Shown here: piece by piece, positions 1 through 64,000 of the stretch
Numbering within the stretch: the first letter of the stretch is position 1
How the letters are laid out: each line of letters begins with the position of its first letter
Assembly: GCA_040285745.1 (NCBI GenBank)
Contig: JAUFOR010000005.1
Location: 620,001-684,000 of the forward strand
Direction of reading: 5' to 3'
Length of the DNA: 64,000 nucleotides
Origin: Barthelona sp. PCE
Lineage: Eukaryota
The notes under the pieces: generated by a model
Database searches by the model: none
Told to the model about the DNA's origin: nothing
Seen by the model: only the letters and a program-made list of their open reading frames with translations
Translations under genes and position numbers: made by a program

Positions 1-298
1 GATGCTGTTGCTGAGGCCGCCTCTGCTCATGTTGCTGAGCTGTTCTTGCCTTATTCTTATTGCCTGGTCGTAGGAACAACCGTTGTCCTTTAACTTGAAT
101 AGTATCCAAAGCTAAAACTTTTTGCTGTGCTTCTTCAGTTTTCAACTTAACAAAACCGATATTCTTGTTTGGGATAAAGTGCATGCCCTGGATCATATGT
201 GTACCCTGTAATGTTTGACTTAGAACTTGAGCTAAATCATTTTCGCGAATACCCGGTATAAGCCCACCTACGAATATGTCGAAGGTATTTGTATTCAT
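1..298 (-). CDS. RRM (RNA recognition motif) protein, 5' part; runs off the window start
   Basis: Manual translation from ATG at 298-296: MNTNTFDIFVGGLIPGIRENDLAQVLSQTLQGTHMIQGMHFIPNKNIGFVKLKTEEAQQKVLALDTIQVKGQRLFLRPGNKNKARTAQQHEQRRPQQQH. RNP2 (IFVGGL) and RNP1-like (KNIGFVKL) motifs at RRM spacing, no stop before position 1. Not in the supplied ORF track. Confidence 0.85.
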   Translation of the reverse strand, partial: MNTNTFDIFVGGLIPGIRENDLAQVLSQTLQGTHMIQGMHFIPNKNIGFVKLKTEEAQQKVLALDTIQVKGQRLFLRPGNKNKARTAQQHEQRRPQQQH

Positions 299-555
299 AC
301 GTGTGTGATTCTTGTGTGTAAAAAAGTTACCAACTGTAAAACCACTGATAATGGGAATAATTGCGATTTAAGCTTTTTTTATTATCATGTGTACTAGAAC
401 AGGGTTAGTATCGGGCTTTGATCCTTGAAAAAGCTGATAAATTACTCAATAAACTTGTTTCATGTGACAGGCAAGCCAGGGGTCCTAACGGTCTTGTTTA
501 ACTATTTTGCCCCTTTTTCTTTGTTCATCATTCCTGTTTCAGCATATTATTGCAT

Positions 556-3500
556 ATGACATCATCACTGAAGTATGTATCAAACGTTTACGATGTTTGT
601 CAAGTTTTTTGGCTTTCATTCGTATTCGTTGCTTTAAAGAGTCCATTCAACGGACACACTCACGTTTAGTTTATGGTTACAGAACAAGAACAATGATAAA
701 TTTGCCTCATTGCCTGTTACACTTTATACAGACTTGGGAACTTTATATACTTCAGTAAGCGCTCTTTTGTCGCCAATGCCTGACGATCCCATTAAGATCT
801 TTGTTGGAGATATGGAATTACCAAACATGGAGTCTTTTACTGTTGATGATTTTTATGATATGTTTATCAATTCGGCAAATTTGCTCGTTGTTGATGCTCC
901 CGCAGAGTGTCTTTGGTGCGAATCTAATGCCATTCCAGAGGGCACCGGTTTAGAAGATGAAGATGAGGGCAATCTCGATGATGAAGATGTTATTGAGGTA
1001 GAGTACCGCACGTTGGATATATCCATCAACGGCATTGCAACTCGTCTGAACAAGGTGAGTTCTAACACTAAATTGAATGATCTACGTAAGGCTGTAGCGC
1101 TTAGCCAGCAAACTTTTGAAGATTATGTTGAACTCGAAATCGATGGTACCCTCATCACCGAAGACGATATGGAGACCAGTGTAGATGAGTACCTTGGCCC
1201 AGACTTCGAGAATCATCTTATTGTGTTTCGAACTGTTGATATCTATGACGATGTTGAGGATGAAACACCTGTCGTGTATGGATCTACCATCGATCCTGCT
1301 CTGGTGTTTGGTGAGAACACCACAATCGACGAACCTGAAGATGATGACACCGACCTTGTATCTTATTACCAGAACAATGCTGTGTCATCAAGTGTTACTT
1401 ACGGTACTTCAATGACGAACGCCGGCACGGTGGACGGGTGCGCGACGGGATGCGCAACCAACACGTACAGTAATCTTGGTGGGGCGAGCAAGTGGAAGCG
1501 CCTTGGCGAATCCTACTCGCCTTGGACTACTTCGAAGCGTAACAAGACAGGACTCATTGGTCTTACCAACCAGGGAGCCACATGCTACCTTAACTCTCTC
1601 CTTCAGGCCCTATACATGACACCCGAATTCCGTGAGATGCTTTACATCACCCCCTCCGTCCCCCACGAGTCTGAAGAGGAGGAAGAGGAGCCCGAGAAGC
1701 GCGCCGTCGAAGGCGAAGAGGAAGAGGACAGTGACAGCGACTATAGCGATAGTGAGGTTGAGGACAACACAGATCACTCACAGGACATCATTTATCAGTT
1801 GCAAACCCTATTTGGAGGTCTGCAGTACTGTGATATCCCTGCGCTGGGCACCACTAACCTAACCAAGTCCTTTGGCTGGACCGACGAGGAGAGTTGGGTA
1901 CAGCATGATGTTACTGAGCTCAACCGTGTTCTCTGTGACAATCTTGAAGAGAAGCAGAAGAAGGTGGATGCTGAGGTCAAGATCGGTGATATCTACCGTG
2001 GCACTACACAGTCCATGCTTCGTTGTTGTAACTGCGGTTATATCTCCAAGACCGAGCAGCACATTTATGATTTGACGTTAAACGTTGCTAACTGTGAGTC
2101 CATCGACGAGGCTCTCCAGAAGAACAATGACACCGAGATCATGATGGAAGATAATGCGTATGATTGTCCTGAGTGTGGATCACCTCAAACATCCGAGAAG
2201 ACAACGCGTCTCAAGTCCGTTCCCCCTGTTGTGTGCATGGTTCTTGCGCGTTTCGATTACGATTGGCAGTTTGATCGCCGTGTTAAGCTCACCCACAACG
2301 TAGAGTATCCCACGTACATGCAATTTGATCGATATAAGGAGACTGCGCCAGCTGAGCGCCCCATCAATGAGATCAAACCCGCCGACATCCCCATCGTTAT
2401 TGACGAGCCCATTTCTGCTGAGGAAGAGCTTATTGCTCCTTGGCAGACGCGTATTGAGAAGGAAGAGCCCGAGGTCGACCTTAAGAACCCCGCTGATGTT
2501 GAAACCAAGACGATGCCTGGTACTGCTGGTGATGTCCACGAGCTGTATGCAGTTATTGTACACAGTGGAACGGCAGACTTTGGTCACTACTACTGCTATG
2601 TCAAGAACTTCCACAACGGTTTGTGGTACAAGTTTGATGATGATACTATCACCGCTATGCCCAAAGATTGGTGGCCGTCCGATGAGAAGATCAATCGTAA
2701 GAGACAAGTTTCTGCTCGTTTCAGAGTTGCAGGAACGAGTTCCAACTCTTGGGTAACGCCTTATGTTCTCTTTTACCGTCGAATTGACTCCAAGGCTATT
2801 TCCGCCACTGGAGAATTTATCGAGGCATACTCTAATGTTATTGGTGATCAAGAACAGGTTAGAGAGGCTGCGCGCCCACATCCTGGTGATAAGGTATCCC
2901 ATCCTTTGAGTGGTCCCCAGTTCAAACTCCCAGTTTATAACCTTGAGTTCGAACCGTTCACCCGCGAGCCCATTCCTATGGCTCTTATTCCCAACCGTAT
3001 CCGCTCTACACTCGTCAAAATCGAGAAGAGAAGACAGCGCACTTACGAGTGGCAGTTGGAAGAAGCGAAGAAGTATATTGTTCACGTTCAACGTTGTGTG
3101 GACAGCAAACCCGCTTTCTCTGTTAAGGTCGAGAGCCACTGGACTGTTCAGCAGTTGCGCGACGACATTTTTGCAAAGATTACCGAAGAGATCAAAGAGA
3201 GCTACGTCGAGAAGATGGAATTCGAGAAAGATCCAAATGTGAAGGCTGAGCTAGAGTCTGCCATGCAGAAGGAGCTCGACGATCTGGAGATTCGCATCCG
3301 TGTAGTCATTCCTCGTCGTAACAAGACGAAACGTCCCACTGATCTGATTCCATTTGAGACATATGCTGAGGGATTGAACGACGCCAAGATTGAAAAACGC
3401 AAGGCAGTCTTTGTTGAGCAAAATAACCTCCCGAACTATACTTTCGTTGACGAACTCGAAGAAGTTGAGAAACCATTGCTCATTTGCTTCAAGTATTTCA

Positions 3501-5245
3501 ACCATGAAACACAAAAGCTCCAACAAATTGGTTACGCCAACGTTCAAAAGTCTGATAGCCTCGGTACCGCTCGTGACTTGTTATTTGATACGTTGTTTGA
3601 CAAATACGCATTTGATAAGTCAGTGTTGCAAACTCAAGATCGTGAAGAGTTTGTTTTTGTTGAGCAGGAGTCTCTTGCCGTTCAGCGTCTCTATGTTGAT
3701 ATGGAACAGACGTTTGATGATTATAAACTCATCTCTGGTGATATTCTTGTCCTCGAACAGGTTGAGCATAATCCACCAGCGCCAAAGTACGTCTATGGCA
3801 GGCGTGCAGCTAATAGTTTCTACCGCTGCAAGGAGTACTTCCAGATTCTCCAGAAGACCATCACTATGAATGTCCAGGAGTCTGTCTTTTCATATTCTTA
3901 TCGTGTCCCTCGTCATTTGCAGGACGTTATCGGTGAGTTAAAGAAGAAGTTCGACAAGAAGTGGCGCAAGGAACAGCGCAAGAAGAAGAAACTGGCAAAG
4001 ATTAGAAAGATGAATCAGAGTATCGATACCGAGTATAATTGGGATGAGATCACAGAGACAGAGGAGCAGGCATTCCGCCGTTACCTCCGTGAAAACCTCA
4101 GTGACCTTGAATTGGATCTCAGTGATCTCAGAGTCAATTGTAGTGGTATTCAACGCTTTGACTTCAAGATTGATATTTCTCTATTACAATCCATCGATGA
4201 CCTGAAGGAGCGCATTGGTGAGAAGTGTAACGTGCCCAAATCACGTATCCGCCTTCTCTCCCACAATTCATTTGATGAATTTGAAAGAGACATCAAGGAG
4301 GAGGAAGAGGTGCATGCTCTTGAGTATGGATTCGATTATAACCGTCTTAATGACACCATTCTCCGTCAACCCAACGAGCAGATCAACAAGCTCTTCAAGA
4401 CTTTTGCTGGGTACTCCACCGTTAAGCGCAAGTATTCTGTTGATTTTGAGATTTTGCCTGAGGACGAGGTCTTCCCCAAGGGTACATGTTTCATGTGGTG
4501 CAGCCGCGCCAACCCCACGTTCGGCCAGTACGCCAACGAAGTGTTTTCCCATTCTATGGCGTTGCCCATACAGGACGAAATGCCAATGGTAGACTTTGTT
4601 AACGTGTTGAGCGCAGGGTTCGATATTCCAGCTGAGAAGCTTTTCCTCATGTCCGAGGAAGGCGTCGTTGTTGGCCCTCAGCTATTGCTCTCTGGTGCAA
4701 TGACATTGGGTGATATTTCTCATTATATTGTCACACAAATCTCCGTCGGACACGTTGACGAGATTACACCACCACAGTTCAAGACGGAGGAGTACGCTGA
4801 AGCCGAGTTCCAATGCGTCCGCGCATGTGCTATGTGGGATCGTCAGATCAGATCTACGACGTACATGGGCACCAGCGCTTACTACCCTCGTACGAATTTC
4901 TATGCTATTCGCGTACCCAGCGATATTACGTTTGGAGACGTTAACGATATGCGTCATGATTTCATTACTGCTGTCGATGGTGCATGTGAGGATCGTCCAG
5001 AACTTGAGACCTACTACTGTCAGGAGAAAAATTCCTTCATTACTAGTGCTCTCATGATTACCGAAAAGAACTATAGCATCACCGTTAAACGTGCATCAAA
5101 GTCTGTAAGTGGTCTTATTTTCGGCTTTAAATTGGTTGCTCCTGATGAAGATACTATTGTTAAGTTCAACAAGCTGCTTCCCAATGACCGCACTTCTTCG
5201 TACTCTTTCAAGCACGAGGAGACTGCTCTGAAGATCAACAATTAA
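556..5245 (+). CDS. Ubiquitin-specific protease (peptidase C19), USP7/USP47-like; proposed exons 556-572 and 640-5245
   Basis: Cys box GLTNQGATCYLNSLLQALY, QHDVTEL, CCNC/CPEC zinc ribbon, His box VHSGTADFGHYY, WYKFDD, YVLFYRR. Ubl-like segments at the N- and C-termini, acidic inserts and a Lys/Arg-rich NLS-like run. The track start at 710 is a TTG; the start at 556 depends on the proposed intron. Confidence 0.92.
573..639 (+). other. Probable 67-nt spliceosomal intron (GTATGT...TTTAAAG)
   Basis: Removal joins ATG ACA TCA TCA CTG AA to A GTC CAT, in frame with the USP ORF (MTSSLKVHSTDTLTFSLWLQ...). The intron is T-rich and contains the in-frame TAA at 635-637. Confidence 0.7.
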
Positions 5246-5312
5246 GTAAATGGTGTATTTCTGCATTTTCCTTTTTTTTACTTCTTTTTCAGCAGACAAT
5301 TTTGTTACTTTG

Positions 5313-8300
5313 ATGCACAATTGTCTGAAACTCCTTCTTGTATTGGTCTTTGGGTTAATTATGGTAACAGCAGCATCAGTTCAAGAAATTTCCATCGTTG
5401 AACCTCAAGTTGGCGCGTTTTTTGTTCGTGGGTCGAATATCACGGTTATTCTCAACACCACCCTGGATCAGGAAGTCTATCTGCTGTCCAATTTGTCCAA
5501 TTATGTTGCAAAATTTTCTGTTGGGTCAAATACAACAGTTTTTCAGACTGATAGTATGGCAGACCCCAGCGTGTTTGAGTTCTACGTATGCGAGACAAGA
5601 TCACATGACGATACGTGCATATCTTTTTCCGCTTATGCAACTAGATATGAATCATTCACAATCACCAAATTCCCCAGGAAGATTTTTTTGAATGAAACAT
5701 ACGAGGTTGAGTGGACCACGGATTCCTACAATAGAAATGTCTCGATATTAGTAATTGGTCGTGATGGTTTTGCAACCTGGGAACTGGAAGGATACAATCA
5801 CGAAGGGAAAGGTAATGCATCACACGTGATACGCTGTGAGTACGCCGATGAGTTCTTTGTTTCTCAAGAAATTGATTTTGTACTGTTTCCAGTGAATACT
5901 AAGGATAACAGTTCAAACACAACTGTAGTTATGGATGTGGGTGTCGATCTGCAAATTGAGAACTTGCCCTCGGTTGTGGTCCGTGGTGCAGATTACGCTC
6001 TCAGATGGTGGTCATCCTGCCCAGTTGGGTATGCTAACTTTACTCTTCTCAGTGAGGATATGCACACAATTGAGGAGGCAGGCGTTAATATCAAGGATCC
6101 CACGTTCACATGGACGGTTCCCGAGAAAATCGATCAAGGAAAGGTTTTCCTTGAGATGTTCACCGGATTAGGCAATGCTCTCTCTGAAAAATTCAATGTT
6201 AATGTTCAGACGATCTCGTTCGTATCGCCCAAGGCAGGCACTCCTGTGTACAGGGGCATGCATATAGCGTTTTTGCTATCATTCACCGGAAAATGTTCGA
6301 TGGGGTCAGTGTATTTAATGAACTCGTCAGGGGTAACAGTCAAGCTCCAACAGTTTATCGATATGCCACAAACAATAATGATACCACACTCATACCCCGA
6401 AGGTAGCTATAGGTTCTTATACAAGTGTAATGATATAGATGACGCCAAGGCGATCAGTGAGTCGTTTAACGTTAAGGTAGAGAGGGTTATGTTTAAGCAG
6501 CCCATTAAGGATTCAATACACTTCAGTACCTCTAGGATAAAGATTAGTTGGGCGACGGTCGGTGTCCTGGAGCACATTGATTTGTTTTTGAACAGCACCA
6601 ATGGTGAAGTAATCGAGATATGTAATCATTGTCCAAACAATAATGAGTACTCTTTCTTATTGGACATTGCGGTCAATCCCAGCATGTACTGCGTCACGAT
6701 GCTGAACAATGTGAACCAAGTTGTTTTTGTTAGTGATGTGTTCCAAATCAAAACTGCAGTATTTGAGTTTGTTACACCTAGTCCTGGTCAAAAAATGTCT
6801 ATTTATCGCAATTCAACACTTCATCTCGAGTGGAGAACGTTTGGTACGATTTCCTCTGTTGAAGTATTGTTTGATAACATGAAATATGCAGCAACAAACA
6901 CAAATTCTTATGATCTTCATATTCCTGGCCTTTTACCCAGTGCCACAGATCAGGTCACATTGAGGGGCGCCGGTGCCCTGAGTGTTGTTTCCGCTCAGAC
7001 AGCAGAGATCACAACCTTGATTGAGAGTTTTGATTTCAAGGAATTACCTGATTTCGTCCACCGTGGAACAGATCTCGTCATAGAGTGGATAACAAACGGG
7101 AACGCAGACACTGTAGGCATCAAAGCAATGTATTTGGAGAGTAGGAAAGAGATTTTTGTTGGTAAGAATACTGGGAAATTCATTTGGCACACACCCTCTT
7201 TGGAATCTAAACAAATGGTTAATTTTCACATGTGGCACTACGGGACGACCGACACTGTAGCGATTAGCCGTGATGTAACCATTATTTTGGAAGAGATTAC
7301 GGTTTTCCCGTCTTGTACTACATGCACAGTCTCAACTGTTGTCAATCTCCACGTGGAGATCAGTGGGTACGCGGAAAAAATAACTTATCTCGTGAAAAGT
7401 ACAGTATTACACCCAGATACAAATTTCCAAGTTGTTGCTGAGAATGTCGATCCTAATCATGTTATGCAGTATCACCTAGGCGAATCAAAGGTCTTTGATA
7501 AGCTGAAATTCATGGCAGTGAACAGCAAGGACTCCATGGCACATGGATCTGTCGAGGTTGATGTTGTTCAGCCAGTCCATTGTGAAGTCAATTTCGAAAA
7601 TCTTCCAATGCAACGCATCTGGCCGTATCTGAGCCTTGATCTTGTCATCAACACGGATCTGGTGGAGATGTCACTCGTTCTTCGCACTGAGACGCAAGTG
7701 CTAAACAGATTTATCGCGAAACACGGCAAACAAACGATCTTTTTGCAGTATTACGCATTTCCTGTCTTTCTGCAGGTCAACTATGGCATCTACTCGCACA
7801 ACACGTCACATTTCCGCATTGAGAGACCTCCACAGATTCAATTCACAAAGTACTCACGTATATGGAATTCTGGAACAGACGCAGAGGTGTGTCTTAGCGT
7901 CGTGGAACCGTATAAGAGCAGGATTACACACTCGTGCGTTGTCTACTACAAGAGCGCGGATTCTGACGTTGTGGACCAGTGGGAAATGACCATTAGGTGT
8001 ATTCGTCATAGGTTGCCCGATCTCCGTCCCGGCTTTTATTACATGGAGGCTAGGTGTAATGATTTGCTTGGCGAATCTCAGCAGATTAGGACCGAGCCCA
8101 CAGCTTCATTTCCATTTTTTTGGGTTTTCGTTGGTGTTTTCGTCATTACCCTTGTTGTTATTTCTGTGTTTGTGTTCAACCGTAACACAAGACGGTCGTC
8201 TTTCGCCTTTAAGAAGCTTCTCAACGATGAAATAGAATTTGGTGAAGAAAGTTCATCTCGACCTCTTCTTTCAGAAATTAGTGTCTCTGTTTCAAATGAG

Positions 8301-8411
8301 CCAACATTGAAGAAGCCACGATCGCTGAGCCGTAACCGATCTTTCCATAGAAACAGTACGTCATCGGTGAAAAGGGTGGATAATGAGTACGTGTCGTTTG
8401 AGGATTTGTAG
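5313..8411 (+). CDS. Type I membrane glycoprotein with tandem beta-sandwich (Ig-like) repeats
   Basis: Signal-peptide-like MHNCLKLLLVLVFGLIMVTAAS from ATG 5313 (track start 5250 abuts the upstream stop). Repeated ~90-aa units (P..V.RG....I.W.T.G), many N-x-S/T sites, one TM helix (FPFFWVFVGVFVITLVVISVFVF), Ser/Arg-rich tail ending YVSFEDL. Confidence 0.7.
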   Translation: MHNCLKLLLVLVFGLIMVTAASVQEISIVEPQVGAFFVRGSNITVILNTTLDQEVYLLSNLSNYVAKFSVGSNTTVFQTDSMADPSVFEFYVCETRSHDDTCISFSAYATRYESFTITKFPRKIFLNETYEVEWTTDSYNRNVSILVIGRDGFATWELEGYNHEGKGNASHVIRCEYADEFFVSQEIDFVLFPVNTKDNSSNTTVVMDVGVDLQIENLPSVVVRGADYALRWWSSCPVGYANFTLLSEDMHTIEEAGVNIKDPTFTWTVPEKIDQGKVFLEMFTGLGNALSEKFNVNVQTISFVSPKAGTPVYRGMHIAFLLSFTGKCSMGSVYLMNSSGVTVKLQQFIDMPQTIMIPHSYPEGSYRFLYKCNDIDDAKAISESFNVKVERVMFKQPIKDSIHFSTSRIKISWATVGVLEHIDLFLNSTNGEVIEICNHCPNNNEYSFLLDIAVNPSMYCVTMLNNVNQVVFVSDVFQIKTAVFEFVTPSPGQKMSIYRNSTLHLEWRTFGTISSVEVLFDNMKYAATNTNSYDLHIPGLLPSATDQVTLRGAGALSVVSAQTAEITTLIESFDFKELPDFVHRGTDLVIEWITNGNADTVGIKAMYLESRKEIFVGKNTGKFIWHTPSLESKQMVNFHMWHYGTTDTVAISRDVTIILEEITVFPSCTTCTVSTVVNLHVEISGYAEKITYLVKSTVLHPDTNFQVVAENVDPNHVMQYHLGESKVFDKLKFMAVNSKDSMAHGSVEVDVVQPVHCEVNFENLPMQRIWPYLSLDLVINTDLVEMSLVLRTETQVLNRFIAKHGKQTIFLQYYAFPVFLQVNYGIYSHNTSHFRIERPPQIQFTKYSRIWNSGTDAEVCLSVVEPYKSRITHSCVVYYKSADSDVVDQWEMTIRCIRHRLPDLRPGFYYMEARCNDLLGESQQIRTEPTASFPFFWVFVGVFVITLVVISVFVFNRNTRRSSFAFKKLLNDEIEFGEESSSRPLLSEISVSVSNEPTLKKPRSLSRNRSFHRNSTSSVKRVDNEYVSFEDL

Positions 8412-8477
8412 ATTTATGCATTATGTAAATAGTAGTTTTTTTTTTACAGTGATTTGGTTAAAAAGTTAGCTGTGTGT

Positions 8478-11400
8478 CTATAAAGCGTTAAATCCGTTCT
8501 GGAGGATACCTTGTATGGCAAGCGGTAGTCCTTCGCGGACATGCATAGCATTGTTGGGCAACTTTAATGTACGATCGCAAAAGGCGACAGAAGGTAGCGT
8601 TGTGTCGTATTTCTGTAGAACCACAGTGAATTGGTACAGTTTCGGTGAGCCGTTGAGCCAGTAGACAAATCTAAGCAAATCTTCTGAATTGAAATGATGC
8701 AGTACATCACTGAAAGTATCCCGCACCTCACTTGTAATCACATCAGTGAAATTAAGAGATGTGAGCACATTTTCAACAGTAAAATAAGGCGGAGTGCACA
8801 TTAGGTGCCTCAATTCATCAACACTGAGAACAGCACCCAGTTGAGCAGTGAGCTCGTATGCATAGAAAGAAGTGTTCACTTTCTTAGAAAGCTCAATCCA
8901 CTGATTTGAAACTGTGCTGCGAGCCAACTGCAAAAACTCAGTCGTATTTTTTGAAGTTACCAATCTGTCATCACCTCCGAAGACGTTGAAGTTGAGGTCT
9001 TTCTTGTCCAACATGTTCAGTAAATGAGCCGAATTGGCTGGAAACACCCTGTTGAAGATGTTTTCATCAGAAAGCTTGTTGAAGTCTGCACTAAGCGCAT
9101 TTAACAAGAACTGGCCTATCTGCATGTCGTCAATTGGTGCCTGAAACACGAAACAACAGTACAAAAAGCCGCACATGGCTTCGATGAGGTTATCCGATGA
9201 ATCAGCATCAAGATGAGGCAATACCCGATGCTCGAAGATGTGATCCACGAATTGAGGAAGTGTGAGATTCGTGTCATGCATCTTAATAACAGAACTGAAA
9301 TGTTCAGCGCCGTTCATGAACGTGTCAACATCACTGAATACCTTCACAAAAAACTTGTCGAAAGACGTTTCCATCTGGATAAACTCCATTGGGGTTCCAT
9401 CGCCCAGAAGCTTCTGCTTAGCGACTACGAACTGGTTAATCTGACGGCGTACGCGAGCGATTCGGTCCTGCGGTACTGGTGCATTGATCCATTCATGACA
9501 GCTCAGCTCGTGAATTGACGGTCGAAGCTGAGGTTCCTGTGCAAGACAGCGCTGTATAATTTCGGAATGGGCACACTCCTTTGACTCATCATCCAATATA
9601 TTATAAATGTATGATATGTTCTTGCCCAGAAGATAAATATCACTCAAAAACGTGTGTGGCTGCCCGTTAAACACTTCAAAGGCTAAATACTCGGCACCTA
9701 CTATTGCTGTGCTGTTCAAAGCGGCATTGCTGATGTTAACACCAAAGTCACACAGCTGCAGCTGCACATCAGAGCCATCATCATTGTTATAGCTGACGAG
9801 AACATTCTGAGGCTTTATATCAAGCAGCATAAACCCGTTTGCGTGCATAGTAAACACTGCATTGACAAGCTGATGTGCTAAACTATCTCTCGTTTCGATG
9901 CTGAGATCTGGAAACGCTGTCATGTATTGTTCAAGATTGTGCTTAGCATATTCAAGCTCAAGACAGACAAATTTCACTGTTGTGGATCCTCTCTTTGTCT
10001 CCGGAACGAGCACTACATTTCGTAGGGTCACGGCACAGGGGATCCGTTTTGTCAAAATACGCAACTCCCTTTGTAGAGCTTGCTTATTATTATCCACTTC
10101 GCCTCTGAATTTATCAGAGACACATATGCACTTGATGAACAATGAATCAGTCTCAAGATAACCGTTATTCAATCCAAGTTCCTCTAACTTACCATTCATG
10201 TAAGCATCAAAACTAATAATCTTAGGAACAAAAGGCATTGCGATTGATTCAAGCCCTAGCTGCCTCATGGTATCTGTCAGATCAACTTCAAGTGTGAATT
10301 CATCAATGATCAGTTTGAGCTCTTCACTATGTCTGTTTGCTATCTTAACTAAGTAATGACAAGCATTCTGCAAATAAGCATTTTTTTGGGAGAGAATATC
10401 AGATATATGTTGGTCTGTCTGGTTCTTAAGCGTGTAAACCAGATCAAAATCTATTGTATTTGTTTGGATATCTTCGTTTGTACTTCTAAAGTTCTCCAAA
10501 CTTTTTCGAATTCCGCACAGTTTGTTTTCATTTTCCAACAGTAGTTTGTGTTTGTTGATCAAATAAGTCATTAAAGTATGAAGTTTTATGCACTCATAAT
10601 CTTTGATTTCAAAAAAAACCTTGAAATGGCTATCAACATTTTTTAATTTGGTAAGCTGTGTTGCATAAGAGTTCTTATTCAGCACTCCAGCGACGGGATA
10701 TTGTGCAACAATCTCATTATAACGGGAAGAGAAGTAAGAGCTTAAGTGTTCAGTGATCTTGAAAGTCTTCATGATGTTATCAACTTCATTCACAAATTTA
10801 ATCGCCATCTCTAACTCTTCTAAGTGGCGTTCCATGGTCTGTATTAATGGGTTTGACTTAATCCATTTCAAAAAGGTATGAGTTGGCGGTTTCGTTTGCC
10901 ACAAAGCTGAAAGACACTCATCAGATGAACTCAAAAGATCATTGAACTGAATGTGCCCCGAATTTGGTATCAGCTGATTCATAGCATCAAAGACTACCTG
11001 TAATTTCGAATCCAGCTCCAATTTTTGTATTTTTTGAGTATTACGTAACTCATTCTGCAATTCTGTGTATCTTTCATTTAATTCCTTAGTTTTCTGTTGC
11101 TGTTCATCCAATTTAGTACGTAAACTCGATAATTCTGCTTGTGTATCAAAAACACTTCCACTACATTCGCATTCTCTTCCAAATCCATCATTCTCATTCC
11201 ACTCTATGTACAGCACCTTGCCATCGGTGAATGTGACACAATATTCAGAGAGTCCATTGTAATGAACGGTAGAAACGGTGCAGTTTGAATTTTCATATTT
11301 CTTCCTGTGCACACAACGGTTTTCAGAAACATAAGATACGTGCTGCTTTTCAAAGACAAGAAACCCATTCGACACCTTGTGCGGTATAGCTTTCCAATCG

Positions 11401-12326
11401 GTCGTTACAAAAACTGTGTTATAATACAGCACCGATAAGAATTGCTTGTTTGAAACACGCACGAAATTTTGTCCAAGAGTGATATAACTTGAGTTATAAC
11501 CAGCCAGGTATACAGGTAGCATGGCAACACATGTCTTTTGTTCGATATCATACAATTCTACTTGATCACTCTCATACACAACTGTGATGTGTTTGTTATT
11601 ATATGAAATGTGAGCATTTTTAACTATGGTGCCGGGCAGCGGTGCATCCCACTCCTGCTGACCTGTCGCCCTATGGATTAAAACAAAGTGTAAATCGTTG
11701 GCACACAGAATATATTTAGCAGAGATATCAGCGATCTTGAATCCAATATTTTCTATTGGGGAGTCAAGTCTTACCAGTGCGTTATTGCTGTTGGTATCGA
11801 TCAGAAAATACCCATTTGAAGCTCTATGGATTGTATACATTGCTTCATTAGTTTGGATCGGGACACCATTAAATTTTTTAGCTTGATTTTGAGAGTTTTG
11901 GTGTTCTATAACATACATTTCGTTCTTTGTTGAAATGTAAACGCATTCTGAATTAACAAAACATTGTTGTCCATCAGAAAAAGAAAAACTGCTCAATGTG
12001 GTGAATTTTTGTGCTACTGTCAATGTATGATACTGAGTACCTTCCTCACAGAAGGTTACTATCGATCCGTCATAGCTGAGACAGCCTGTAGTAACTTCTT
12101 TTTGAACAATAATATTCATAAGAATCTTCAATGACGCTATATTGATCACATACAATCGTGTTTTGCATGCAATGGCAACAGTGCTTTCGTCCTTTGACAC
12201 CCAATAGACTCCAGTATATGTCTTGTCTGGTGGAGTTAAGGGAACCCTTTCAATCATCATTCTACCACCGTCTATGCTTCTGCGCTGTATTGCTGCAGTG
12301 CCAAAATCATTGTACACCAATAACAT
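8478..12326 (-). CDS. Multidomain protein: beta-propeller-like N-terminus, coiled coil, protein kinase-like domain, C-terminal HECT-like domain (paralog 1)
   Basis: Kinase motifs LFIKC, RELRIL, HANGFMLLDIKPQNVL, LCDFG, SDIYLLG, RCL..EPQLRPS. HECT-like motifs GGDDRLVTSKNTTEFL, LSVDELRHLMC, LLRFVYWLNGSPKL, LPSVAFCDRTLKLP (Cys codon 8577-8579). Confidence 0.8.
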   Translation of the reverse strand: MLLVYNDFGTAAIQRRSIDGGRMMIERVPLTPPDKTYTGVYWVSKDESTVAIACKTRLYVINIASLKILMNIIVQKEVTTGCLSYDGSIVTFCEEGTQYHTLTVAQKFTTLSSFSFSDGQQCFVNSECVYISTKNEMYVIEHQNSQNQAKKFNGVPIQTNEAMYTIHRASNGYFLIDTNSNNALVRLDSPIENIGFKIADISAKYILCANDLHFVLIHRATGQQEWDAPLPGTIVKNAHISYNNKHITVVYESDQVELYDIEQKTCVAMLPVYLAGYNSSYITLGQNFVRVSNKQFLSVLYYNTVFVTTDWKAIPHKVSNGFLVFEKQHVSYVSENRCVHRKKYENSNCTVSTVHYNGLSEYCVTFTDGKVLYIEWNENDGFGRECECSGSVFDTQAELSSLRTKLDEQQQKTKELNERYTELQNELRNTQKIQKLELDSKLQVVFDAMNQLIPNSGHIQFNDLLSSSDECLSALWQTKPPTHTFLKWIKSNPLIQTMERHLEELEMAIKFVNEVDNIMKTFKITEHLSSYFSSRYNEIVAQYPVAGVLNKNSYATQLTKLKNVDSHFKVFFEIKDYECIKLHTLMTYLINKHKLLLENENKLCGIRKSLENFRSTNEDIQTNTIDFDLVYTLKNQTDQHISDILSQKNAYLQNACHYLVKIANRHSEELKLIIDEFTLEVDLTDTMRQLGLESIAMPFVPKIISFDAYMNGKLEELGLNNGYLETDSLFIKCICVSDKFRGEVDNNKQALQRELRILTKRIPCAVTLRNVVLVPETKRGSTTVKFVCLELEYAKHNLEQYMTAFPDLSIETRDSLAHQLVNAVFTMHANGFMLLDIKPQNVLVSYNNDDGSDVQLQLCDFGVNISNAALNSTAIVGAEYLAFEVFNGQPHTFLSDIYLLGKNISYIYNILDDESKECAHSEIIQRCLAQEPQLRPSIHELSCHEWINAPVPQDRIARVRRQINQFVVAKQKLLGDGTPMEFIQMETSFDKFFVKVFSDVDTFMNGAEHFSSVIKMHDTNLTLPQFVDHIFEHRVLPHLDADSSDNLIEAMCGFLYCCFVFQAPIDDMQIGQFLLNALSADFNKLSDENIFNRVFPANSAHLLNMLDKKDLNFNVFGGDDRLVTSKNTTEFLQLARSTVSNQWIELSKKVNTSFYAYELTAQLGAVLSVDELRHLMCTPPYFTVENVLTSLNFTDVITSEVRDTFSDVLHHFNSEDLLRFVYWLNGSPKLYQFTVVLQKYDTTLPSVAFCDRTLKLPNNAMHVREGLPLAIQGILQNGFNAL

Positions 12327-12431
12327 AGTCTGCTCTTATCAAAAAAAGAGTGAAAAGGGTTGGATATGGTCATACAAATTTTTTCTTGTGTTTTTCACAG
12401 TTTTACTCTCTTCATATTTTTTACCTTTAAA

Positions 12432-15203
12432 ATGACAAAAACCTCACTTTTCATAATTTTTCTTTTGTTTACCGCTGTTTTATCAACAAAAATAACTGTT
12501 GGGGATGATATTGGGAAATGTGATCCAGCTGTTGGCGATATCTCTGATAGACTAGCCATTCCATTGACGATGAAGGCTAGCTTTTGCATCTCAAACGTTG
12601 TTTCGGGGTACACAGTGGGCATTTCACTATCTAATGTTGCATATGGTAACAATTATAAGATTCTAGCATCCTTGCAGCCTTTTCCAAACGTCAACACGGC
12701 TCAGTGGATCGGATCAACAGAGCTAGTGATTGAGACATCCCTCGAAACCCACACCGGTAGCAAACCATTTTATTTCACGATAGTTAAGGACAGCGAAGAG
12801 CCCATTCAGCCCGACGAGGGCGCGCTTCAGGCATACGCATCTTTTGCTGTTGACTTTTCGCGTACTTTGTCCGCCACTGTTTCGGAAACCAGTTATTTCC
12901 ACATTAAGCATTGCACTCAGGGTAGGTTTTACGCAGAAATCACAGCTTCTGAGGGGTCCATCAGCGCAGTTTACGTATCACACGCAACAGGACGTCCTTC
13001 TGAAGAGAACAGTATCATCAAGAAGGAAGCAGCGCCTTTTGTGATTGATGAGTACATTGAAGTGGCCGGGCTATACTTTATAGCCGTTGTTCCGACGGAC
13101 GGGAACACAATGGTCCATGTCAAGTCAGAAAGGCAAATCGCAACCGTACTTCAAGCAGATCTGAACATCACAAGCACACTATACGAATACTGTGAGCAGA
13201 CCTATGAGTTTGATCTTCGTGATTGGAAAAGACAAAGCGACTTTAGGGTCTACGTGCAAAGCTTTGATCCTCACCTAAGTCCCAAATTTTTCTTTGCTTT
13301 TGACGGTGGTTATCCGACGTTCGATTCCCATGACCTTGCGTTTTCTACCAAAAGAAGTGGATCGATAGTGGTCCCGAACGCCTTCTTTTCCGACTCCGAC
13401 TCCATTCGATTCACAGTAGCAGGTGACCGCAATTTGTCTCCTTTCTATGGGTCTTCCTACTTGCTCGTTGTCTCCTCGGACCTCGTTGCGCTCGAGCGCG
13501 GCAGATTCTCCTCGTTTGAGATGAAGAACGATGCTGTGGTTCACGGGATTGTTGAAATTCAGAACTGGGCTCCCAACGCGTATCTTGCTCTCGATGTCTA
13601 TGATGTTAAGGATGTTCCCGCATCAAGCATCAGCGTGTACATGAGTACCACGGATGTGTTTGTGTCACACCGTACCGCAGATAAAGAGACCAAGGGTGAT
13701 ATGCTGTTTGAGCTAGGTGATGAGGACATGTACTACTTTGGTTTCAAGATCGACGGCACCGTCGCTTCTAAATCAGTACCAGTATCTTATGATATCGTGT
13801 ATGAGCTCCCAATTGAAAAACTGAACGATATCACGATCGATGATAACGCTCTTTCCCACTATGTTTTTGTTATTCCTGATGGGTACGACGAGTCTATGCG
13901 CCTGTCGTGGGAGGCAAACGACATCAGCACCGTGTTTGATGTCTACGTTTCTGGCACAGATCCGCTCCCCAACGCCAGATCACATCAATTCTCGTCTATC
14001 AACCTCGACGCTGACGACTTTATGGTCATCCCCCAGGCACTTTACAGCGAGAACAGGCAGATTTATGTCGGTGTTCATGCGTTGAGCGATCAGCCAGTAA
14101 CGGGTTCACTCATCGTAACACTGGCTTCCGAACCCCTAATCAAACCCAACCAATTGGTGCACGACTTGGTCGGTGGTAACGACGCATGTAAGTCATACTC
14201 ATTCTACACGAGTTCCCACCCAGTTATTGCTGTTGTCGATTCTGATCGCGATTTAGTTCTAAATATGTCCTGTAATTCGTTTGCATTCAGAGCCTCTGTC
14301 GGGCAGACCGTCTACTACGACGAGACGCTCTTTGGCAAACTGGACCCCAGTACGTTGTGTCATGTATCTGTGTGCTCCGTCACCAATGCGGTCCAGCAGA
14401 TTCCCTTCACACTTTACATTGACGAGATTGACCTTCTGTTCGAGGGCAGATACAAGCCAGCAGTTGTTAAGGAGTACAGTGCCTTCAATGTATACAATAT
14501 TGAATCTCAAGATATCTTTGATGATGTAACAATTGAGTTACTTCCCAAATCAGGAGTGTTTTCTTCAAGTGGACCGTTTGATGTTTACGCAGCGATCGGG
14601 TACTTGCCCACACCGGTGAACCACGATTATAAGATGGAGAATGTTATTGCTGGGGAAGGTAGCAAATTCCTGAAGATTCCGCATGCAGCATCTACGTTAC
14701 AAAACGAGGTGGGATCTCTATTCTACACAGTATTTGCTCACGGAAAGCTCAACCTCTACCAGACGCGTGTTCTGGTAAACCAATATCTGAATAGTATCTC
14801 AAGTCATGTTCGTTTGGAGCTTATGGGTGGCCAGTCCGCCTTCTTCTCAACAATGGCAGTCAAGAACCGTCTTGCAATTGATATTAAATCGAAGCACACC
14901 GATGATGTCGATGTCTTCCTAAGCACTGTGGACCCTCATCCTTCATACGATAACGCTGAGCAACGCTGTGAGGGCAAGCAGCGTTGTGAGTTCATAGTTG
15001 TTGAAAACACAAACTATTATCTTACAGTCACCACAGCAACAACAAATGAGATTGAAATAGGTGTTTTCTCTCCAAACAGTGGTGTTGGCCGCGGCTGGTG
15101 GGTTGTTATTGTTCTGTTGTTAGTGTTCATTGGTGTGATTATATATCTCATGCGTGGAAATATCCGCGAGTGGTTGAGTAAGCGCAACTACAGCTCTGTA
15201 TAA
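12432..15203 (+). CDS. Type I membrane protein with repeated beta-sandwich (PPC-like) extracellular units
   Basis: Signal peptide MTKTSLFIIFLLFTAVLS from ATG 12432. Recurrent D/VYVS....P....(H/Y)D motif, single TM helix (GWWVVIVLLLVFIGVIIYLM), short tail ending YSSV (Yxx-hydrophobic). The PPC-like family call is tentative. Confidence 0.65.
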   Translation: MTKTSLFIIFLLFTAVLSTKITVGDDIGKCDPAVGDISDRLAIPLTMKASFCISNVVSGYTVGISLSNVAYGNNYKILASLQPFPNVNTAQWIGSTELVIETSLETHTGSKPFYFTIVKDSEEPIQPDEGALQAYASFAVDFSRTLSATVSETSYFHIKHCTQGRFYAEITASEGSISAVYVSHATGRPSEENSIIKKEAAPFVIDEYIEVAGLYFIAVVPTDGNTMVHVKSERQIATVLQADLNITSTLYEYCEQTYEFDLRDWKRQSDFRVYVQSFDPHLSPKFFFAFDGGYPTFDSHDLAFSTKRSGSIVVPNAFFSDSDSIRFTVAGDRNLSPFYGSSYLLVVSSDLVALERGRFSSFEMKNDAVVHGIVEIQNWAPNAYLALDVYDVKDVPASSISVYMSTTDVFVSHRTADKETKGDMLFELGDEDMYYFGFKIDGTVASKSVPVSYDIVYELPIEKLNDITIDDNALSHYVFVIPDGYDESMRLSWEANDISTVFDVYVSGTDPLPNARSHQFSSINLDADDFMVIPQALYSENRQIYVGVHALSDQPVTGSLIVTLASEPLIKPNQLVHDLVGGNDACKSYSFYTSSHPVIAVVDSDRDLVLNMSCNSFAFRASVGQTVYYDETLFGKLDPSTLCHVSVCSVTNAVQQIPFTLYIDEIDLLFEGRYKPAVVKEYSAFNVYNIESQDIFDDVTIELLPKSGVFSSSGPFDVYAAIGYLPTPVNHDYKMENVIAGEGSKFLKIPHAASTLQNEVGSLFYTVFAHGKLNLYQTRVLVNQYLNSISSHVRLELMGGQSAFFSTMAVKNRLAIDIKSKHTDDVDVFLSTVDPHPSYDNAEQRCEGKQRCEFIVVENTNYYLTVTTATTNEIEIGVFSPNSGVGRGWWVVIVLLLVFIGVIIYLMRGNIREWLSKRNYSSV

Positions 15204-15205
15204 CA

Positions 15206-15218
15206 TTTATTCAATAAA
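15206..15218. terminator. Putative bidirectional polyadenylation signals in a 26-bp convergent spacer
   Basis: TTTATT-C-AATAAA (15206-15218) between the stops at 15203 and 15230. Confidence 0.5.
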
Positions 15219-15229
15219 AAGTTTGATTT

Positions 15230-18200
15230 TTATTGGGCGGATGGCACCACTGATTGTCTCCTCTCAACAATTACATCACTGGGCTGAATACCCATGATGG
15301 GGTACATTTCTTCCATTGTAGCAGTAGTTTTCTTTTCTTCATCTTCATCTTTCTTTTTACCACCGCAGATTATCGAGATCTGCTGTTTGACAATGTATGC
15401 GAACAGTAAACAGTTAGCACCAATAAGCACACCATTAATTATACTGAAGCCGTTCTTGATGCTGTCGGTCATGCCCGCAGATTCAGGAATCGTAGTAACA
15501 ATACCACTGAGAATTGTGAAGAAGCATGTGAGTAAAGAGAGAGTATCAAGAACATCGTTGAGAATCTCCTTATACGGTTGCATTCTGACTTGCAATAGCA
15601 AGAAGACAGTAAGGAACAGCAGACAGAAGACAGCATTCTCAACCTTTGTGGTGGAGAACACACTTGCGCATAGTACGACAGAGACCTTTCTTAGTAAAAC
15701 AATGGGCTCATAATAAATAAATTCTTTTTCGTATGTCTCTGTAACTGAGCCGAAGAGAGCTAAGAAGATGGGATTATCCAGTTTTCTCTTGCGTTGCATG
15801 CGGAAGATGATCAAGAAGAGACCAACAGGGATACCCAATACATAGATAAAGACACCAAACATTGCTAATCTCTTATTCTCTTCCCAAACATCGTCGAAGC
15901 ATATTGTATCTGGGTACAGCGTCATGACAGAGCGGCCATCAGCTTGGACCGTGCAGTTCCAGAAGTTGAGGACTCCACTCGACAAGAACGAATAGCCATA
16001 AACAAGAAGCAGAATAAAGGACGACGCGCATTTCTGGAATATGTTACCTGCAGTATCGCGCTTGATGCAACAGCACCCGCGGAATAAGAGCATGATAATG
16101 AAAATGAAAAGTAGAAGAGCAATACCAAAGACAGGAGTCATCATCTTGAGCCACAGATAGTCATAAGCATTGAGCTGCGTCATACAAGCCACGGAAAGTG
16201 AACTGAGATCGACGTTGAACGAGATCTTCTTGACCCATTCGAATATATTTGTGATGAAATCGGGGAACGAGAGTTTGAAGTTACCAAACAGACTCAAAAT
16301 CTGGTTGAAGTTAATAAACACACCAAAAGAACGTAAATCAATGCCCTTCAGCGCACTCTTAATACCCTGGAAGGCACCAGACACGGCGCTCTTGACCTGA
16401 TCCAAATCGATGTTCTCCAGCGCATCAAGTGCGTCCTCAGCAAAGTCTTCAGCAGCCTTCTGAAGCGCAACAATCGCGTATGCACCCAGGATGGAAAGTA
16501 TTCCGATAAGTCCAGGTCCAGACCAGCTCGTTTCAGGACAAGCATTACAGTTACCGTCCGACTTCATATAGTAACCCGAAATGCACTCGGTGCATGCCCA
16601 ACTCGTGTTGTCATGCCCCTCATTGCAGCCAGAGCAGTAACCATCGGTACAATCAGCACTGACTTGAAGAATACCAGCAGTACAGCCAGCACTGAGACAC
16701 TCAAACACGACACCCTTGTCTGCTGGGTCCGCCCAGTATCCAGCATTGGGTACGGGCCACACGTTGTTGTTCATCTCACACACGGCGCCATCAGGACAAA
16801 TGGTGCAATTCTGACCTGGTTCACCGAAGTAACCTTCCTTGCATATACACTCCGAGGCGTCGATGGAACGTTCACCACTGACAGAGTGGTTGGCGCACGG
16901 TGTGCACTCTATTGAACCAGTTTCGTTTGCGTATGTGTTCTGTGGGCAAGCAGTTTGTGTACTTGCACCAGTTGTTTGGACGTAGTAACCGTAATCGGCC
17001 TCAACGCAATCTTGACTGTATGATGTCTGGTACATACCATCAGCGCAGTACTGATAAGTAAACTCCAAAGAAGTTAACACACGTTTGTTGTTAATAATAA
17101 CCGATATGAAAGCATCACCAATGTACTCGACGGCAGGAATTGTGAATGTAGCTGTGTTGTCGTCTTCAAAGTAGATAGGGTTTGTGCCGGACGAGGGCGT
17201 TTCTCCGTCCTCTGACCACGTCTGGAATTCGATCATCGGCTGTGATGTACCAGTCAATTGTAGGAAGGGAGTGAATCCACTACCAGTGATTGTTGCGTAT
17301 TCTCCACCGTTTCTATAACCCTCTGCGTAATCCATTTCATCCCAAATGATAGGTTCTTCATGGAAGGAAATGTCAGTGGGGGTATAGTCGATTAGCAGAT
17401 TCAAAAGAGACAGCTCCAGATGGACTTGGACTTGGTTGCGGTTACCAATGACATCACATGCATCATCGATATCAACCATGACGTTGAACGTCTGTAGAGA
17501 ACCGTCATCCTCCATGAGCGCAGTGTTGTCAATGATGGGAATGTGTCCGAGTCGGTAGCCATCCTTACCAGTAAAGACGACATTGGGCTCGGTCTGGAAG
17601 AATTCATCCTCGTGTATGCCAACGTATGATCCGATTTGAATCTGCGTGAGAGGAACACCTGTTGTAATGAACATATCGTATGGAGCGTCATTCTCAATGT
17701 CATCAGAGCAGGGGTGAATCCGAAGACCAGGATCAACGCTCGTCGTAGCGAGAACGACAGAGTCAACCAGCTCGATCTGGAAGCGATTCTCTGTGTTATA
17801 AGGAAGCCATGTGGCACCATTGTTGGGAGAGAAGAGGACATAGACATTTCCAGCAGGGTGATTCCAAACAGACTTTGTGAATTTTAGAGTAGAAAATGAA
17901 TCGATGACACGGCCTTCAACTTCTATTGATTTCTGTGGGTTATCGACACTGACCAATTTAACACGACCACCCGAACCAAAGTAAGGGAACTGGCCATAAC
18001 ATTCGATCAAATCGGTACTCCGAGATCCAACAACTTCAGGCCAGCAGAAATCAAAGTGTACGTTGTTGAACACACGGAATGATGTGTATGTTTTTGGATC
18101 AACGTCAGTACGGCCATCAGGCAGATAATATGCATCCATTTCGATGAAAAGCATATCATCATCGGTGAAAAGGGAATTCAACGATCCTGTGTCGATGGTG

Positions 18201-19756
18201 TAAACGTATGCGCCGTAGTCGTCGACCGTGGTGTTGACTTCAACAATCTTGAACGGGGATCCATCATAAAGCAGGGCGACTGTAGGCGTGAAATCACTCA
18301 GACTAACATCGAAATCGAGCCTAAAGCTGACTGTTGATCCTGATTTGGGAAGACTGGCAGGCACAGCATCGACGGGACGGGGGTACTGGAAAACAGTTAT
18401 ATTAGCACCACAGCCACTGTGCTGCAATAGGTTAAAGTAGTCACCGCCATCTTCACGAAGTACCCAAGTCAGTGAATACTTAATGTCCTTGTATGCAGAA
18501 CCGTACGATAGGGTGAACGAGTTGACAGGTACAGAAGCGGCTTCATAAAAGACGACACCCGACTCGTTGCGTGCTTGGACCATAAAGTTCGGTTGGCCGT
18601 CCCACTGCGGAGAGAAAACAACTCGGTCTTGCATGATCATCGAATCTTTGAATATATACGGCTGAAGCAGAGGCAAATCTGTTCCGTTGAAAGTCATGGA
18701 GATAGACGAGTCACCTGCTAAGCCAAGGACCTTCGGATCGATGTCGGTGATGTTCATAGCGCGCATTACTGTGATTGTGTAACCGGTGCTCATAAAGAGA
18801 TTCTGATCGGGGTGTACCCTCATCATAACCTGCTCATCCCGGTCATACTCTCCTAAATCATAGGGAATGTGCATATATATGGACTTCATCGATGCGGTCT
18901 GTGAAAAACGTGCAAACGGAACGATATCTGCCCGTGTCAATGTGTTGCTCATTGGAATGTTGTATCCGGCGAACTTGAAAGATAAGTGACTGATGTCTGG
19001 TAATGAGAATGCAGCCATTGATTCAAAGTAAATATTGTAGTAATCCGGATAGGAAGCCTGCATTGCGAATATCTGTGTGGGTTGCGGGTCAGTATATCCG
19101 TCAATACGGTAGAGCATGAACTTACTTGCTGATTCAAGTGTTTGAAAGGTCCCACCCAAGTGCTGCTTTAATCTAACTTCATTGTCTTGACCAAAGCCAA
19201 TCGTCATATCAAAGAGTGTCTTTCCGCATTCAGTAATGTTGAATGTGCGAATGTCGCGTTCGTAACCCGGAACAACATGAGTGGGGCAATCGGTTCCGCC
19301 AATAAAGATGGAGAATACATCACCAACAACGCCTCCAAATACTGGTACATAGAACGTGTCTGTTAAGGGATTAAAACCTTTCGGAACGAAAAGTACCTTA
19401 CCAAAGTTTGGATGTTCGTAAGGATAAAAACCACTACCAACAACTGTATCACCGTCGTCCTTCCATTGGATTTCAAGGGATATCTGGCCGCTATGGGCTG
19501 GGGGAAGTGTGCAGTTTTGGGCTTCACCTGATCCAGAAATATAACCCTCACAAGAGATTGGAACCCATGAACTGTCAGTAATATTGCGGTACTCTAAGTA
19601 CACGTTGGAGTAATACGTTGTCAATTCACCTGTGATTTTTGTGGACTGTTGTCTCGATATCCTCATAGGATTCCTGTTTGCGAAAATGTCTGTGATGACG
19701 GCATTCGACATCGTTGCGAATGCAAAAATCAAAAGAACGAGTAAAAAGGTACGCAT
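15230..19756 (-). CDS. Large receptor-like membrane protein: signal peptide, IPT/TIG-like domains, Cys-rich (ephrin-receptor-like/GCC2-GCC3) repeats, C-terminal multi-TM domain
   Basis: Signal peptide MRTFLLVLLIFAFATMSNA. TIG-like GYRNGGEYATITGSGF. Cys-rich repeats CPQNTYANETGSIECTPC, CICKEGYFG, CTICPDGAVC. About 8 hydrophobic helices with INFNQIL, YYEPIVLLRK and QPYK motifs typical of a widespread protist multi-TM family. Confidence 0.75.
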   Translation of the reverse strand: MRTFLLVLLIFAFATMSNAVITDIFANRNPMRISRQQSTKITGELTTYYSNVYLEYRNITDSSWVPISCEGYISGSGEAQNCTLPPAHSGQISLEIQWKDDGDTVVGSGFYPYEHPNFGKVLFVPKGFNPLTDTFYVPVFGGVVGDVFSIFIGGTDCPTHVVPGYERDIRTFNITECGKTLFDMTIGFGQDNEVRLKQHLGGTFQTLESASKFMLYRIDGYTDPQPTQIFAMQASYPDYYNIYFESMAAFSLPDISHLSFKFAGYNIPMSNTLTRADIVPFARFSQTASMKSIYMHIPYDLGEYDRDEQVMMRVHPDQNLFMSTGYTITVMRAMNITDIDPKVLGLAGDSSISMTFNGTDLPLLQPYIFKDSMIMQDRVVFSPQWDGQPNFMVQARNESGVVFYEAASVPVNSFTLSYGSAYKDIKYSLTWVLREDGGDYFNLLQHSGCGANITVFQYPRPVDAVPASLPKSGSTVSFRLDFDVSLSDFTPTVALLYDGSPFKIVEVNTTVDDYGAYVYTIDTGSLNSLFTDDDMLFIEMDAYYLPDGRTDVDPKTYTSFRVFNNVHFDFCWPEVVGSRSTDLIECYGQFPYFGSGGRVKLVSVDNPQKSIEVEGRVIDSFSTLKFTKSVWNHPAGNVYVLFSPNNGATWLPYNTENRFQIELVDSVVLATTSVDPGLRIHPCSDDIENDAPYDMFITTGVPLTQIQIGSYVGIHEDEFFQTEPNVVFTGKDGYRLGHIPIIDNTALMEDDGSLQTFNVMVDIDDACDVIGNRNQVQVHLELSLLNLLIDYTPTDISFHEEPIIWDEMDYAEGYRNGGEYATITGSGFTPFLQLTGTSQPMIEFQTWSEDGETPSSGTNPIYFEDDNTATFTIPAVEYIGDAFISVIINNKRVLTSLEFTYQYCADGMYQTSYSQDCVEADYGYYVQTTGASTQTACPQNTYANETGSIECTPCANHSVSGERSIDASECICKEGYFGEPGQNCTICPDGAVCEMNNNVWPVPNAGYWADPADKGVVFECLSAGCTAGILQVSADCTDGYCSGCNEGHDNTSWACTECISGYYMKSDGNCNACPETSWSGPGLIGILSILGAYAIVALQKAAEDFAEDALDALENIDLDQVKSAVSGAFQGIKSALKGIDLRSFGVFINFNQILSLFGNFKLSFPDFITNIFEWVKKISFNVDLSSLSVACMTQLNAYDYLWLKMMTPVFGIALLLFIFIIMLLFRGCCCIKRDTAGNIFQKCASSFILLLVYGYSFLSSGVLNFWNCTVQADGRSVMTLYPDTICFDDVWEENKRLAMFGVFIYVLGIPVGLFLIIFRMQRKRKLDNPIFLALFGSVTETYEKEFIYYEPIVLLRKVSVVLCASVFSTTKVENAVFCLLFLTVFLLLQVRMQPYKEILNDVLDTLSLLTCFFTILSGIVTTIPESAGMTDSIKNGFSIINGVLIGANCLLFAYIVKQQISIICGGKKKDEDEEKKTTATMEEMYPIMGIQPSDVIVERRQSVVPSAQ

Positions 19757-20049
19757 TTATGCTTGTGCAATTGTAGTGAAAAGGACATAAAGACAAAAAC
19801 AAATTAGGAATTCACCTTTAAGATCCTCAATGTGAAATATTTACTGTGTGTGTTTGTATTGTACGTTTATAGGTACAATGGCTACAATAAAGCTTGAGAA
19901 ATATTGAGTTTCCAAAACCGGTTCTCTGTTGTGATTGTGAATATTTTTGAACGAAACACAGATTTAACCCTTGCACAGCAAGGTATCTGTGTTTCCAACA
20001 TAAAACAAGGCCAAAACAAAGGAACAAAAATAAATTATTTTTATTGAAA

Positions 20050-21684
20050 CTAATTCTCTTCTTCCTTGGCATCAATCTCACCACGTTCCTCCTTCTCGCC
20101 AGGCATGTTTGTGTTGGCAGCAGTTCTTTTCTTCTGATACTGAGCTTCGAAAGCTTCATTCAAAGCCTCATCTTCCATGGCATCTTCATCGTCTAGATCA
20201 ATCTGGAAGTCCTCATCCTCAGAGTCGCTCTCCTCGTTCTCATCCGCAATGATCTGTTGCTTCAAAGTCTCTTCAGGATTGGACACTGTGATTCGGTTGT
20301 TCTCAAACGCTGCTTGTATCGCGTCTGCCATGCTCTTGTCAATACCTGTGAACTCATAGTCCTCGTCTGCATGCACCAACATGTCAAAGTTCGACGTAGT
20401 GCCCATGCGCAGAAACTCGACCGACTCAATCTTGCTGAACGCTATGTAGAGGGGGTAGGGCTTGAAGAGGTACAGACACGCCTGCTCCATGATGAACAGC
20501 TGGCCCTGGTTGGCCTTGAGCGTGAGTTCGATACCGTGGTAGAACTGGGAAGGATCAAAACCGGGTAACGAATAACTCTTGTGCACCTTCTTCTTAGCAA
20601 GACCCTGTACGATCGAGCAGAAGGCATCAGAGCGCACGATGTTTGCGTACTCTGGTTTGAGGAGCGTATACTTGGATTGACATTCTTCCTCAGTCAAGTT
20701 CAGTTTGTAAGTGTTGTTCTCGGTGAGGTCACCGTCACTGAACTGGAAGATGAGCCAGTTATAGTTGGTCTTACCCTGGCGCAGTTCACGACGAAGCGAG
20801 ATACAGAAGTACGCCTTCCTCTCTTGACGACAAAGGAAAAGAGCACCAATTTGATTCCATGGCAAACGGAAGGACTGTGTTGCGGTCGTCAGGCGGATGT
20901 AGTCGGGGTACAGCTGGCAGTCATAGTTCGCACGGGGCATAAGACATTTGATCTTTTCGAACCTGCACAGAATGTTTGAAGATGTACCAGTCAGATCTGT
21001 TGTATTCAATAGGTACTCCGCAAAGTCGGCTGCATGGTTCTTCTTGCGCTCTGGGATGGCCATTTCCTTCTCAGCAGCGAGGTCAGCAACGAAATTGTGG
21101 AAGACTTGGATGTTATCTTCGGTGGGTATATGCATTCGCATTGAACTTAAAAGATCACCTTTGAAACCACGCTCTTCCTGCTCCTGGATATCGAACTGGA
21201 TGTCAACGTCCTGCCCACTGGGCTTAATTGAGTTAACAAAAGTCATTGGAACAGAGAAGTAATTCTTCAAAGCTTCAGCAGAAACAAAATGCCAACCAGC
21301 ACCGTCTACAGCAACACGACCGTAGTTGCAGCCGTCAAAGCACATTTCAAACGCAACAACGGGAATTTGGATCCTTGTGTTTTCTTGCTCATGATAAAAA
21401 TACTTGGCGGCGAATTTCTTGAATGCATCAACATTTTCTTCGGTTAAACCGTCGAAGATAAGAAGCTCTTCGTCTTTCATTGATACACGAATTCTATATT
21501 TCATGTTAAAGAGTTGCCCCACTGAAAACTCTACAACTTCTCCGATATCATAGAGTTGTGCCTCTGTGTGATTGCGAGATTTGAACCCAAATGCTTCTGG
21601 GGTGAACTTCAGAACTCCAAGGGGAAGCTTGATTGAGTGGGAGAATGAAATACTTTTAAAAATGATGCTAGCGCTTTCTTCCAT
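20050..21684 (-). CDS. SSRP1: FACT complex subunit SSRP1/Pob3 (no HMG box, acidic tail)
   Basis: Divergent matches to family motifs: GCNYG (GWNWG), MPRANYD (TPRGRYD), LRQGKTNYNWLIFQF (IKQGQTRY), KANQGQLFIME..LYLFKP, VEFLR..NFD, YEFTGIDK, acidic tail ESDSEDEDF. Confidence 0.92.
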   Translation of the reverse strand: MEESASIIFKSISFSHSIKLPLGVLKFTPEAFGFKSRNHTEAQLYDIGEVVEFSVGQLFNMKYRIRVSMKDEELLIFDGLTEENVDAFKKFAAKYFYHEQENTRIQIPVVAFEMCFDGCNYGRVAVDGAGWHFVSAEALKNYFSVPMTFVNSIKPSGQDVDIQFDIQEQEERGFKGDLLSSMRMHIPTEDNIQVFHNFVADLAAEKEMAIPERKKNHAADFAEYLLNTTDLTGTSSNILCRFEKIKCLMPRANYDCQLYPDYIRLTTATQSFRLPWNQIGALFLCRQERKAYFCISLRRELRQGKTNYNWLIFQFSDGDLTENNTYKLNLTEEECQSKYTLLKPEYANIVRSDAFCSIVQGLAKKKVHKSYSLPGFDPSQFYHGIELTLKANQGQLFIMEQACLYLFKPYPLYIAFSKIESVEFLRMGTTSNFDMLVHADEDYEFTGIDKSMADAIQAAFENNRITVSNPEETLKQQIIADENEESDSEDEDFQIDLDDEDAMEDEALNEAFEAQYQKKRTAANTNMPGEKEERGEIDAKEEEN

Positions 21685-22505
21685 ACTATGTGATGATTTA
21701 ACAACCGTAGAAAGGTGTTAGGAAGAATGAAGAAGGGGAAAAATTACAGTAGCAAGGATTTTCTAAAGCTTTCGAATCTGAGAAGAATGTGTAACATATT
21801 TTACTTTGGAGTGGCAAGTATTAAAGATTTAAACATTGGATATCGATATTTATGTTGTAAACATGTTTCAGAAAAGGAGAAAACTGTTTACCTGCATAAA
21901 ATTTTGCCAGTGTACACAGTTTATTCCAATGTGCATTGTACTGTTGTATGACTTATTTACAATATTTGGTTATTTGGCTTAGAAAAAAATCTTAATTGTG
22001 GCTGTGAAAACAGCAAAAGTATTTACTAAAAGTTTATACAAATTAATATCAAGTTAGAAAACAAAAATTGGCCCAGATGTATTTCATTGGTACATAAAAA
22101 ATAAGCCCTATGTGATATAATGATGATAATTCTTTTAGAGCTTTCTTCAATCCTTCATGAAGTAATAATCCTTCAAACAACTTCTATAACAGCTATCTAT
22201 CGTTTCTTTACGTGCAAAACTTATATATAATGTTGCAAACGAACTAAAACATGAATTGTTGACAAGATCAAATAGTACAGCATAAACAGCAAATCAGGGG
22301 CACAAGGTAGCCAGAAATACCCCGATCACTGATCATAAATAGATATTTGAAAATGGTATGATGGTGAAAAAATGTATTACACTCTCTCCAACAATTTTGT
22401 CACTTTCTAAAGGACAAAGTAGGCTTAAAACGGTAGCTAAAAGTGGATCACGACAATAAAATATCCCCAATGTCTCCTTTTGCTTTATTTTCCTGTTTCT
22501 TATCA

Positions 22506-22826
22506 ATGGTTCGTGTTACACTCCGCAGACGCACATCCTACAACACCAAGTCCCAAAAGACCCGCGTTGTTAAGACCCCTGGAGGTCGTTTGGTCACCCG
22601 TTATCTTAAGAAGAAGACTTCTGCTCCCAGATGTGGATTTTGCTCTTCTAAGCTTCAAGGTATCCCCAGAGTTCACCCCAAGGAGATGCACCGTCTTTCT
22701 AAGAACCAACGTACCGTTTCCCGTGCTTACGGTGGAAATCTTTGCCACAAGTGCGTCAGAGACCGTGTTCTTCGTGCCTTCCTTGCTGAGGAGCGTCAGG
22801 CCGTCAAGAAGTCCATGAAGGAATAG
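22506..22826 (+). CDS. RPL34: 60S ribosomal protein L34 (eL34)
   Basis: MVRVTLRRRTSYNTKSQKTRVVKTPGGRLV...CGFC...VSRAYGGNLCHKCVRDRVLRAFLAEE. Start is the ATG at 22506; intronless; AATAAA at 22849-22854. Confidence 0.97.
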   Translation: MVRVTLRRRTSYNTKSQKTRVVKTPGGRLVTRYLKKKTSAPRCGFCSSKLQGIPRVHPKEMHRLSKNQRTVSRAYGGNLCHKCVRDRVLRAFLAEERQAVKKSMKE

Positions 22827-23092
22827 TCACATTCTTGTCAAGAACCAGAATAAAATGGGATTACCTATTCCCTTTATTGTTTTGTCTTTTTTTGCATAGC
22901 AGTGCGTTAAGTGCTGTTGAATTCATAAAATTTCGGTGATGAATACTTGAACAAAGGTTTTTTGTGAATTAACCTGTTCAATGTTTTCAATACTTAGAGC
23001 AGATTTAATTTGTATTTATTGGTGTGAAATGTGGTCATTAATGGTCTTCGCACGTCTTACATTTGGATTTACATACAATAGGAGAAAATCAT

Positions 23093-26000
23093 TTAATTTT
23101 GGACTATTCTCAAAATTTCCACTTTCATGCGCCTTGTAGAGCCAGGCACGCGTAGCACATGCTCTGCCAACCCAACCGAAACGCCTAACAAAGCACTGGG
23201 CTGCAAAACAACAGAAATATCGTGGACACTCCTATAGTCGCCAAATAGCCACTCAGCAACCTTCTTGATACATTCACCGGTCATATCGGCCAGCATGGCT
23301 TCCAATTGTTCCCTTATATCCGCAGAAACAGCATCATCGTATTTCAAACAATCGCAAACAGTTGCAGCTGAGATGGAAGGCTCGCAACACACAATATTTT
23401 TAACGTCGTGGAAGGACATCCCGGTGAGATGGGCAGCAGCGAAGTCAGTGGCGTGAAATGCTTGGTGCAAACGAGCGGATAACTCAAGATTTGCGTTTTC
23501 TTTGAAGAAGCTCTCAACAACACTATGATCCATTTCGATGTTCATAGATGCGTATATCGAGGGGTACACACGCGAAAATACATCTTCACTTAGCAATTCG
23601 CTGTGGTCGTTGCTTATCGCGTTGAGCAGAAAATTACCAATTTGTGAATCATCAACCGGAACACCGAAAATCAGACAGCTGTACACGAAACCGACAAGGG
23701 CAAGAGCGCTGGCCTCACAAAATGCAGGAAGCAGCGTATTGCTCTGGATGTAGTCAGCAAAGCACTCGAACGACATCTCATCACCATCGGTCTTCAAGCT
23801 GACGCCAAAGAACTCATCAGAGTCCATGAACGACGTGAAATCCCCAAACACACGAATGAAGAACGCATCAAGCGGTTCATCAGATCTCTGCTCATATGCA
23901 ATTGGCGACAGATCCTGCTTTGAAAGAGCGTGCCTGATGATATTGTCTCGCAGACCGCCACCGCCGCTGGTTTTCCACTCGTGGAGTGCGAGCTCAAAGA
24001 TGGACGGGCGGTCCTGTGGCAGTAATGTGATGCATCTGTTGAACAGATCTGAGTGGGTTGTGTTGCTGCCAAACAGGTAGAGCAGAGTCTTTCCCAGGGC
24101 GAACACATCACTCATTGTGGTGTGCGGCTGACCATCACTGAGCACCTCAGGGGCGACGAAGCCCACAGTACCAACCATGGTTGTACCCAACAAAGTCTGG
24201 GCGGTGTCCACGCTCACCCCAAAGTCGCACAGCTTGACGGTGGGGTTGCTGCCGTCGTCGTCGCAGAACACGAGAACGTTCTGGGGTTTGAGATCGCGCA
24301 GCAGGATACCGTTGGCATGAACGAAAAATACGCACTGTACAAGCTGGTGTGCCAAAGAGTTACGTGTCTCTGAACTGATATCCGGGAAGCGCGCGACGTA
24401 ATCAAACAGATCAAATGGGGCACGCTCAAGCTCCAGGCATACAAAATCCACATACAGCTCATTTTCCTCGAGCGACGCTACGAACACAACGTTCTTGAGA
24501 GATACGATACATGGGCTTGTCTTTGTTAGGACGCGCAGTTCCTTGCGCAGTGTTTTGATGTTAAGTTCATAATCGCCCTCGTATTCGTCGCTGACGCAGA
24601 AGCACTTCAGGAGCTTGTCATCCCTCTTAACGATACAGTTATCCAGCGGCATGTGCTCGAATTCACCGTTGAGATATAAAGCAGAGCTGATCACGGTTGG
24701 CGGGAAAGGGAACGCGATGTTGTCGAGGTGCAGCTTCTCCAGCAGGGACTCGCAGTTGACGGAGAGCGAGACATCGTACCGCAACTGGTCCAGCTGGCTC
24801 CGAAGAGAGCTGAGCTCAGCACCGAGCGCCGCTTTAGCGTTGGTGAAACGATCATCAACAACTCGTTGCAGTCTGAGCATGTAGCGCTTCAATCGGGATT
24901 CCAATGAGTTGAGCTTGTTTATGTCGACGGGCGTGTCCAGCTTCTTTCTCTTGCGGCGGCGCTTCTTCTGCTGCGCCAGTTGCACCTCCTTGAACTGCTC
25001 CATTTGCTGAAGAAGTGCGGTGCATGACTCGGTGAGGGGAGCGAGTGCGCTTGTGATATCGGTCAGTAGAAGGCACTGGCTGAACGCAATGAACAGATCG
25101 GAAGCAGCGCACTTATCCATGAACTTAAAGTGTTCGTCGTATTTGCTGACTTCATCTTGCATTGTCAGGAACGTGTCCTCGCTCAGAACACCTGCCAGCG
25201 GGTACTGGTCAACAATAGCTTGGAAGCGCTGCTTGACCGTTTCTGAGAGCGACGAATTGAATTTGTGAGAACGTTTAACAGCCTTCATGTTGGTGTAAAA
25301 TATTATGCACTCGTTCAGACCGTCTGCCAGTTTCTGCATTCCATCCGGCGCAATATTAGCCGACAGGTCGTGGATTGCAGTGTAAGACGGCAATGTAATC
25401 AGCGAAAGTGTGACACAGCACTTACTGATGTAGATGCGCAGTTTCTCGACATCAGAAGCGCCCGAGTCTGCTACAACGGTGGCAAGGGTTGTGAGGGCAG
25501 TGTTGAGCTTCATATTCGTGATCGCTTGTTCCTCAGCGTGTTTCTGCTGCATCGATGTTATTTGCTCGTCGTACAAGTTTTTCATTGATGATATTTGTTC
25601 ATCATTCTGCTGTTTCATCGCAGTGATTTGCTCTCTGAACATAGCTTCCATTTCAACAATCTTAGAGTTAACAAGAACATCCATTGCTGCAAGGCGGTTG
25701 GACATGGTTACAATTGAAAGATCAGTGGTACACAGCGCATGCTCTCCCTTTCCATCAGGTTGCCAGTTATAAAGATATCTGCCTCCGGTATTTGTTGTTA
25801 TTTTAAATACAATAGGGTCAACTTGGTTTAGTATGACATCGGAAATACTACTATCGAGGAAAGGCAACGATGCATTGAATACAGAACCATTGGAATCAAT
25901 ACAAACACATGAATTATCATAGAAAACAAATAAATGATCATTGTACTTTATACAATCGCTTATTGAATTAAATTTCAAACGTAATATGAGATCTTCGCCG

Positions 26001-26971
26001 TTAAATACACAGAAAAAGTCAGAAAACCGAACATATCTCACCGATTCACAACCAGATGCATCGTAGATCGGGAATTCCTGCAAAAGTTGTTTAAGCAATT
26101 CGGATTCAGGCGGTGTGAATACAACAGCACCAGTTTCTATGTCCCATACACCGTCTGATACAATGAACCTCTCATTGGGCGATATTTTAATGTAGTTAGT
26201 GCTTTTTTTAGCATTAGAAATTGTGTATAGAGGGGAAATGATAATTTCTTGACTACCCTTTCGAAATAAAACAATTGAGTGACCTTCAGTGGTTGTTACA
26301 TAGTTAGCTGATGCAAATGTACAATTTAAATTCACTACACTATTCACCATGTATTCTTTAACCTTTGATGTGTCAAAGTTTAAATGCTGCAAACAATATC
26401 TCCTATTTTTCTCATCGTAAAAAGAAGCAAATGCATAATTATCTCCAATTCTGTGTTGGGAGAAATTAACTCTATAATTGTGTGGAAAACTAACTTTAAA
26501 GTCTTCTGAAACAACAAGTCTCTCTAGAATATTATCCCTCATAATCAAAAATTGATTCTTCCACAGTGCATCAATCTTAGTTATTGTGCAATACGTAGCA
26601 TGATTATAACTTCTTGTTTTCACTTTTTTTTCACAAAAAATTAATCTATTCTTAGTTCTACTCCAAATTTTTAATGTTTGCTTATCTGTATGCACAAAAC
26701 ATAGCAAGTCACCATCGCCAGAAACAGAACAAAACCCTGCATTTCTCTCGCTAACATGTGCTAACTCATCACCGCTCTCAGCTGATAATACGAACATGTT
26801 GGTTTCATCGGTACAGCATGCGATATACAATTGATTATGTGATAAACTGGCGTAACAAACAGGATCATCCAACTCAATTACTCTGACGATATCTTCGCCC
26901 AGTGTGTTATCTTCGAAAAAAGCAGTACGGATAAGCTCAATCTTCCCCTCTACAACGCGTATTTGAAGCAT
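23093..26971 (-). CDS. Multidomain beta-propeller/coiled-coil/protein kinase/degenerate HECT-like protein (paralog 2)
   Basis: HANGILLRDLKPQNVL, VKLCDFG, GTVGFVAPE, SDVFALG, DRPS. Shares blocks with 8478-12326 (QYP(L/V)AGVL, KC.CVSD, ELR.LTK, FVCLELE, ETR.SLAHQLV, DD.QIG.FLLNA.S). KKRRRKRKK NLS-like run. Confidence 0.82.
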   Translation of the reverse strand: MLQIRVVEGKIELIRTAFFEDNTLGEDIVRVIELDDPVCYASLSHNQLYIACCTDETNMFVLSAESGDELAHVSERNAGFCSVSGDGDLLCFVHTDKQTLKIWSRTKNRLIFCEKKVKTRSYNHATYCTITKIDALWKNQFLIMRDNILERLVVSEDFKVSFPHNYRVNFSQHRIGDNYAFASFYDEKNRRYCLQHLNFDTSKVKEYMVNSVVNLNCTFASANYVTTTEGHSIVLFRKGSQEIIISPLYTISNAKKSTNYIKISPNERFIVSDGVWDIETGAVVFTPPESELLKQLLQEFPIYDASGCESVRYVRFSDFFCVFNGEDLILRLKFNSISDCIKYNDHLFVFYDNSCVCIDSNGSVFNASLPFLDSSISDVILNQVDPIVFKITTNTGGRYLYNWQPDGKGEHALCTTDLSIVTMSNRLAAMDVLVNSKIVEMEAMFREQITAMKQQNDEQISSMKNLYDEQITSMQQKHAEEQAITNMKLNTALTTLATVVADSGASDVEKLRIYISKCCVTLSLITLPSYTAIHDLSANIAPDGMQKLADGLNECIIFYTNMKAVKRSHKFNSSLSETVKQRFQAIVDQYPLAGVLSEDTFLTMQDEVSKYDEHFKFMDKCAASDLFIAFSQCLLLTDITSALAPLTESCTALLQQMEQFKEVQLAQQKKRRRKRKKLDTPVDINKLNSLESRLKRYMLRLQRVVDDRFTNAKAALGAELSSLRSQLDQLRYDVSLSVNCESLLEKLHLDNIAFPFPPTVISSALYLNGEFEHMPLDNCIVKRDDKLLKCFCVSDEYEGDYELNIKTLRKELRVLTKTSPCIVSLKNVVFVASLEENELYVDFVCLELERAPFDLFDYVARFPDISSETRNSLAHQLVQCVFFVHANGILLRDLKPQNVLVFCDDDGSNPTVKLCDFGVSVDTAQTLLGTTMVGTVGFVAPEVLSDGQPHTTMSDVFALGKTLLYLFGSNTTHSDLFNRCITLLPQDRPSIFELALHEWKTSGGGGLRDNIIRHALSKQDLSPIAYEQRSDEPLDAFFIRVFGDFTSFMDSDEFFGVSLKTDGDEMSFECFADYIQSNTLLPAFCEASALALVGFVYSCLIFGVPVDDSQIGNFLLNAISNDHSELLSEDVFSRVYPSIYASMNIEMDHSVVESFFKENANLELSARLHQAFHATDFAAAHLTGMSFHDVKNIVCCEPSISAATVCDCLKYDDAVSADIREQLEAMLADMTGECIKKVAEWLFGDYRSVHDISVVLQPSALLGVSVGLAEHVLRVPGSTRRMKVEILRIVQN

Positions 26972-27649
26972 TTCGAAACAAAGACAATTGGTTCAAAAAG
27001 GAGAAAATAGGTAAAACGCTTAAAATGTAGATTTCACTAATATATCGCGTGAGTGGTGGTGATTTACCGTCAAACAGAACCACTGAACACAAACATTGAT
27101 CGTAAATCATACTATATTGCAACTTACAATTCAGTTTTGCAATGCCGCGATACAAGCAAGCCCTTCGTTTGTAACACTATTTCAGACACATGGATACATC
27201 AAAACACCTCTGCTTATGGTGCAAAATTTGTGAGATAGCTCCTATCTCAGCACTCTTCAATTCAGCCACAAACACTTATACAATGTGCATCTGTAACACA
27301 ATAGACGAACTTAACCGGCCCTAAAATGCTGACCCTAGTTCAAAAAATGCCATATAAGGTGTAGAAAATTGTTTACATCTTTCGCAGTCTTTACATCCAT
27401 ATCAGTCATGTGCAACATCTTAAACTTCATATATTTTACCATCTTTGTGTAAGATATGTGCCTAATCATTAGTACTATACAATGATCCTTTTTTGATAAA
27501 TGTTTTTGATGAGGCAATTAATATCCAATATGGGAATAGTTTAAATCAAAATTCAAGGTATACTTCGTATCAAGCAGATTCACTATTCCTTCTGCCTGTT
27601 ATTAGTATTTCAACTTTTTATGGAAAGAAAACATTTGTTTCTGTAGAAA

Positions 27650-28600
27650 ATGGACTACGGCAGCATCGGAGGGGCAGATGTGAAACCATGTGACACTAAC
27701 TCTCGCATTTTATTTTTCGTTAAGACAGTTTTTGACATTTCTGTAAGCATTGCGACGTATTACAGCATTTATTTGAGCTTGGTACAGGGAAAATCTTTTC
27801 GTAGTACGAATAACTTGTTCAGTTCAGTCTTATTGAGCATATTTCTCGCTCTTCCACTTGTTCTGGGTGCTTTCAAATGGTTAAGAACGGAAGTCGTGGT
27901 GGGGCACATGGGTCTGACGGCGTCAGCCATCCTCGATATTGCTCTGTTGGCGGTATTACTGACCTGTTGCGTGTTTGGCAGTAACAAAAGTGTCTTGCTT
28001 ACCACGCTGGTATTAGTCCTGCTCAGCAAATGCGTGATGCCATCAACCAGGTACTCTTGGTGGAGCATGTCCCTACATGAAGGCAGGGATCTCATTGCTA
28101 GACTCAAAAGCGAGAAGCCCATCTTAAAGCACGGTTTTTACCAGTCAGTATCCCGATTCAATACAGTTGAGGAGTTCACCATTGATTCTATCGTGGACCA
28201 CACAGAGGACTGCGATATTCCAACCAGTTCACCAATGTATTTACTGCAAGTTGGAACCAGTTTTAGTCCTGGTGATAAGTTCACAGAGGATCTTGAGGAG
28301 TATTTCCTCAGAAAGAGCGAGCGGGAGTATACCGGGGGAAAGGTGCAGATGAAGTGGGGTGTGCAGCAATCTCTTCCATCGCTTGAGAAAGTCAAGAAGT
28401 TTTTAATTGTGATTTCTCAGAAGAGTACCGGGTTTGTCGGTATTAAATGGTGCATCATGCTACTTCTGGCGCCATGTCAGCTGTGGTACACGTTCCGGAT
28501 CTCGTGTACCGCAGGTGTGCTAAAACTGAAAATGATTAAAAAGTACTACTGTCATGAAGACGGTCCTAAATCAGTTGAGCGCTATTACCATTACAACTAA
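27650..28600 (+). CDS. Multi-pass membrane protein, possibly divergent TMEM151 family
   Basis: Four N-terminal hydrophobic helices, a soluble beta-rich middle (LIARLKSEKP, EEFTIDSIVDHT, LLQVGTSFSPGD) and a C-terminal hydrophobic segment. The resemblance to TMEM151 is from memory only. Confidence 0.45.
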   Translation: MDYGSIGGADVKPCDTNSRILFFVKTVFDISVSIATYYSIYLSLVQGKSFRSTNNLFSSVLLSIFLALPLVLGAFKWLRTEVVVGHMGLTASAILDIALLAVLLTCCVFGSNKSVLLTTLVLVLLSKCVMPSTRYSWWSMSLHEGRDLIARLKSEKPILKHGFYQSVSRFNTVEEFTIDSIVDHTEDCDIPTSSPMYLLQVGTSFSPGDKFTEDLEEYFLRKSEREYTGGKVQMKWGVQQSLPSLEKVKKFLIVISQKSTGFVGIKWCIMLLLAPCQLWYTFRISCTAGVLKLKMIKKYYCHEDGPKSVERYYHYN

Positions 28601-29288
28601 CTTTATGTGGAAGTATGTATTGTTTATAATGTTATTAAACAGGAATCACGAATTTACTAATAGAAAAGTAACAAAAGGCGACTACTCAGAAACTTTGTTT
28701 ATGTACCCGAAAATAGACTGAGTACGCAGCTTGTTGAACGTGTACATTGGTCATGAAAAAGCTTAGAAAGAGGATATTCGGTTAAGCAGTGCAGTATGCG
28801 TATCGATATGCAGGTGGTGCCGCACAAGTTTCAATCAGAGAAATGAACTAATTTACAGAATAAAACTCATTGTTCAAAGAGTATATGCAGAAAATATTGA
28901 ATCTTTGCAAAGTATAGTGATTTAGGGATATAAAATGCATCCACAGGTTTCAACATCAGTACAATTGCGAATAAAGCTAAAGTTTGTTTCTCAGATTTCG
29001 TTGTGAAATTCTTTCTTTACTTCGATTGTATGAGCGATTGCACTTGTTAAATATCTTATACAGAGGGCTTTCTGTGGGGTTTATCTTTGAATGTGGGTCA
29101 TATGCGCTTGCATCTGGGCTATATGACGAATTATAATTTTATAACTGCGTATATTCGGATTTAGTATATTTTGCAGTGCCCATACATTTTATAATATCCT
29201 AAAATGCGCACTTACTTGTTTAAATTAAGTGGAATGATGATTTATGATGTTTTTGATTTGATCATCTTTTTCAAGCTTTGTTTTTGTA

Positions 29289-32200
29289 ATGTCCCTGTTG
29301 GAGAATATTCAACGGTGGGTCGACGATCACAGGATGTTGGATAAATCCTTTGAGGAGTTGAAACAAGTTTCATTCTCATTTACTTCATTAAAAATACATA
29401 TTAATGAATCAAATAGCTTTAAATTTGATTTGACTTGCAAAGAAACTAATCAATCTGCCACAATTAAATTCGAATATGATTTTAAGCTTATATGCATTGA
29501 TGCTCAATCGACTGCAAAACCACCAACACTCTTAGATGTTTTCTGCTTATATATTGGTTTTAAGTTGATCATTAGTAACCCTAGAATTCATTCGTTAACG
29601 AAATGGATTTACTTTTTGCTGTATAGAAGCGTTTCATTACCAGAAGAAATTAGTTTAAGAGTTTTTGATTCAATTGAAATTGAGAAGCTGCTCAAATCTG
29701 TCAGTCCTTGGAGTGGAGATATTACTATTGTGGTTGAAAATCTTGTATCTCTGTATTCTTCATTTATTTCTAACTATCAAAGGCATTTTATCTCCCTATT
29801 GGCGGCATCTGGCTTTTTTTCTCTTTTTCCATATGAAAGAACTGGGTTTAAAACGTTTTGGAGTGCTGTTAATTCCAAATCGTTGAATTCAGCAGAAACA
29901 ACCAAATTTATAATATGCAGGAATGTTGAAAGTTTGCATACTGTTCTTCTTTATGATAATCTATGTCCAGAACTTGACTTTTCTGATTGTTCAGATCCTG
30001 AAACCGTTAAGATTATTATGGAATCGATTGGAACATCTGAAGTTAATATTCCTTTTGATTTTGGAAACAATCAACATTCTGAAGAGGATAGCATTCTAAC
30101 AAGTGCCTTTAAAAAAAAAAAGATTTGGTCACTTTTATCGAAACATGTGGACATTTATGAAGCATATCCGCCATTTTTTGAGTTAGAACTTCATGAAAAG
30201 CTTAGTTTCCTGGGAGGTTTTGTTTCAGATTCAAAAATTTCAGATCACAATGTTAAAGAAAGTCTTAAAATTGCTAGTGAGGGTTCTGATGAAGCTGTAA
30301 TGAAAGTTATATGGTCAAATACGAGAAGACCCGTTGATCTATTCATAAATGATGATGGATCAGTTGATGTTGATTTGTTTAACTTCATTCCCGTTTTTGA
30401 AACTTTCGATTTTTTTCATCTTTCAGACTCCATTGTTGGTAATATTATTGAAAGATTTATGGAACATCCTGGTTATAATAATTACATCAACATTAATGGA
30501 GTATGGTCGTGTTTAAGATGCAAAGTTGCAGCTCACAGAATTGTACTACATAATCATGAAGTAAGAGACTTTTTTAGGTCTTCCTTTTCAGATGATGACC
30601 GAGCATTACATATGGATCCTTTTTATTCAGAGGACGTGCATCCTGAACAGCAAGAACTTAAAGATATTTATCAACGTAAATATGATCGAATTATTGCTGG
30701 TGAATCTGAAATATCTCAGATAAATAATGTAGCAATTCCTAAAACTAAGTTGTATCGACATGAAAAAGTTAATAAGTTGGATTTTCTTATCTTTTTTGTT
30801 AATCAGTTAATTGATTTTACTTCAAAAGACCCGTTAATGCAGATTGTTTTCAATATTGTATTTCAGGGATATCCACCTTTGGATGATTTTAGCCACTTTC
30901 CAGACGTACGCTTCCAAAATTTTATATTAAATGTTATGAAGCAAATTCATAAAGATAATTTCATTTTTCGGTTTTGTTTTATATTATTCTCTTTCATTCC
31001 ATTTTCACATGTGAAGAACTCCATAAAGATATTCCTTGGTTTAGATAGTGATAGACACATGCTTATTCAAAAAATTCAGAAAGATTATTGGTATTTGTTT
31101 TTCAATACATGGTCAAACATCAGTTCACCATTGATAGATTGTTTGAAATTTAAATCTCCATATATCACTATACTTGCTAGCGAATTTTGGAGTCCATCGT
31201 ACATTCCTCCAGTAACCCAACCAGTTTTGTTTAAAATTTTGTGGTACACAACCTGTAATCCTTCAAATTTATTGCAGCATTGCTGGGATACTGTGTTGCA
31301 AGTGTGTGATCCTGTTTATCTGTTTTATGAAGGTCAAAAATTAAACAAACTTCACCTTGTTCTTTATCTTGAAGCTTCCTCAGCAAAATATGTACAACAG
31401 TTAAGTAGGGAAAGCTGCATAAGAATACTTTCAGATCTATGTTCCTTTAGTACTTATGAGCACGTTAAACGATGGTGGGAATCCATTTCAACTCTTTTTA
31501 ATCCAATTTTGTTCAGGAATGTACATTTTGTTAAGTGCTTTGTCCCTAAAAACTTTGAATCTTTGGATAAACAGCTATGTATTGATATCATTAAATCTGT
31601 TAAGCATAAATATTATGTTGAGATGTCAAAAGATTCAGGTTTGGATATAGTTGAGAGTTTTACCTCAGCTGACACTTTGTATGTCGATATGAGCAACATA
31701 GATCAGGAAACTGGATTGAGTGTTATACGCTCATTTATCAAGGAACGCTTTGGAATGAACTGGGATATTGAACTGTTAGAGAAATTATTCCATTCTTTCC
31801 TTAACAGTAATCATGAAATGGTTGACAGTATCAAATTTGATAAAACGCACATTAGTTATTGGGCTTTTTCATTAATTTTTTTAGAGAATCCAAATACTCA
31901 GTTTTTCAAAAAACAATCTTCTACTTTATTTTCCAATCCTTCAAAACATATTAAAATAACACAATTTAGTGATTTTATTTCCTCTTATTTTGATAATTCA
32001 GATGATTTTACTTCATTATCAGGAATTAAAAATGCTATGCTGAAGTTTGAAGAAGAACATTGTTTTATGCCAATTATTCAGAACCAAATGGGATTGTTTA
32101 ATATGTGCGTGATTAATAATTTGCAGAGTATGAAAATTGTCATAGATAAGCAGAATTTTGCTGAATTTCTCAAATTTTTAGTGAATGAAGTGATGCTTTT

Positions 32201-35200
32201 CGAAGCAGATATCAGCAATTTGTGGAATTCATTCAAACATAACAAGTATTACATGGAAATTATGTGTGAAAATGAAGAAATATTCAACCTTTTTGCTTCA
32301 AATCTTCAACTCCAAGACTGTGCACATTTAGACATCAAACAATGCTCCAAATTACTTGGTTTTGGAGTATCTCTCAACGATTCCGATAGATCTACATTAT
32401 GGCAGCTTTTGCCGTTAAACGTTGACGCGATTATTAAATGTGATGGTGAAAACAAAGAGGATGTATTCAAAAAATTTGTACCCCTGTTAAAGGTCGCTGA
32501 CTGTATGCACCTTGAGAAAGCTGATTGTTTAGATTTGCTTACTATGGGATCAAAAACTTTCAATTTTAATCACAGTATGTTGTGGCACGTTCTTCCTTCG
32601 CCTTTAAAAGCCATTTTAGCAAACGAGCATCTGTGCCGAGAATACCTTCAGTATGTCACTCTCACAGATTGCGCTAATTTTAATGTCGAACAGTGCGCTA
32701 AACTCCTTAAATATGGGGCAGATGAGGGTATTACGAATATGATATGGCAGGTGCTTCCATCAAAATCACGCATTCTTGCAGCAGTTAATAATGATTATTA
32801 TGATGAAGACGAAGCAATATTTGATTCATACTTTAATATGTTTAGTATCTCGGATTGTGTACATTTGGATACTGCTGATTGTGTTAAGCTTCTTAGCTTT
32901 GGAACAAGAGTATCATTCGCCCTAGAGGCTACAAGTGATGTTCAATACAAAGAACAGTTATTAAATATATGGCAAACTATACCATATCCAGCAACCATTT
33001 TTTTAACTTATTATTATCATTTATTTTTGACTTATGTTCCAATCATCAATAGATCACACCTAATGGATCTTTCTGACGAAGATCTAATAACTGTATGTAA
33101 GAACATTTTGAAGTTCTCCGTCGAACATCCGAACAGCATCTCTGTAAGTCTTTGGAATGGTATGAACGATTGTGTTAAGCTTGTTAAGTTCCTCGAATTT
33201 GATTCCTACGTGGCCAACAAGCATCTAATTAGGCCCAACGACTATGATACGCTACATCATAAGTACATTGTTAAAATTCTTGAGTTTCAACTCAATGATG
33301 AAGAAGATAAACGACGAAGGTGGAAGTACATGTCGTACATCCGAAACCCCTTGCAGAGTATTCTGAATGACATAAAGGAGGATGAAGTTGGCCATCCAGT
33401 GAACATAGATAAGTTGCAGTTGTTCATGGATTCTGTAGATTTCTGCTTCCAATCCAACTTTCATAATTTAACGAGTGACGAACAAGAAGTGCTCAGGCTG
33501 TATTTGACCACTATTGAATCAAAAGAACTGTTGAAGGTTTTAAGAAAGCTGAAAGAACTCTCTGTCGATCTCAAGTATCTGATGGATCTTTCTAATGAAA
33601 ATAATGTAAGAACTGTATGTGAGAACATTTTGAAGTTCTCCGTCGAACATCCGAACAGCATCTCTGTGAGTCTTTGGAATGGTATGAACGATTGTGTTAA
33701 GCTTGTTAAGTTCCTCGAATTTGATTCCTACATGGCCAACAAGCATCTAATTAGGCCCAACGACTATGATACGCTACATCATAAGTACATTGTTAAAATT
33801 CTTGAGTTTCAACTCAATGATGAAGAAGATAAACGACGAAGGTGGAAGTACATGTCGTACATCCGAAACCCCTTGCAGAGTATTCTGAATGACATAAAGG
33901 AGGATGAAGTTGGCCATCCAGTGAACATAGATAAGTTGCAGTTGTTCATGGATTCTGTAGATTTCTGCTTCCAATCCAACTTTCATAATTTAACGAGTGA
34001 CGAACAAGAAGTACTCAGCCTGTACTTGGCCACTATCGAATCAAAAGAACTGTTGAAGGTTTTAGAAAAGTTGAAAGAACTTTCTGTCGATCTTAAGTAT
34101 CTGAAAGGAGTTCGTTCAGTGAATGCTGCTAAGATTGTTTCATATGCTGACTGTCATCCTGAATATAAGTTCTATGACGCTATTGACAAACATAGGAAGA
34201 AGTTTTACTCTGATTTTCAAGCTAAGCAGCTGAAAAATGATAAGACTCGTTTTGTTTCTAGTAATAACAGTGCCATAGCTTTTTATGATGTTGGTGATCG
34301 TAAGCAATTTGAAAAGAAAGGTTGCTTCATTTGTTGTTCTGTAATGTACACCATACTATTCTTCCTTTGTTTGTCTATCATTTTCTTCGCAGCTGTTTAT
34401 TTTCCACACAACCGCAAACTACTAGTGTTTGACGGAACCGATGATTTAGTGTTTTCCTTTGATACAACAAGAAACTGGTTCAATTTCAATGTCAATCCTG
34501 ACAAACCGCTACCTATGAATGAGTATCTTTTAATCGTTGGGTCACTACTTTTTGTCACGATTATTCTGGGTTTGTTTTCCAAGCGTGAGAATGCACATGA
34601 TGGTTGGTTTTGCTCATATATCTTTGGTATCATTTTTTCCGTATTGGCAATATTTGGTAATGTTTGTTACAACGGATTCATTGGTTTACCCTCCCTCTTT
34701 GCCGGAATATCATTGCTTTGTTGTATTTGGAGTCCTCAATTATCGTTCTCCTTCTTAATGTTTTCTGTGGTTCCTCTTTTTTGCTGGACAAATTGGTGGG
34801 AAGATCTAGACATCAAAGGTTCTTTCTTTCTGACTACAGTTATTGGTACCATTGTAACAGCTGTTTTCGAAGCATACATTTCTTCTATCGCCATCTTAGT
34901 ACTATTTATTGGGTCGATTTTTACTGCATTTTTTAACTCTTCTGTGAAGTTTTGGGACTTAGTATGCATTATTATAGTATTATTATTAGTAGGTATTGTT
35001 GTATTGGGTATTTTGGTAGTATGTATACATTCCCAAAAGAAGATAATAGATGTATCTAATGGCAAAAACGAAAATTGCCATTTCCAGATAAAGATAACTG
35101 AAGACAACGACAAAGACAAAGGGAAAGAAAAGTATACCCATGTAGGTGTTGAAAAACACAGTGAACTATTCTATCCTGAGAACCACAGCCAGTTTTACAC

Positions 35201-35687
35201 GCTTGTTGATAAAAGTAACAAGCGTATTCGATATATGTTCCCATGGTTCCGTGTTTTTGGTTCTCCAAGCTGGTATAAAACTAAAAGCATGGCGTTTGTC
35301 TCATATAAAGAGTATGTGGACAACAAACAGGAGGATGACACGATGTTTGCTTTCAAGAATGTAGTCAACACATATAATTATGACATCTACGGTCTCCACA
35401 CAATCGCCAATATGCTCAGTGATATCATCAGCAGTGATCCAGATTTTTTCAAACATTTGGAGATCCATCTTGTTGTTATCACTGAAAAAAATGAAAGCTC
35501 ATCGATGATACCACGCTTCAGAGATGCTCTGGAATGTTTCAAACCCAATTTCCAACTCGAAGATTCTCACATGGGTATTCACCCTGTTAATGACGTAAAA
35601 AAATCTGCTTGTGATGTCACAATGCTGCTACACAATAAGACAGTGGGTGTCATCCCATTTATTGTGCGCTTTGTCGAACTAAATTAA
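29289..35687 (+). CDS. 2132-aa hypothetical protein: helical repeats, internal duplication, C-terminal multi-TM region
   Basis: Uninterrupted 6.4-kb AT-rich ORF. About 60-aa repeats (DCxxLxxxxCxxLLxxG...W..LP) and about 8-9 hydrophobic helices at ~34330-35030. No recognisable family. Confidence 0.75.
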   Translation: MSLLENIQRWVDDHRMLDKSFEELKQVSFSFTSLKIHINESNSFKFDLTCKETNQSATIKFEYDFKLICIDAQSTAKPPTLLDVFCLYIGFKLIISNPRIHSLTKWIYFLLYRSVSLPEEISLRVFDSIEIEKLLKSVSPWSGDITIVVENLVSLYSSFISNYQRHFISLLAASGFFSLFPYERTGFKTFWSAVNSKSLNSAETTKFIICRNVESLHTVLLYDNLCPELDFSDCSDPETVKIIMESIGTSEVNIPFDFGNNQHSEEDSILTSAFKKKKIWSLLSKHVDIYEAYPPFFELELHEKLSFLGGFVSDSKISDHNVKESLKIASEGSDEAVMKVIWSNTRRPVDLFINDDGSVDVDLFNFIPVFETFDFFHLSDSIVGNIIERFMEHPGYNNYININGVWSCLRCKVAAHRIVLHNHEVRDFFRSSFSDDDRALHMDPFYSEDVHPEQQELKDIYQRKYDRIIAGESEISQINNVAIPKTKLYRHEKVNKLDFLIFFVNQLIDFTSKDPLMQIVFNIVFQGYPPLDDFSHFPDVRFQNFILNVMKQIHKDNFIFRFCFILFSFIPFSHVKNSIKIFLGLDSDRHMLIQKIQKDYWYLFFNTWSNISSPLIDCLKFKSPYITILASEFWSPSYIPPVTQPVLFKILWYTTCNPSNLLQHCWDTVLQVCDPVYLFYEGQKLNKLHLVLYLEASSAKYVQQLSRESCIRILSDLCSFSTYEHVKRWWESISTLFNPILFRNVHFVKCFVPKNFESLDKQLCIDIIKSVKHKYYVEMSKDSGLDIVESFTSADTLYVDMSNIDQETGLSVIRSFIKERFGMNWDIELLEKLFHSFLNSNHEMVDSIKFDKTHISYWAFSLIFLENPNTQFFKKQSSTLFSNPSKHIKITQFSDFISSYFDNSDDFTSLSGIKNAMLKFEEEHCFMPIIQNQMGLFNMCVINNLQSMKIVIDKQNFAEFLKFLVNEVMLFEADISNLWNSFKHNKYYMEIMCENEEIFNLFASNLQLQDCAHLDIKQCSKLLGFGVSLNDSDRSTLWQLLPLNVDAIIKCDGENKEDVFKKFVPLLKVADCMHLEKADCLDLLTMGSKTFNFNHSMLWHVLPSPLKAILANEHLCREYLQYVTLTDCANFNVEQCAKLLKYGADEGITNMIWQVLPSKSRILAAVNNDYYDEDEAIFDSYFNMFSISDCVHLDTADCVKLLSFGTRVSFALEATSDVQYKEQLLNIWQTIPYPATIFLTYYYHLFLTYVPIINRSHLMDLSDEDLITVCKNILKFSVEHPNSISVSLWNGMNDCVKLVKFLEFDSYVANKHLIRPNDYDTLHHKYIVKILEFQLNDEEDKRRRWKYMSYIRNPLQSILNDIKEDEVGHPVNIDKLQLFMDSVDFCFQSNFHNLTSDEQEVLRLYLTTIESKELLKVLRKLKELSVDLKYLMDLSNENNVRTVCENILKFSVEHPNSISVSLWNGMNDCVKLVKFLEFDSYMANKHLIRPNDYDTLHHKYIVKILEFQLNDEEDKRRRWKYMSYIRNPLQSILNDIKEDEVGHPVNIDKLQLFMDSVDFCFQSNFHNLTSDEQEVLSLYLATIESKELLKVLEKLKELSVDLKYLKGVRSVNAAKIVSYADCHPEYKFYDAIDKHRKKFYSDFQAKQLKNDKTRFVSSNNSAIAFYDVGDRKQFEKKGCFICCSVMYTILFFLCLSIIFFAAVYFPHNRKLLVFDGTDDLVFSFDTTRNWFNFNVNPDKPLPMNEYLLIVGSLLFVTIILGLFSKRENAHDGWFCSYIFGIIFSVLAIFGNVCYNGFIGLPSLFAGISLLCCIWSPQLSFSFLMFSVVPLFCWTNWWEDLDIKGSFFLTTVIGTIVTAVFEAYISSIAILVLFIGSIFTAFFNSSVKFWDLVCIIIVLLLVGIVVLGILVVCIHSQKKIIDVSNGKNENCHFQIKITEDNDKDKGKEKYTHVGVEKHSELFYPENHSQFYTLVDKSNKRIRYMFPWFRVFGSPSWYKTKSMAFVSYKEYVDNKQEDDTMFAFKNVVNTYNYDIYGLHTIANMLSDIISSDPDFFKHLEIHLVVITEKNESSSMIPRFRDALECFKPNFQLEDSHMGIHPVNDVKKSACDVTMLLHNKTVGVIPFIVRFVELN
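33089..34104 (+). repeat. In-frame direct tandem duplication, period 522 bp (copies 33089-33582 and 33611-34104)
   Basis: Near-identical DNA copies with about a dozen substitutions by eye; the protein repeats TVC(K/E)NILKFSVEHPNS...LKELSVDLKYL. Confidence 0.97.
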
Positions 35688-35713
35688 TAAAATCAAATTA
35701 AATCAAATTTATT
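35686..35713. terminator. Putative bidirectional polyadenylation signals between the convergent 2132-aa gene and the NRPS
   Basis: AATAAA at 35686-35691 overlapping the plus-strand stop, and TTTATT (minus-strand AATAAA) at 35708-35713 just downstream of the NRPS stop. The spacer is only 34 bp. Confidence 0.55.
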
Positions 35714-35721
35714 TTGCTAGA

Positions 35722-38700
35722 TTAGTCACTCTTCATTGCTGCGACAGCGCTCGAGAACTGCTCAACGTTCTCTGGCATGAAGAGGCTATTGTGCAGACAG
35801 TCCATACGAACAACCTGCACTGTGTTTTCGTCAATATCGAAACCATTAGTGGGATGTTTGGCAGAGCGCACTGTAACGTAATCACTCTCAAGTACAATAT
35901 CACAGACGACCAGTAAAGTGGGGATATGGTACTGGATGGAGTCTGAGAAACCGGTGGAGCGTTCGTATAAGTGACACTTCATGTCGTTGAAATACATTTC
36001 GTTAGCCAAGTCGTGATACCATTTGTTTTCGATATCTTCAAAGTCCATGACTCCGTGGAGATGCGTGACGGACGCCTGCGAATCCTCCAGCGAAGGTACG
36101 TGGTCGAACTCGACAAGAGGGTGCACAGGATCGAAAAGAACGACAAACTCCAATGTTGAGGAGTTAACGTACTGTTTCGTGATTAGTTCGTGTACGGATA
36201 GGGCACCGTACGAGTAACCACCGATTGCGAAACGGCAGTTAGGGTTTGCTTGATATAGGGCGTTAAATACACCCGCCAGGAATTGCAGGTTGTCATCCAT
36301 CGTTTCAGGTTCGTTGGAGCCAAAGTTCGGGTTGCTAACAGCAATAACATTGAAAGGGGTACGCTCAAACAGCTGTAGATACTCAACAGCGGTACCGTTG
36401 CCCGAGTAGAACAAAACCATGTTGACACGGGTGTCTGAGATCAAAGAGTCGGAACTGGATGCATGTGAAGCAACCATGAACCCGGCCTGGTCATCGGATG
36501 TAAGCTTCAGATTGCTGGCTAGATATGACAGCACTGGTTTGTCCATGACTTCCTTGAATGAAAGAGTGATACCATGTTTTTTCAGCTCTGACACCAGTTT
36601 GATGATGAGCAGAGAGTGACCACCCAATGAGTAGAAGTCGCTGTCGTGGGATATAGCACTCAGGGGAATCGCAAGGAGTTCCGAGAAGCACTGGGCGACA
36701 ATGACTTCCTCAGTAGTGTGGATAACATTGCCTTCCAGATCGTTTTTGCTGACCTGGCGGGACAAAGACTCCGATTTCCTGTCTAATTTACCGTTGTGGG
36801 TGGTGGGAAGCTTTAGAACAGGCGTGAACGAACTCGGGATCATATACTTTGGAAGCTTTTGATCAAGGGTACGTTGAAGTGTAAGAATCTGTGTCGATGA
36901 AAGCTCATCAATCTCGATAAAGGCTGCGAGAACATCGTGCTCGTATATGACGATGGCGTTCGTTGAAAGACATTCTGTAATGATAGCCTCAATCTCGAGG
37001 AGCTCCACACGATATCCACGAATCTTGACCTGGTTGTCCAGACGTCCCACAAACAGAATGTTGCCGTCGGGTAGTCTCTCGACTGCATCACCAGTTCGGT
37101 AGAAGCGGTGTCCATTGATATTTATGAAGCGTTCTGCCGTTAGCTCAGGCTGACCTGCATAGCCAAGGGCAACACCAAGTCCGCCAATCAACAGCTCACC
37201 GGTGACGCCAACTGGCACAGGGCGCAAGTTGGGGTCAACAACTACACAGTGCATGTTGTTGAGAGGCTTACCAATCGGAAGCACATCAGTTGCAACGGAC
37301 ATGTCGTTGGTAAACGCGGTTGTGTCGACAGCTGCCTCGGTGACACCGTATGTGTTGTACAGTGTACCGTCAATAGCGCTGTCAAAAATCCTGAAGTCGC
37401 TCATTGACCAGCTGTCTGATCCACAAGCGATATTGCGAATTGAGAGCCTATCCTTGAGGCTCATCTCATCCACGAGACTGCGCAGGACGACGGGCACGAA
37501 TTCAGCGAATGTGAATTTGCTTGACATAATGATCTGAAGCAGACGTTGGGGGTGGAGCAATATGGAGCGGTCAACGAGATGAGCGTGCGTTCCAAAGAAG
37601 AGGAAGCGAATCATGTCACCAACGAATACATCAAAGCTGGGACTTGCCATTTGCAGTAGGCGCTCTTCGGTGCCAAAATCGAAGAGATCCTTCCAGGCAG
37701 CGGCAACATTAAGAACACTGCCGAAACCGATGCATACGCCCTTGGGCTTACCACTAGATCCGCTGGTGAAGACTGTATATGCTGGCTGACTTAATTGGGC
37801 ATCAGTCGCACTGATGTCGATTGCAGCATGTTCGTTGATGTCACCAATAGTAACAACAGGAACACTGAATTCTGTGCGAGCATCAGTAAGATCAACAACC
37901 ATTGTACACTGCCCGGTTGTAACCATGTGCTCAACACGGTCGCTGGGGAGTGACGCGTCAATGGGAACGAACGAGCGTGCACTAAGCCAACAAGCCAAAA
38001 CAACTGCGGGTGCATACACACTCTTGTGCATGAAAATACCAATCACGGTGTTTGTACTTTGGCTAAGTAGACTGAGAAGACGCTTGGTGAACAGCAAGAA
38101 GTCGCCCACAGTGATTGATGACATTGTGAGAACATCGTTTCTCATCTCAGAGACTGTAACGAGTGTTTCATTCTGAGAAAGTGAAACAAAGCGGTCAAGG
38201 ATTGCCTGCATTGCCTCTGAAACGGTTGGACCCGTCCAAATAGTATGCGGAATATCGATTTGACGCTTAATGAGATCACCACTTGTTGACTCAAGCAACA
38301 TGCGCTGAGCCACAATTGCAACCTCGCTCATGATATTGTTAAGCATGGCGCGCGACTGAGGGTCATCGTTGACACTGAAACGCAGCATAAACTGATTAGA
38401 CGTGCCGGCGCTGATTGCAAGAGGATACTCTGTGAGATCCATTGCAGCTAGCTGATCAATGTGGGTGTCGTCCTCGGAACTGTCCTCGGGCGTACCAGAG
38501 ATGATGCCGATACTATCAAACGCAATCATTGTTGTGAAAAGTTCACGGCGTCCGGCCAACAGCGATGACAACGAGAAGTTCGAGTGCTGTGCAGCGCCCA
38601 GAACCTCTGTGTTGAGGTTGATGAGCAGCTGGTCTATGGGAAGGTTCAACCACGAGTCGGGCATAAATATTGGCAGCGTGTTAAACAGAGGACCGACGAC

Positions 38701-41700
38701 GTTAACCAATGACTGGTTCTGTCTTCCACTCACAGTAAGGCCGAACACTGCTGGCTGGTCGGGAACCAGACGCTTGAGTGTTATCAGCCAAATTGCCATA
38801 ATAAGTGTGTTGGCAGTAACGTTGTGTTCATACGCCATCTTTCTCAGCTGATCGCTATTGTCCAGCGTGAGGATGGTGTCGTGCGACGATGTAGGGCGAG
38901 TCAGGTGCTTCAGGCGATGGTTGCCCAGCTCCTTAGGAAGGTGGGAGAGCCACCAGCCCAAGTTATCGGGTAGACCACGAGCAATGGTGCTGAAACGCTC
39001 ACTGACAGGTACGTCCTCGCCGTCTAGAATGGCCTCGAACATACTGACAATGAGTTCGACGGAAGACCCATCAACAATGGAGTGATGGTGGGTCCATACA
39101 ACGCACGTGGTGCTCTCAGTCTTGGCAAAAACTGTGAAGCGGGATGCAACCATCGTGTGATCGACGGTCCTGGAGAAGGAGTTACGGCACTGTGTGACAA
39201 TCTCCTCCACCTCATGACCATCGTTCGGAATAACGTAGATGACGTCCATTGGGGCGGAAGGCATGTTGATTAGTCCAATGATACCAGTATCCATGAACAA
39301 AAACTCTGTACGCAGTGCTGGGTTGGCGTCTATCAGCTTGGAAAGTGCCTTTTCGACGCAATCAACGTCATGGTTGATCTCGAAGACGCGACTCTCGAGG
39401 TAGTTCTGTGACTCGCGGTTGATAAACACGGGCAACAGAATACCTTGTTGGATGGCTGTGGGGGTGTATATGTCTTCAATGTGGGAAGTATCCTTGTGCT
39501 CGCGAACATATTCGAGCTCCTCCTGCTGAACACCGTAGTCGCGCTCAATGACAACATCGGTGGCCTGCGTGATGCGGCCAATGGTTGCGCTGAGTTCAGT
39601 CTCGAACTCAGCCATTTCATCAGCGAGGTCAGGTGAGTAGTCGATCACCAACTGATATGTGCCATTGCTGCGTGACATGTTGATGTTGATGAGGAAGGGG
39701 AAGTTGTTCTGCGGATGGAAGTCACTATCACCGTATCCGAGAACGTCGAAATCGGTGGTCTTTGTGTTATCCTCGCTCTGAGAGCCAATGTCACCAAGGT
39801 AGTTGACACAGAACTGCGGAAGCTTGCGCTTATGCAGCTTCTTACTCTGAATCAACGTACCGTAGGTGGATGGATTCTGTGACAACGAGCGGCGGAATGT
39901 GCGGATAAATTCGCTAATGTCTTCAGTCATGAACGCTGCAACTGGGAAAAAAGCTGTGAAGAAACCCACAGTGTCCAGTATGTGCGTGCATGTTTCACGA
40001 CCGTGCTGTTCGAGCGTGAGGCCGACATTACGTAAGCTAAACATACGTCCAAAGGTGTGTGCAATCACTGCGAACAGGATCTCGTGAGAGTTGTCAAGCG
40101 GTACTGCCAACGATGTTTTGAATGTAGCATTCATATATGAACCGAACGGCTTGGTTTGCAGCGGCAACATGTCGTAATCGATGCGCTGCCAAAGGTCAAT
40201 GTGTTGAGAAGCGTTCATATCCATAAGAGCAGCGTTTGCAGCAGCCATATCAGTCTGAACAACGGTTGAGGACTTGAGGTCGCCAAGAATACGGGACCAC
40301 GATACAAAATCAACAATGAAGTGATGGATCGCAAATAGGGCGGCATCCTCAAAGCGGAAAATGTGGAAGAGCGGGTCATGTAGTACATCCAGTTCTTCAC
40401 CGACCGCAATGAGTGCTGCTTCTGCCGCTTTAGAAGACTCCACGTGGTGGATCTTGAAGAGTGTTGATACATCGTCGGGTGTGATGCAAATTTTGTGAAG
40501 CTTCACGTCGAATCTACATCTGAAAGAAGTATGTGCGTCAACCATCCTCACCAGACGCGTGTTAAGCGCCTCATCTGTCAGGGTACACTGGACATACATG
40601 CTTTGGAAGAAGTGGCCGGGATACATAAAATTCTGATCAAAGATGAACTGAACTGCATGTGATACGGGCACATTGCTGCCATCATACGACAACAGTGATA
40701 CCTCTGCGGCCATGCTGAGCGCAACAACCTCCGCCAGGCCAATAACAGATGGGTGACCAAAGATATCCTTGAGAGTGAGTGTGAAGCCCAAATCTCGCAT
40801 CTTTGATATGAGTTGAATAGCGCTGATTGAGTCACCGCCCAACTTGAAGAAAGACACGTTGGGATCAAGCGTAGTGAGGTGTAACACGGAGCAGAACACA
40901 TCGTAAACGCTGCGCTGCTTGACAGTCAACCTACTCACGTCATAAACCTCCTCTTCCTGGTTCAGTTGTGTGTGCAACATATAGAACTTGAAGGAGCTAA
41001 TTTGCTTACGATTGGCCTTACCGCTGCTTGTGAGCGGAATTTCATCAAGGAAGACGTAGTCGGCAGGTCGCATATAACCTGGCAGGTTGTTACCTGCTTC
41101 AGCAGTCATTTTTGCGCACAGTTCGTGGTAATTACCTGCCTTCTGGAAGTAAGCAACGATGACAATGTCGCTTGGCTTCTTAACAGGGACTACGATAACG
41201 CTATCACCAATTACACCGGAAAGAACTTGCTCAATTTCACCGAGCTCGATACGGTTGCCGCGGATCTTGACCTGGTGGTCGATGCGGCCGAGGTACTCGA
41301 CGTTCCCGTCTGCGCGCCAGCGCACGAGGTCGCCCGTCTTGTACAGGCGGCCCGCGGCGAACGGGTTCGGCACGAAGCGCGCGCGCGTGAGGTCGGGAGC
41401 GTTGTAGTAGCCGCGAGCGAGCGCGATGCCACCGATGTGCAGCTCACCCGGAACGCCGATGGGGCACAGCTGCATCGCCTTGTTCAGCACGAGCAGCTGG
41501 TTGTTCGCAACTGGTATGCCGATCGGCGGGTTGCTGCGCATGCCAGGCGTGCACTCGTACCACGATGAGTCGATCGTTGTCTCGGTGGGGCCATACAGGT
41601 TGAGCAAGCGGCAGTCGTCGACCTTCTCGAAGAACTGGTCGCACATGACGAGCGGCAGCGCCTCACCGGACTGAACGACGATGCGGAGGCTGGGTAGCTT

Positions 41701-44700
41701 GACGCTGAGCACATCGAGGAACGCGCCGAGCATGCTTGCGACGAAGTGCATGATGGTGACGCGCCTCTCGTTGACGAAGTCGGCGATCTCCCACGGGTTG
41801 TTCTGCGCGCCCGGCTTGAGCAGGTGAAGCTCGGCGCCGAGGACGAACGGAACGAACAGCTCCCAGACAGAGACGTCGAACGAGTACGGCGTCTTCTGGA
41901 TGAAGCGGTCGTCGGCGGTGTACGTGAGGTCGCGCATCCACAGCAGGCGGTTGACGGCGCTGCGGTGCTCGATCGCGACGCCCTTCGGCGTGCCCGTCGA
42001 GCCCGACGTGTAGATGATGTACATGATATCATTAACTGAAGCAGAAGTTATGTACTGCTCAGGATCAATGACAATAGGGTTGATGGCAGACACGTCAACG
42101 ATTTCTGCTTCAAAGTTAGAAGCGATATTCGCAGATTCAGTATTACAAAGCACCTTCATTGTTTTTGAGTGCTGAACGAAATATGATAGTCTGTCAACTG
42201 GGTAGGACGGATCCAGTGGCAGGTAAGCGGCACCGCTAAGGACAATTGCCCAAAGACTTGCCATGAGGTCGAGTGATCTCTCAAAGCAAACACCAATGAC
42301 TTCACCCTTCTGAATGTCTACTGCCTTCGCGATACCCATTGCTCTGTTGAAGAGTTCAATGTACGTCAAGGACTGGCCTATGTGATCGGTGAGCGCAATC
42401 TTTTCCGGCTGAGAACGAATGACGTCGAGCATAAGGTGAGAAACGGTGATTCCGTCTCTTCCAAGGTCGTGCTCGGGAGCAGACACGAACGTCATGGGTT
42501 CAAGCACGTCATATTCGACCATTGGAACTCGGTCAATACATGTGGTAGGGTTGTTGCCGACAACGTGAATAAAGAGAACAAAAGCGTTCATTATCTCCTG
42601 AATGGACTGAGGTTCAAACAGCGATGTCATATATTCGGCAACAAACACGATTTCCTTCTCGCTCTCAACAGCAGTGACGCTCAAGTCGAACTTTGTTGCG
42701 TCAGGCATGAATGAATCTGAAAGATCGTCAACGATAAGGTCGTCCCATTCGTTAGTGATGAGGGACGTCTGCTCGTTAAACTCGTGTGCAAAGAATACCT
42801 GGAAGAGTGGGTTGCGGTTGAGTTCACGATCCTCAACGACAGTTTCTATGATTGCTTCTATTGGAACTGCGGCGCTACGTGCAAGTGCCAGTGCAATACC
42901 CGCCTGATCAATGTAAGCATTGATATCAGACTCAGCGTCGTGTACAAATGCGACTGGGATCGTTTCGACGAAGTAACCAACAGTATCCTGAATTTGAACA
43001 AAATCACGACCAGCTGACGGGACACCTACAATTAGCTTCTCAACTGAGGAGCAGCGCTGGATGAAAGCACCGAACAGACTGAGCAGAAGCTGGAACATTG
43101 AGATCTGGTGCTGCTTTGCAAGTGTTCGTAACCTAGGAAGCACGTTCAGACCACCATCGATATCCTGACCAATGACAACCTGTACAGTGCTGCTGTGGTA
43201 GTCCAGTTCAACAGGACGGGGCAGCGTAGACATGTCAACAGGTTCCGATTCTTTCAGCAGTTCAACCCACTTGTCAAGGCTGGGACTGGTTGTATCCTCA
43301 AGTACTTCGCGCTGGAAAACAGCGTAGTCCTTGAAAGTAACGGATGATGATACGAGGTCAATGGAAGATTTCTTGGGATTCAGATAAAAGAACTCAAGGC
43401 ACTTCTCGATGATTTCAATAGATACACCGTCGACAACACCGTGGAATATGGTCATGACAAACGAAATTGTTCCATCGTCGTTCACGAAATATCCTAATCG
43501 AACGAGACTTTGGTCCAGCACGAATGATTTATGACACGAGAAGGCATACAGATCGTCCAGTGAAGTTGCCTTATAAACAGAATACTTTGCAGTGCTCAAC
43601 ACGCGCATACCCTTGTTGTCTCTCGTGAACACCGATCGTAATGGTTCGAAGTGATTAATCGTCTTCTCAAACGCCACTAATAGCTGATCTAAATCTATAC
43701 ATGGAGTAAAGCGACGGGTGAAGTACGTATGGTACTGTTTGGTATCTCCCACCAAATCGCACACAAACAGCATACGCTGCTGACCGCGTGTAATTGGGTA
43801 CACGTCGCGCTTGGCAACGCGTACAGGGAAGACGGTAACGGAATCGCTTGAATTAAGTAACAGTGCAATGTCTGATAGAGACTTGGCGCTAAACAGATCC
43901 GAAAGACTGAGTGTGGCGTGCTCAGAGAGAACAGCCTTCAAGCGTGCTAATAATAGAGACTGGCCACCGAGCTGGAAGAAGTTCGCGTTGACAGAAATTT
44001 CCTCCTCCGGACGACGGAGCACAGAGGCGACACCCTTAACAACAAGCTGTTCAGCAAGTGTTCGGGGACTAACGACTGCATCTGTCTTGAGGGTGAACTG
44101 CTGCATGAGCTTCTTGCGGTCTATCTTACCGTTCAGTGTGAGTGGCATTGACTTGACAAAGACGTTGTGCTGTGGGTGCATATATTCAGGGAGCATGGAC
44201 GCCTTTAGCACCATGTTCACCTTACTGGGTGTGATGTCACCGTTCACGCTCTGGATGAATGCAACTAAGGCAGCTGTATCCTTACCTAGGTCGTGAACCA
44301 GGACTTCCACATCGACGTTCAATCCCTTAGAGAGAACCACGGAAATTTCATCCAATTCAATGCGGTAACCGCGGATCTTAACCTGGTCGTCAATACGACC
44401 CATGAACTTGATCTCGCCGCTGTCAACCATACAGACAAGATCACCGGAACGGTAACACTTGCAATCGTTGATGACTGGGAACTGAGACGCAGTCAGAGCC
44501 TCTCTGTTGAGATAACCAATGGCAATCTGGTGTCCGTGGAGCAGCAGCTCACCGGGCAAAACCTTAGGAATGAAACGTTGGTTGTGATCAGTGATATCAT
44601 AATCAACACCTGTGAAGGGAGTACCAATCGTGATATCAGCATCCACATCATCCCTCGAGTATACACGTGCTGTCGAGACAACAGTGTTCTCTGTGGGGCC

Positions 44701-47700
44701 ATATGCATTGACAAGAACGCCGTCGTATGTCTTTGAGAAGACGTCACGCACAGCGCTCTGCTTCAGGGCTTCACCACCAACCATAATGCGCTTGATTCCG
44801 TGGAAGCAAGCAGCGTTCTCGGAGGCAAGGTGCGCAATAACAGCGGTAACACTGAACCAGTATTTGAGACCGGTACGCTGCACAAGAGCTCTGAGAGCAG
44901 TACTTTCAACAAGGTGCTTGTCTGTGAACACAGCGAACACACCCTTGTGGAACATTGTTGAGAACACCTCCATCGCAGCGGGATCGAAAGACGGATTCAC
45001 AGATAATGACACGATAGAATCTTCCTCAACTGCAATACATTTGTTATGAACAAGGTTCAACATACAGCTCGATGAGACCTGCACACCCTTTGGTTTACCC
45101 GATGTACCTGAAGTGTAAATTGTATATAGATGACGGTCATCAAAGGCGGGCAAAGAGCCAACATCGAGCACAGCGTTACTATAACTCAGCATTTCAATTG
45201 AAGGTATGAATGTGTGCTCATACATATCCGTGAAGCTACCATCAGTGATGATGACCGGGGCGTTCGAGTCCTCAACCATGTAATGAATACGCTCAGCACC
45301 GATCTTGGGATGTAGAGGTAAGTATGGCTTCTGTAGGAGACCAGCCACAATAATACCGACGATTTGCGCCAATCCACGTTCAGAAACAACCGCGATGTGT
45401 TTGAAATCGAAGCTGACACTGTTGGAAATTTGAGAGGCAACCTCGAGCGCGATGATTGCTACATCCATGTAAGAAACTGTTGAGTTGGGGAAGAGAAGCA
45501 TGGGCTTCTGTGGGTGTTCAGCAGCATACTTGATGACTGACGAGGCAATGTCCAACTCTGGCTCCTCATTGAAGGATGGTTCAGGAGCCAACGTGTGCGA
45601 TAGACTGAAGAGATCAATGTCAAAGATGTGCATTGCAGCGTTCTTTGCAAAGTGCGTAAGAACAGCGTTGATCATGGTACCCATTGCATCGATCTGGCTC
45701 TTTGTGTAGAAGGTATTCTTATACGAAAGCTCAATTACCATATCATCAGCGCGTGGCTGAACAATACATGAGAGAGGATATTCTGAAACCTCGTGCACAT
45801 CAACGGGTGCAAAGCTTAACTTTGAACTGTCAGCGTCCGCGTCGAAGCTGGCGAAATTCTCAAACACATAGAGACTGTTGTAGAGTTCAGATGAAGAACT
45901 CTGCGCAGCCGTGTCGACGTCGTACATGGAGTACTCGCTGATCTGTCCCATGAGCTTATGCACGGTCTCAGCGAGCGTCTCAAGAGTACCACTGCTGACT
46001 GAAACGATGAACGGGACAGTGTTAATCATAATTGACAACACGCGTTCTGCGTCATTAAAGGCGTTACGACCAGATGACACGATACCGACCGTGATGTCAT
46101 TTTGTCTGAGGATGGAAGACAACACAATGGACCAAACGCTCAACACAAGAGAGTTCATGGTTACACCAATGTGACTACATGTCGTCTTGAGCCTCTCGGT
46201 CAAAGTGCTGTCAACTGTGAAATACACCGAGTCGTGACTGGGTACAATGGATGTGAGCTCCTGGGGTGTGAGCCACTGTTCGAGAATGCTGGATTGTGCG
46301 TTTGCAATCTGCTTCTTCCAGAAATCAGCAGCGGCCTTCTCATTAATCGCGTGCACGTATGAGTATACGTGTTTGGCGAGAGTTCTGTAGCTCACGACAT
46401 CACTTGAAGGGGTTTCACCAGCAGCTATCGCCTCATAAGCCTCCAACAGACAACTCATCAGAAGACTGAGAGAGTGACCGTCCAAAACAATGTGGTGGAA
46501 GGTGAAGAGGAGATGCTCATCACTGAAGCAAATGTCAAATGAGAGTGATGATGCAACGCGATCCATTGCAGATGGCTTGGAAGCGAAAACATCATCCACG
46601 TAATGGACTGGTACAGTAACAGCGTCAGCCGGGGTAACAACCATGTGACCGACACCGTTGATGTCGATGAAACGACATCGAAGAACTTCACTCAGAGACA
46701 TTATGTGAGCTACTGCCTTTCTAAACACTTCATGGTCAATAACATGTGAGATCTCGTATACCGACTGGATGACATAGTCCCTACTGTCACTGATGTTAGA
46801 ATGGAACAGCATTCGCTGCTGGATGGGAATAAGAGGTAGTACAGCCTCAACACTCTCGTTAATCTTACTGAGCAAATTATACTGCTGGTTAGTTGACAGG
46901 ATGGTTAGATCCAAGTCAGGTGTCTTGTGTGGTTCGGAAACTGCGAACACGTCACATAGACTGAACAAGCACTCCTGCATGTCGTCTAGAACACGTTGCA
47001 TGACGTTCACATCGAGCTTAACCTCTGAAAATGCAAAGTCTACAGACAATCGTCCATTCATGACCACAGCATTACACAACAGATCGGCGAGCATTTGGTT
47101 ATCCAGTGATACATCGAGACCGGCTGTGTAGTCGGAGAACCCAAAGGATGAAGTCTCGCTCTTTGCACCCGAATTGCCCATCACACCCATATAATTAAAC
47201 AGAATAGAGGGTGATTCAAATTCAATGTCGTTCGAGAAGAACGAAAGAGGGAGGTATGGGAGACCGTTCATTGGGGAAGCGCGTTTCTGAGCACCAATGA
47301 TGGCGCAGATGATGCGCAAGTCGGAGATATCACCAACCTTGAAGTGGACAGGATAGATTGAAGTAAACCAACCAACGGTACGAGATAGGTCAATACCAAG
47401 GAACTCCTCTCTACCGTGGCTTTCGAGGCCAATGATAACGGAGTTCGAATCGCAGTACTTCCGCAAAGCCATGTAAAGACTGGTCAACAGCAGTGTCTCC
47501 AGTTTAACATCAACATCAAGAAGCTGCTGGGTTTTTTCACTTGAGAGCTGGATGGAAACCACCTCAGCCTCAGTGCCGACAGTCAGCAGATCTGGGTGCT
47601 TCGAGGGAAGGCGGAACGGCGGGATAGATTCGTAATAGTGAACGAACTTGTGCCCGACTGATTCAACGAAGGCAGTTAGTGCGTCTACGTAATCTGCAAC

Positions 47701-50700
47701 AGAGTGTGTCTTCAGCGGAAGTTCATGTTCCACCTCGTGGCGGTGTGCAAAGACATCGTTGAGATCGTCCAGTAAAATACGCCACGAGACCAAATCGATG
47801 ATGAGATGATGAATGGCGAGAATAGCATGTGAACCACAAAAACATGTTCGGATGATCGGGCCAGATGTGATGTTCAGCGATGACTGCAATTCGGTGCCCT
47901 TCTCGTTGAAGAAGTCCTGGAGATCTTTAGGGGAAACTGCGTCCGCCAGCTCAAAATCAATTTTTAGCTCGTTCATGAAACGCTGACGTGGTACGATTTC
48001 GTTGGAGAACAGCGCACGGAACGCATCATGAGCGTTAAATACAGTAATCAAACACTTCTTATAATCCTCATACGTGCAATCGTGGGGGACGGTTAGAACG
48101 AATGCTTGATTGAAGTGGTTGGTGTTAAGGAACTCACGCGCAAAGAACCAACGCTGTGCGGGAAGCAATTGCACGTTGCCAACAATACGTGCCTGTGAAA
48201 TAGCGACGGTATCAGAAGTGGGGAGCGTCTCACAGATACGCAGCAATGAATCAATTGTGGGGTGAGAAAACACATCGTTGACCTTGACATTGAACCCCTC
48301 GCGCTTGAGACCGGCAACGAGCTGAATGGCAAGAATGGAATCGCCGCCCAACGTGAAGAAGTTATCGAACAGACCGATGGAGGGTTTCTGGAGAACAGCT
48401 GACCATACATCTGCCATACGCATTTCCATCTGTGTGACAGGTGGTCTGAAGTTCGGGGTGACAGAGGTTTCAAGACTCGACATGTCGGGAAGTGCCTTAA
48501 TATCAACCTTACCATTTGATGTAAGCGGGAACTCTGTGACGAAGCACAGGGCTGAAGGCAGCATGTAGTTGGGAAGGAGGTTGGAAATGAAATCTCGGAT
48601 ATCAGACAGGACCGACTCTGCTTCTTCTTCATAGATTGTGATGACAGGAACAAGATATGCAAGAATACGCTGTTGAGACAGCTTTGTCTTGCGTACTGTA
48701 ACGAATGCGTTCGAAACTGAACCGTGTGCAACAAGCGCACGTTCGATCTCGCCCAGCTCTATTCTAAATCCACGAATCTTCACCTGATCATCAACACGGC
48801 CAACGAACTCAATGATACCGTCGGGTCTCATGAGCGCGATATCACCTGTACGATACAGTGTGTTGTTACGAAGAGGTTTAAGCGTATCTGGAATGAACTT
48901 GTTTGCAGTCAGCTCAGGAGCGTTGATATAACGCAATGCAACACCGTCACCACCGGTAACGAGCTCACCCGGCACACCAATTGGACAGAGTTCAGTAGTA
49001 CCCTGTCGCATAATGTAACAGGTAGAATTCATAACCGGGCGACCGATGGGGATCACATCGTAAACATTAGGGACTTCTGTGATCTCGTGGAAAGTTGCCA
49101 GTGTGGTAGTCTCCGAAGGACCATACAAATTGACTACGTGTTGAGGAGCAAAGTTGAGCATACAAGAGCGGATGGCGCTGCTGTCTGCCTTCTCTCCACC
49201 AAACATAATGTATTTCAATTTTGAGAAGTGGGTGACACTTTCATCGATGCAATGACGGTTGAAAATCGCTGTAGTTAAGAAGACGTGTGTTACGTTATAT
49301 CGTGATAGCGTCTCATCGAAGAGCGATGGGTCAAGCACAACCTGCTTAGGAATGATAACTAATGTCGCACCATTGAGAAGTGTGGTCCAAATCTCCAACG
49401 TTGCTGCGTCAAACGCAACAGTAGAGCACTGCGCGAACACGTCATGGGTTTCGATGGTTGTCCAGTTGGTATTTTGTGTTAGACGCACAATACCGCGATG
49501 AGGTAACAGCACACCCTTTGGCTTTCCAGTTGATCCAGAAGTGTAGAAAATACAGACAGGATCATCGGCAGTCATCTTGCTCAGACAATGGATGCATCGA
49601 TCACTATGGTTCTCTGCATCACTCTGAATGACAGACAAATCATGCACAGTGCATGTCTCGGGGAAGAGACCGAACTTATTGCTTGTTGCGATCGCAAAGA
49701 CGGCCTGAGTATCTTCAAGCATGAACTCGACTCTGTCCATAGGGTAGCTATCAATGATGGGGAGGTAAACACCTCCTGCCTTAACGATAGCCAACATCAG
49801 GACAATGAGCGAAAGGCTTCTATCTACCGCAAAGGCGACAACATCATTGCACTTCAGACCGTGGGCGCGGAGACTGTGAGCCATTGCATTAGAACGGGCG
49901 TGCAGCTCTTCGTACGTGACACGCTCCTTGGTTGCGCTGTCGATGACGGCAATAAGGTTTTTATGATCAGCGGCAATCTTTCCAAAAACGGCATCAACAC
50001 CGTTGGCTGGATACTCACATACGTTTGCATTGAACTGTTCAACGTAGCGCCTGTGCTGTGACTCTGGTGTCTCAAGCATTTCAGCTATTGTGAGTGACGG
50101 GTTTTCAACAACACGGTTGACAACAGACTCACAATGCTCAACGAACTGGTCGATGAATGCACGGGACAGGAGCTCCTTGCGGAAACCGAACTGAACTGAA
50201 TTATTCTCGGGGTACACAGCGATTGTAAGAGGATAATCCGTCTTTCCGGTACCCTCTTCGACTTCGAAGCTTCGCATGTTGTATGGAACCTCAATGTCTT
50301 CGCTGCCTTCAATACTGTTGATGTTCTCAACTACAATGAGGGTGTCAAACAGCTGTTTACCGGGCATGTTAACCCATTTCTGAATTTCACTAAGAGACAC
50401 ATGACTATGGGCGTTGATTTCAACCATAAGTGCTTGGACACTGGTACAAACTTCCTCAAGAGTTCGTGTTCTACGAAGGTCGAACAGGATAGGAAGCGTA
50501 TTGATGAACAAACCGACGGTATCATCGACGTTAAGATCTATTGCACGACCGGACACCGTAGTACCCAGTGAAAGGGTCTCAGTGCTCTGGTAGACTGAAA
50601 GAACAGAAGCAAATATAACCTGGATGAGGGTAGCAATCGTAACCTGATAACTACGAGCCATTGCTTCCAGTGCAATGCCAACTTCGCGACTCATTTCAAT

Positions 50701-53700
50701 CTTCTTATATCCATATCCCTCACCGAAGCCAAACACGTGACCGAAGCGAAGCGCGGACGGCATGCTGTAATCAGCAAGCATATCCTTAAAGAACGTCTTT
50801 GCAGCGCTACTGTCGAGTGCCTTGATATACTTGACATATTCTAGATATGACGCACTTGCCGTTTTAATGGGAGCAACAACCTGCTCACTCTTGAGAGTGT
50901 TGAGGATGTGCAAGAAATCATCAAATAGAACTGCTGTTCCCCAAGCATCAAGCAAGATATGGTGATGAGAGAAAAGCAAAACGACGCATTCAGGTGAAGC
51001 AAGCCAGTATACACGAACTGGGGGAGCGTTGAAGAGATCGAAACCACGGATGGCGTCAGCTTCAACTATGTTTTGAACATCATCATCTGAATATGCGCGC
51101 ATTTCCTCATGTATCCAGACAACATTGGCTTCTTCAGGCTTGATAGTGATCATATTAACACTGAAATCTGTTGTTCTGGCAAGATAGGAGCGTAGGATCG
51201 GATGACGTTCAACCAGTAAGTCGAAAGCCTGGTGCACCAGAGACTCCGGAGTATTGACGTCCAGCTTGAACAGCGGCTGCTCAACATAATAGTCTGAAAG
51301 ATCGGAGTCCTGGGCTGTCAATGAAGCAAAGTACATACCCATCTGCATGGTACTCAGCGCTGAGACAGACTCAAGTTTTGACACTAGATGCATGTTCGAT
51401 GCAATGAACTCAGAAGTTACAAGACCGTCAAAATCTGATGGTGTGTAGAAATGAACAATATCAATTGATGTAACAAGCAAAGACACGTATAATTTAAACT
51501 TTGTGATCAAATCGGATACAAACTGGTTGCTGTATGAGTCAGAGGATGCCAGAGACGCAGATAATATTCCGTCACTCAGTGAAGCGTTAAAATCAATGGC
51601 AAACTCCATGAAATTACGATCATCGACATACGCACCTAAACTGTAATCGCACATATCACACAACCCAGTGTTTGAAACTGATGAATTGAATTGACCCAGG
51701 TAGTTAAACGATACAACTGCGGGTTGATCTTTAACATAAATACCATCACCAGCGTTGCGGCGCATATCTTTAATGGCTCGAAGAGCATCAAGCGGCTGAT
51801 CAACCGATATCACACTTGATTCCTGAGGATCCAGCGTGAATTGGTGTGTAAACCAACCAACTGTGTTGGACACGTCAGCTGCGGAGGTGAGTCGGTCAAA
51901 CCGACCGTGAGACTCAATGTTCATTGCTGTTGAGTGCTTCATATCAACCAGAGCCAGTGTGAGAGCCCCAAGAAGTATCTCTTCCACATTGATTCGGTCT
52001 GTTTCGTTGGCAACATCAACGATGCGTTTTGAAATGGACTCATCCAGCTCGAATTCCTCACGTCTGGCGTCAGCATATGAACAATCGGTGTACTGTGCCG
52101 TACGCTCACCGATCTCCTCGTTGACAACAGCCATGTATTCGTTAAAGGCGGAATCGTAGTCGATGGGGGCGGCTGGATCCTCAAGGTGATACTTGAGTGA
52201 GTCAGCAACAATCCTCCAACTAACACCATCAATGACCAAGTGATGCGCAACAATCAATAACAAAGATGCACCAGGGGTCGTCAGGTGTGTTGCACAAACG
52301 TTGCACTTGTCGATAGCAATCTTCTGATGCATTTGTTCTCCCAGACGTGTTACCTCAGTACTTATATCACAACCAGCGTTCAGATCAATGTGATCGACCG
52401 TGGATGGTGACATGGGAAGTGCAAAACACTTGCTGTCAACAAAAACAGAGCGCAACAACGGCTGTGATAGAATAACCTTCTCAAACGCAGCCTTAATTTT
52501 TTCGGTTGAATATCCGTCCACGTTAAGGACAACACCCAGGTTGTAGTGGTTAATATTGTCGTGAGTTCGTGAAAGGTACTGCTTCATGATATTCGACATA
52601 ACAATTTCGCCAGTAAAGATCTTCTTCTCAGTTTTCACCTCCAAGCGAGCGTGGTCAGCCAGCTGCTCGATGGTTGGATATTTGAAGATATCGCGCACCG
52701 ATATAGTGATGCCTTGACGTCGACAACCAGAGACGATCTGAATGCAGAGGATCGAGTCACCACCAATTCTGAAGAAATTATCAGTGATACCGAACGCGGT
52801 CTCGCCTACCTGAAGGACACGAGCCCAGACGCCGTGAAGCGCCCTTTGAACATCGGTCTTCGGCGCAACGAAATCGCTGTTGACAAGAACAGGTACGTTC
52901 TCGCTCGCAACAAGAGCTTTGCGGTCAACCTTTCCGTTATGCGTAAGTGGGAACTCCAAAACGCAAACATATCCAGTGGGAATCATGTAGTGCGGCAGTT
53001 TCTTTGTGACTGAATTGTTGAGGTCTCTTACATACAGCTCCATATCGGGTGTGACAGTGAGATACGCAATGAGACTGTCATTATTCAGCAGAACAACAGC
53101 AGTATCGACTTCGGGTTCGTTCATGAGCACTGCTTCAATCTCGCCAAGTTCAACACGGTAACCACGGATCTTGACTTGGTTATCCATACGACCAGAGAGC
53201 ACACAATTACCATCACTGCGCCAGCGACCACCGTCACCTGTACGATACACTCTGTGACCGTCAACGGTAACAAAACGCTTAGCTGTAAGATCAGGCTGGT
53301 TGACATATTCTAGAGCAACACCGCTGCCGCCAATGAATATCTCACCCTGTACGCCGACTGGGCACCTCTGCATATTTTGGTTGAGAATAAGTACAGACTG
53401 GTTTGCAAACGGCACACCAATGGGAACACCAGATGAAGTTGGATTCTCAATTACACCCTTGAAGAACGTTGTGTCAATGGTGGCCTCAGTGAGACCGTAT
53501 GAGTTGATCATGACACCGTTGGGAATTAACCAATTGAATGTAACAAACTCGCGCTCTGACCAGAAATCAGAACCACATGCGAGCAGCTTGAATGATGGAA
53601 GACGCGTGTCAGTCTCATGGCAGTATTCATAAAGAACACGCATAACGGCTGGAACAAATTCCGCAACGTTGATGGAATTCTCAATGATGTACGCTGCGAG

Positions 53701-56700
53701 CTGATCAGGCATAAGCAGCACATCTCGATCGAGGATGTACATCGTACCACCAGTCGTTAATGCACGGCAGAAATCACCAGTACACACGTCGAATGAGAAA
53801 GAGGCCATCTGAAGGTGGCGCATATGGGGCTCCAACTCATAAGCGGTCTTCCATGCAAGAGCGGCGTTCACAACAGCATTGTGTGAGATGGAGACGCCCT
53901 TTGGTAGCCCGGTGGATCCAGAAGTGAAAATAACATAAGCAGGAGAATCGTGTGTGACATGTGACAGAGTGGGAAGTTCAACAGGGCTGGAAGCAAGGAT
54001 ATCCTCGACAACCAAGCACTTACATTCCTTGAAACGCCCCACCTGAGATCTTGAACAGACAACAACTCGGATTCCACCAAGCTTAAGCATGTGGTCAACA
54101 CGGTTTTGAGGTAACTTAATATCAATTGGGCAGTAGGCACGACCTCCAGCGAGGACACCAAATGCACCTATGGGGGCAGCAACACCGCGCTCAACAGCAA
54201 CGCCTACGAATGTTCCTGGATCTGTTGAAGCAATAGCACATGCCACCTTTGAGATAGCAATTTCAAACTCTGCGTATGTGTAAGTCTCCTCCTTGTACAC
54301 AAAGGCAGTGACATCGGGATGCGTTCTGCATGTATCTAACACAAGTTCGTGGAACAGTTTATCATGCTTCACACTATCGTGCTCACCCTCAATTGTCTCC
54401 AGTAACTCAGTCTCGCTTCTTCCCAGCGGTAGCTGGATAATGGGTGTGGCAACGCTATCAATAACAGAACGAATGATTGCCTCGAACGAATCGCAAAGAC
54501 GAACAATGGTTGACTCGTCGAAGAGCTCAGTGCAATATTCAAACTGAATCCAAAGGCTGTCTGTATCAGAATCAGCCTTACCCACCAATGCAAGATCGAA
54601 CTTGGCTTTATCGAAGCTGAAATCTGATGAGTCAACATCTAAGCTGACAAAATCGAGTTCAGCATCATCAATAATCATAAAGTCGAACATGGTCTGGAAA
54701 ATTGGATTCTGATTCAGTCTACGTGGTACGTCAAGCTCATCAAGAAGTTTCTCAAATGGAACGTCCTGGTTATCATACGCCTCAAGAAGGTTGAGACGAG
54801 TGGCGTGCAGTACGTCAAGTACCGTCATAGAACTGTCGAAGTCAGCCCTAATCGGTAATGAGTTGACGAATAGACCGATAAGCGACTCTATAGCTTCGAA
54901 GTGGCGATTTGCAATGGAAACACCAACAACCACAGAATCGGAACAGCTGTAACGATAAAGTAACAACTGGTATACGGTGAGTACGAGCATGAACATTGTG
55001 CAGCCCTGTGTCTTTGTAACCGATTCGAGACCGGCAACTACGTTAGGGATCTCAAAGTTATAGAACTTACCGTCATACATGAGTGTTTCGGGACGAGACC
55101 TATCATAAGGCAAGACGAGTGAGAGGTCTTGAACACCGCTGAGACGTTCACGCCAAAATGCAACCTGTTTGTCCATGACTGACTTGAGGTAATCCTTTTG
55201 CCACAGAGCGAAGTCGCAATACTGCGCTTCAATCACGGGCAGTTCGGGGGTCTCACTTCGAACAGCTGCATTGTACATAGTCTGGAGCTCCTTCGTCATG
55301 AGACTCATGGACCAACCATCAGTACAGATATGGTGTGCGTTGAGCAAGAGCATATGCTCATCTTTACCCATGCGCTGAATAAGAGTAACTCTGAATACAG
55401 GACCGGTCTCCAGATCAAACACCGTCATGACTTCATCGTTGGCCTTCTCGATAATGTCGTCCGTCGTCATAAGATAGTTGAACGGCGCAAAGACCTCACC
55501 GGTCGGGATGCGCTGAACAATAGCACCGTTAATGTCTTCATGGTATGTGGTAACCAGTATGCGGTGGCGTGTTACCAAACCGTTCAGAGCACAGCGAAGT
55601 GCTTCGATGTTGATGGATCCGTTGATATTGAAAAGAATGGGTACGTTGTACATAGCACTTGAACCCTCCAATTGATCGATGAAGTAAAGTCTTTGCTGAG
55701 CAAAAGAGAGCGGTACCTCAACGTAGTCAACGCTCATATCCAAATTAACAGTCTTCTTCAAAGGTTTGAATGAAACTGTTTGCTCCTGTGCCAGACGCTC
55801 ACTGATCATCTTACATAAGGAAACAATCGTGAGTGAGCCGAAAAGTTGATGAAGTGGAATTTGAATATTGAAAATCGACTTGATCCTTGACGCTAACTGT
55901 GTTGCCAACAGTGAGTGACCACCAACATCGAAGAAATTGTCAACAGTGGACACACTGGGAAGACTCAATAACTCCTTCCATGTATCGACCATCTGAGCTT
56001 CCAGCGCAGACTTGGGAGCAACAATTTCCATCGATGAGACTTGCATAGATGGTGCTGGGAGTGCCTTTCGATCGACCTTATCGTTGGGAGTTCTGGGGAT
56101 GCGATCCAGCAGAACAATAGCTGATGGAACGCAATACTTTGGAAGCTCTTCGCTACATACATCACGAGCGAGCTTCTTACGTGCGATTGCAACATCACCG
56201 TCGATGATACCATCACTAGGGACAATATACCCAACAAGCTTAAGATCGCCGTCATCCTTACGAGCAACGACAACGCATGACTCAGTGAAATCCAAACCGC
56301 TGAGAACATTCTCGATTTCACCCAATTCAATACGGTGACCACGAATCTTGACCTGGAAGTCTAGTCTTCCGATGAATTCAAGCTGTGAGTCAAAGCGGAA
56401 ACGACCCAGATCGCCTGTTCGATACATACGACTTCCAAAGCGTTCAGGAAGACCAAGCTCCTCAGCGAAAGGATCGTGCACGAACTTATCATCTGTGAGA
56501 TCAGGGCGCAGATAGTATCCGCGACCAACACCAATACCACCAATGTGCAACTCACCAGCAACACCTAGAGGGACGATGCGATTGAGCTTATCGAGTGCAT
56601 ACACTGTGCAGTTATGCATCGCCTGACCGATCGGCGGAGCCGCGTAGTCAAGATCCAGTGTGCACTCGTAGACAGCCGTATCGATTGATGTCTCGGTGGG

Positions 56701-59700
56701 ACCGTAAATGTTCCACAATGAGACATGAGGGAACATACGCATGAAGCGACGGTCAGCAGTGATGGGCAGCGCCTCACCTTCGTTAAACACATACCTTAAA
56801 TGAGGGAATGTGTTACCGTCAGTGTAGTCGAGCCACACCGAAAGCAAAGAACCAACGAGACCGCAAATCGTGATACTATTATTTGCCAAGAACTTTGTGA
56901 TCTCAGTAACATCATTGTGCTTACCAGGTGGCATGAGCCACAACTGAGCACCGTGGACAGCAGTAGCAAAGACCTCCCAGACCGAAACATCGAAAGAGAA
57001 GGGGGACTTTTGCACGACACGATCAGATCCATCGTCCTTAAAGAACTGTGCCATCCACAGCAGACGGTTAACCGTTCCTCGGTGGATGATACAGATACCC
57101 TTCGGCTTTCCGGTTGAACCTGATGTGTACATTACGTATATCAAGCTGTTGGGACCTGTTAGATTAACGGGGTTCTCTGTTGGGTACTTTGCAAAATCAA
57201 CACTGTTATAATCGAGTAGCTGTCCATCAAACGTAAATGATGTGAAACGACTCAGAAGTGAAGTCTCTGAAATAATAACTGAGAGTCCGCTGTGCTCGAT
57301 ATAGTACTGGATACGGTCATCAGGATAAGTGGGATCAAGGGGTAGATACGCCGCTCCGGCCTTAATAATACCCCAAAGACAAATGATGAGCATTATAGAA
57401 CGATCGACAGCTAAGCCAATGATACTCTCCGGACCAGCACCTTGATCACGTAAGAAATGCGCAACCCTGTTTGCAGCGGCATTGAGCTCGCCGTATGTCA
57501 TACTTGTACCATCGTACGATACAACGGCAACACGGTCAGGATGCATGCTAACACGATCCTCAATGAGCTCGTGAACACATTTATGATCGGGTATGTACTT
57601 CCTACATCCGTTGAGACCGTGAAGGATGTGCTGTCTTTGCTGAGGGTGGATAATCTCAACATCAAGCACGGTTTGAGCTGTGTTGGAGAGCATATTGTCA
57701 AGTAAGAAGTGGAAGTTCTCTGACATACGTTCAATGGTACCCTTCTCAAAGAGTTCAGTCGAATACTCCCACTCAAAAGTGACAGTACGAGCGCTCCTAT
57801 CCTCATGGGCGATTAGAGAAAGATCAAACTTGGCGAGTGGTACTTCAGGCATAAAGTCTTCCACTGTACATCCATTAATATCAAACACCTCTTCATCACT
57901 GGAGACGAGATTGAACATTGTCTGGAACACAGGGTTAAGGTTAGCCTGACGGGCAACACTAAGATGATCCACTAGCTTCTCAAACGGAATATCTTGATGC
58001 TCATATGCGGAAATGCACTTCTTGTATACATACTTCACGAATGAATCAATGGATGCACTTTCGTCAAAGTCAAGAGCAATAACAATAGTGTTAACGAAGA
58101 AACCAACGAGGTTTTCCACGTCAGAACTATGTCTGTTAGCAATAGGTGTTCCGATATTGACATACTCTTGGTTTGTGTAACGGTGCAAAAGAATACCGAA
58201 AACTGAAAGAAGCAAGTGGTACACTGTACATCCAAGCGTTTTGGTCAACTCAATACATTTTTCATATACGGCTGTATCTACAGTTGTGTGGAACGTGTGT
58301 CCCGTATATGTGAGCTGAAGTGGACGTGGGTTGTCGAACGGAAGCTGTAAAGGAGTATCCTTGCCTCGCAGTTCTCCACGCCAAAAGGCAAGTTGACGGT
58401 CAAGCTCAGCACCTGTCAGGAATTCTCTTTGCCATACAGCGTAGTCAAAATACGTAACTGGCAACTGTGGAAGTGACGCCGTCTTGTGTGCAAGGGCAGC
58501 GTTGTACAATGATGATAGATCTCGAAGAAGAATGTCCATAGACCAACCATCTGAGCAGATGTGGTGCATACAGAGCGCAAGTACATGGCTCTTGCGACCA
58601 GTGTCTGTCAGTGGGATCAGAGCAACGCCAACCACAGGACCATTGACAATATCAAAGTCTTGTTGGAAATACTCTGAAACAATATCTCTTGCCTCGTCTG
58701 AAGTGCGTGCATCATATAAAGTGAGAGGGAATGCAGCTACACCACCCAGTACCTGAACGGGTTGACTGCCACGTGACTCTGTTCTGATACGCAGCACTTC
58801 GTGTCTCTCGTACAAAAGATCCAGCGCCTCACGCATAGCCTTGATATTGAGCTCGCCGTCAACACGGTATATAGATCCCATGTTGTAGAGAGCCGAAGTG
58901 TCAAGCAACTGACCCAGAATCCATGAACGAAGTTGTGCAAATGAAAGAGGCGCCTCAATTCGCTCCTTATGAGAGATGTTTCGAGTTGATTTGTGTTGCT
59001 TATTTGCAGCACCAACATATTCAGCCAGTGCTACGACGGAGGGTTTATCGAAGAATGAAGAAAGCGACACCTCAACAGAGAAGACCTTCCTAATACGTGC
59101 AACGACCTGTACGGCCAAGAGAGAGTGTCCTCCAAGCGAGAAGAATGACTCAACACACGAAAGCTTCTCCAATTTGAGTAGTTCGCAGAAAATATCATGA
59201 ATCTCTTCCTCTGTCTGGTTTGTAGGCTCAACAATGTCATTCTGAGACACGAATAAATTAGATGATGTTGGTTCGGGGAGACGCTTCCTGTCAATCTTAA
59301 TTGTTACTGTTTGTGGGAACTTCTCCATGACAGTAAGGTAAGTAGGAATCATGAACTTTGGAAGTGCCTTAATGCAGTGAGCGTATAAAGAAGGCAAGAA
59401 ATCCGAGTCTGGTTTCTTGAGTGTTACATAGAGAGCTAATCTCTTCTCGCCTGACTTGATAACAACTGTTGTGATTGCACCCGAAACATTGGGGTGTGTC
59501 ATAACAACGTTGTCAATTGCTGTGGGCTCGATACGGAAACCACGGATCTTGACCTGATGGTCGCGTCTGCCAACAAACTCAATAAAACCGTTCGGCAATC
59601 GACGGACAAAATCTCCTGAGTTATAGACACGGTCGGTGAATGTAGCGGTGGGTTTCCAATCTATGAAGGATTTCTCGGTGAGATCTGGTCTGTTGACATA

Positions 59701-62700
59701 ACCAACACCTGTATGAGCGCCACCAATCATCAGCACACCAACAACACCCTGTGCGACAGGTTCGTATGTTGATGGGTTGACAACATACAATGAGCAGTTA
59801 GGCATATGCTGACCGATGGGAACCGAACGATCTGTAACGGTATGCTTCGTAATATTGTACCAACTTGAATAAACTGTTGCCTCCGTAGGACCGTACACGT
59901 TCATCAGAACCCGTGGAGCGTTGTCTGATTCTAACACAGCACAAACAGTTGCCTTTGACATTGCCTCACCACCAGTGGAAAGCGTGTCAAATGCCTTGAG
60001 AGCTGCAGGGTGCATTTTGGCAACGGCGTTAAAAAGCGCTGTGGTCATAAAACCCCACTTAGGACGAACGCGAATCAAAATATTAGCGTATTTCTTGAGA
60101 TCAAGTACCATTACCTTCGGTACCAGGTGAACAGTACATCCGTTTGCGAGACCGACGTGGATCTCAATCATGTGAGCGTCAAACGCTAGAGTACTAGCGC
60201 ATACAATACTATCACCCTCACCCAGTGAAACCAGATCGTCCATCTCCATTAGTGCGAGAAGGTTACGGTGGCGGATGACACATCCCTTAGGGACTCCTGT
60301 TGTACCAGATGTGTAGATGATGTACATGATATCATTGTGTTGAGCAAGGTCAAGTTCAGTTGCAGGAGCGGGAGAATAATGCTCTGAATCAGAAACTAGT
60401 TTATCAAGAGTAATGATATCGTACTCGCCCGCAAGAGCCTCGCGGGTGTCATCACGCATCGTCTCTACAATAACAAGAGAGACACCTGCATCACCAGCAA
60501 TGAACTGGGCACGATCAACGGGTATGTCAACAGGAATGGGAACATAGACTGCGCCCAGTCGAATAATGGCATATATGACAGCAGGAGCCATCAAAACGCG
60601 GTCACTCGAGAGCAAAACATATGATCCCCGTGTGACACCGCACTCGTCCCTGAGGTACGTCGACATACGGTCAACAGTTGAAAACAGTTGTCTGTAACTG
60701 AGCGTCTCGTTCGTTTCACAATCAACTACAGCAACAGCGTCTGGCTCTGAGAACACCATTGATCTGGCATGCACGGTAGCATAATCCAAATACGAAGTTG
60801 ATGGTTCTCTGTTCTTCTTGTTGAACTGCATGATTTCTGTCTCAATAACTGCGGGTGTAGCGCTTGATAAGTTCTCGAACTTAATGTCAGCCAGATTCTT
60901 CTCAATGAATTGTCTGGTTATATGCTCGTACACTGATGATATTATCTCAATTGTATCTTTTGAGAACATATCAACGTCGTAATCGATGGAAAACTCAAAT
61001 GAGCCATCAGTTTCAAGAACAGTCACACTGAGATCAAACTTTGCAGCCTTCTGCTCAGTTTCCAGTTCGGAAACGGGGATTCCATCAAACTCTGGCAATT
61101 TCTGACGCATGTTCAACATGTTAAAGGTAATTTGGAAAATGGGATTGGCGTTTGCCAGTCTTGGCATCTGCAGCTTCTCAACGATTTGTTCAAAAGGAAC
61201 GTCTTGGTTATCAAACGCACTCAATAGAGTTTCCTTTACGGTTGCGATGAATGCGTCCATATGGACAACGTCCTTCGTAACTCTGACAGGAAGAGTGTTA
61301 ATGAAGAATCCAATCAAGTCTTCAATTTCGGTTATGCGACGACCAGCGACAGGACATCCAATCACAACTTCATCACCGTCAGAGAAGTGGAGCAGCGTTG
61401 CTGAAAAAGCTGAAAAGAGAGCCATATATGTAGTGACACCCTTGTTGTGACAAAGAGACTTGACACCTTCAACAATGTCTGAACCAAATTCAAACGAGTG
61501 GGAGGCACCTACAAATCGGGACTTATCAGGGCGAGGGTGATCACTGAATACGGTGTGCAATGCAGATGATCCCTCCAGGTGCTTGAGCCAGAACTGAAGT
61601 TGGCTTTCAACAACGGAGCGGGATAGCGTAACGCGTTGATTAACAGAAAAATCAGTGTACTGGAATACAGGCTCTCTTACCTTACCGCCCGCGTAACGAA
61701 CCGCCAGTTCATCAAAGAAAAGGCCAACTGACCAACCATCACTGATGATATGGTGCATATTGACAACGATAGCAGTTTTTCCATCGTCGCAGTGTGCCAC
61801 CTTACAGTAGAACATGGGTCTATGGAATGAAAAGTTGTGTTCTGATGCTTCTTGAGCCCACTTTTGGGCGATAATCTTCGATTCAAGAGTTGACGTCTCA
61901 TAGACAAAACAATCTGAATCTACATCAACGATTTTCTGCGCTACAACACCCATGTCATCGACAAATACAGTTCTCAGTGAGTGCTGGTCGTGAGCAATGT
62001 CGTAAATTGCGTTTCTGATGCGGTCGATGTCCAGCATATCATCAACAATAAACTCGACGTGCATATTATACAGAGAAGATGCATCGATTAACTTACAGAC
62101 GAGCCACAGACGCTGCTGTGCGAATGAGAGCTCGTAAGAAGCCTTGTTGTGCTTCTCGAACGATGAAACTGAAGCACGATTCATTACAGAAGTCAGCGAA
62201 CTGATGGACTGACTGAGAGTCTCCGGTGTCGGGTTGACAAAAATGTGACTCACCTTGATCTTTTGATTGAGCTCCTGTGAAAGGCGGGCAATTACCTGTG
62301 TGGCCACAAGCGAGTGACCACCCAGATCGAAGAAACTATCGCGTATACCGACAGTGTCAACACCTAGTACCTCCTCAAAGACGCGACAGATAAGCTTCTC
62401 GATCTCTGTCGTTGGTTCAACATAATTCGACACAGAAACAGTCTGAGCAACAGAAGGCTTTGGCAAGGTCTTGCGGTTAACTTTACCTGATGTTGTCTTG
62501 TTAAAGTGTGATACAACAATATAGCGAGCAGGAACCATGGTGAGTGGCAGCTTCGTAAGCATAAACTGACGTATGTTCTGAACGTACTCGGTGTTATGCA
62601 GAACAACCAACTCATCTGATTCGGTCAAGTGAGAATACTCATGCTCGCGGGGAACAACATACGCACACAGATAGTTATCTCCCGACTTATCCTTAACAAC

Positions 62701-64000
62701 AGTGATTAAACCAGTTGATACTTCAGGATGAAGAAGTAAAGCACTGGCTATCTCACCAAGCTCCATACGAAGACCATGAATCTTGACCATGAAGTCAGTT
62801 CGGCCCTTATAGTGGATGAGACCCTCGTTGTCATATCGACCAAGATCGCCTGACATATACACATACTCATTTCGTTCTTCAGTGAGTGCAAATGTTCCGA
62901 AACTTTTCTTAGTAAGATCAGGACGCTTCCAGTATCCGCTTGCAACGGCGGCACCACCGGTGTATATCTCACCGACAGCACCCTTTGGTGCGAGGTAGCC
63001 GTTCTGTACAATCCAGCAAGTGTAGTTATCAAAGCAATATCCGCATGGAACATAGGTCTCTCCCGGTTTTGTTTCGTAATATGTGGTCTCAAGACAGCAC
63101 TCCGTTGCACCGTATGTATTTACCAGCTTCGCGTTGGGGAACTTCTCGTAGAACAGGTCACGCACGTATGTAGTCAACGGTTCTCCACTGAGGAACACGT
63201 AACGCAGACCCTGGTACTTCTCCGCATCAATGGCATCAAGGAAGGCCTTAAGCATACTGGGCACAAAGTAACAAAGAGTGACATTGTGCTGTTCAAACTC
63301 TTCAAATATCTCAACCGGTTCACGGTGAGCATTGGGTTGTGTCATATGGAGAACAGCGCCACACAAGAGTGGCACGATATACTCCCATACACTCGGGTCA
63401 AACGTCAACGTTGTCTTTAGAGCAATGACGTCCGCAGCGGAAGCTTTTGTGTACTCCAACTGCCAAATCATACGGTTCATAACGGCATCGTTTGTTGTTG
63501 GGATACCTTTTGGCGTACCAGTCGAACCTGAAGTGAACACAATGTAACAGCGATCGTCGAACGAAACTGTCCAATCGAAGCTCACCTTCTGATCTAAATA
63601 ATCGCTTGTGGACACTAAATCCACGTCCAACACGTGGCAACCGGACTCGCCAATGATGTCGGGTAAACGATCCCTCAAGATATCGTCGTCCACAATCAGC
63701 ACCGACATGTCAACATCTTTAACTAAGAAATTGATACGGTCGGTTGGGAAAGACGGCTCCATGGGAACATAGAGAGCACCTAGCTTGAAACATGCCAGAA
63801 TAGCAAACATCATCTCTGGTCTACGCAGAATGCAAATACCCACTGCATCACCCTTTGTCACATTGTGCTCTAAAAGGTATGCACACATTGCGTCTGTCTC
63901 GGCAAACAGCTCGCGGTACGACCATGAACTTTCTCCGAACGTCAGTGCGCAATCATCGAGATGCTGGTTACCATAAGAGAAAATGTGCTCGAATATTGTT
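35722..64000 (-). CDS. Giant multimodular non-ribosomal peptide synthetase, 5'-truncated by the window (at least 8 modules, 3 epimerases, terminal thioesterase)
   Basis: The frame stays open from 63888 to 64000 (TIFEHIFSYGNQHLDDCALTFGESSWSYRELFAETDA), so the start is outside the window. Eight A3 motifs TSG(S/T)(T/S)GxPKG near 63520, 60300, 57115, 53915, 49530, 45100, 42000 and 37755. Eight carrier-protein Ser codons at 62311, 59122, 55912, 52753, 48337, 43957, 40828 and 36613. Seven C-domain (H)HxxxD motifs, three E domains (HHxxxDxVSW, ExHGR, VG(W/F)FT), TE GYSYG (Ser codon 36211). Confidence 0.98.
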   Translation of the reverse strand, partial: TIFEHIFSYGNQHLDDCALTFGESSWSYRELFAETDAMCAYLLEHNVTKGDAVGICILRRPEMMFAILACFKLGALYVPMEPSFPTDRINFLVKDVDMSVLIVDDDILRDRLPDIIGESGCHVLDVDLVSTSDYLDQKVSFDWTVSFDDRCYIVFTSGSTGTPKGIPTTNDAVMNRMIWQLEYTKASAADVIALKTTLTFDPSVWEYIVPLLCGAVLHMTQPNAHREPVEIFEEFEQHNVTLCYFVPSMLKAFLDAIDAEKYQGLRYVFLSGEPLTTYVRDLFYEKFPNAKLVNTYGATECCLETTYYETKPGETYVPCGYCFDNYTCWIVQNGYLAPKGAVGEIYTGGAAVASGYWKRPDLTKKSFGTFALTEERNEYVYMSGDLGRYDNEGLIHYKGRTDFMVKIHGLRMELGEIASALLLHPEVSTGLITVVKDKSGDNYLCAYVVPREHEYSHLTESDELVVLHNTEYVQNIRQFMLTKLPLTMVPARYIVVSHFNKTTSGKVNRKTLPKPSVAQTVSVSNYVEPTTEIEKLICRVFEEVLGVDTVGIRDSFFDLGGHSLVATQVIARLSQELNQKIKVSHIFVNPTPETLSQSISSLTSVMNRASVSSFEKHNKASYELSFAQQRLWLVCKLIDASSLYNMHVEFIVDDMLDIDRIRNAIYDIAHDQHSLRTVFVDDMGVVAQKIVDVDSDCFVYETSTLESKIIAQKWAQEASEHNFSFHRPMFYCKVAHCDDGKTAIVVNMHHIISDGWSVGLFFDELAVRYAGGKVREPVFQYTDFSVNQRVTLSRSVVESQLQFWLKHLEGSSALHTVFSDHPRPDKSRFVGASHSFEFGSDIVEGVKSLCHNKGVTTYMALFSAFSATLLHFSDGDEVVIGCPVAGRRITEIEDLIGFFINTLPVRVTKDVVHMDAFIATVKETLLSAFDNQDVPFEQIVEKLQMPRLANANPIFQITFNMLNMRQKLPEFDGIPVSELETEQKAAKFDLSVTVLETDGSFEFSIDYDVDMFSKDTIEIISSVYEHITRQFIEKNLADIKFENLSSATPAVIETEIMQFNKKNREPSTSYLDYATVHARSMVFSEPDAVAVVDCETNETLSYRQLFSTVDRMSTYLRDECGVTRGSYVLLSSDRVLMAPAVIYAIIRLGAVYVPIPVDIPVDRAQFIAGDAGVSLVIVETMRDDTREALAGEYDIITLDKLVSDSEHYSPAPATELDLAQHNDIMYIIYTSGTTGVPKGCVIRHRNLLALMEMDDLVSLGEGDSIVCASTLAFDAHMIEIHVGLANGCTVHLVPKVMVLDLKKYANILIRVRPKWGFMTTALFNAVAKMHPAALKAFDTLSTGGEAMSKATVCAVLESDNAPRVLMNVYGPTEATVYSSWYNITKHTVTDRSVPIGQHMPNCSLYVVNPSTYEPVAQGVVGVLMIGGAHTGVGYVNRPDLTEKSFIDWKPTATFTDRVYNSGDFVRRLPNGFIEFVGRRDHQVKIRGFRIEPTAIDNVVMTHPNVSGAITTVVIKSGEKRLALYVTLKKPDSDFLPSLYAHCIKALPKFMIPTYLTVMEKFPQTVTIKIDRKRLPEPTSSNLFVSQNDIVEPTNQTEEEIHDIFCELLKLEKLSCVESFFSLGGHSLLAVQVVARIRKVFSVEVSLSSFFDKPSVVALAEYVGAANKQHKSTRNISHKERIEAPLSFAQLRSWILGQLLDTSALYNMGSIYRVDGELNIKAMREALDLLYERHEVLRIRTESRGSQPVQVLGGVAAFPLTLYDARTSDEARDIVSEYFQQDFDIVNGPVVGVALIPLTDTGRKSHVLALCMHHICSDGWSMDILLRDLSSLYNAALAHKTASLPQLPVTYFDYAVWQREFLTGAELDRQLAFWRGELRGKDTPLQLPFDNPRPLQLTYTGHTFHTTVDTAVYEKCIELTKTLGCTVYHLLLSVFGILLHRYTNQEYVNIGTPIANRHSSDVENLVGFFVNTIVIALDFDESASIDSFVKYVYKKCISAYEHQDIPFEKLVDHLSVARQANLNPVFQTMFNLVSSDEEVFDINGCTVEDFMPEVPLAKFDLSLIAHEDRSARTVTFEWEYSTELFEKGTIERMSENFHFLLDNMLSNTAQTVLDVEIIHPQQRQHILHGLNGCRKYIPDHKCVHELIEDRVSMHPDRVAVVSYDGTSMTYGELNAAANRVAHFLRDQGAGPESIIGLAVDRSIMLIICLWGIIKAGAAYLPLDPTYPDDRIQYYIEHSGLSVIISETSLLSRFTSFTFDGQLLDYNSVDFAKYPTENPVNLTGPNSLIYVMYTSGSTGKPKGICIIHRGTVNRLLWMAQFFKDDGSDRVVQKSPFSFDVSVWEVFATAVHGAQLWLMPPGKHNDVTEITKFLANNSITICGLVGSLLSVWLDYTDGNTFPHLRYVFNEGEALPITADRRFMRMFPHVSLWNIYGPTETSIDTAVYECTLDLDYAAPPIGQAMHNCTVYALDKLNRIVPLGVAGELHIGGIGVGRGYYLRPDLTDDKFVHDPFAEELGLPERFGSRMYRTGDLGRFRFDSQLEFIGRLDFQVKIRGHRIELGEIENVLSGLDFTESCVVVARKDDGDLKLVGYIVPSDGIIDGDVAIARKKLARDVCSEELPKYCVPSAIVLLDRIPRTPNDKVDRKALPAPSMQVSSMEIVAPKSALEAQMVDTWKELLSLPSVSTVDNFFDVGGHSLLATQLASRIKSIFNIQIPLHQLFGSLTIVSLCKMISERLAQEQTVSFKPLKKTVNLDMSVDYVEVPLSFAQQRLYFIDQLEGSSAMYNVPILFNINGSINIEALRCALNGLVTRHRILVTTYHEDINGAIVQRIPTGEVFAPFNYLMTTDDIIEKANDEVMTVFDLETGPVFRVTLIQRMGKDEHMLLLNAHHICTDGWSMSLMTKELQTMYNAAVRSETPELPVIEAQYCDFALWQKDYLKSVMDKQVAFWRERLSGVQDLSLVLPYDRSRPETLMYDGKFYNFEIPNVVAGLESVTKTQGCTMFMLVLTVYQLLLYRYSCSDSVVVGVSIANRHFEAIESLIGLFVNSLPIRADFDSSMTVLDVLHATRLNLLEAYDNQDVPFEKLLDELDVPRRLNQNPIFQTMFDFMIIDDAELDFVSLDVDSSDFSFDKAKFDLALVGKADSDTDSLWIQFEYCTELFDESTIVRLCDSFEAIIRSVIDSVATPIIQLPLGRSETELLETIEGEHDSVKHDKLFHELVLDTCRTHPDVTAFVYKEETYTYAEFEIAISKVACAIASTDPGTFVGVAVERGVAAPIGAFGVLAGGRAYCPIDIKLPQNRVDHMLKLGGIRVVVCSRSQVGRFKECKCLVVEDILASSPVELPTLSHVTHDSPAYVIFTSGSTGLPKGVSISHNAVVNAALAWKTAYELEPHMRHLQMASFSFDVCTGDFCRALTTGGTMYILDRDVLLMPDQLAAYIIENSINVAEFVPAVMRVLYEYCHETDTRLPSFKLLACGSDFWSEREFVTFNWLIPNGVMINSYGLTEATIDTTFFKGVIENPTSSGVPIGVPFANQSVLILNQNMQRCPVGVQGEIFIGGSGVALEYVNQPDLTAKRFVTVDGHRVYRTGDGGRWRSDGNCVLSGRMDNQVKIRGYRVELGEIEAVLMNEPEVDTAVVLLNNDSLIAYLTVTPDMELYVRDLNNSVTKKLPHYMIPTGYVCVLEFPLTHNGKVDRKALVASENVPVLVNSDFVAPKTDVQRALHGVWARVLQVGETAFGITDNFFRIGGDSILCIQIVSGCRRQGITISVRDIFKYPTIEQLADHARLEVKTEKKIFTGEIVMSNIMKQYLSRTHDNINHYNLGVVLNVDGYSTEKIKAAFEKVILSQPLLRSVFVDSKCFALPMSPSTVDHIDLNAGCDISTEVTRLGEQMHQKIAIDKCNVCATHLTTPGASLLLIVAHHLVIDGVSWRIVADSLKYHLEDPAAPIDYDSAFNEYMAVVNEEIGERTAQYTDCSYADARREEFELDESISKRIVDVANETDRINVEEILLGALTLALVDMKHSTAMNIESHGRFDRLTSAADVSNTVGWFTHQFTLDPQESSVISVDQPLDALRAIKDMRRNAGDGIYVKDQPAVVSFNYLGQFNSSVSNTGLCDMCDYSLGAYVDDRNFMEFAIDFNASLSDGILSASLASSDSYSNQFVSDLITKFKLYVSLLVTSIDIVHFYTPSDFDGLVTSEFIASNMHLVSKLESVSALSTMQMGMYFASLTAQDSDLSDYYVEQPLFKLDVNTPESLVHQAFDLLVERHPILRSYLARTTDFSVNMITIKPEEANVVWIHEEMRAYSDDDVQNIVEADAIRGFDLFNAPPVRVYWLASPECVVLLFSHHHILLDAWGTAVLFDDFLHILNTLKSEQVVAPIKTASASYLEYVKYIKALDSSAAKTFFKDMLADYSMPSALRFGHVFGFGEGYGYKKIEMSREVGIALEAMARSYQVTIATLIQVIFASVLSVYQSTETLSLGTTVSGRAIDLNVDDTVGLFINTLPILFDLRRTRTLEEVCTSVQALMVEINAHSHVSLSEIQKWVNMPGKQLFDTLIVVENINSIEGSEDIEVPYNMRSFEVEEGTGKTDYPLTIAVYPENNSVQFGFRKELLSRAFIDQFVEHCESVVNRVVENPSLTIAEMLETPESQHRRYVEQFNANVCEYPANGVDAVFGKIAADHKNLIAVIDSATKERVTYEELHARSNAMAHSLRAHGLKCNDVVAFAVDRSLSLIVLMLAIVKAGGVYLPIIDSYPMDRVEFMLEDTQAVFAIATSNKFGLFPETCTVHDLSVIQSDAENHSDRCIHCLSKMTADDPVCIFYTSGSTGKPKGVLLPHRGIVRLTQNTNWTTIETHDVFAQCSTVAFDAATLEIWTTLLNGATLVIIPKQVVLDPSLFDETLSRYNVTHVFLTTAIFNRHCIDESVTHFSKLKYIMFGGEKADSSAIRSCMLNFAPQHVVNLYGPSETTTLATFHEITEVPNVYDVIPIGRPVMNSTCYIMRQGTTELCPIGVPGELVTGGDGVALRYINAPELTANKFIPDTLKPLRNNTLYRTGDIALMRPDGIIEFVGRVDDQVKIRGFRIELGEIERALVAHGSVSNAFVTVRKTKLSQQRILAYLVPVITIYEEEAESVLSDIRDFISNLLPNYMLPSALCFVTEFPLTSNGKVDIKALPDMSSLETSVTPNFRPPVTQMEMRMADVWSAVLQKPSIGLFDNFFTLGGDSILAIQLVAGLKREGFNVKVNDVFSHPTIDSLLRICETLPTSDTVAISQARIVGNVQLLPAQRWFFAREFLNTNHFNQAFVLTVPHDCTYEDYKKCLITVFNAHDAFRALFSNEIVPRQRFMNELKIDFELADAVSPKDLQDFFNEKGTELQSSLNITSGPIIRTCFCGSHAILAIHHLIIDLVSWRILLDDLNDVFAHRHEVEHELPLKTHSVADYVDALTAFVESVGHKFVHYYESIPPFRLPSKHPDLLTVGTEAEVVSIQLSSEKTQQLLDVDVKLETLLLTSLYMALRKYCDSNSVIIGLESHGREEFLGIDLSRTVGWFTSIYPVHFKVGDISDLRIICAIIGAQKRASPMNGLPYLPLSFFSNDIEFESPSILFNYMGVMGNSGAKSETSSFGFSDYTAGLDVSLDNQMLADLLCNAVVMNGRLSVDFAFSEVKLDVNVMQRVLDDMQECLFSLCDVFAVSEPHKTPDLDLTILSTNQQYNLLSKINESVEAVLPLIPIQQRMLFHSNISDSRDYVIQSVYEISHVIDHEVFRKAVAHIMSLSEVLRCRFIDINGVGHMVVTPADAVTVPVHYVDDVFASKPSAMDRVASSLSFDICFSDEHLLFTFHHIVLDGHSLSLLMSCLLEAYEAIAAGETPSSDVVSYRTLAKHVYSYVHAINEKAAADFWKKQIANAQSSILEQWLTPQELTSIVPSHDSVYFTVDSTLTERLKTTCSHIGVTMNSLVLSVWSIVLSSILRQNDITVGIVSSGRNAFNDAERVLSIMINTVPFIVSVSSGTLETLAETVHKLMGQISEYSMYDVDTAAQSSSSELYNSLYVFENFASFDADADSSKLSFAPVDVHEVSEYPLSCIVQPRADDMVIELSYKNTFYTKSQIDAMGTMINAVLTHFAKNAAMHIFDIDLFSLSHTLAPEPSFNEEPELDIASSVIKYAAEHPQKPMLLFPNSTVSYMDVAIIALEVASQISNSVSFDFKHIAVVSERGLAQIVGIIVAGLLQKPYLPLHPKIGAERIHYMVEDSNAPVIITDGSFTDMYEHTFIPSIEMLSYSNAVLDVGSLPAFDDRHLYTIYTSGTSGKPKGVQVSSSCMLNLVHNKCIAVEEDSIVSLSVNPSFDPAAMEVFSTMFHKGVFAVFTDKHLVESTALRALVQRTGLKYWFSVTAVIAHLASENAACFHGIKRIMVGGEALKQSAVRDVFSKTYDGVLVNAYGPTENTVVSTARVYSRDDVDADITIGTPFTGVDYDITDHNQRFIPKVLPGELLLHGHQIAIGYLNREALTASQFPVINDCKCYRSGDLVCMVDSGEIKFMGRIDDQVKIRGYRIELDEISVVLSKGLNVDVEVLVHDLGKDTAALVAFIQSVNGDITPSKVNMVLKASMLPEYMHPQHNVFVKSMPLTLNGKIDRKKLMQQFTLKTDAVVSPRTLAEQLVVKGVASVLRRPEEEISVNANFFQLGGQSLLLARLKAVLSEHATLSLSDLFSAKSLSDIALLLNSSDSVTVFPVRVAKRDVYPITRGQQRMLFVCDLVGDTKQYHTYFTRRFTPCIDLDQLLVAFEKTINHFEPLRSVFTRDNKGMRVLSTAKYSVYKATSLDDLYAFSCHKSFVLDQSLVRLGYFVNDDGTISFVMTIFHGVVDGVSIEIIEKCLEFFYLNPKKSSIDLVSSSVTFKDYAVFQREVLEDTTSPSLDKWVELLKESEPVDMSTLPRPVELDYHSSTVQVVIGQDIDGGLNVLPRLRTLAKQHQISMFQLLLSLFGAFIQRCSSVEKLIVGVPSAGRDFVQIQDTVGYFVETIPVAFVHDAESDINAYIDQAGIALALARSAAVPIEAIIETVVEDRELNRNPLFQVFFAHEFNEQTSLITNEWDDLIVDDLSDSFMPDATKFDLSVTAVESEKEIVFVAEYMTSLFEPQSIQEIMNAFVLFIHVVGNNPTTCIDRVPMVEYDVLEPMTFVSAPEHDLGRDGITVSHLMLDVIRSQPEKIALTDHIGQSLTYIELFNRAMGIAKAVDIQKGEVIGVCFERSLDLMASLWAIVLSGAAYLPLDPSYPVDRLSYFVQHSKTMKVLCNTESANIASNFEAEIVDVSAINPIVIDPEQYITSASVNDIMYIIYTSGSTGTPKGVAIEHRSAVNRLLWMRDLTYTADDRFIQKTPYSFDVSVWELFVPFVLGAELHLLKPGAQNNPWEIADFVNERRVTIMHFVASMLGAFLDVLSVKLPSLRIVVQSGEALPLVMCDQFFEKVDDCRLLNLYGPTETTIDSSWYECTPGMRSNPPIGIPVANNQLLVLNKAMQLCPIGVPGELHIGGIALARGYYNAPDLTRARFVPNPFAAGRLYKTGDLVRWRADGNVEYLGRIDHQVKIRGNRIELGEIEQVLSGVIGDSVIVVPVKKPSDIVIVAYFQKAGNYHELCAKMTAEAGNNLPGYMRPADYVFLDEIPLTSSGKANRKQISSFKFYMLHTQLNQEEEVYDVSRLTVKQRSVYDVFCSVLHLTTLDPNVSFFKLGGDSISAIQLISKMRDLGFTLTLKDIFGHPSVIGLAEVVALSMAAEVSLLSYDGSNVPVSHAVQFIFDQNFMYPGHFFQSMYVQCTLTDEALNTRLVRMVDAHTSFRCRFDVKLHKICITPDDVSTLFKIHHVESSKAAEAALIAVGEELDVLHDPLFHIFRFEDAALFAIHHFIVDFVSWSRILGDLKSSTVVQTDMAAANAALMDMNASQHIDLWQRIDYDMLPLQTKPFGSYMNATFKTSLAVPLDNSHEILFAVIAHTFGRMFSLRNVGLTLEQHGRETCTHILDTVGFFTAFFPVAAFMTEDISEFIRTFRRSLSQNPSTYGTLIQSKKLHKRKLPQFCVNYLGDIGSQSEDNTKTTDFDVLGYGDSDFHPQNNFPFLININMSRSNGTYQLVIDYSPDLADEMAEFETELSATIGRITQATDVVIERDYGVQQEELEYVREHKDTSHIEDIYTPTAIQQGILLPVFINRESQNYLESRVFEINHDVDCVEKALSKLIDANPALRTEFLFMDTGIIGLINMPSAPMDVIYVIPNDGHEVEEIVTQCRNSFSRTVDHTMVASRFTVFAKTESTTCVVWTHHHSIVDGSSVELIVSMFEAILDGEDVPVSERFSTIARGLPDNLGWWLSHLPKELGNHRLKHLTRPTSSHDTILTLDNSDQLRKMAYEHNVTANTLIMAIWLITLKRLVPDQPAVFGLTVSGRQNQSLVNVVGPLFNTLPIFMPDSWLNLPIDQLLINLNTEVLGAAQHSNFSLSSLLAGRRELFTTMIAFDSIGIISGTPEDSSEDDTHIDQLAAMDLTEYPLAISAGTSNQFMLRFSVNDDPQSRAMLNNIMSEVAIVAQRMLLESTSGDLIKRQIDIPHTIWTGPTVSEAMQAILDRFVSLSQNETLVTVSEMRNDVLTMSSITVGDFLLFTKRLLSLLSQSTNTVIGIFMHKSVYAPAVVLACWLSARSFVPIDASLPSDRVEHMVTTGQCTMVVDLTDARTEFSVPVVTIGDINEHAAIDISATDAQLSQPAYTVFTSGSSGKPKGVCIGFGSVLNVAAAWKDLFDFGTEERLLQMASPSFDVFVGDMIRFLFFGTHAHLVDRSILLHPQRLLQIIMSSKFTFAEFVPVVLRSLVDEMSLKDRLSIRNIACGSDSWSMSDFRIFDSAIDGTLYNTYGVTEAAVDTTAFTNDMSVATDVLPIGKPLNNMHCVVVDPNLRPVPVGVTGELLIGGLGVALGYAGQPELTAERFININGHRFYRTGDAVERLPDGNILFVGRLDNQVKIRGYRVELLEIEAIITECLSTNAIVIYEHDVLAAFIEIDELSSTQILTLQRTLDQKLPKYMIPSSFTPVLKLPTTHNGKLDRKSESLSRQVSKNDLEGNVIHTTEEVIVAQCFSELLAIPLSAISHDSDFYSLGGHSLLIIKLVSELKKHGITLSFKEVMDKPVLSYLASNLKLTSDDQAGFMVASHASSSDSLISDTRVNMVLFYSGNGTAVEYLQLFERTPFNVIAVSNPNFGSNEPETMDDNLQFLAGVFNALYQANPNCRFAIGGYSYGALSVHELITKQYVNSSTLEFVVLFDPVHPLVEFDHVPSLEDSQASVTHLHGVMDFEDIENKWYHDLANEMYFNDMKCHLYERSTGFSDSIQYHIPTLLVVCDIVLESDYVTVRSAKHPTNGFDIDENTVQVVRMDCLHNSLFMPENVEQFSSAVAAMKSD

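Follow-up and report, generated by a model that had tools for sequence, protein, structure and literature searches.

The window, as we call the whole 64,000-nucleotide stretch of DNA analysed here, probably carries an intact gene for a canonical linear (type A) multimodular nonribosomal peptide synthetase (NRPS), seated in the nuclear DNA of a eukaryote with a compact genome and few introns, and derived, we infer, from an old bacterial transfer. The gene is an unusually large intronless single open reading frame (ORF), fully codon-adapted and extremely divergent; its size, adaptation and divergence together point to NRPS sequence space beyond the reach of bacterial and fungal genome mining.

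Results

The NRPS ORF occupies positions 35722–63999 of the minus strand and comprises 9,425 codons and a TAA stop (35722–35724), while the longest ORF in the other frames of this interval is 215 amino acids. Because the frame reaches the window end without a stop, the ORF is open at its 5′ side and the gene must be longer than the part visible here. A first-pass annotation had reported one intronless ORF of more than 28 kb, and the unbroken frame bears this out: with no interruption and regularly spaced domains, the gene has no spliceosomal introns, and so none gained after a transfer, although this says little, since the neighbouring host genes also lack recognisable introns. On the 3′ side, the only flank inside the window, a 34-bp AT-rich spacer (35688–35721) separates the convergent 3′ ends of a plus-strand ORF (29289–35687) and the NRPS gene; it contains AATAAA on both strands, 8 nt past the stop on the NRPS strand. 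Beyond the convergent ORF lie a kinase, eL34 and SSRP1.

Read from motif positions, the domain order is A-T-C-A-T-C-A-T-C-A-T-E-C-A-T-E-C-A-T-C-A-T-E-C-A-T-TE, with eight A, eight carrier (T), seven condensation (C) and three epimerisation (E) domains and a divergent terminal thioesterase (TE). The same order had been proposed earlier, and Pfam stretches, motif positions, a C/E tree and NCBIfam alignments all agree with it. Pfam scans of the two halves of the NRPS returned 8 AMP-binding, 8 PP-binding and 9 Condensation stretches, and all ten C-type segments, when scanned singly, exceeded the Condensation cut-off (53.9–330 bits vs. 30.6). Successive A3 core motifs are spaced 1035–1074 residues apart without an intervening E domain and 1414–1476 residues apart with one, a regularity that indicates that no extra domains are hidden. 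The domain bounds below, all on the minus strand, come from fixed-size windows placed on the core motifs, so they are approximate.

The first visible module consists of A1 (62470–63999; code DPWYFSTLEK), whose N-terminal edge lies at or beyond the window end, and carrier T1 (62200–62409; LGGHSL, Ser562). It is followed by C1 (60853–62187; LCL type, HHIISDG), A2 (59248–60762; code DAIFSGVVYK, with a hydrophobic-looking pocket) and T2 (59011–59220; Ser1625), and then by C2 (57664–58998; LCL, HHICSDG), A3 (56062–57576; DVWGFEIIDK) and T3 (55801–56010; Ser2695). Module 4 comprises C3 (54433–55767; LCL, HHICTDG), A4 (52861–54375; DVGEAGSIDK), T4 (52642–52851; IGGDSI, Ser3748), a carrier of the type found ahead of E domains, and E1 (51343–52677; HHLVIDG), in which ESHGR and FNYLG can be read. 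Module 5 repeats this pattern with C4 (50062–51396; DCL type, HHILLDA, a motif ending in A and not G), A5 (48478–49992; DALFMGLTLK), T5 (48226–48435; LGGDSI, Ser5220) and E2 (46909–48243; HHLIIDL). C5 (45595–46929; DCL, HHIVLDG) leads to A6 (44050–45564; DPMFMGAVVK), the most divergent A domain with a best bacterial identity of 31%, and T6 (43846–44055; LGGQSL, Ser6680). Module 7 contains C6 (42544–43878; LCL, variant FHGVVDG), A7 (40945–42459; DVWHVSLIDK), T7 (40717–40926; LGGDSI, Ser7723) and E3 (39424–40758; HHFIVDF), the most divergent domain, which accounts for the lowest Pfam score of 53.9 bits. The line ends with C7 (38185–39519; DCL, HHSIVDG), A8 (36703–38217; DVGEAGTVDK), T8 (36502–36711; LGGHSL, Ser9128) and the TE (35725–36504), an alpha/beta hydrolase with Ser from GYSYG, Asp from LFDPV and His from CLHNS.

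Core residues are retained throughout. Motifs A3, A7 and A8 occur in 8/8 A domains and motif A5 in seven by regular expression, with NLYGPSE in the fifth domain; every specificity code begins with D and ends with K, reflecting the pocket residues Asp235 and Lys517 in 8/8 domains. The phosphopantetheine Ser is present in all eight carriers within GG(H/D/Q)S, and the second His of HHxxxD in 10/10 C/E domains, C6 having FH for HH. Paralogous domains within the NRPS share only 12–43% identity, and the retention of catalytic residues at such distances is the pattern left by purifying selection on function.

The C-type domains resolve into subtypes in a quick-search tree built with bacterial references only. 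E1–E3 group with 12 bacterial E domains (SH-aLRT 99) and C4, C5 and C7 with nine DCL domains (support 95), while C1–C3 and C6 fall with LCL domains; the branches leading to the C/E domains of this NRPS are very long (1.1–3.7 vs. a median of 0.36), which makes these placements less sure. NCBIfam comparisons agree, in that all three E domains align to one E region of PRK05691 (and, below threshold, to TIGR01720) and C4 and C7 to the C domain that follows that region. The E domains also contain ExHGR and NY(L/M)G, which we take to be the epimerisation-domain motifs. Modules 4, 5 and 7 thus each carry an E domain followed by a DCL-type C domain.

The terminal TE is a weak match that we nonetheless judge from its sequence to be genuine. 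Its Pfam PF00975 score of 18.7 bits lies under the 26.4 cut-off, NCBIfam returned no family for it, phmmer against 384 bacterial NRPSs gave no match at E ≤ 1e-3, and the single-sequence AlphaFold model (pLDDT 38.9) is too low in confidence for use. A profile made from 65 bacterial NRPS C-terminal TE tails, however, matches it over positions 18–260 of 269 with Ser, Asp and His in register, and its neighbours in a protein atlas are all PF00975 clusters (score 0.96), the top three being ascomycete thioesterases. The terminal TE assigned in the first pass therefore stands despite the sub-cut-off score.

Specificity codes were extracted from alignment columns validated by recovery of six TycC codes. 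The A4 code is identical (10/10) to that of a Haliangium NRPS domain and matches at 9/10 the TycC module 5 code DVGEIGSIDK, an ornithine code according to the accessible text of PMC3992020. A8 is sister to A4 within the ornithine-type clade. The A7 code is identical (10/10) to those of bacterial NRPS domains and differs at one position (9/10) from DVWHLSLIDK, which the accessible text of PMC10634486 gives as a serine code. A5 as a whole domain is nearest to LgrC A2 (code DAFWLGGTFK; 41–43% identity), from which we guess a hydrophobic substrate. The earlier description of the A domains as Stachelhaus-readable holds for part of the set: two of the eight codes match at 10/10 and two more at 8/10, but the other four reach only 7/10. 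Four of the codes (DVGEAGSIDK, DVGEAGTVDK, DALFMGLTLK and DVWHVSLIDK) appear in none of the papers found by a literature search, supplements excepted.

In composition the NRPS gene looks native to the genome and not like a contaminant. Its relative synonymous codon usage (RSCU) correlates at 0.93 with five pooled host genes and at 0.81 with all eight pooled. The 11 ORFs of bacterial NRPSs that served as controls, whose GC3 spans 0.32–0.92 and in five cases (0.44–0.53) is near the 0.51 of the NRPS gene, give values of −0.32 to 0.46. No other pair of genes in the window correlates as highly as the NRPS and SSRP1 (r = 0.86). Tetranucleotide z-scores of the NRPS correlate at 0.52–0.59 with the two main host segments, compared with 0.57 between host segments and 0.60 within the NRPS, and 6/11 genes, the NRPS, SSRP1 and eL34 among them, have AATAAA no more than 22 nt from the stop. 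The gene had been called domesticated, and in codon usage and tetranucleotide signature it is indeed host-like.

The other 35 kb of the window encode a USP7-like protease, SSRP1/Pob3, eL34 and two kinases, identified by the Pfam families UCH and USP7_ICP0_bdg, four SSRP1/POB3 families, Ribosomal_L34e and two Pkinase matches, which confirms the presence of eukaryotic genes (USP, SSRP1, eL34) on the same sequence. Coding is dense, with convergent genes 26–66 bp apart, and 6/11 scanned ORFs have no Pfam family. The "probable intron" proposed for the USP gene could not be verified: the ATG-started frame has no need of one, and its stop (5243–5245), which precedes GTAAAT, a pyrimidine run and CAG, is in frame ahead of the GT, so splicing there would not lengthen the protein. 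The eL34 gene starts with the ATG at 22506 and has no intron; its codon bias is strong and of the expression type, and an 820-bp intergenic stretch surrounds it. Its best solved-structure matches are Neurospora (127 bits) and Chaetomium (125), with Drosophila equal at 125 and Plasmodium and Toxoplasma lower than fungi and insects. The SSRP1 protein takes the Pob3 form, without an HMG box, and ascomycete Pob3 clusters stand nearest to it in the atlas (0.95). Comparisons of eL34, SSRP1 and one kinase yielded no lineage placement from any of the three, and the window gave no match in Rfam or tRNA scans. Among the window ORFs, Pfam recognised no phosphopantetheinyl transferase, MbtH-like protein, transporter or tailoring gene in the 35 kb adjoining the NRPS.

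The named relatives of the NRPS are bacterial and distant. Two stretches of it were searched against ~15 billion proteins in the size ranges 2,628–5,000 and 5,183–16,494 amino acids, and the named matches among the 120 + 120 listed are all bacterial, at 26–37% identity. With HMMER, the best 150 of 169,380 matches reach at most 33% identity, and six of the top ten are named, all six bacterial. Per domain, the best identities to the 384 bacterial NRPSs are 31–44% for A, 26–39% for LCL, 24–29% for DCL and 24–31% for E domains. PDB matches are led by bacterial NRPSs, with LgrA on top at 704 bits; the only fungal entry among the top matches, psoA, scores 260 bits, under bacterial entries of equal coverage at 301–431. 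Scans for close relatives, which covered 185,579 prokaryote species with a single genome apiece as well as JGI metagenome contigs, returned none of the NRPS, and those of viral contigs gave no match of the NRPS or SSRP1. The gene's own product was not among the matches of the large protein searches, and a literature search (supplements excepted) found no described orthologue or matching architecture. An apparently undescribed peptide had been proposed at the outset; since no close relative occurs in these very large collections, the product is undescribed as far as the searches reach.

Discussion

The evidence supports a genuine, intact, colinear NRPS built to the bacterial plan, in which E and DCL domains are separate and a TE closes the line. 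Since both this plan and all the nearest relatives are bacterial, the gene most likely came by an old transfer from bacteria and then diverged long and fast in a eukaryote, a reading that draws on best matches and on subtype clustering in trees of bacterial references. The gene would already have been multimodular when it moved: in such a tree its A domains fall in at least three bacterial subfamilies, which suggests that the multimodular line predates their divergence.

An alternative, unlikely but the strongest of those considered, is that the gene descends vertically or through a fungal lineage from an old eukaryotic stock of NRPSs, the host being a divergent fungus or fungus-like organism. 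The top eL34 scores, the HMG-less SSRP1 with its ascomycete neighbours and the three ascomycete thioesterase clusters nearest the TE tail all lean this way, and strong domain divergence weakens any logic of best hits. Drosophila eL34, however, ties the fungal ones, and no fungal protein is among the named best matches listed, though long fungal NRPSs fall within the size ranges searched. The rank of psoA below bacterial entries, the readability of A4, A7 and A8 by bacterial codes, and the separate E/DCL pairs with a terminal TE, a pattern of bacterial NRPSs, likewise favour bacterial descent. Were the host a fungus, the gene would become another early-transfer fungal NRPS. An assembly chimera or contaminant, in which a bacterial NRPS contig was misjoined to a eukaryotic one, would account for the bacterial architecture and nearest relatives, and only one gene flank lies inside the window; an identical SSRP1 in a large protein atlas might also mean an environmental assembly, where chimeras would be commoner. 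We consider such a join very unlikely, given a codon correlation twice that of the best bacterial control, tetranucleotides as host-like as the host is to itself, the AATAAA after the stop shared with host genes, the clean convergent spacer, and the lack of a close relative among the prokaryote genomes or JGI metagenomes, with domains no more than 44% identical to those of bacterial NRPSs.

Slightly less probable still is a decaying or silent relic that no longer yields a product, to which one could ascribe the very long branches, the weak TE and E3, the variant His motif of C6 and the lack of recognised accessory genes nearby; against decay stand 9,425 codons free of stops and the preservation of every carrier Ser, every Asp235/Lys517 pair, the catalytic His of each C/E domain and the triad of the TE. 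The least probable reading takes the entire contig for a giant virus or some other large mobile element. Dense coding, closely spaced convergent genes and many ORFs without a Pfam family would suit a virus, as would kinases and a ubiquitin protease, which are common in giant viruses. We rejected this reading in view of the expression-type codon bias of eL34, the four-domain SSRP1, the 820-bp intergenic stretch, and the viral-contig scan, which detects close relatives only and matched neither SSRP1 nor the NRPS.

If the bacterial-type synthetase works as its domains suggest, its carriers would be primed by a phosphopantetheinyl transferase encoded elsewhere. The predicted peptide would have at least eight residues, with X marking positions to which no substrate is assigned: X1, hydrophobic-like 2, X3, D-ornithine-like 4, D-hydrophobic-like 5, X6, D-serine 7 and ornithine-like 8, with five of the eight specificity codes left unassigned. 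Its release by the TE would proceed by hydrolysis or macrocyclisation. The prediction is thus of an undescribed product that combines D-residues with ornithine-like side chains. We advance more tentatively the idea that a fast-evolving microbial eukaryote with a compact genome has long kept this line of at least eight modules, its domains at most 44% identical to those of the 384 bacterial NRPSs with all catalytic residues kept, to make a cationic, D-rich peptide (two ornithine-like residues, D-serine) that it would turn on bacteria, prey or hosts. The host lineage would then have its first nonribosomal peptide, and NRPS diversity a branch that evolved in eukaryotes; should the unseen 5′ part add several modules, few NRPSs encoded in a single ORF outside fungi would be larger.

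Bacterial-type NRPSs are few in eukaryotes, other examples being those of Basidiobolus and the fungal penicillin ACV synthetase, and each informs how big biosynthetic genes cross domains and become expressible. The nearest precedent, by published description rather than by sequence comparison, is the pair MpcA and MpbA of Mortierella alpina (malpicyclin, malpibaldin), which are bacterial-like multimodular NRPSs in a eukaryotic nuclear genome, as the window gene probably is (10.1101/2020.08.21.262279). As far as the accessible text of that report goes, they share with the window gene D-amino acids (predicted here), a type I TE end, bacterially readable codes and host-like codon usage; their GC content and codon usage resemble those of host housekeeping genes, from which its authors infer an early transfer. 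They differ in size, with five modules (5,532 and 5,541 amino acids, vs. at least eight modules and at least 9,425 amino acids here). Their starter C domain is truncated, their E/C domains are dual and each gene has nine introns, where the window gene has separate E and DCL domains and is intronless.

Other systems share single features, described here from the accessible parts of the sources. The horizontally acquired NRPS/PKS genes of bdelloid rotifers (PMC11258130) are biosynthetic genes from outside eukaryotes that a eukaryote has kept, as the window gene probably is, the host there being an animal. CpFAS1 of Cryptosporidium parvum (PMC2995488), a 25-kb intronless bacterial-PKS-like megasynthase in a compact-genome eukaryote, is likewise encoded by a giant intronless ORF but is a fatty-acid/polyketide enzyme, whereas the window gene encodes an NRPS. 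The lower eL34 scores against Plasmodium and Toxoplasma give no sign that the host here is an apicomplexan. Algal candidate NRPSs (PMC10794256) are likewise multimodular C-A-T enzymes in eukaryotes that resemble bacterial references; that survey describes eight matches in which LCL domains are enriched and a TE is lacking, and classes each of the 12 long candidates as an NRPS-PKS hybrid. The window gene, by contrast, is NRPS throughout and has both E/DCL pairs and a TE.

Among bacterial systems, the tyrocidine and linear gramicidin synthetases of Brevibacillus (TycC, LgrC, LgrA) have in common with the window gene the linear A-T-C logic and the use of E and DCL domains for D-residues. C2 and C3 are closest to a Brevibacillus dissolubilis NRPS (P0005), with two further Brevibacillus NRPSs (P0030 and P0006) next; A5 is closest to LgrC (P0004), and A4 and A8 share a clade with the ornithine domain of TycC (P0028), the A4 code being one position off. 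Per-domain identity to the Brevibacillus synthetases is 24–43%, module order and substrates differ, and the window gene is eukaryotic in context and codons. It also offers a test case of how long an assembly line works while its own paralogous domains drift so far apart.

Organization of the NRPS Gene

The NRPS gene lies on the minus strand, running from the outermost full codon in the window, at 63999, to a TAA at 35722, over 9,425 codons; it exceeds 28,278 bases, as no stop precedes the window end. The longest open run in the other frames across 35722–63999 is 215 aa, and we infer that chance cannot explain so long an open frame at a G+C of ~47%. With the protein scanned as two halves, Pfam returned eight AMP-binding, eight PP-binding, and nine Condensation stretches; scanned one by one, all ten condensation-type segments scored above the Condensation cut-off (53.9–330 bits vs 30.6). 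Core-motif positions give adenylation (A), carrier (T), condensation (C), epimerization (E), and thioesterase (TE) domains in the order A-T-C-A-T-C-A-T-C-A-T-E-C-A-T-E-C-A-T-C-A-T-E-C-A-T-TE, the very order proposed in the first-pass annotation. A3 motifs follow one another at 1035–1074 residues in plain modules and at 1414–1476 in E-bearing modules, which leaves no space in which a methyltransferase or another tailoring domain could hide. Carrier serines are kept in eight of eight T domains, Asp235 and Lys517 in eight of eight A domains, and the second (catalytic) His in all ten C and E domains, with the motif variants FHGVVDG in C6 and HHILLDA in C4.

The tail of the protein (the last 260–292 residues) is weak in Pfam, where PF00975 scores 18.7 bits, short of its 26.4-bit cut-off, and other alpha/beta-hydrolase families reach nearly the same level; phmmer of the tail against 384 bacterial NRPSs gave no match. 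A TE profile of length 269, derived from 65 C-terminal tails of bacterial NRPSs with redundancy removed, is covered from position 18 to 260 at 25.6 bits, with an E-value valid for a single target only, and this match contains the triad, with GYSYG as nucleophile elbow, LFDPV supplying Asp, and CLHNS supplying His. In the protein atlas, the tail falls among PF00975 clusters (first match 0.96, with 205 of 256 features shared). We accept the tail as a divergent type I TE.

Substrate Specificity and Predicted Peptide

To read the pocket codes, we aligned the eight A domains with the six of Brevibacillus TycC at ten columns, and repeated the reading on 1,936 A-domain segments aligned with hmmalign. 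The TycC codes recovered were DLTKIGEVGK, DAWQFGLIDK, DALTTGEVVK, DAFWIGGTFK, DVGEIGSIDK, and DGAYTGEVVK, which agree with the codes for Asn, Gln, Tyr, Val, Orn, and Leu in the module-substrate order of TycC; this agreement validates the ten columns. The codes of A1 (DPWYFSTLEK), A2 (DAIFSGVVYK), A3 (DVWGFEIIDK), and A6 (DPMFMGAVVK) each have a best bacterial match of 7/10, while A5 (DALFMGLTLK) agrees at 8/10 with unlabelled bacterial codes and A8 (DVGEAGTVDK) at 8/10 with ornithine-type codes. The A4 code (DVGEAGSIDK) is matched at 10/10 by a Haliangium ochraceum NRPS and at 9/10 by DVGEIGSIDK, given as an ornithine code in PMC3992020; that of A7 (DVWHVSLIDK) occurs at 10/10 in bacterial NRPSs and matches at 9/10 DVWHLSLIDK, given as a serine code in PMC10634486.

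In a FastTree analysis of the eight window and 44 bacterial A domains, A4 and A8 are sisters (support 99) within a clade containing the TycC ornithine domain; A3 pairs with A7 (support 94) among serine-code domains and the Asn/Gln-like ones of TycC; and A2, A5, and A6 lie beside hydrophobic domains like those of Brevibacillus LgrC. Supported branches require at least three separate positions for the window domains, so the line was already composed of different A-domain kinds; these positions rule out an assembly line built by duplication of one module. From the codes and domain order, the visible peptide would read X1, hydrophobic-like 2, X3, D-Orn-like 4, D-hydrophobic-like 5, X6, D-Ser 7, and Orn-like 8, the D configurations being predicted from the E domains in those modules, and it would be freed by the TE.

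The C and E subtypes were placed by a quick tree search of the ten window domains with 60 bacterial ones (12 E, 9 DCL, and 39 LCL, labelled from context alone). E1–E3 group with bacterial E domains (support 99), C4, C5, and C7 with DCL domains (support 95), and C1–C3 and C6 with LCL domains. Window branches are very long (1.1–3.7 vs a median of 0.36); given these branches and the quick search, the subtype placements have support but leave some doubt. NCBIfam alignments agree with this putative assignment: E1–E3 all match one E region (~2767–3235) of PRK05691, as well as TIGR01720 below threshold, and C4 and C7 match the C domain directly after that region. In the same tree, three C domains of a Tenacibaculum NRPS (at 1216, 2292, and 5439) directly follow a carrier domain and have the context label LCL, yet fall in the DCL group; they may be dual E/C domains.

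Neighboring Genes and Host

The window holds 11 ORFs of good size, on both strands. In the other 35 kb, Pfam identifies a USP7-like protease (UCH, 2.7e-48, and USP7_ICP0_bdg), two protein kinases, SSRP1/Pob3 (four families matched), and eL34 (5.7e-40). Six of the 11 scanned ORFs lack a Pfam family, and none was found at E ≤ 0.001 for ORFs 5250–8411, 12360–15203, 15230–19756, 27650–28600, and 29289–35687 (316–2,132 aa). For the intronless eL34 (22506–22826), Neurospora, Drosophila, and Chaetomium give nearly equal scores (125–127 bits), and the scores for Plasmodium, Toxoplasma, Giardia, Trichomonas, microsporidia, and kinetoplastids are lower; a word-indexed search of 5.8 billion proteins returned no relative of SSRP1 besides its own entry. 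The host is a divergent eukaryote, and the five Pfam-less ORFs, together with an SSRP1 that matches only itself, suggest a lineage that evolves fast or has been poorly sampled.

The USP7-like ORF ends with a stop codon at 5243–5245, and the next ORF begins at 5250. Directly behind this stop come GTAAAT, a pyrimidine run, and CAG, an arrangement (5243–5300) that resembles an intron, but the stop is in frame ahead of the GT; 710–5245 and 5250–8411 may be one gene or two. The NRPS gene converges on ORF 29289–35687 (plus strand) over a 34-bp AT-rich spacer. That ORF carries a direct repeat (33082–33381 and 33604–33903; 98% identical over at least 300 nt, with a period of 522 nt), which duplicates ~174 residues of its 2,132-aa AT-rich, Pfam-less product, whose C-terminal part looks multi-pass membrane-like by eye.

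Composition and Nativeness

The GC3 of the NRPS gene (0.51) lies within the range of its neighbors (0.33–0.55), and its RSCU correlates with SSRP1 at 0.86, ORF 15230–19756 at 0.85, and USP7 at 0.82, against a maximum of 0.77 for any host–host pair. Relative to the pooled host genes, the NRPS gives 0.81 with all eight and 0.93 with the five GC-richer ones, and 11 bacterial NRPS ORFs taken as controls, each 1,000 codons or longer (GC3 0.32–0.92; a twelfth locus, L012, was omitted as too short), give −0.32 to 0.46. There seem to be two host codon-usage classes, with the NRPS in the GC-richer one. Tetranucleotide z-scores of the NRPS halves correlate with the two main host segments at 0.52–0.59, compared with 0.57 host–host and 0.60 NRPS–NRPS; the AT-rich segment 27001–35700 correlates poorly with everything (0.22–0.44). 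Within the first 80 nt after the stop, AATAAA occurs at ≤22 nt in six of 11 genes, among them NRPS (+8), SSRP1 (+4), and eL34 (+22), a weak sign of nativeness in that post-stop regions are AT-rich. Taken together, codon usage, tetranucleotide signature, and AATAAA placement are host-like, which makes it unlikely that the NRPS is a bacterial contaminant or a chimera. We consider it probable that this NRPS is real, native to the host, and functional.

The segment 27001–35700 is far more AT-rich than the rest (GC 0.31–0.37, GC3 0.33), and in codon usage it clusters with kinase ORF 8478–12326 (r = 0.74), not with the other genes. The convergent pairs at 15203/15230 and 35687/35722 have spacers of 26–34 bp with AATAAA on both strands, which means that their 3′ ends must overlap or almost meet. 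Along the NRPS gene, GC3 climbs from 0.44–0.48 over codons 1–5,000 to 0.52–0.62 over the last 4,400, and likeness to bacterial domains drops in the same direction, from 39% in C2 and C3 to ~24% in C7 and E3.

Relatives and Origin

A 1,501-residue stretch of the NRPS, searched against 5.8 billion proteins in two size classes, gave 494 matches of 5,183–16,494 aa and 2,471 of 2,628–5,000 aa; the best 120 of each class are 26–37% identical, and all the organism-named ones among them are bacterial. With the last 1,200 residues as query, exhaustive HMMER searching of 1.84 billion cluster representatives returned 169,380 matches, the best 150 being 26–33% identical; six of the top ten are named, all bacterial (Tenacibaculum, Flavobacteriaceae bacterium, Lentzea, Nocardia, Haliangium, and Paenibacillus). 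These six span four phyla, and no donor lineage stands out among them. No close relatives were recovered by scans of prokaryote species genomes, JGI metagenomes, and viral contigs. Against the 384 bacterial NRPSs, best identities per domain are 31–44% for A, 26–39% for LCL, 24–29% for DCL, and 24–31% for E; identities between the window's own paralogous domains are 23–42% for A, 12–36% for C/E, and 21–43% for T. Of the solved structures, LgrA ranks first (704 bits), followed by other bacterial NRPSs, and psoA, the sole fungal entry in the top 60, scores 260 bits vs 301–431 for bacterial entries of equal coverage. With bacterial NRPSs as the comparison set, a bacterial origin is the best-supported reading of these similarities; that the gene arrived by an old transfer from bacteria also seems likely, if somewhat less so than that the NRPS is real, native, and functional.

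Literature searches, with supplements outside their scope, found no published description of this NRPS or of its specificity codes. It is a large, very divergent addition to the known bacterial-type NRPSs resident in eukaryotes. The closest described case is that of the Mortierella alpina malpicyclin and malpibaldin synthetases MpcA and MpbA (bioRxiv 10.1101/2020.08.21.262279), which are likewise bacterial-like, with a TE at the end, D-residues, and host-like codon usage, but are built of five modules, use dual E/C domains, and contain nine introns each. The multimodular NRPS candidates of an algal genome survey are without TE and mostly of LCL type (PMC10794256).

Follow-up and report, generated by a model that had tools for sequence, protein, structure and literature searches.

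The 64-kb stretch of DNA that was analysed (the window) carries a gene for a nonribosomal peptide synthetase (NRPS) on its minus strand. The gene exceeds 28 kb and is a single unbroken open reading frame at 35722-63999, with no stops in 9,425 codons and a TAA stop codon at 35722-35724. The encoded protein has at least 9,425 residues. Its 5' end is cut by the window edge. Because the first ATG of the frame (63888) falls inside the first adenylation (A) domain, the true start must lie beyond the window, and further modules or a starter condensation (C) domain may be present upstream. The open-ended product formula proposed in a first-pass annotation of this DNA was therefore appropriate. Genes neighbouring the NRPS gene encode a USP7-type hydrolase, SSRP1/POB3 and protein kinases. 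The gene's own model had no match among proteins of 5,183-16,494 or 1,086-3,100 amino acids, nor among 150 listed representatives.

The domain order is A-T-(C-A-T)x3-E-C-A-T-E-C-A-T-C-A-T-E-C-A-T-TE, in which the final TE is putative, and all domains described below lie on the minus strand. Pfam matches to AMP-binding, Condensation, PP-binding and AMP-binding_C were obtained all along the protein, and PF00501 and TIGR01733 matched in all three pieces searched. A motif scan found eight core motifs of the A3 type, GGxS in eight carriers and a single GYSYG at the C-terminus. The A3-type core and the Y-x-S/T-G-D motif are present in 8/8 A domains. The A5-type core (YGPTE-type) was found in all eight by alignment; a strict pattern had missed the YGATE of the first A domain. 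QVKIRG occurs in seven of the eight, the first A domain having MVKIHG. The phosphopantetheine-site GGxS follows every A domain (8/8 carriers, with PF00550 matches). It reads GGHSL in T1 (62200-62397), T2 (59005-59208), T3 (55795-55998) and T8 (36496-36699), and GGQSL in T6 (43840-44043). PF00668 matched the C domains. His-His-x3-Asp is found in C2-C6 and C8, and C7 has FHGVVDG, in which the second His and the Asp are retained, so that the catalytic His-x3-Asp is kept in 7/7 C and 3/3 epimerisation (E) domains. By its domains and motifs, the NRPS is an intact type I modular synthetase of bacterial type.

The substrate predictions depend on ten-residue specificity codes. When the eight A domains were aligned with MAFFT, the codes previously read by hand were reproduced letter for letter. 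Independently, an hmmalign alignment of these eight with 1,425 bacterial A domains (1,433 in total) gave identical codes, and neither alignment shifted the code positions. The final Lys (517), which had been assumed, is present in 8/8 domains. In all eight, as in GrsA, position 278 is found at +43 relative to Asp235. Positions 299-331 were anchored on local motifs because these A domains exceed GrsA in length by 6-9 residues in the stretch from 235 to 322. Read through the same columns, the 1,425 bacterial domains gave canonical codes in large numbers (DFWNIGMVHK 75 times, DVWHFSLVDK 63 times, DAWFLGNVVK 26 times and DVGEIGSIDK 9 times), indicating that the register is right. In the structure search, 1AMU (the GrsA structure) ranked 10th. 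The top alignments were all with linear gramicidin synthetase, whose 477 bits are high because the scores of two domains were summed.

Among the matches listed, bacterial homologues were 27-37% identical over modules, and the maximum over single A domains was 48%. Since all of them are distant, bacterial code rules are extrapolated here. We compared the codes with a curated table in the supplement of PMC12283262; the comparison may lack part of its entries for Leu, Ala and Tyr/Phe. Six of the eight codes, as exact strings, had no match in the main texts of papers. The similarity rankings and A-domain trees were computed without the 10 code columns, and the labels of the bacterial reference domains in these trees are themselves code-based predictions. 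When A4, A5 and A7 were left out of the tree, A8 joined A6 and A1 joined A3, and both joins were flagged as long-branch joins. An internal block duplication, suggested by the sister pairs A2/A5, A3/A7 and A4/A8, was not relied on, because long-branch attraction among the protein's own domains in that tree means that sister pairs are no proof of it.

A4 (52882-54375, code DVGEAGSIDK) and A8 (36742-38217, code DVGEAGTVDK) had been called ornithine-like, and both the curated codes and the trees agree. In the PMC12283262 table, A4 matches Orn(24), DVGEIGSIDK (GrsB, TycC, BreC, LatC, PpsA), at 9/10 positions and Orn(26) also at 9/10, and A8 matches Orn(25) at 8/10. PMC3992020 likewise gives DVGEIGSIDK as the ornithine signature. 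Seven of the ten bacterial A domains most similar to A4 among the 1,425 are DVGE-type, and seven of the ten for A8 are DVGE/DVGD-type. In the tree, 19 DVGE/DVGD-coded domains formed a clade that took in A4 and A8 (SH-aLRT 100), and A8 placed alone was still in the diamino clade with a support of 99. Two Lys-like and two 2,4-diaminobutyrate (Dab)-like coded domains lie in the same clade, so it marks a diamino acid and not Orn alone. The pocket is conserved between A4 and A8, which are only 38% identical overall.

It is possible, but in our view rather unlikely, that A4, A8 or both load Lys or Dab; the peptide would then be cationic with different side-chain lengths. In both, Ala299 takes the place of the Ile or Val of the curated Orn codes, making the pocket larger. 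A4 also matches Lys(26), DVGDVGSIDK, and Dab(8), DVGEISSIDK, at 8/10 (PMC12283262). Besides the Lys-like and Dab-like members of the clade, the bacterial domains that have the exact A4 code are placed beside DVGDAGSIDK/DVGDVGSVDK domains from the same proteins. Against this, A4 and A8 both carry Glu278 and Gly301, which is the Orn pattern in the available part of the curated table, while Lys codes of the same type have Asp278 and Dab codes Ser301; and A4 is closer, at 9/10, to the two curated Orn codes. A4 and A8 are thus most likely Orn-type adenylation domains with Orn as the predicted substrate.

The assignment of Ser to A7 (40957-42459, code DVWHVSLIDK) is supported at two levels. Its code is identical to curated Ser(8), which comprises 35 domains in the PMC12283262 supplement, and occurs in 4 of the 1,425 bacterial reference domains. 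With the code columns removed, its ten nearest bacterial domains are all Ser-type (10/10) and A7 nests in a Ser-coded clade with a support of 95. The A7 pocket fits DVWH.SL.DK with His278 and Ser301, and those of A1 and A3 do not. A1 (62470-63999, code DPWYFSTLEK) has Pro236 and Tyr278, and A3 (56041-57576, code DVWGFEIIDK) has Gly278 and Glu301. Glu at position 301 was found in none of the 1,425 bacterial domains, nor in the readable curated tables of the PMC12283262 supplement. As judged by alignments and trees, A1 and A3 are Ser-type scaffolds with rebuilt pockets. Such re-tooled pockets would be natural experiments in altering A-domain specificity.

Two further domains are aliphatic, as the first-pass annotation had proposed in describing A2 as near Ile and A5 as Val/Ile-like. 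A5 (48466-49992, code DALFMGLTLK) matches DALFMGATFK (Leu/Ile/Val), DALFMGCTYK (Ile) and DALWMGGTLK (Val) at 8/10, and A2 (59251-60762, code DAIFSGVVYK) matches DAIYLGVVLK and DGFFLGVVYK at 7/10, in the part of PMC12283262 compared. The ten nearest bacterial domains, ranked without the code, are aliphatic in 10/10 cases for A5 and 8/10 for A2. Both domains lie in a Val/Ile clade (support 95). Placed alone, A2 was again in the Val/Ile clade (95) and A5 was in no well-supported group. A6 (44086-45564, code DPMFMGAVVK) is an orphan domain. Its pocket is hydrophobic. The earlier description of it as Leu-like is weak, as the code matches at only 6-7/10 and the domain was placed in no tree. Overall, we have reasonable confidence that three to five of the eight residues can be predicted from these codes, with A1, A3 and A6 left without a call.

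The stereochemistry of the product is predicted from the E domains and their partner C domains. E domains had been noted after modules 4, 5 and 7, and the tree confirms their identity. E4 (51238-52605, HHLVIDG and ESHGR), E5 (46822-48189, HHLIIDL and ESHGRE) and E7 (39343-40680, HHFIVDF and EQHGRE; the most divergent of the three) clustered with 25/25 bacterial reference E domains with a support of 100. All three contain His-His-x3-Asp and E(S/Q)HGR, and their TIGR01720 scores (34.8, 36.5 and 18.0 bits, respectively) are below the NCBIfam cut-off of 74.2. GGDSI is found in just three carriers, all preceding E domains: T4 (52636-52839), T5 (48220-48423) and T7 (40711-40914). C5 (49993-51195), C6 (45565-46779) and C8 (38218-39315) clustered with 25/25 post-E C domains with a support of 96, which classes them as DCL-context type; one of 25 L-context reference C domains also fell in this DCL clade, and the joining of C6 and C8 was flagged as a meeting of long branches. 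C2 (60763-62163), C3 (57577-58974) and C4 (54376-55764) clustered with C domains directly after carriers (support 90), the LCL-context type that takes L-donors. C7 (42460-43809) is in the C clade on a long branch with no subtype placement. The protein's own domains in the C/E tree have branches of 1.1-1.9 as compared to a median of 0.52. The pairing of E domains with D-donor-type C domains in the tree agrees with the predicted D-configuration at positions 4, 5 and 7.

The C-terminal region (35725-36492) is a candidate for a divergent thioesterase (TE)-like, putative release domain. It contains GYSYG at the nucleophile elbow, with a candidate Asp (LFDP) and His (CLHNS). Comparison by hhalign with a profile built from 57 C-terminal TE regions of bacteria gave a probability of 93.2% and an E-value of 2.9e-7 over 105 columns. 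In this alignment GYSYG was placed on the nucleophile elbow and LFDP was aligned; it covers the N-terminal half only, with the His region outside. The match to PF00975 (E 0.0017, 19.1 bits) is under the cut-off of 26.4, and no NCBIfam family matched the TE. A single-sequence AlphaFold2 model of this domain had a mean pLDDT of 39.

Each of the eight visible modules would adenylate one amino acid, load it on the carrier and condense it with the growing chain. The E domains after modules 4, 5 and 7 would invert their residues, and the next C domain would accept the D-donor. The divergent TE would release the product, by hydrolysis or cyclisation, as we infer. The most likely product core would be X1 - (Ile/Val) - X3 - D-Orn - D-(Val/Ile/Leu) - (hydrophobic X6) - D-Ser - Orn, with at least two positive charges. 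The predicted net charge and amphipathicity are not fixed, because A1, A3 and A6 (three of the eight residues) have no call. We consider it probable that this is a eukaryote-resident, single-polypeptide NRPS making an Orn/Ser/aliphatic peptide with three D-residues, the substrates being predicted. Together with the intact gene and the host-like codon usage (below), the predicted residues provide a tag of D-Orn, D-Val/Ile, D-Ser and Orn for mass spectrometry.

By analogy with bacterial peptides that contain Orn and D-residues, a membrane-active antibacterial or defensive peptide may be the most plausible role, and we put it forward tentatively. An antibacterial product would mean that a eukaryotic microbe turns bacterial-style chemistry on bacteria. 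More speculatively, and with still less confidence, we suggest that a deep-branching and poorly sampled eukaryote may have long kept a bacterial-type NRPS of eight or more modules for a gramicidin/tyrocidine-like cationic weapon or shield, in which A1 and A3 were re-tooled and Glu301 of A3 selects a new, possibly basic, building block.

We regard as improbable a metal-binding, siderophore-type Orn/Ser peptide whose tailoring enzymes are encoded elsewhere. Hydroxamate siderophores commonly contain Orn and Ser, and the very code of A7 is often found in synthetases of the pyoverdine type (PMC12283262 supplement). Eukaryotic tailoring genes need not cluster, and the 5' flank lies beyond the window. 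However, the codes for N-hydroxy-, formyl- and acetyl-hydroxy-Orn listed in the available tables of PMC12283262 (DGE..GG.TK, DVWNIGLIHK, DMEN...) differ from those of A4 and A8, which match the plain-Orn codes of gramicidin S, tyrocidine, bacitracin, fengycin, brevicidine and laterocidine (PMC12283262). Moreover, no hydroxylase, acyl-transferase or formyl-transferase was recognised among the nine large open reading frames on the 3' side, and four hydrophobic-type pockets would in our judgement be unusual. The first-pass annotation had also found a siderophore role unsupported, and the plain-Orn codes and the lack of a hydroxylase in those nine frames bear it out.

It is very unlikely that the gene is a decaying relic from which no peptide is made. 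The long branches of its own domains, the E and TE family scores under the cut-offs and the variant core motifs of A1 point in that direction. Yet without selection a frame of 9,425 codons could not have stayed open, and the catalytic motifs are intact in every domain. Furthermore, the A7 pocket is letter-perfect, and the pocket common to A4 and A8 has been conserved despite the low overall identity of the two domains. For its activity, an NRPS requires activation by a phosphopantetheinyl transferase. The 35 kb on the 3' side held no recognisable gene for a phosphopantetheinyl transferase, a transporter or an MbtH-like protein, and an MbtH-like motif had no match in six frames.

The setting of the gene is eukaryotic. 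The synonymous-codon usage of the NRPS gene correlates with that of USP7, SSRP1 and orf15230 (0.92), and its GC3 is 0.51 as compared to 0.49-0.55 in these three genes. A look-up of orf15230 gave eukaryotic clusters only, which we treat as a lead. The SSRP1 gene is on a contig of 766,953 bases. On this same contig, the NRPS frame ends 35 bases from its convergent neighbour, and the NRPS and nine neighbouring open reading frames all end in TAA or TAG. The GC content is 0.48 in the NRPS gene and 0.34 in the adjacent open reading frame. It is hardly credible that a contaminant, a symbiont or a very recent insertion has placed bacterial DNA on a eukaryotic contig: bacterial-like domain types including E and DCL pairs, organism-named matches that are all bacterial among the matches listed, and the somewhat higher GC content would fit this, but the codon usage, the nearby convergent neighbour, the stop codons (TAA or TAG, as in the neighbours) and the module-wide identity to bacterial proteins, which does not exceed 37% among the matches listed, all argue against it. 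On the evidence of its codon usage and surroundings, the NRPS gene resides in a eukaryotic (protist-like) genome among ordinary eukaryotic genes.

The NRPS itself is of a known kind, and its eukaryotic host is the interesting part. Outside fungi, few multimodular NRPSs of known product have been described from eukaryotes. A non-exhaustive search for protist NRPSs found no comparable case among the papers listed. The nearest parallels in predicted chemistry are GrsB and TycC of Brevibacillus (gramicidin S and tyrocidine), whose DVGE.GS.DK pocket is common to A4 at 9/10 (PMC12283262 Table S9). They share with the present NRPS the succession of an E domain and a D-donor-type C domain and, by prediction, a terminal TE and a mixture of Orn, aliphatic residues and D-residues. 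In contrast, outside the pocket the identity of the A domains described here to Orn-coded bacterial domains reaches about 45% at most, and Ala299 replaces Ile. Here there is one polypeptide of more than 9,400 amino acids in a eukaryotic genome, the residue order is different, and cyclisation would be just one possible outcome. The synthetases of brevicidine and laterocidine (BreC, LatC) and of bogorol-type peptides make short cationic antibacterials with several Orn and D-residues, and their Orn code family is common to A4 and A8. These are lipopeptide synthetases with a starter C domain, whereas here the N-terminus lies outside the window; no close sequence kinship was found.

Ser A domains of bacterial synthetases, among them those of the pyoverdine type, have a code identical to that of A7 and fall in the same clade, but A7 is at most 48% identical to them outside the pocket and the product context is different. 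Hydroxamate siderophore synthetases likewise use Orn and Ser blocks; their Orn-derivative pockets have other codes, and no hydroxylase was recognised near the present gene on its 3' side. Fungal multimodular NRPSs are similar in being eukaryotic and very large single polypeptides with few or no introns. The E, C and A domains described here nest within bacterial reference sets (the references being bacterial only), and bacterial code rules fit A4, A7 and A8.

The minus-strand ORF at 35722..63999 of the window runs for 9,425 codons without a stop, and its frame is open at the window edge on the 5' side. Because its first ATG (63888) lies within the first adenylation domain, A1, the true start would be upstream of the window. 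Along the protein, Pfam matched NRPS families only (AMP-binding, AMP-binding_C, PP-binding and Condensation), and NCBIfam TIGR01733 (amino-acid adenylation domain) was matched in every piece. A motif scan combined with alignment of the A domains gave the order A1-T1-C2-A2-T2-C3-A3-T3-C4-A4-T4-E4-C5-A5-T5-E5-C6-A6-T6-C7-A7-T7-E7-C8-A8-T8-TE, numbered by module. The A3 core and Lys517 are present in all eight A domains, the carrier serine in all eight T domains, and the His-x3-Asp centre in 10 of 10 condensation-family domains, the C7 version being FHGVVDG. The NRPS is an intact assembly line, with domain order, pocket residues and domain subtypes established. Its A domains share just 26-43% identity with each other. 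GC3 increases towards the 3' end of the gene, being 0.44-0.48 within codons 1-5,000 and 0.56-0.62 within codons 7,001-9,425.

The first-pass annotation had read the eight ten-residue specificity codes by hand. Our MAFFT alignment of these A domains reproduced them letter for letter at positions 235, 236, 239, 278, 299, 301, 322, 330, 331 and 517 (GrsA numbering). All eight have position 278 at +43 relative to Asp235, the same as in GrsA; the domains exceed GrsA by 6-9 residues between 235 and 322, so the code positions after 278 need local anchors. The register was checked again with 1,433 A domains (1,425 from 263 bacterial NRPS matches plus these eight) aligned by hmmalign to a profile built for them. 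The same columns returned the identical eight codes and, from the bacterial domains, the textbook codes DFWNIGMVHK (75 times), DVWHFSLVDK (63), DAFWLGGTFK (28), DAWFLGNVVK (26), DILQLGLIWK (16) and DVGEIGSIDK (9). Proper alignment thus leaves the code positions where they had been read.

The comparison set for the codes was a curated collection of 508, derived from 2,051 A domains of bacteria that have been characterised, as given in parts 7-11 of its supplement (PMC12283262). Within these parts, A7 (DVWHVSLIDK) is identical to Ser(8), a code of 35 domains. A4 (DVGEAGSIDK) matches at 9/10 positions both Orn(26) and Orn(24), DVGEIGSIDK, the code of GrsB, TycC, BreC, LatC and PpsA, and at 8/10 both Lys(26), DVGDVGSIDK, and Dab(8), DVGEISSIDK; A8 (DVGEAGTVDK) is 8/10 to Orn(25), DVGEIGSVDK. 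DVGEIGSIDK has been described as an ornithine signature (PMC3992020), and this code family is separated by Glu278/Gly301 for Orn, Asp278 for Lys and Ser301 for Dab (PMC12283262). A4 and A8 both have the Orn pattern, yet both carry Ala at 299. Among the 1,425 bacterial A domains, three have exactly the A4 code, and the NRPS proteins P0094 and P0115 account for two of the three. Both proteins have DVGDAGSIDK/DVGDVGSVDK domains as well; these codes could be an uncharacterised Orn/Lys pair. A5 (DALFMGLTLK) is 8/10 to DALFMGATFK of a Leu/Ile/Val domain, DALFMGCTYK (Ile) and DALWMGGTLK (Val), and A2 (DAIFSGVVYK) is 7/10 to DAIYLGVVLK (Leu/Ile/Val) and DGFFLGVVYK (Ile). The best match of A6 (DPMFMGAVVK) is 7/10, to Leu(34), and that of A1 (DPWYFSTLEK) is 6/10, to one Ala code and one Pro code. 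A3 (DVWGFEIIDK) is 7/10 to Ser(1) without both Ser-defining residues, His278 being replaced by Gly and Ser301 by Glu.

Kinship outside the pocket was examined with the ten code columns removed. The ten nearest of the 1,425 bacterial A domains were all Ser-type for A7 (45-48% identity) and A1 (39-40%), and nine were for A3 (45-47%). Seven were DVGE-type for A4 (42-45%) and seven DVGE/DVGD-type for A8 (37-39%). All ten were aliphatic for A5 (42-45%) and eight for A2 (37-39%), while those of A6 had no coherent type (35-36%). In a maximum likelihood tree of 109 rows (101 code-labelled bacterial domains and the eight, code columns excluded), A4 and A8 fell within a clade solely of DVGE/DVGD-coded domains (support 100), A3 and A7, with A1, in a Ser-coded clade (95) and A2 and A5 in a Val/Ile clade (95); A6 sat on a very long branch, weakly beside Ala-coded domains. 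When A4, A5 and A7 were left out, A6 joined A8 and A1 joined A3, both flagged as long-branch joins. Because the NRPS's own domains attracted one another in this reduced tree, each was then placed singly. A8 again fell in the diamino clade (support 99) and A2 in the Val/Ile clade (95). A3 grouped with a Ser+Gln set (97), and A1 with a less tight one that also held Ala (96). A5 had Val/Ile nearest without a supported set, and A6 joined no group. Reference labels in these trees are code-based predictions, not assays, and the trees indicate kinship with domains bearing those codes, no more.

The A domains also pair as A2/A5 (59251-60762/48466-49992), A3/A7 (56041-57576/40957-42459) and A4/A8 (52882-54375/36742-38217), with supports of 92-open, 99 and 96, so that module order 2-3-4 matches 5-7-8. 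The pattern may reflect an ancient block duplication (aliphatic-Ser-Orn), an idea that stays unproven because the C domains do not follow this pairing and long-branch attraction was demonstrated among the NRPS's own domains.

For stereochemistry, reference subtypes were set by context alone: where a carrier and the following A domain are separated by a pair of condensation-type domains, the first was taken as E and the second as DCL (D-donor); where one domain separates them, it was taken as LCL (L-donor). The bacterial proteins held 119 E, 119 DCL and 857 LCL domains, and 25 of each were sampled, one per protein. E4, E5 and E7 grouped with 25/25 E references (support 100), C5, C6 and C8 with 25/25 DCL references (96) and C2-C4 with LCL references (90). 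C7 received no subtype placement; one LCL reference fell among the DCL set, and the branches of the NRPS's own domains are long (1.1-1.9 vs a median of 0.52). The three E domains scored weakly with TIGR01720 (35, 36 and 18 bits; cut-off 74). The GGDSI variant is a mark of carriers serving E domains; it occurs in just the three carriers ahead of E domains, the others having GGHSL or GGQSL. The position of the E domains, the tree and the matching downstream C type together support predicted D-residues at positions 4, 5 and 7, in line with the E domains first placed after those modules.

The C-terminal 256 residues contain GYSYG, score E 0.0017 (below threshold) with Pfam Thioesterase and show weak alignment with bacterial NRPS C-termini. 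When a profile of 57 of these C-termini was used, hhalign gave a probability of 93.2% (E 2.9e-7, 105 columns), aligning the nucleophile elbow and an Asp after it and leaving the expected His half unaligned. A single-sequence AlphaFold model had a pLDDT of 39 and no usable fold. The domain is best read as a putative divergent thioesterase.

We infer with fair confidence that position 7 takes Ser, that positions 4 and 8 take a diamino acid (most likely Orn) and positions 2 and 5 residues of the Val/Ile type, and that residues 4, 5 and 7 have the D-configuration. The earlier substrate reading thus holds for five of the eight modules, is weak for A6, which had been called Leu-like, and had rightly left A1 and A3 open. 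By its kinship, A3 is a Ser-type domain whose predicted pocket lacks His278 and Ser301 and has Glu301 instead. Glu at 301 was found in none of the 1,425 bacterial A domains and is absent too from the legible curated tables (PMC12283262). We speculate that this acidic residue would suit a basic or polar substrate.

Of the window's nine other large ORFs, two encode protein kinases, one a ubiquitin hydrolase of the USP7 type and one the histone chaperone SSRP1/POB3. Pfam found no family in five of the nine (5250-8411, 12360-15203, 15230-19756, 27650-28600 and 29289-35687); that at 15230-19756 resembles eukaryotic clusters only in the Atlas, at lead level. Synonymous-codon usage of the NRPS (GC3 0.51) correlates at 0.92 with USP7, SSRP1 and the 15230-19756 ORF, so its codon habits are common to conserved neighbours, and it ends 35 bases from its convergent neighbour. 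That neighbour, 29289-35687 (+, 2,132 aa), has much lower GC (0.34) and GC3 (0.33) than the ORFs around it and deviant codon usage (r 0.70 with neighbours, 0.48 with the NRPS). Very long ORFs (947-2,132 aa) are tightly packed on both strands over 710-35687, several with gaps of 5-70 bases as listed, although ORF starts may be over-extended. Of the ten large ORFs (710-35687 and 35722-63999), seven stop at TAA and three at TAG. With no terminal TGA among them and no in-frame TGA truncating any, the region seems to avoid TGA. The contig that carries the SSRP1/POB3 homologue (20050-21684, minus strand) measures 766,953 bases. A word-based search of 5.8 billion proteins returned this homologue alone, which suggests that the host is a poorly sampled, divergent eukaryote. 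Homologues of NRPS module 4 share 27-35% identity; among the matches listed, those of A1-T1 share 30-35% (1.8 billion representatives) and those of a third search 29-37%, and the organism-named matches listed for module 4 and the third search are all bacterial. The NRPS looks like an old acquisition evolved in place rather than contamination.

The first-pass annotation saw no ornithine hydroxylase, and we recognised none among the nine neighbouring large ORFs. Together with the quite different codes of curated hydroxy-Orn pockets in the parts compared (PMC12283262), this weakens the idea that the product is a siderophore, for which it can be said that the 5' flank of the NRPS lies outside the window. 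What makes this NRPS interesting is that it sits in a eukaryote, has diverged greatly and has two adenylation pockets that appear to have been re-tooled. The first-pass annotation supposed a bacterivorous host, which could use the peptide to kill prey or in defence. That the peptide may be a membrane-active antibacterial is suggested only by analogy: gramicidin S, tyrocidine, brevicidine and laterocidine, like the predicted peptide, combine Orn with D-residues (PMC12283262).
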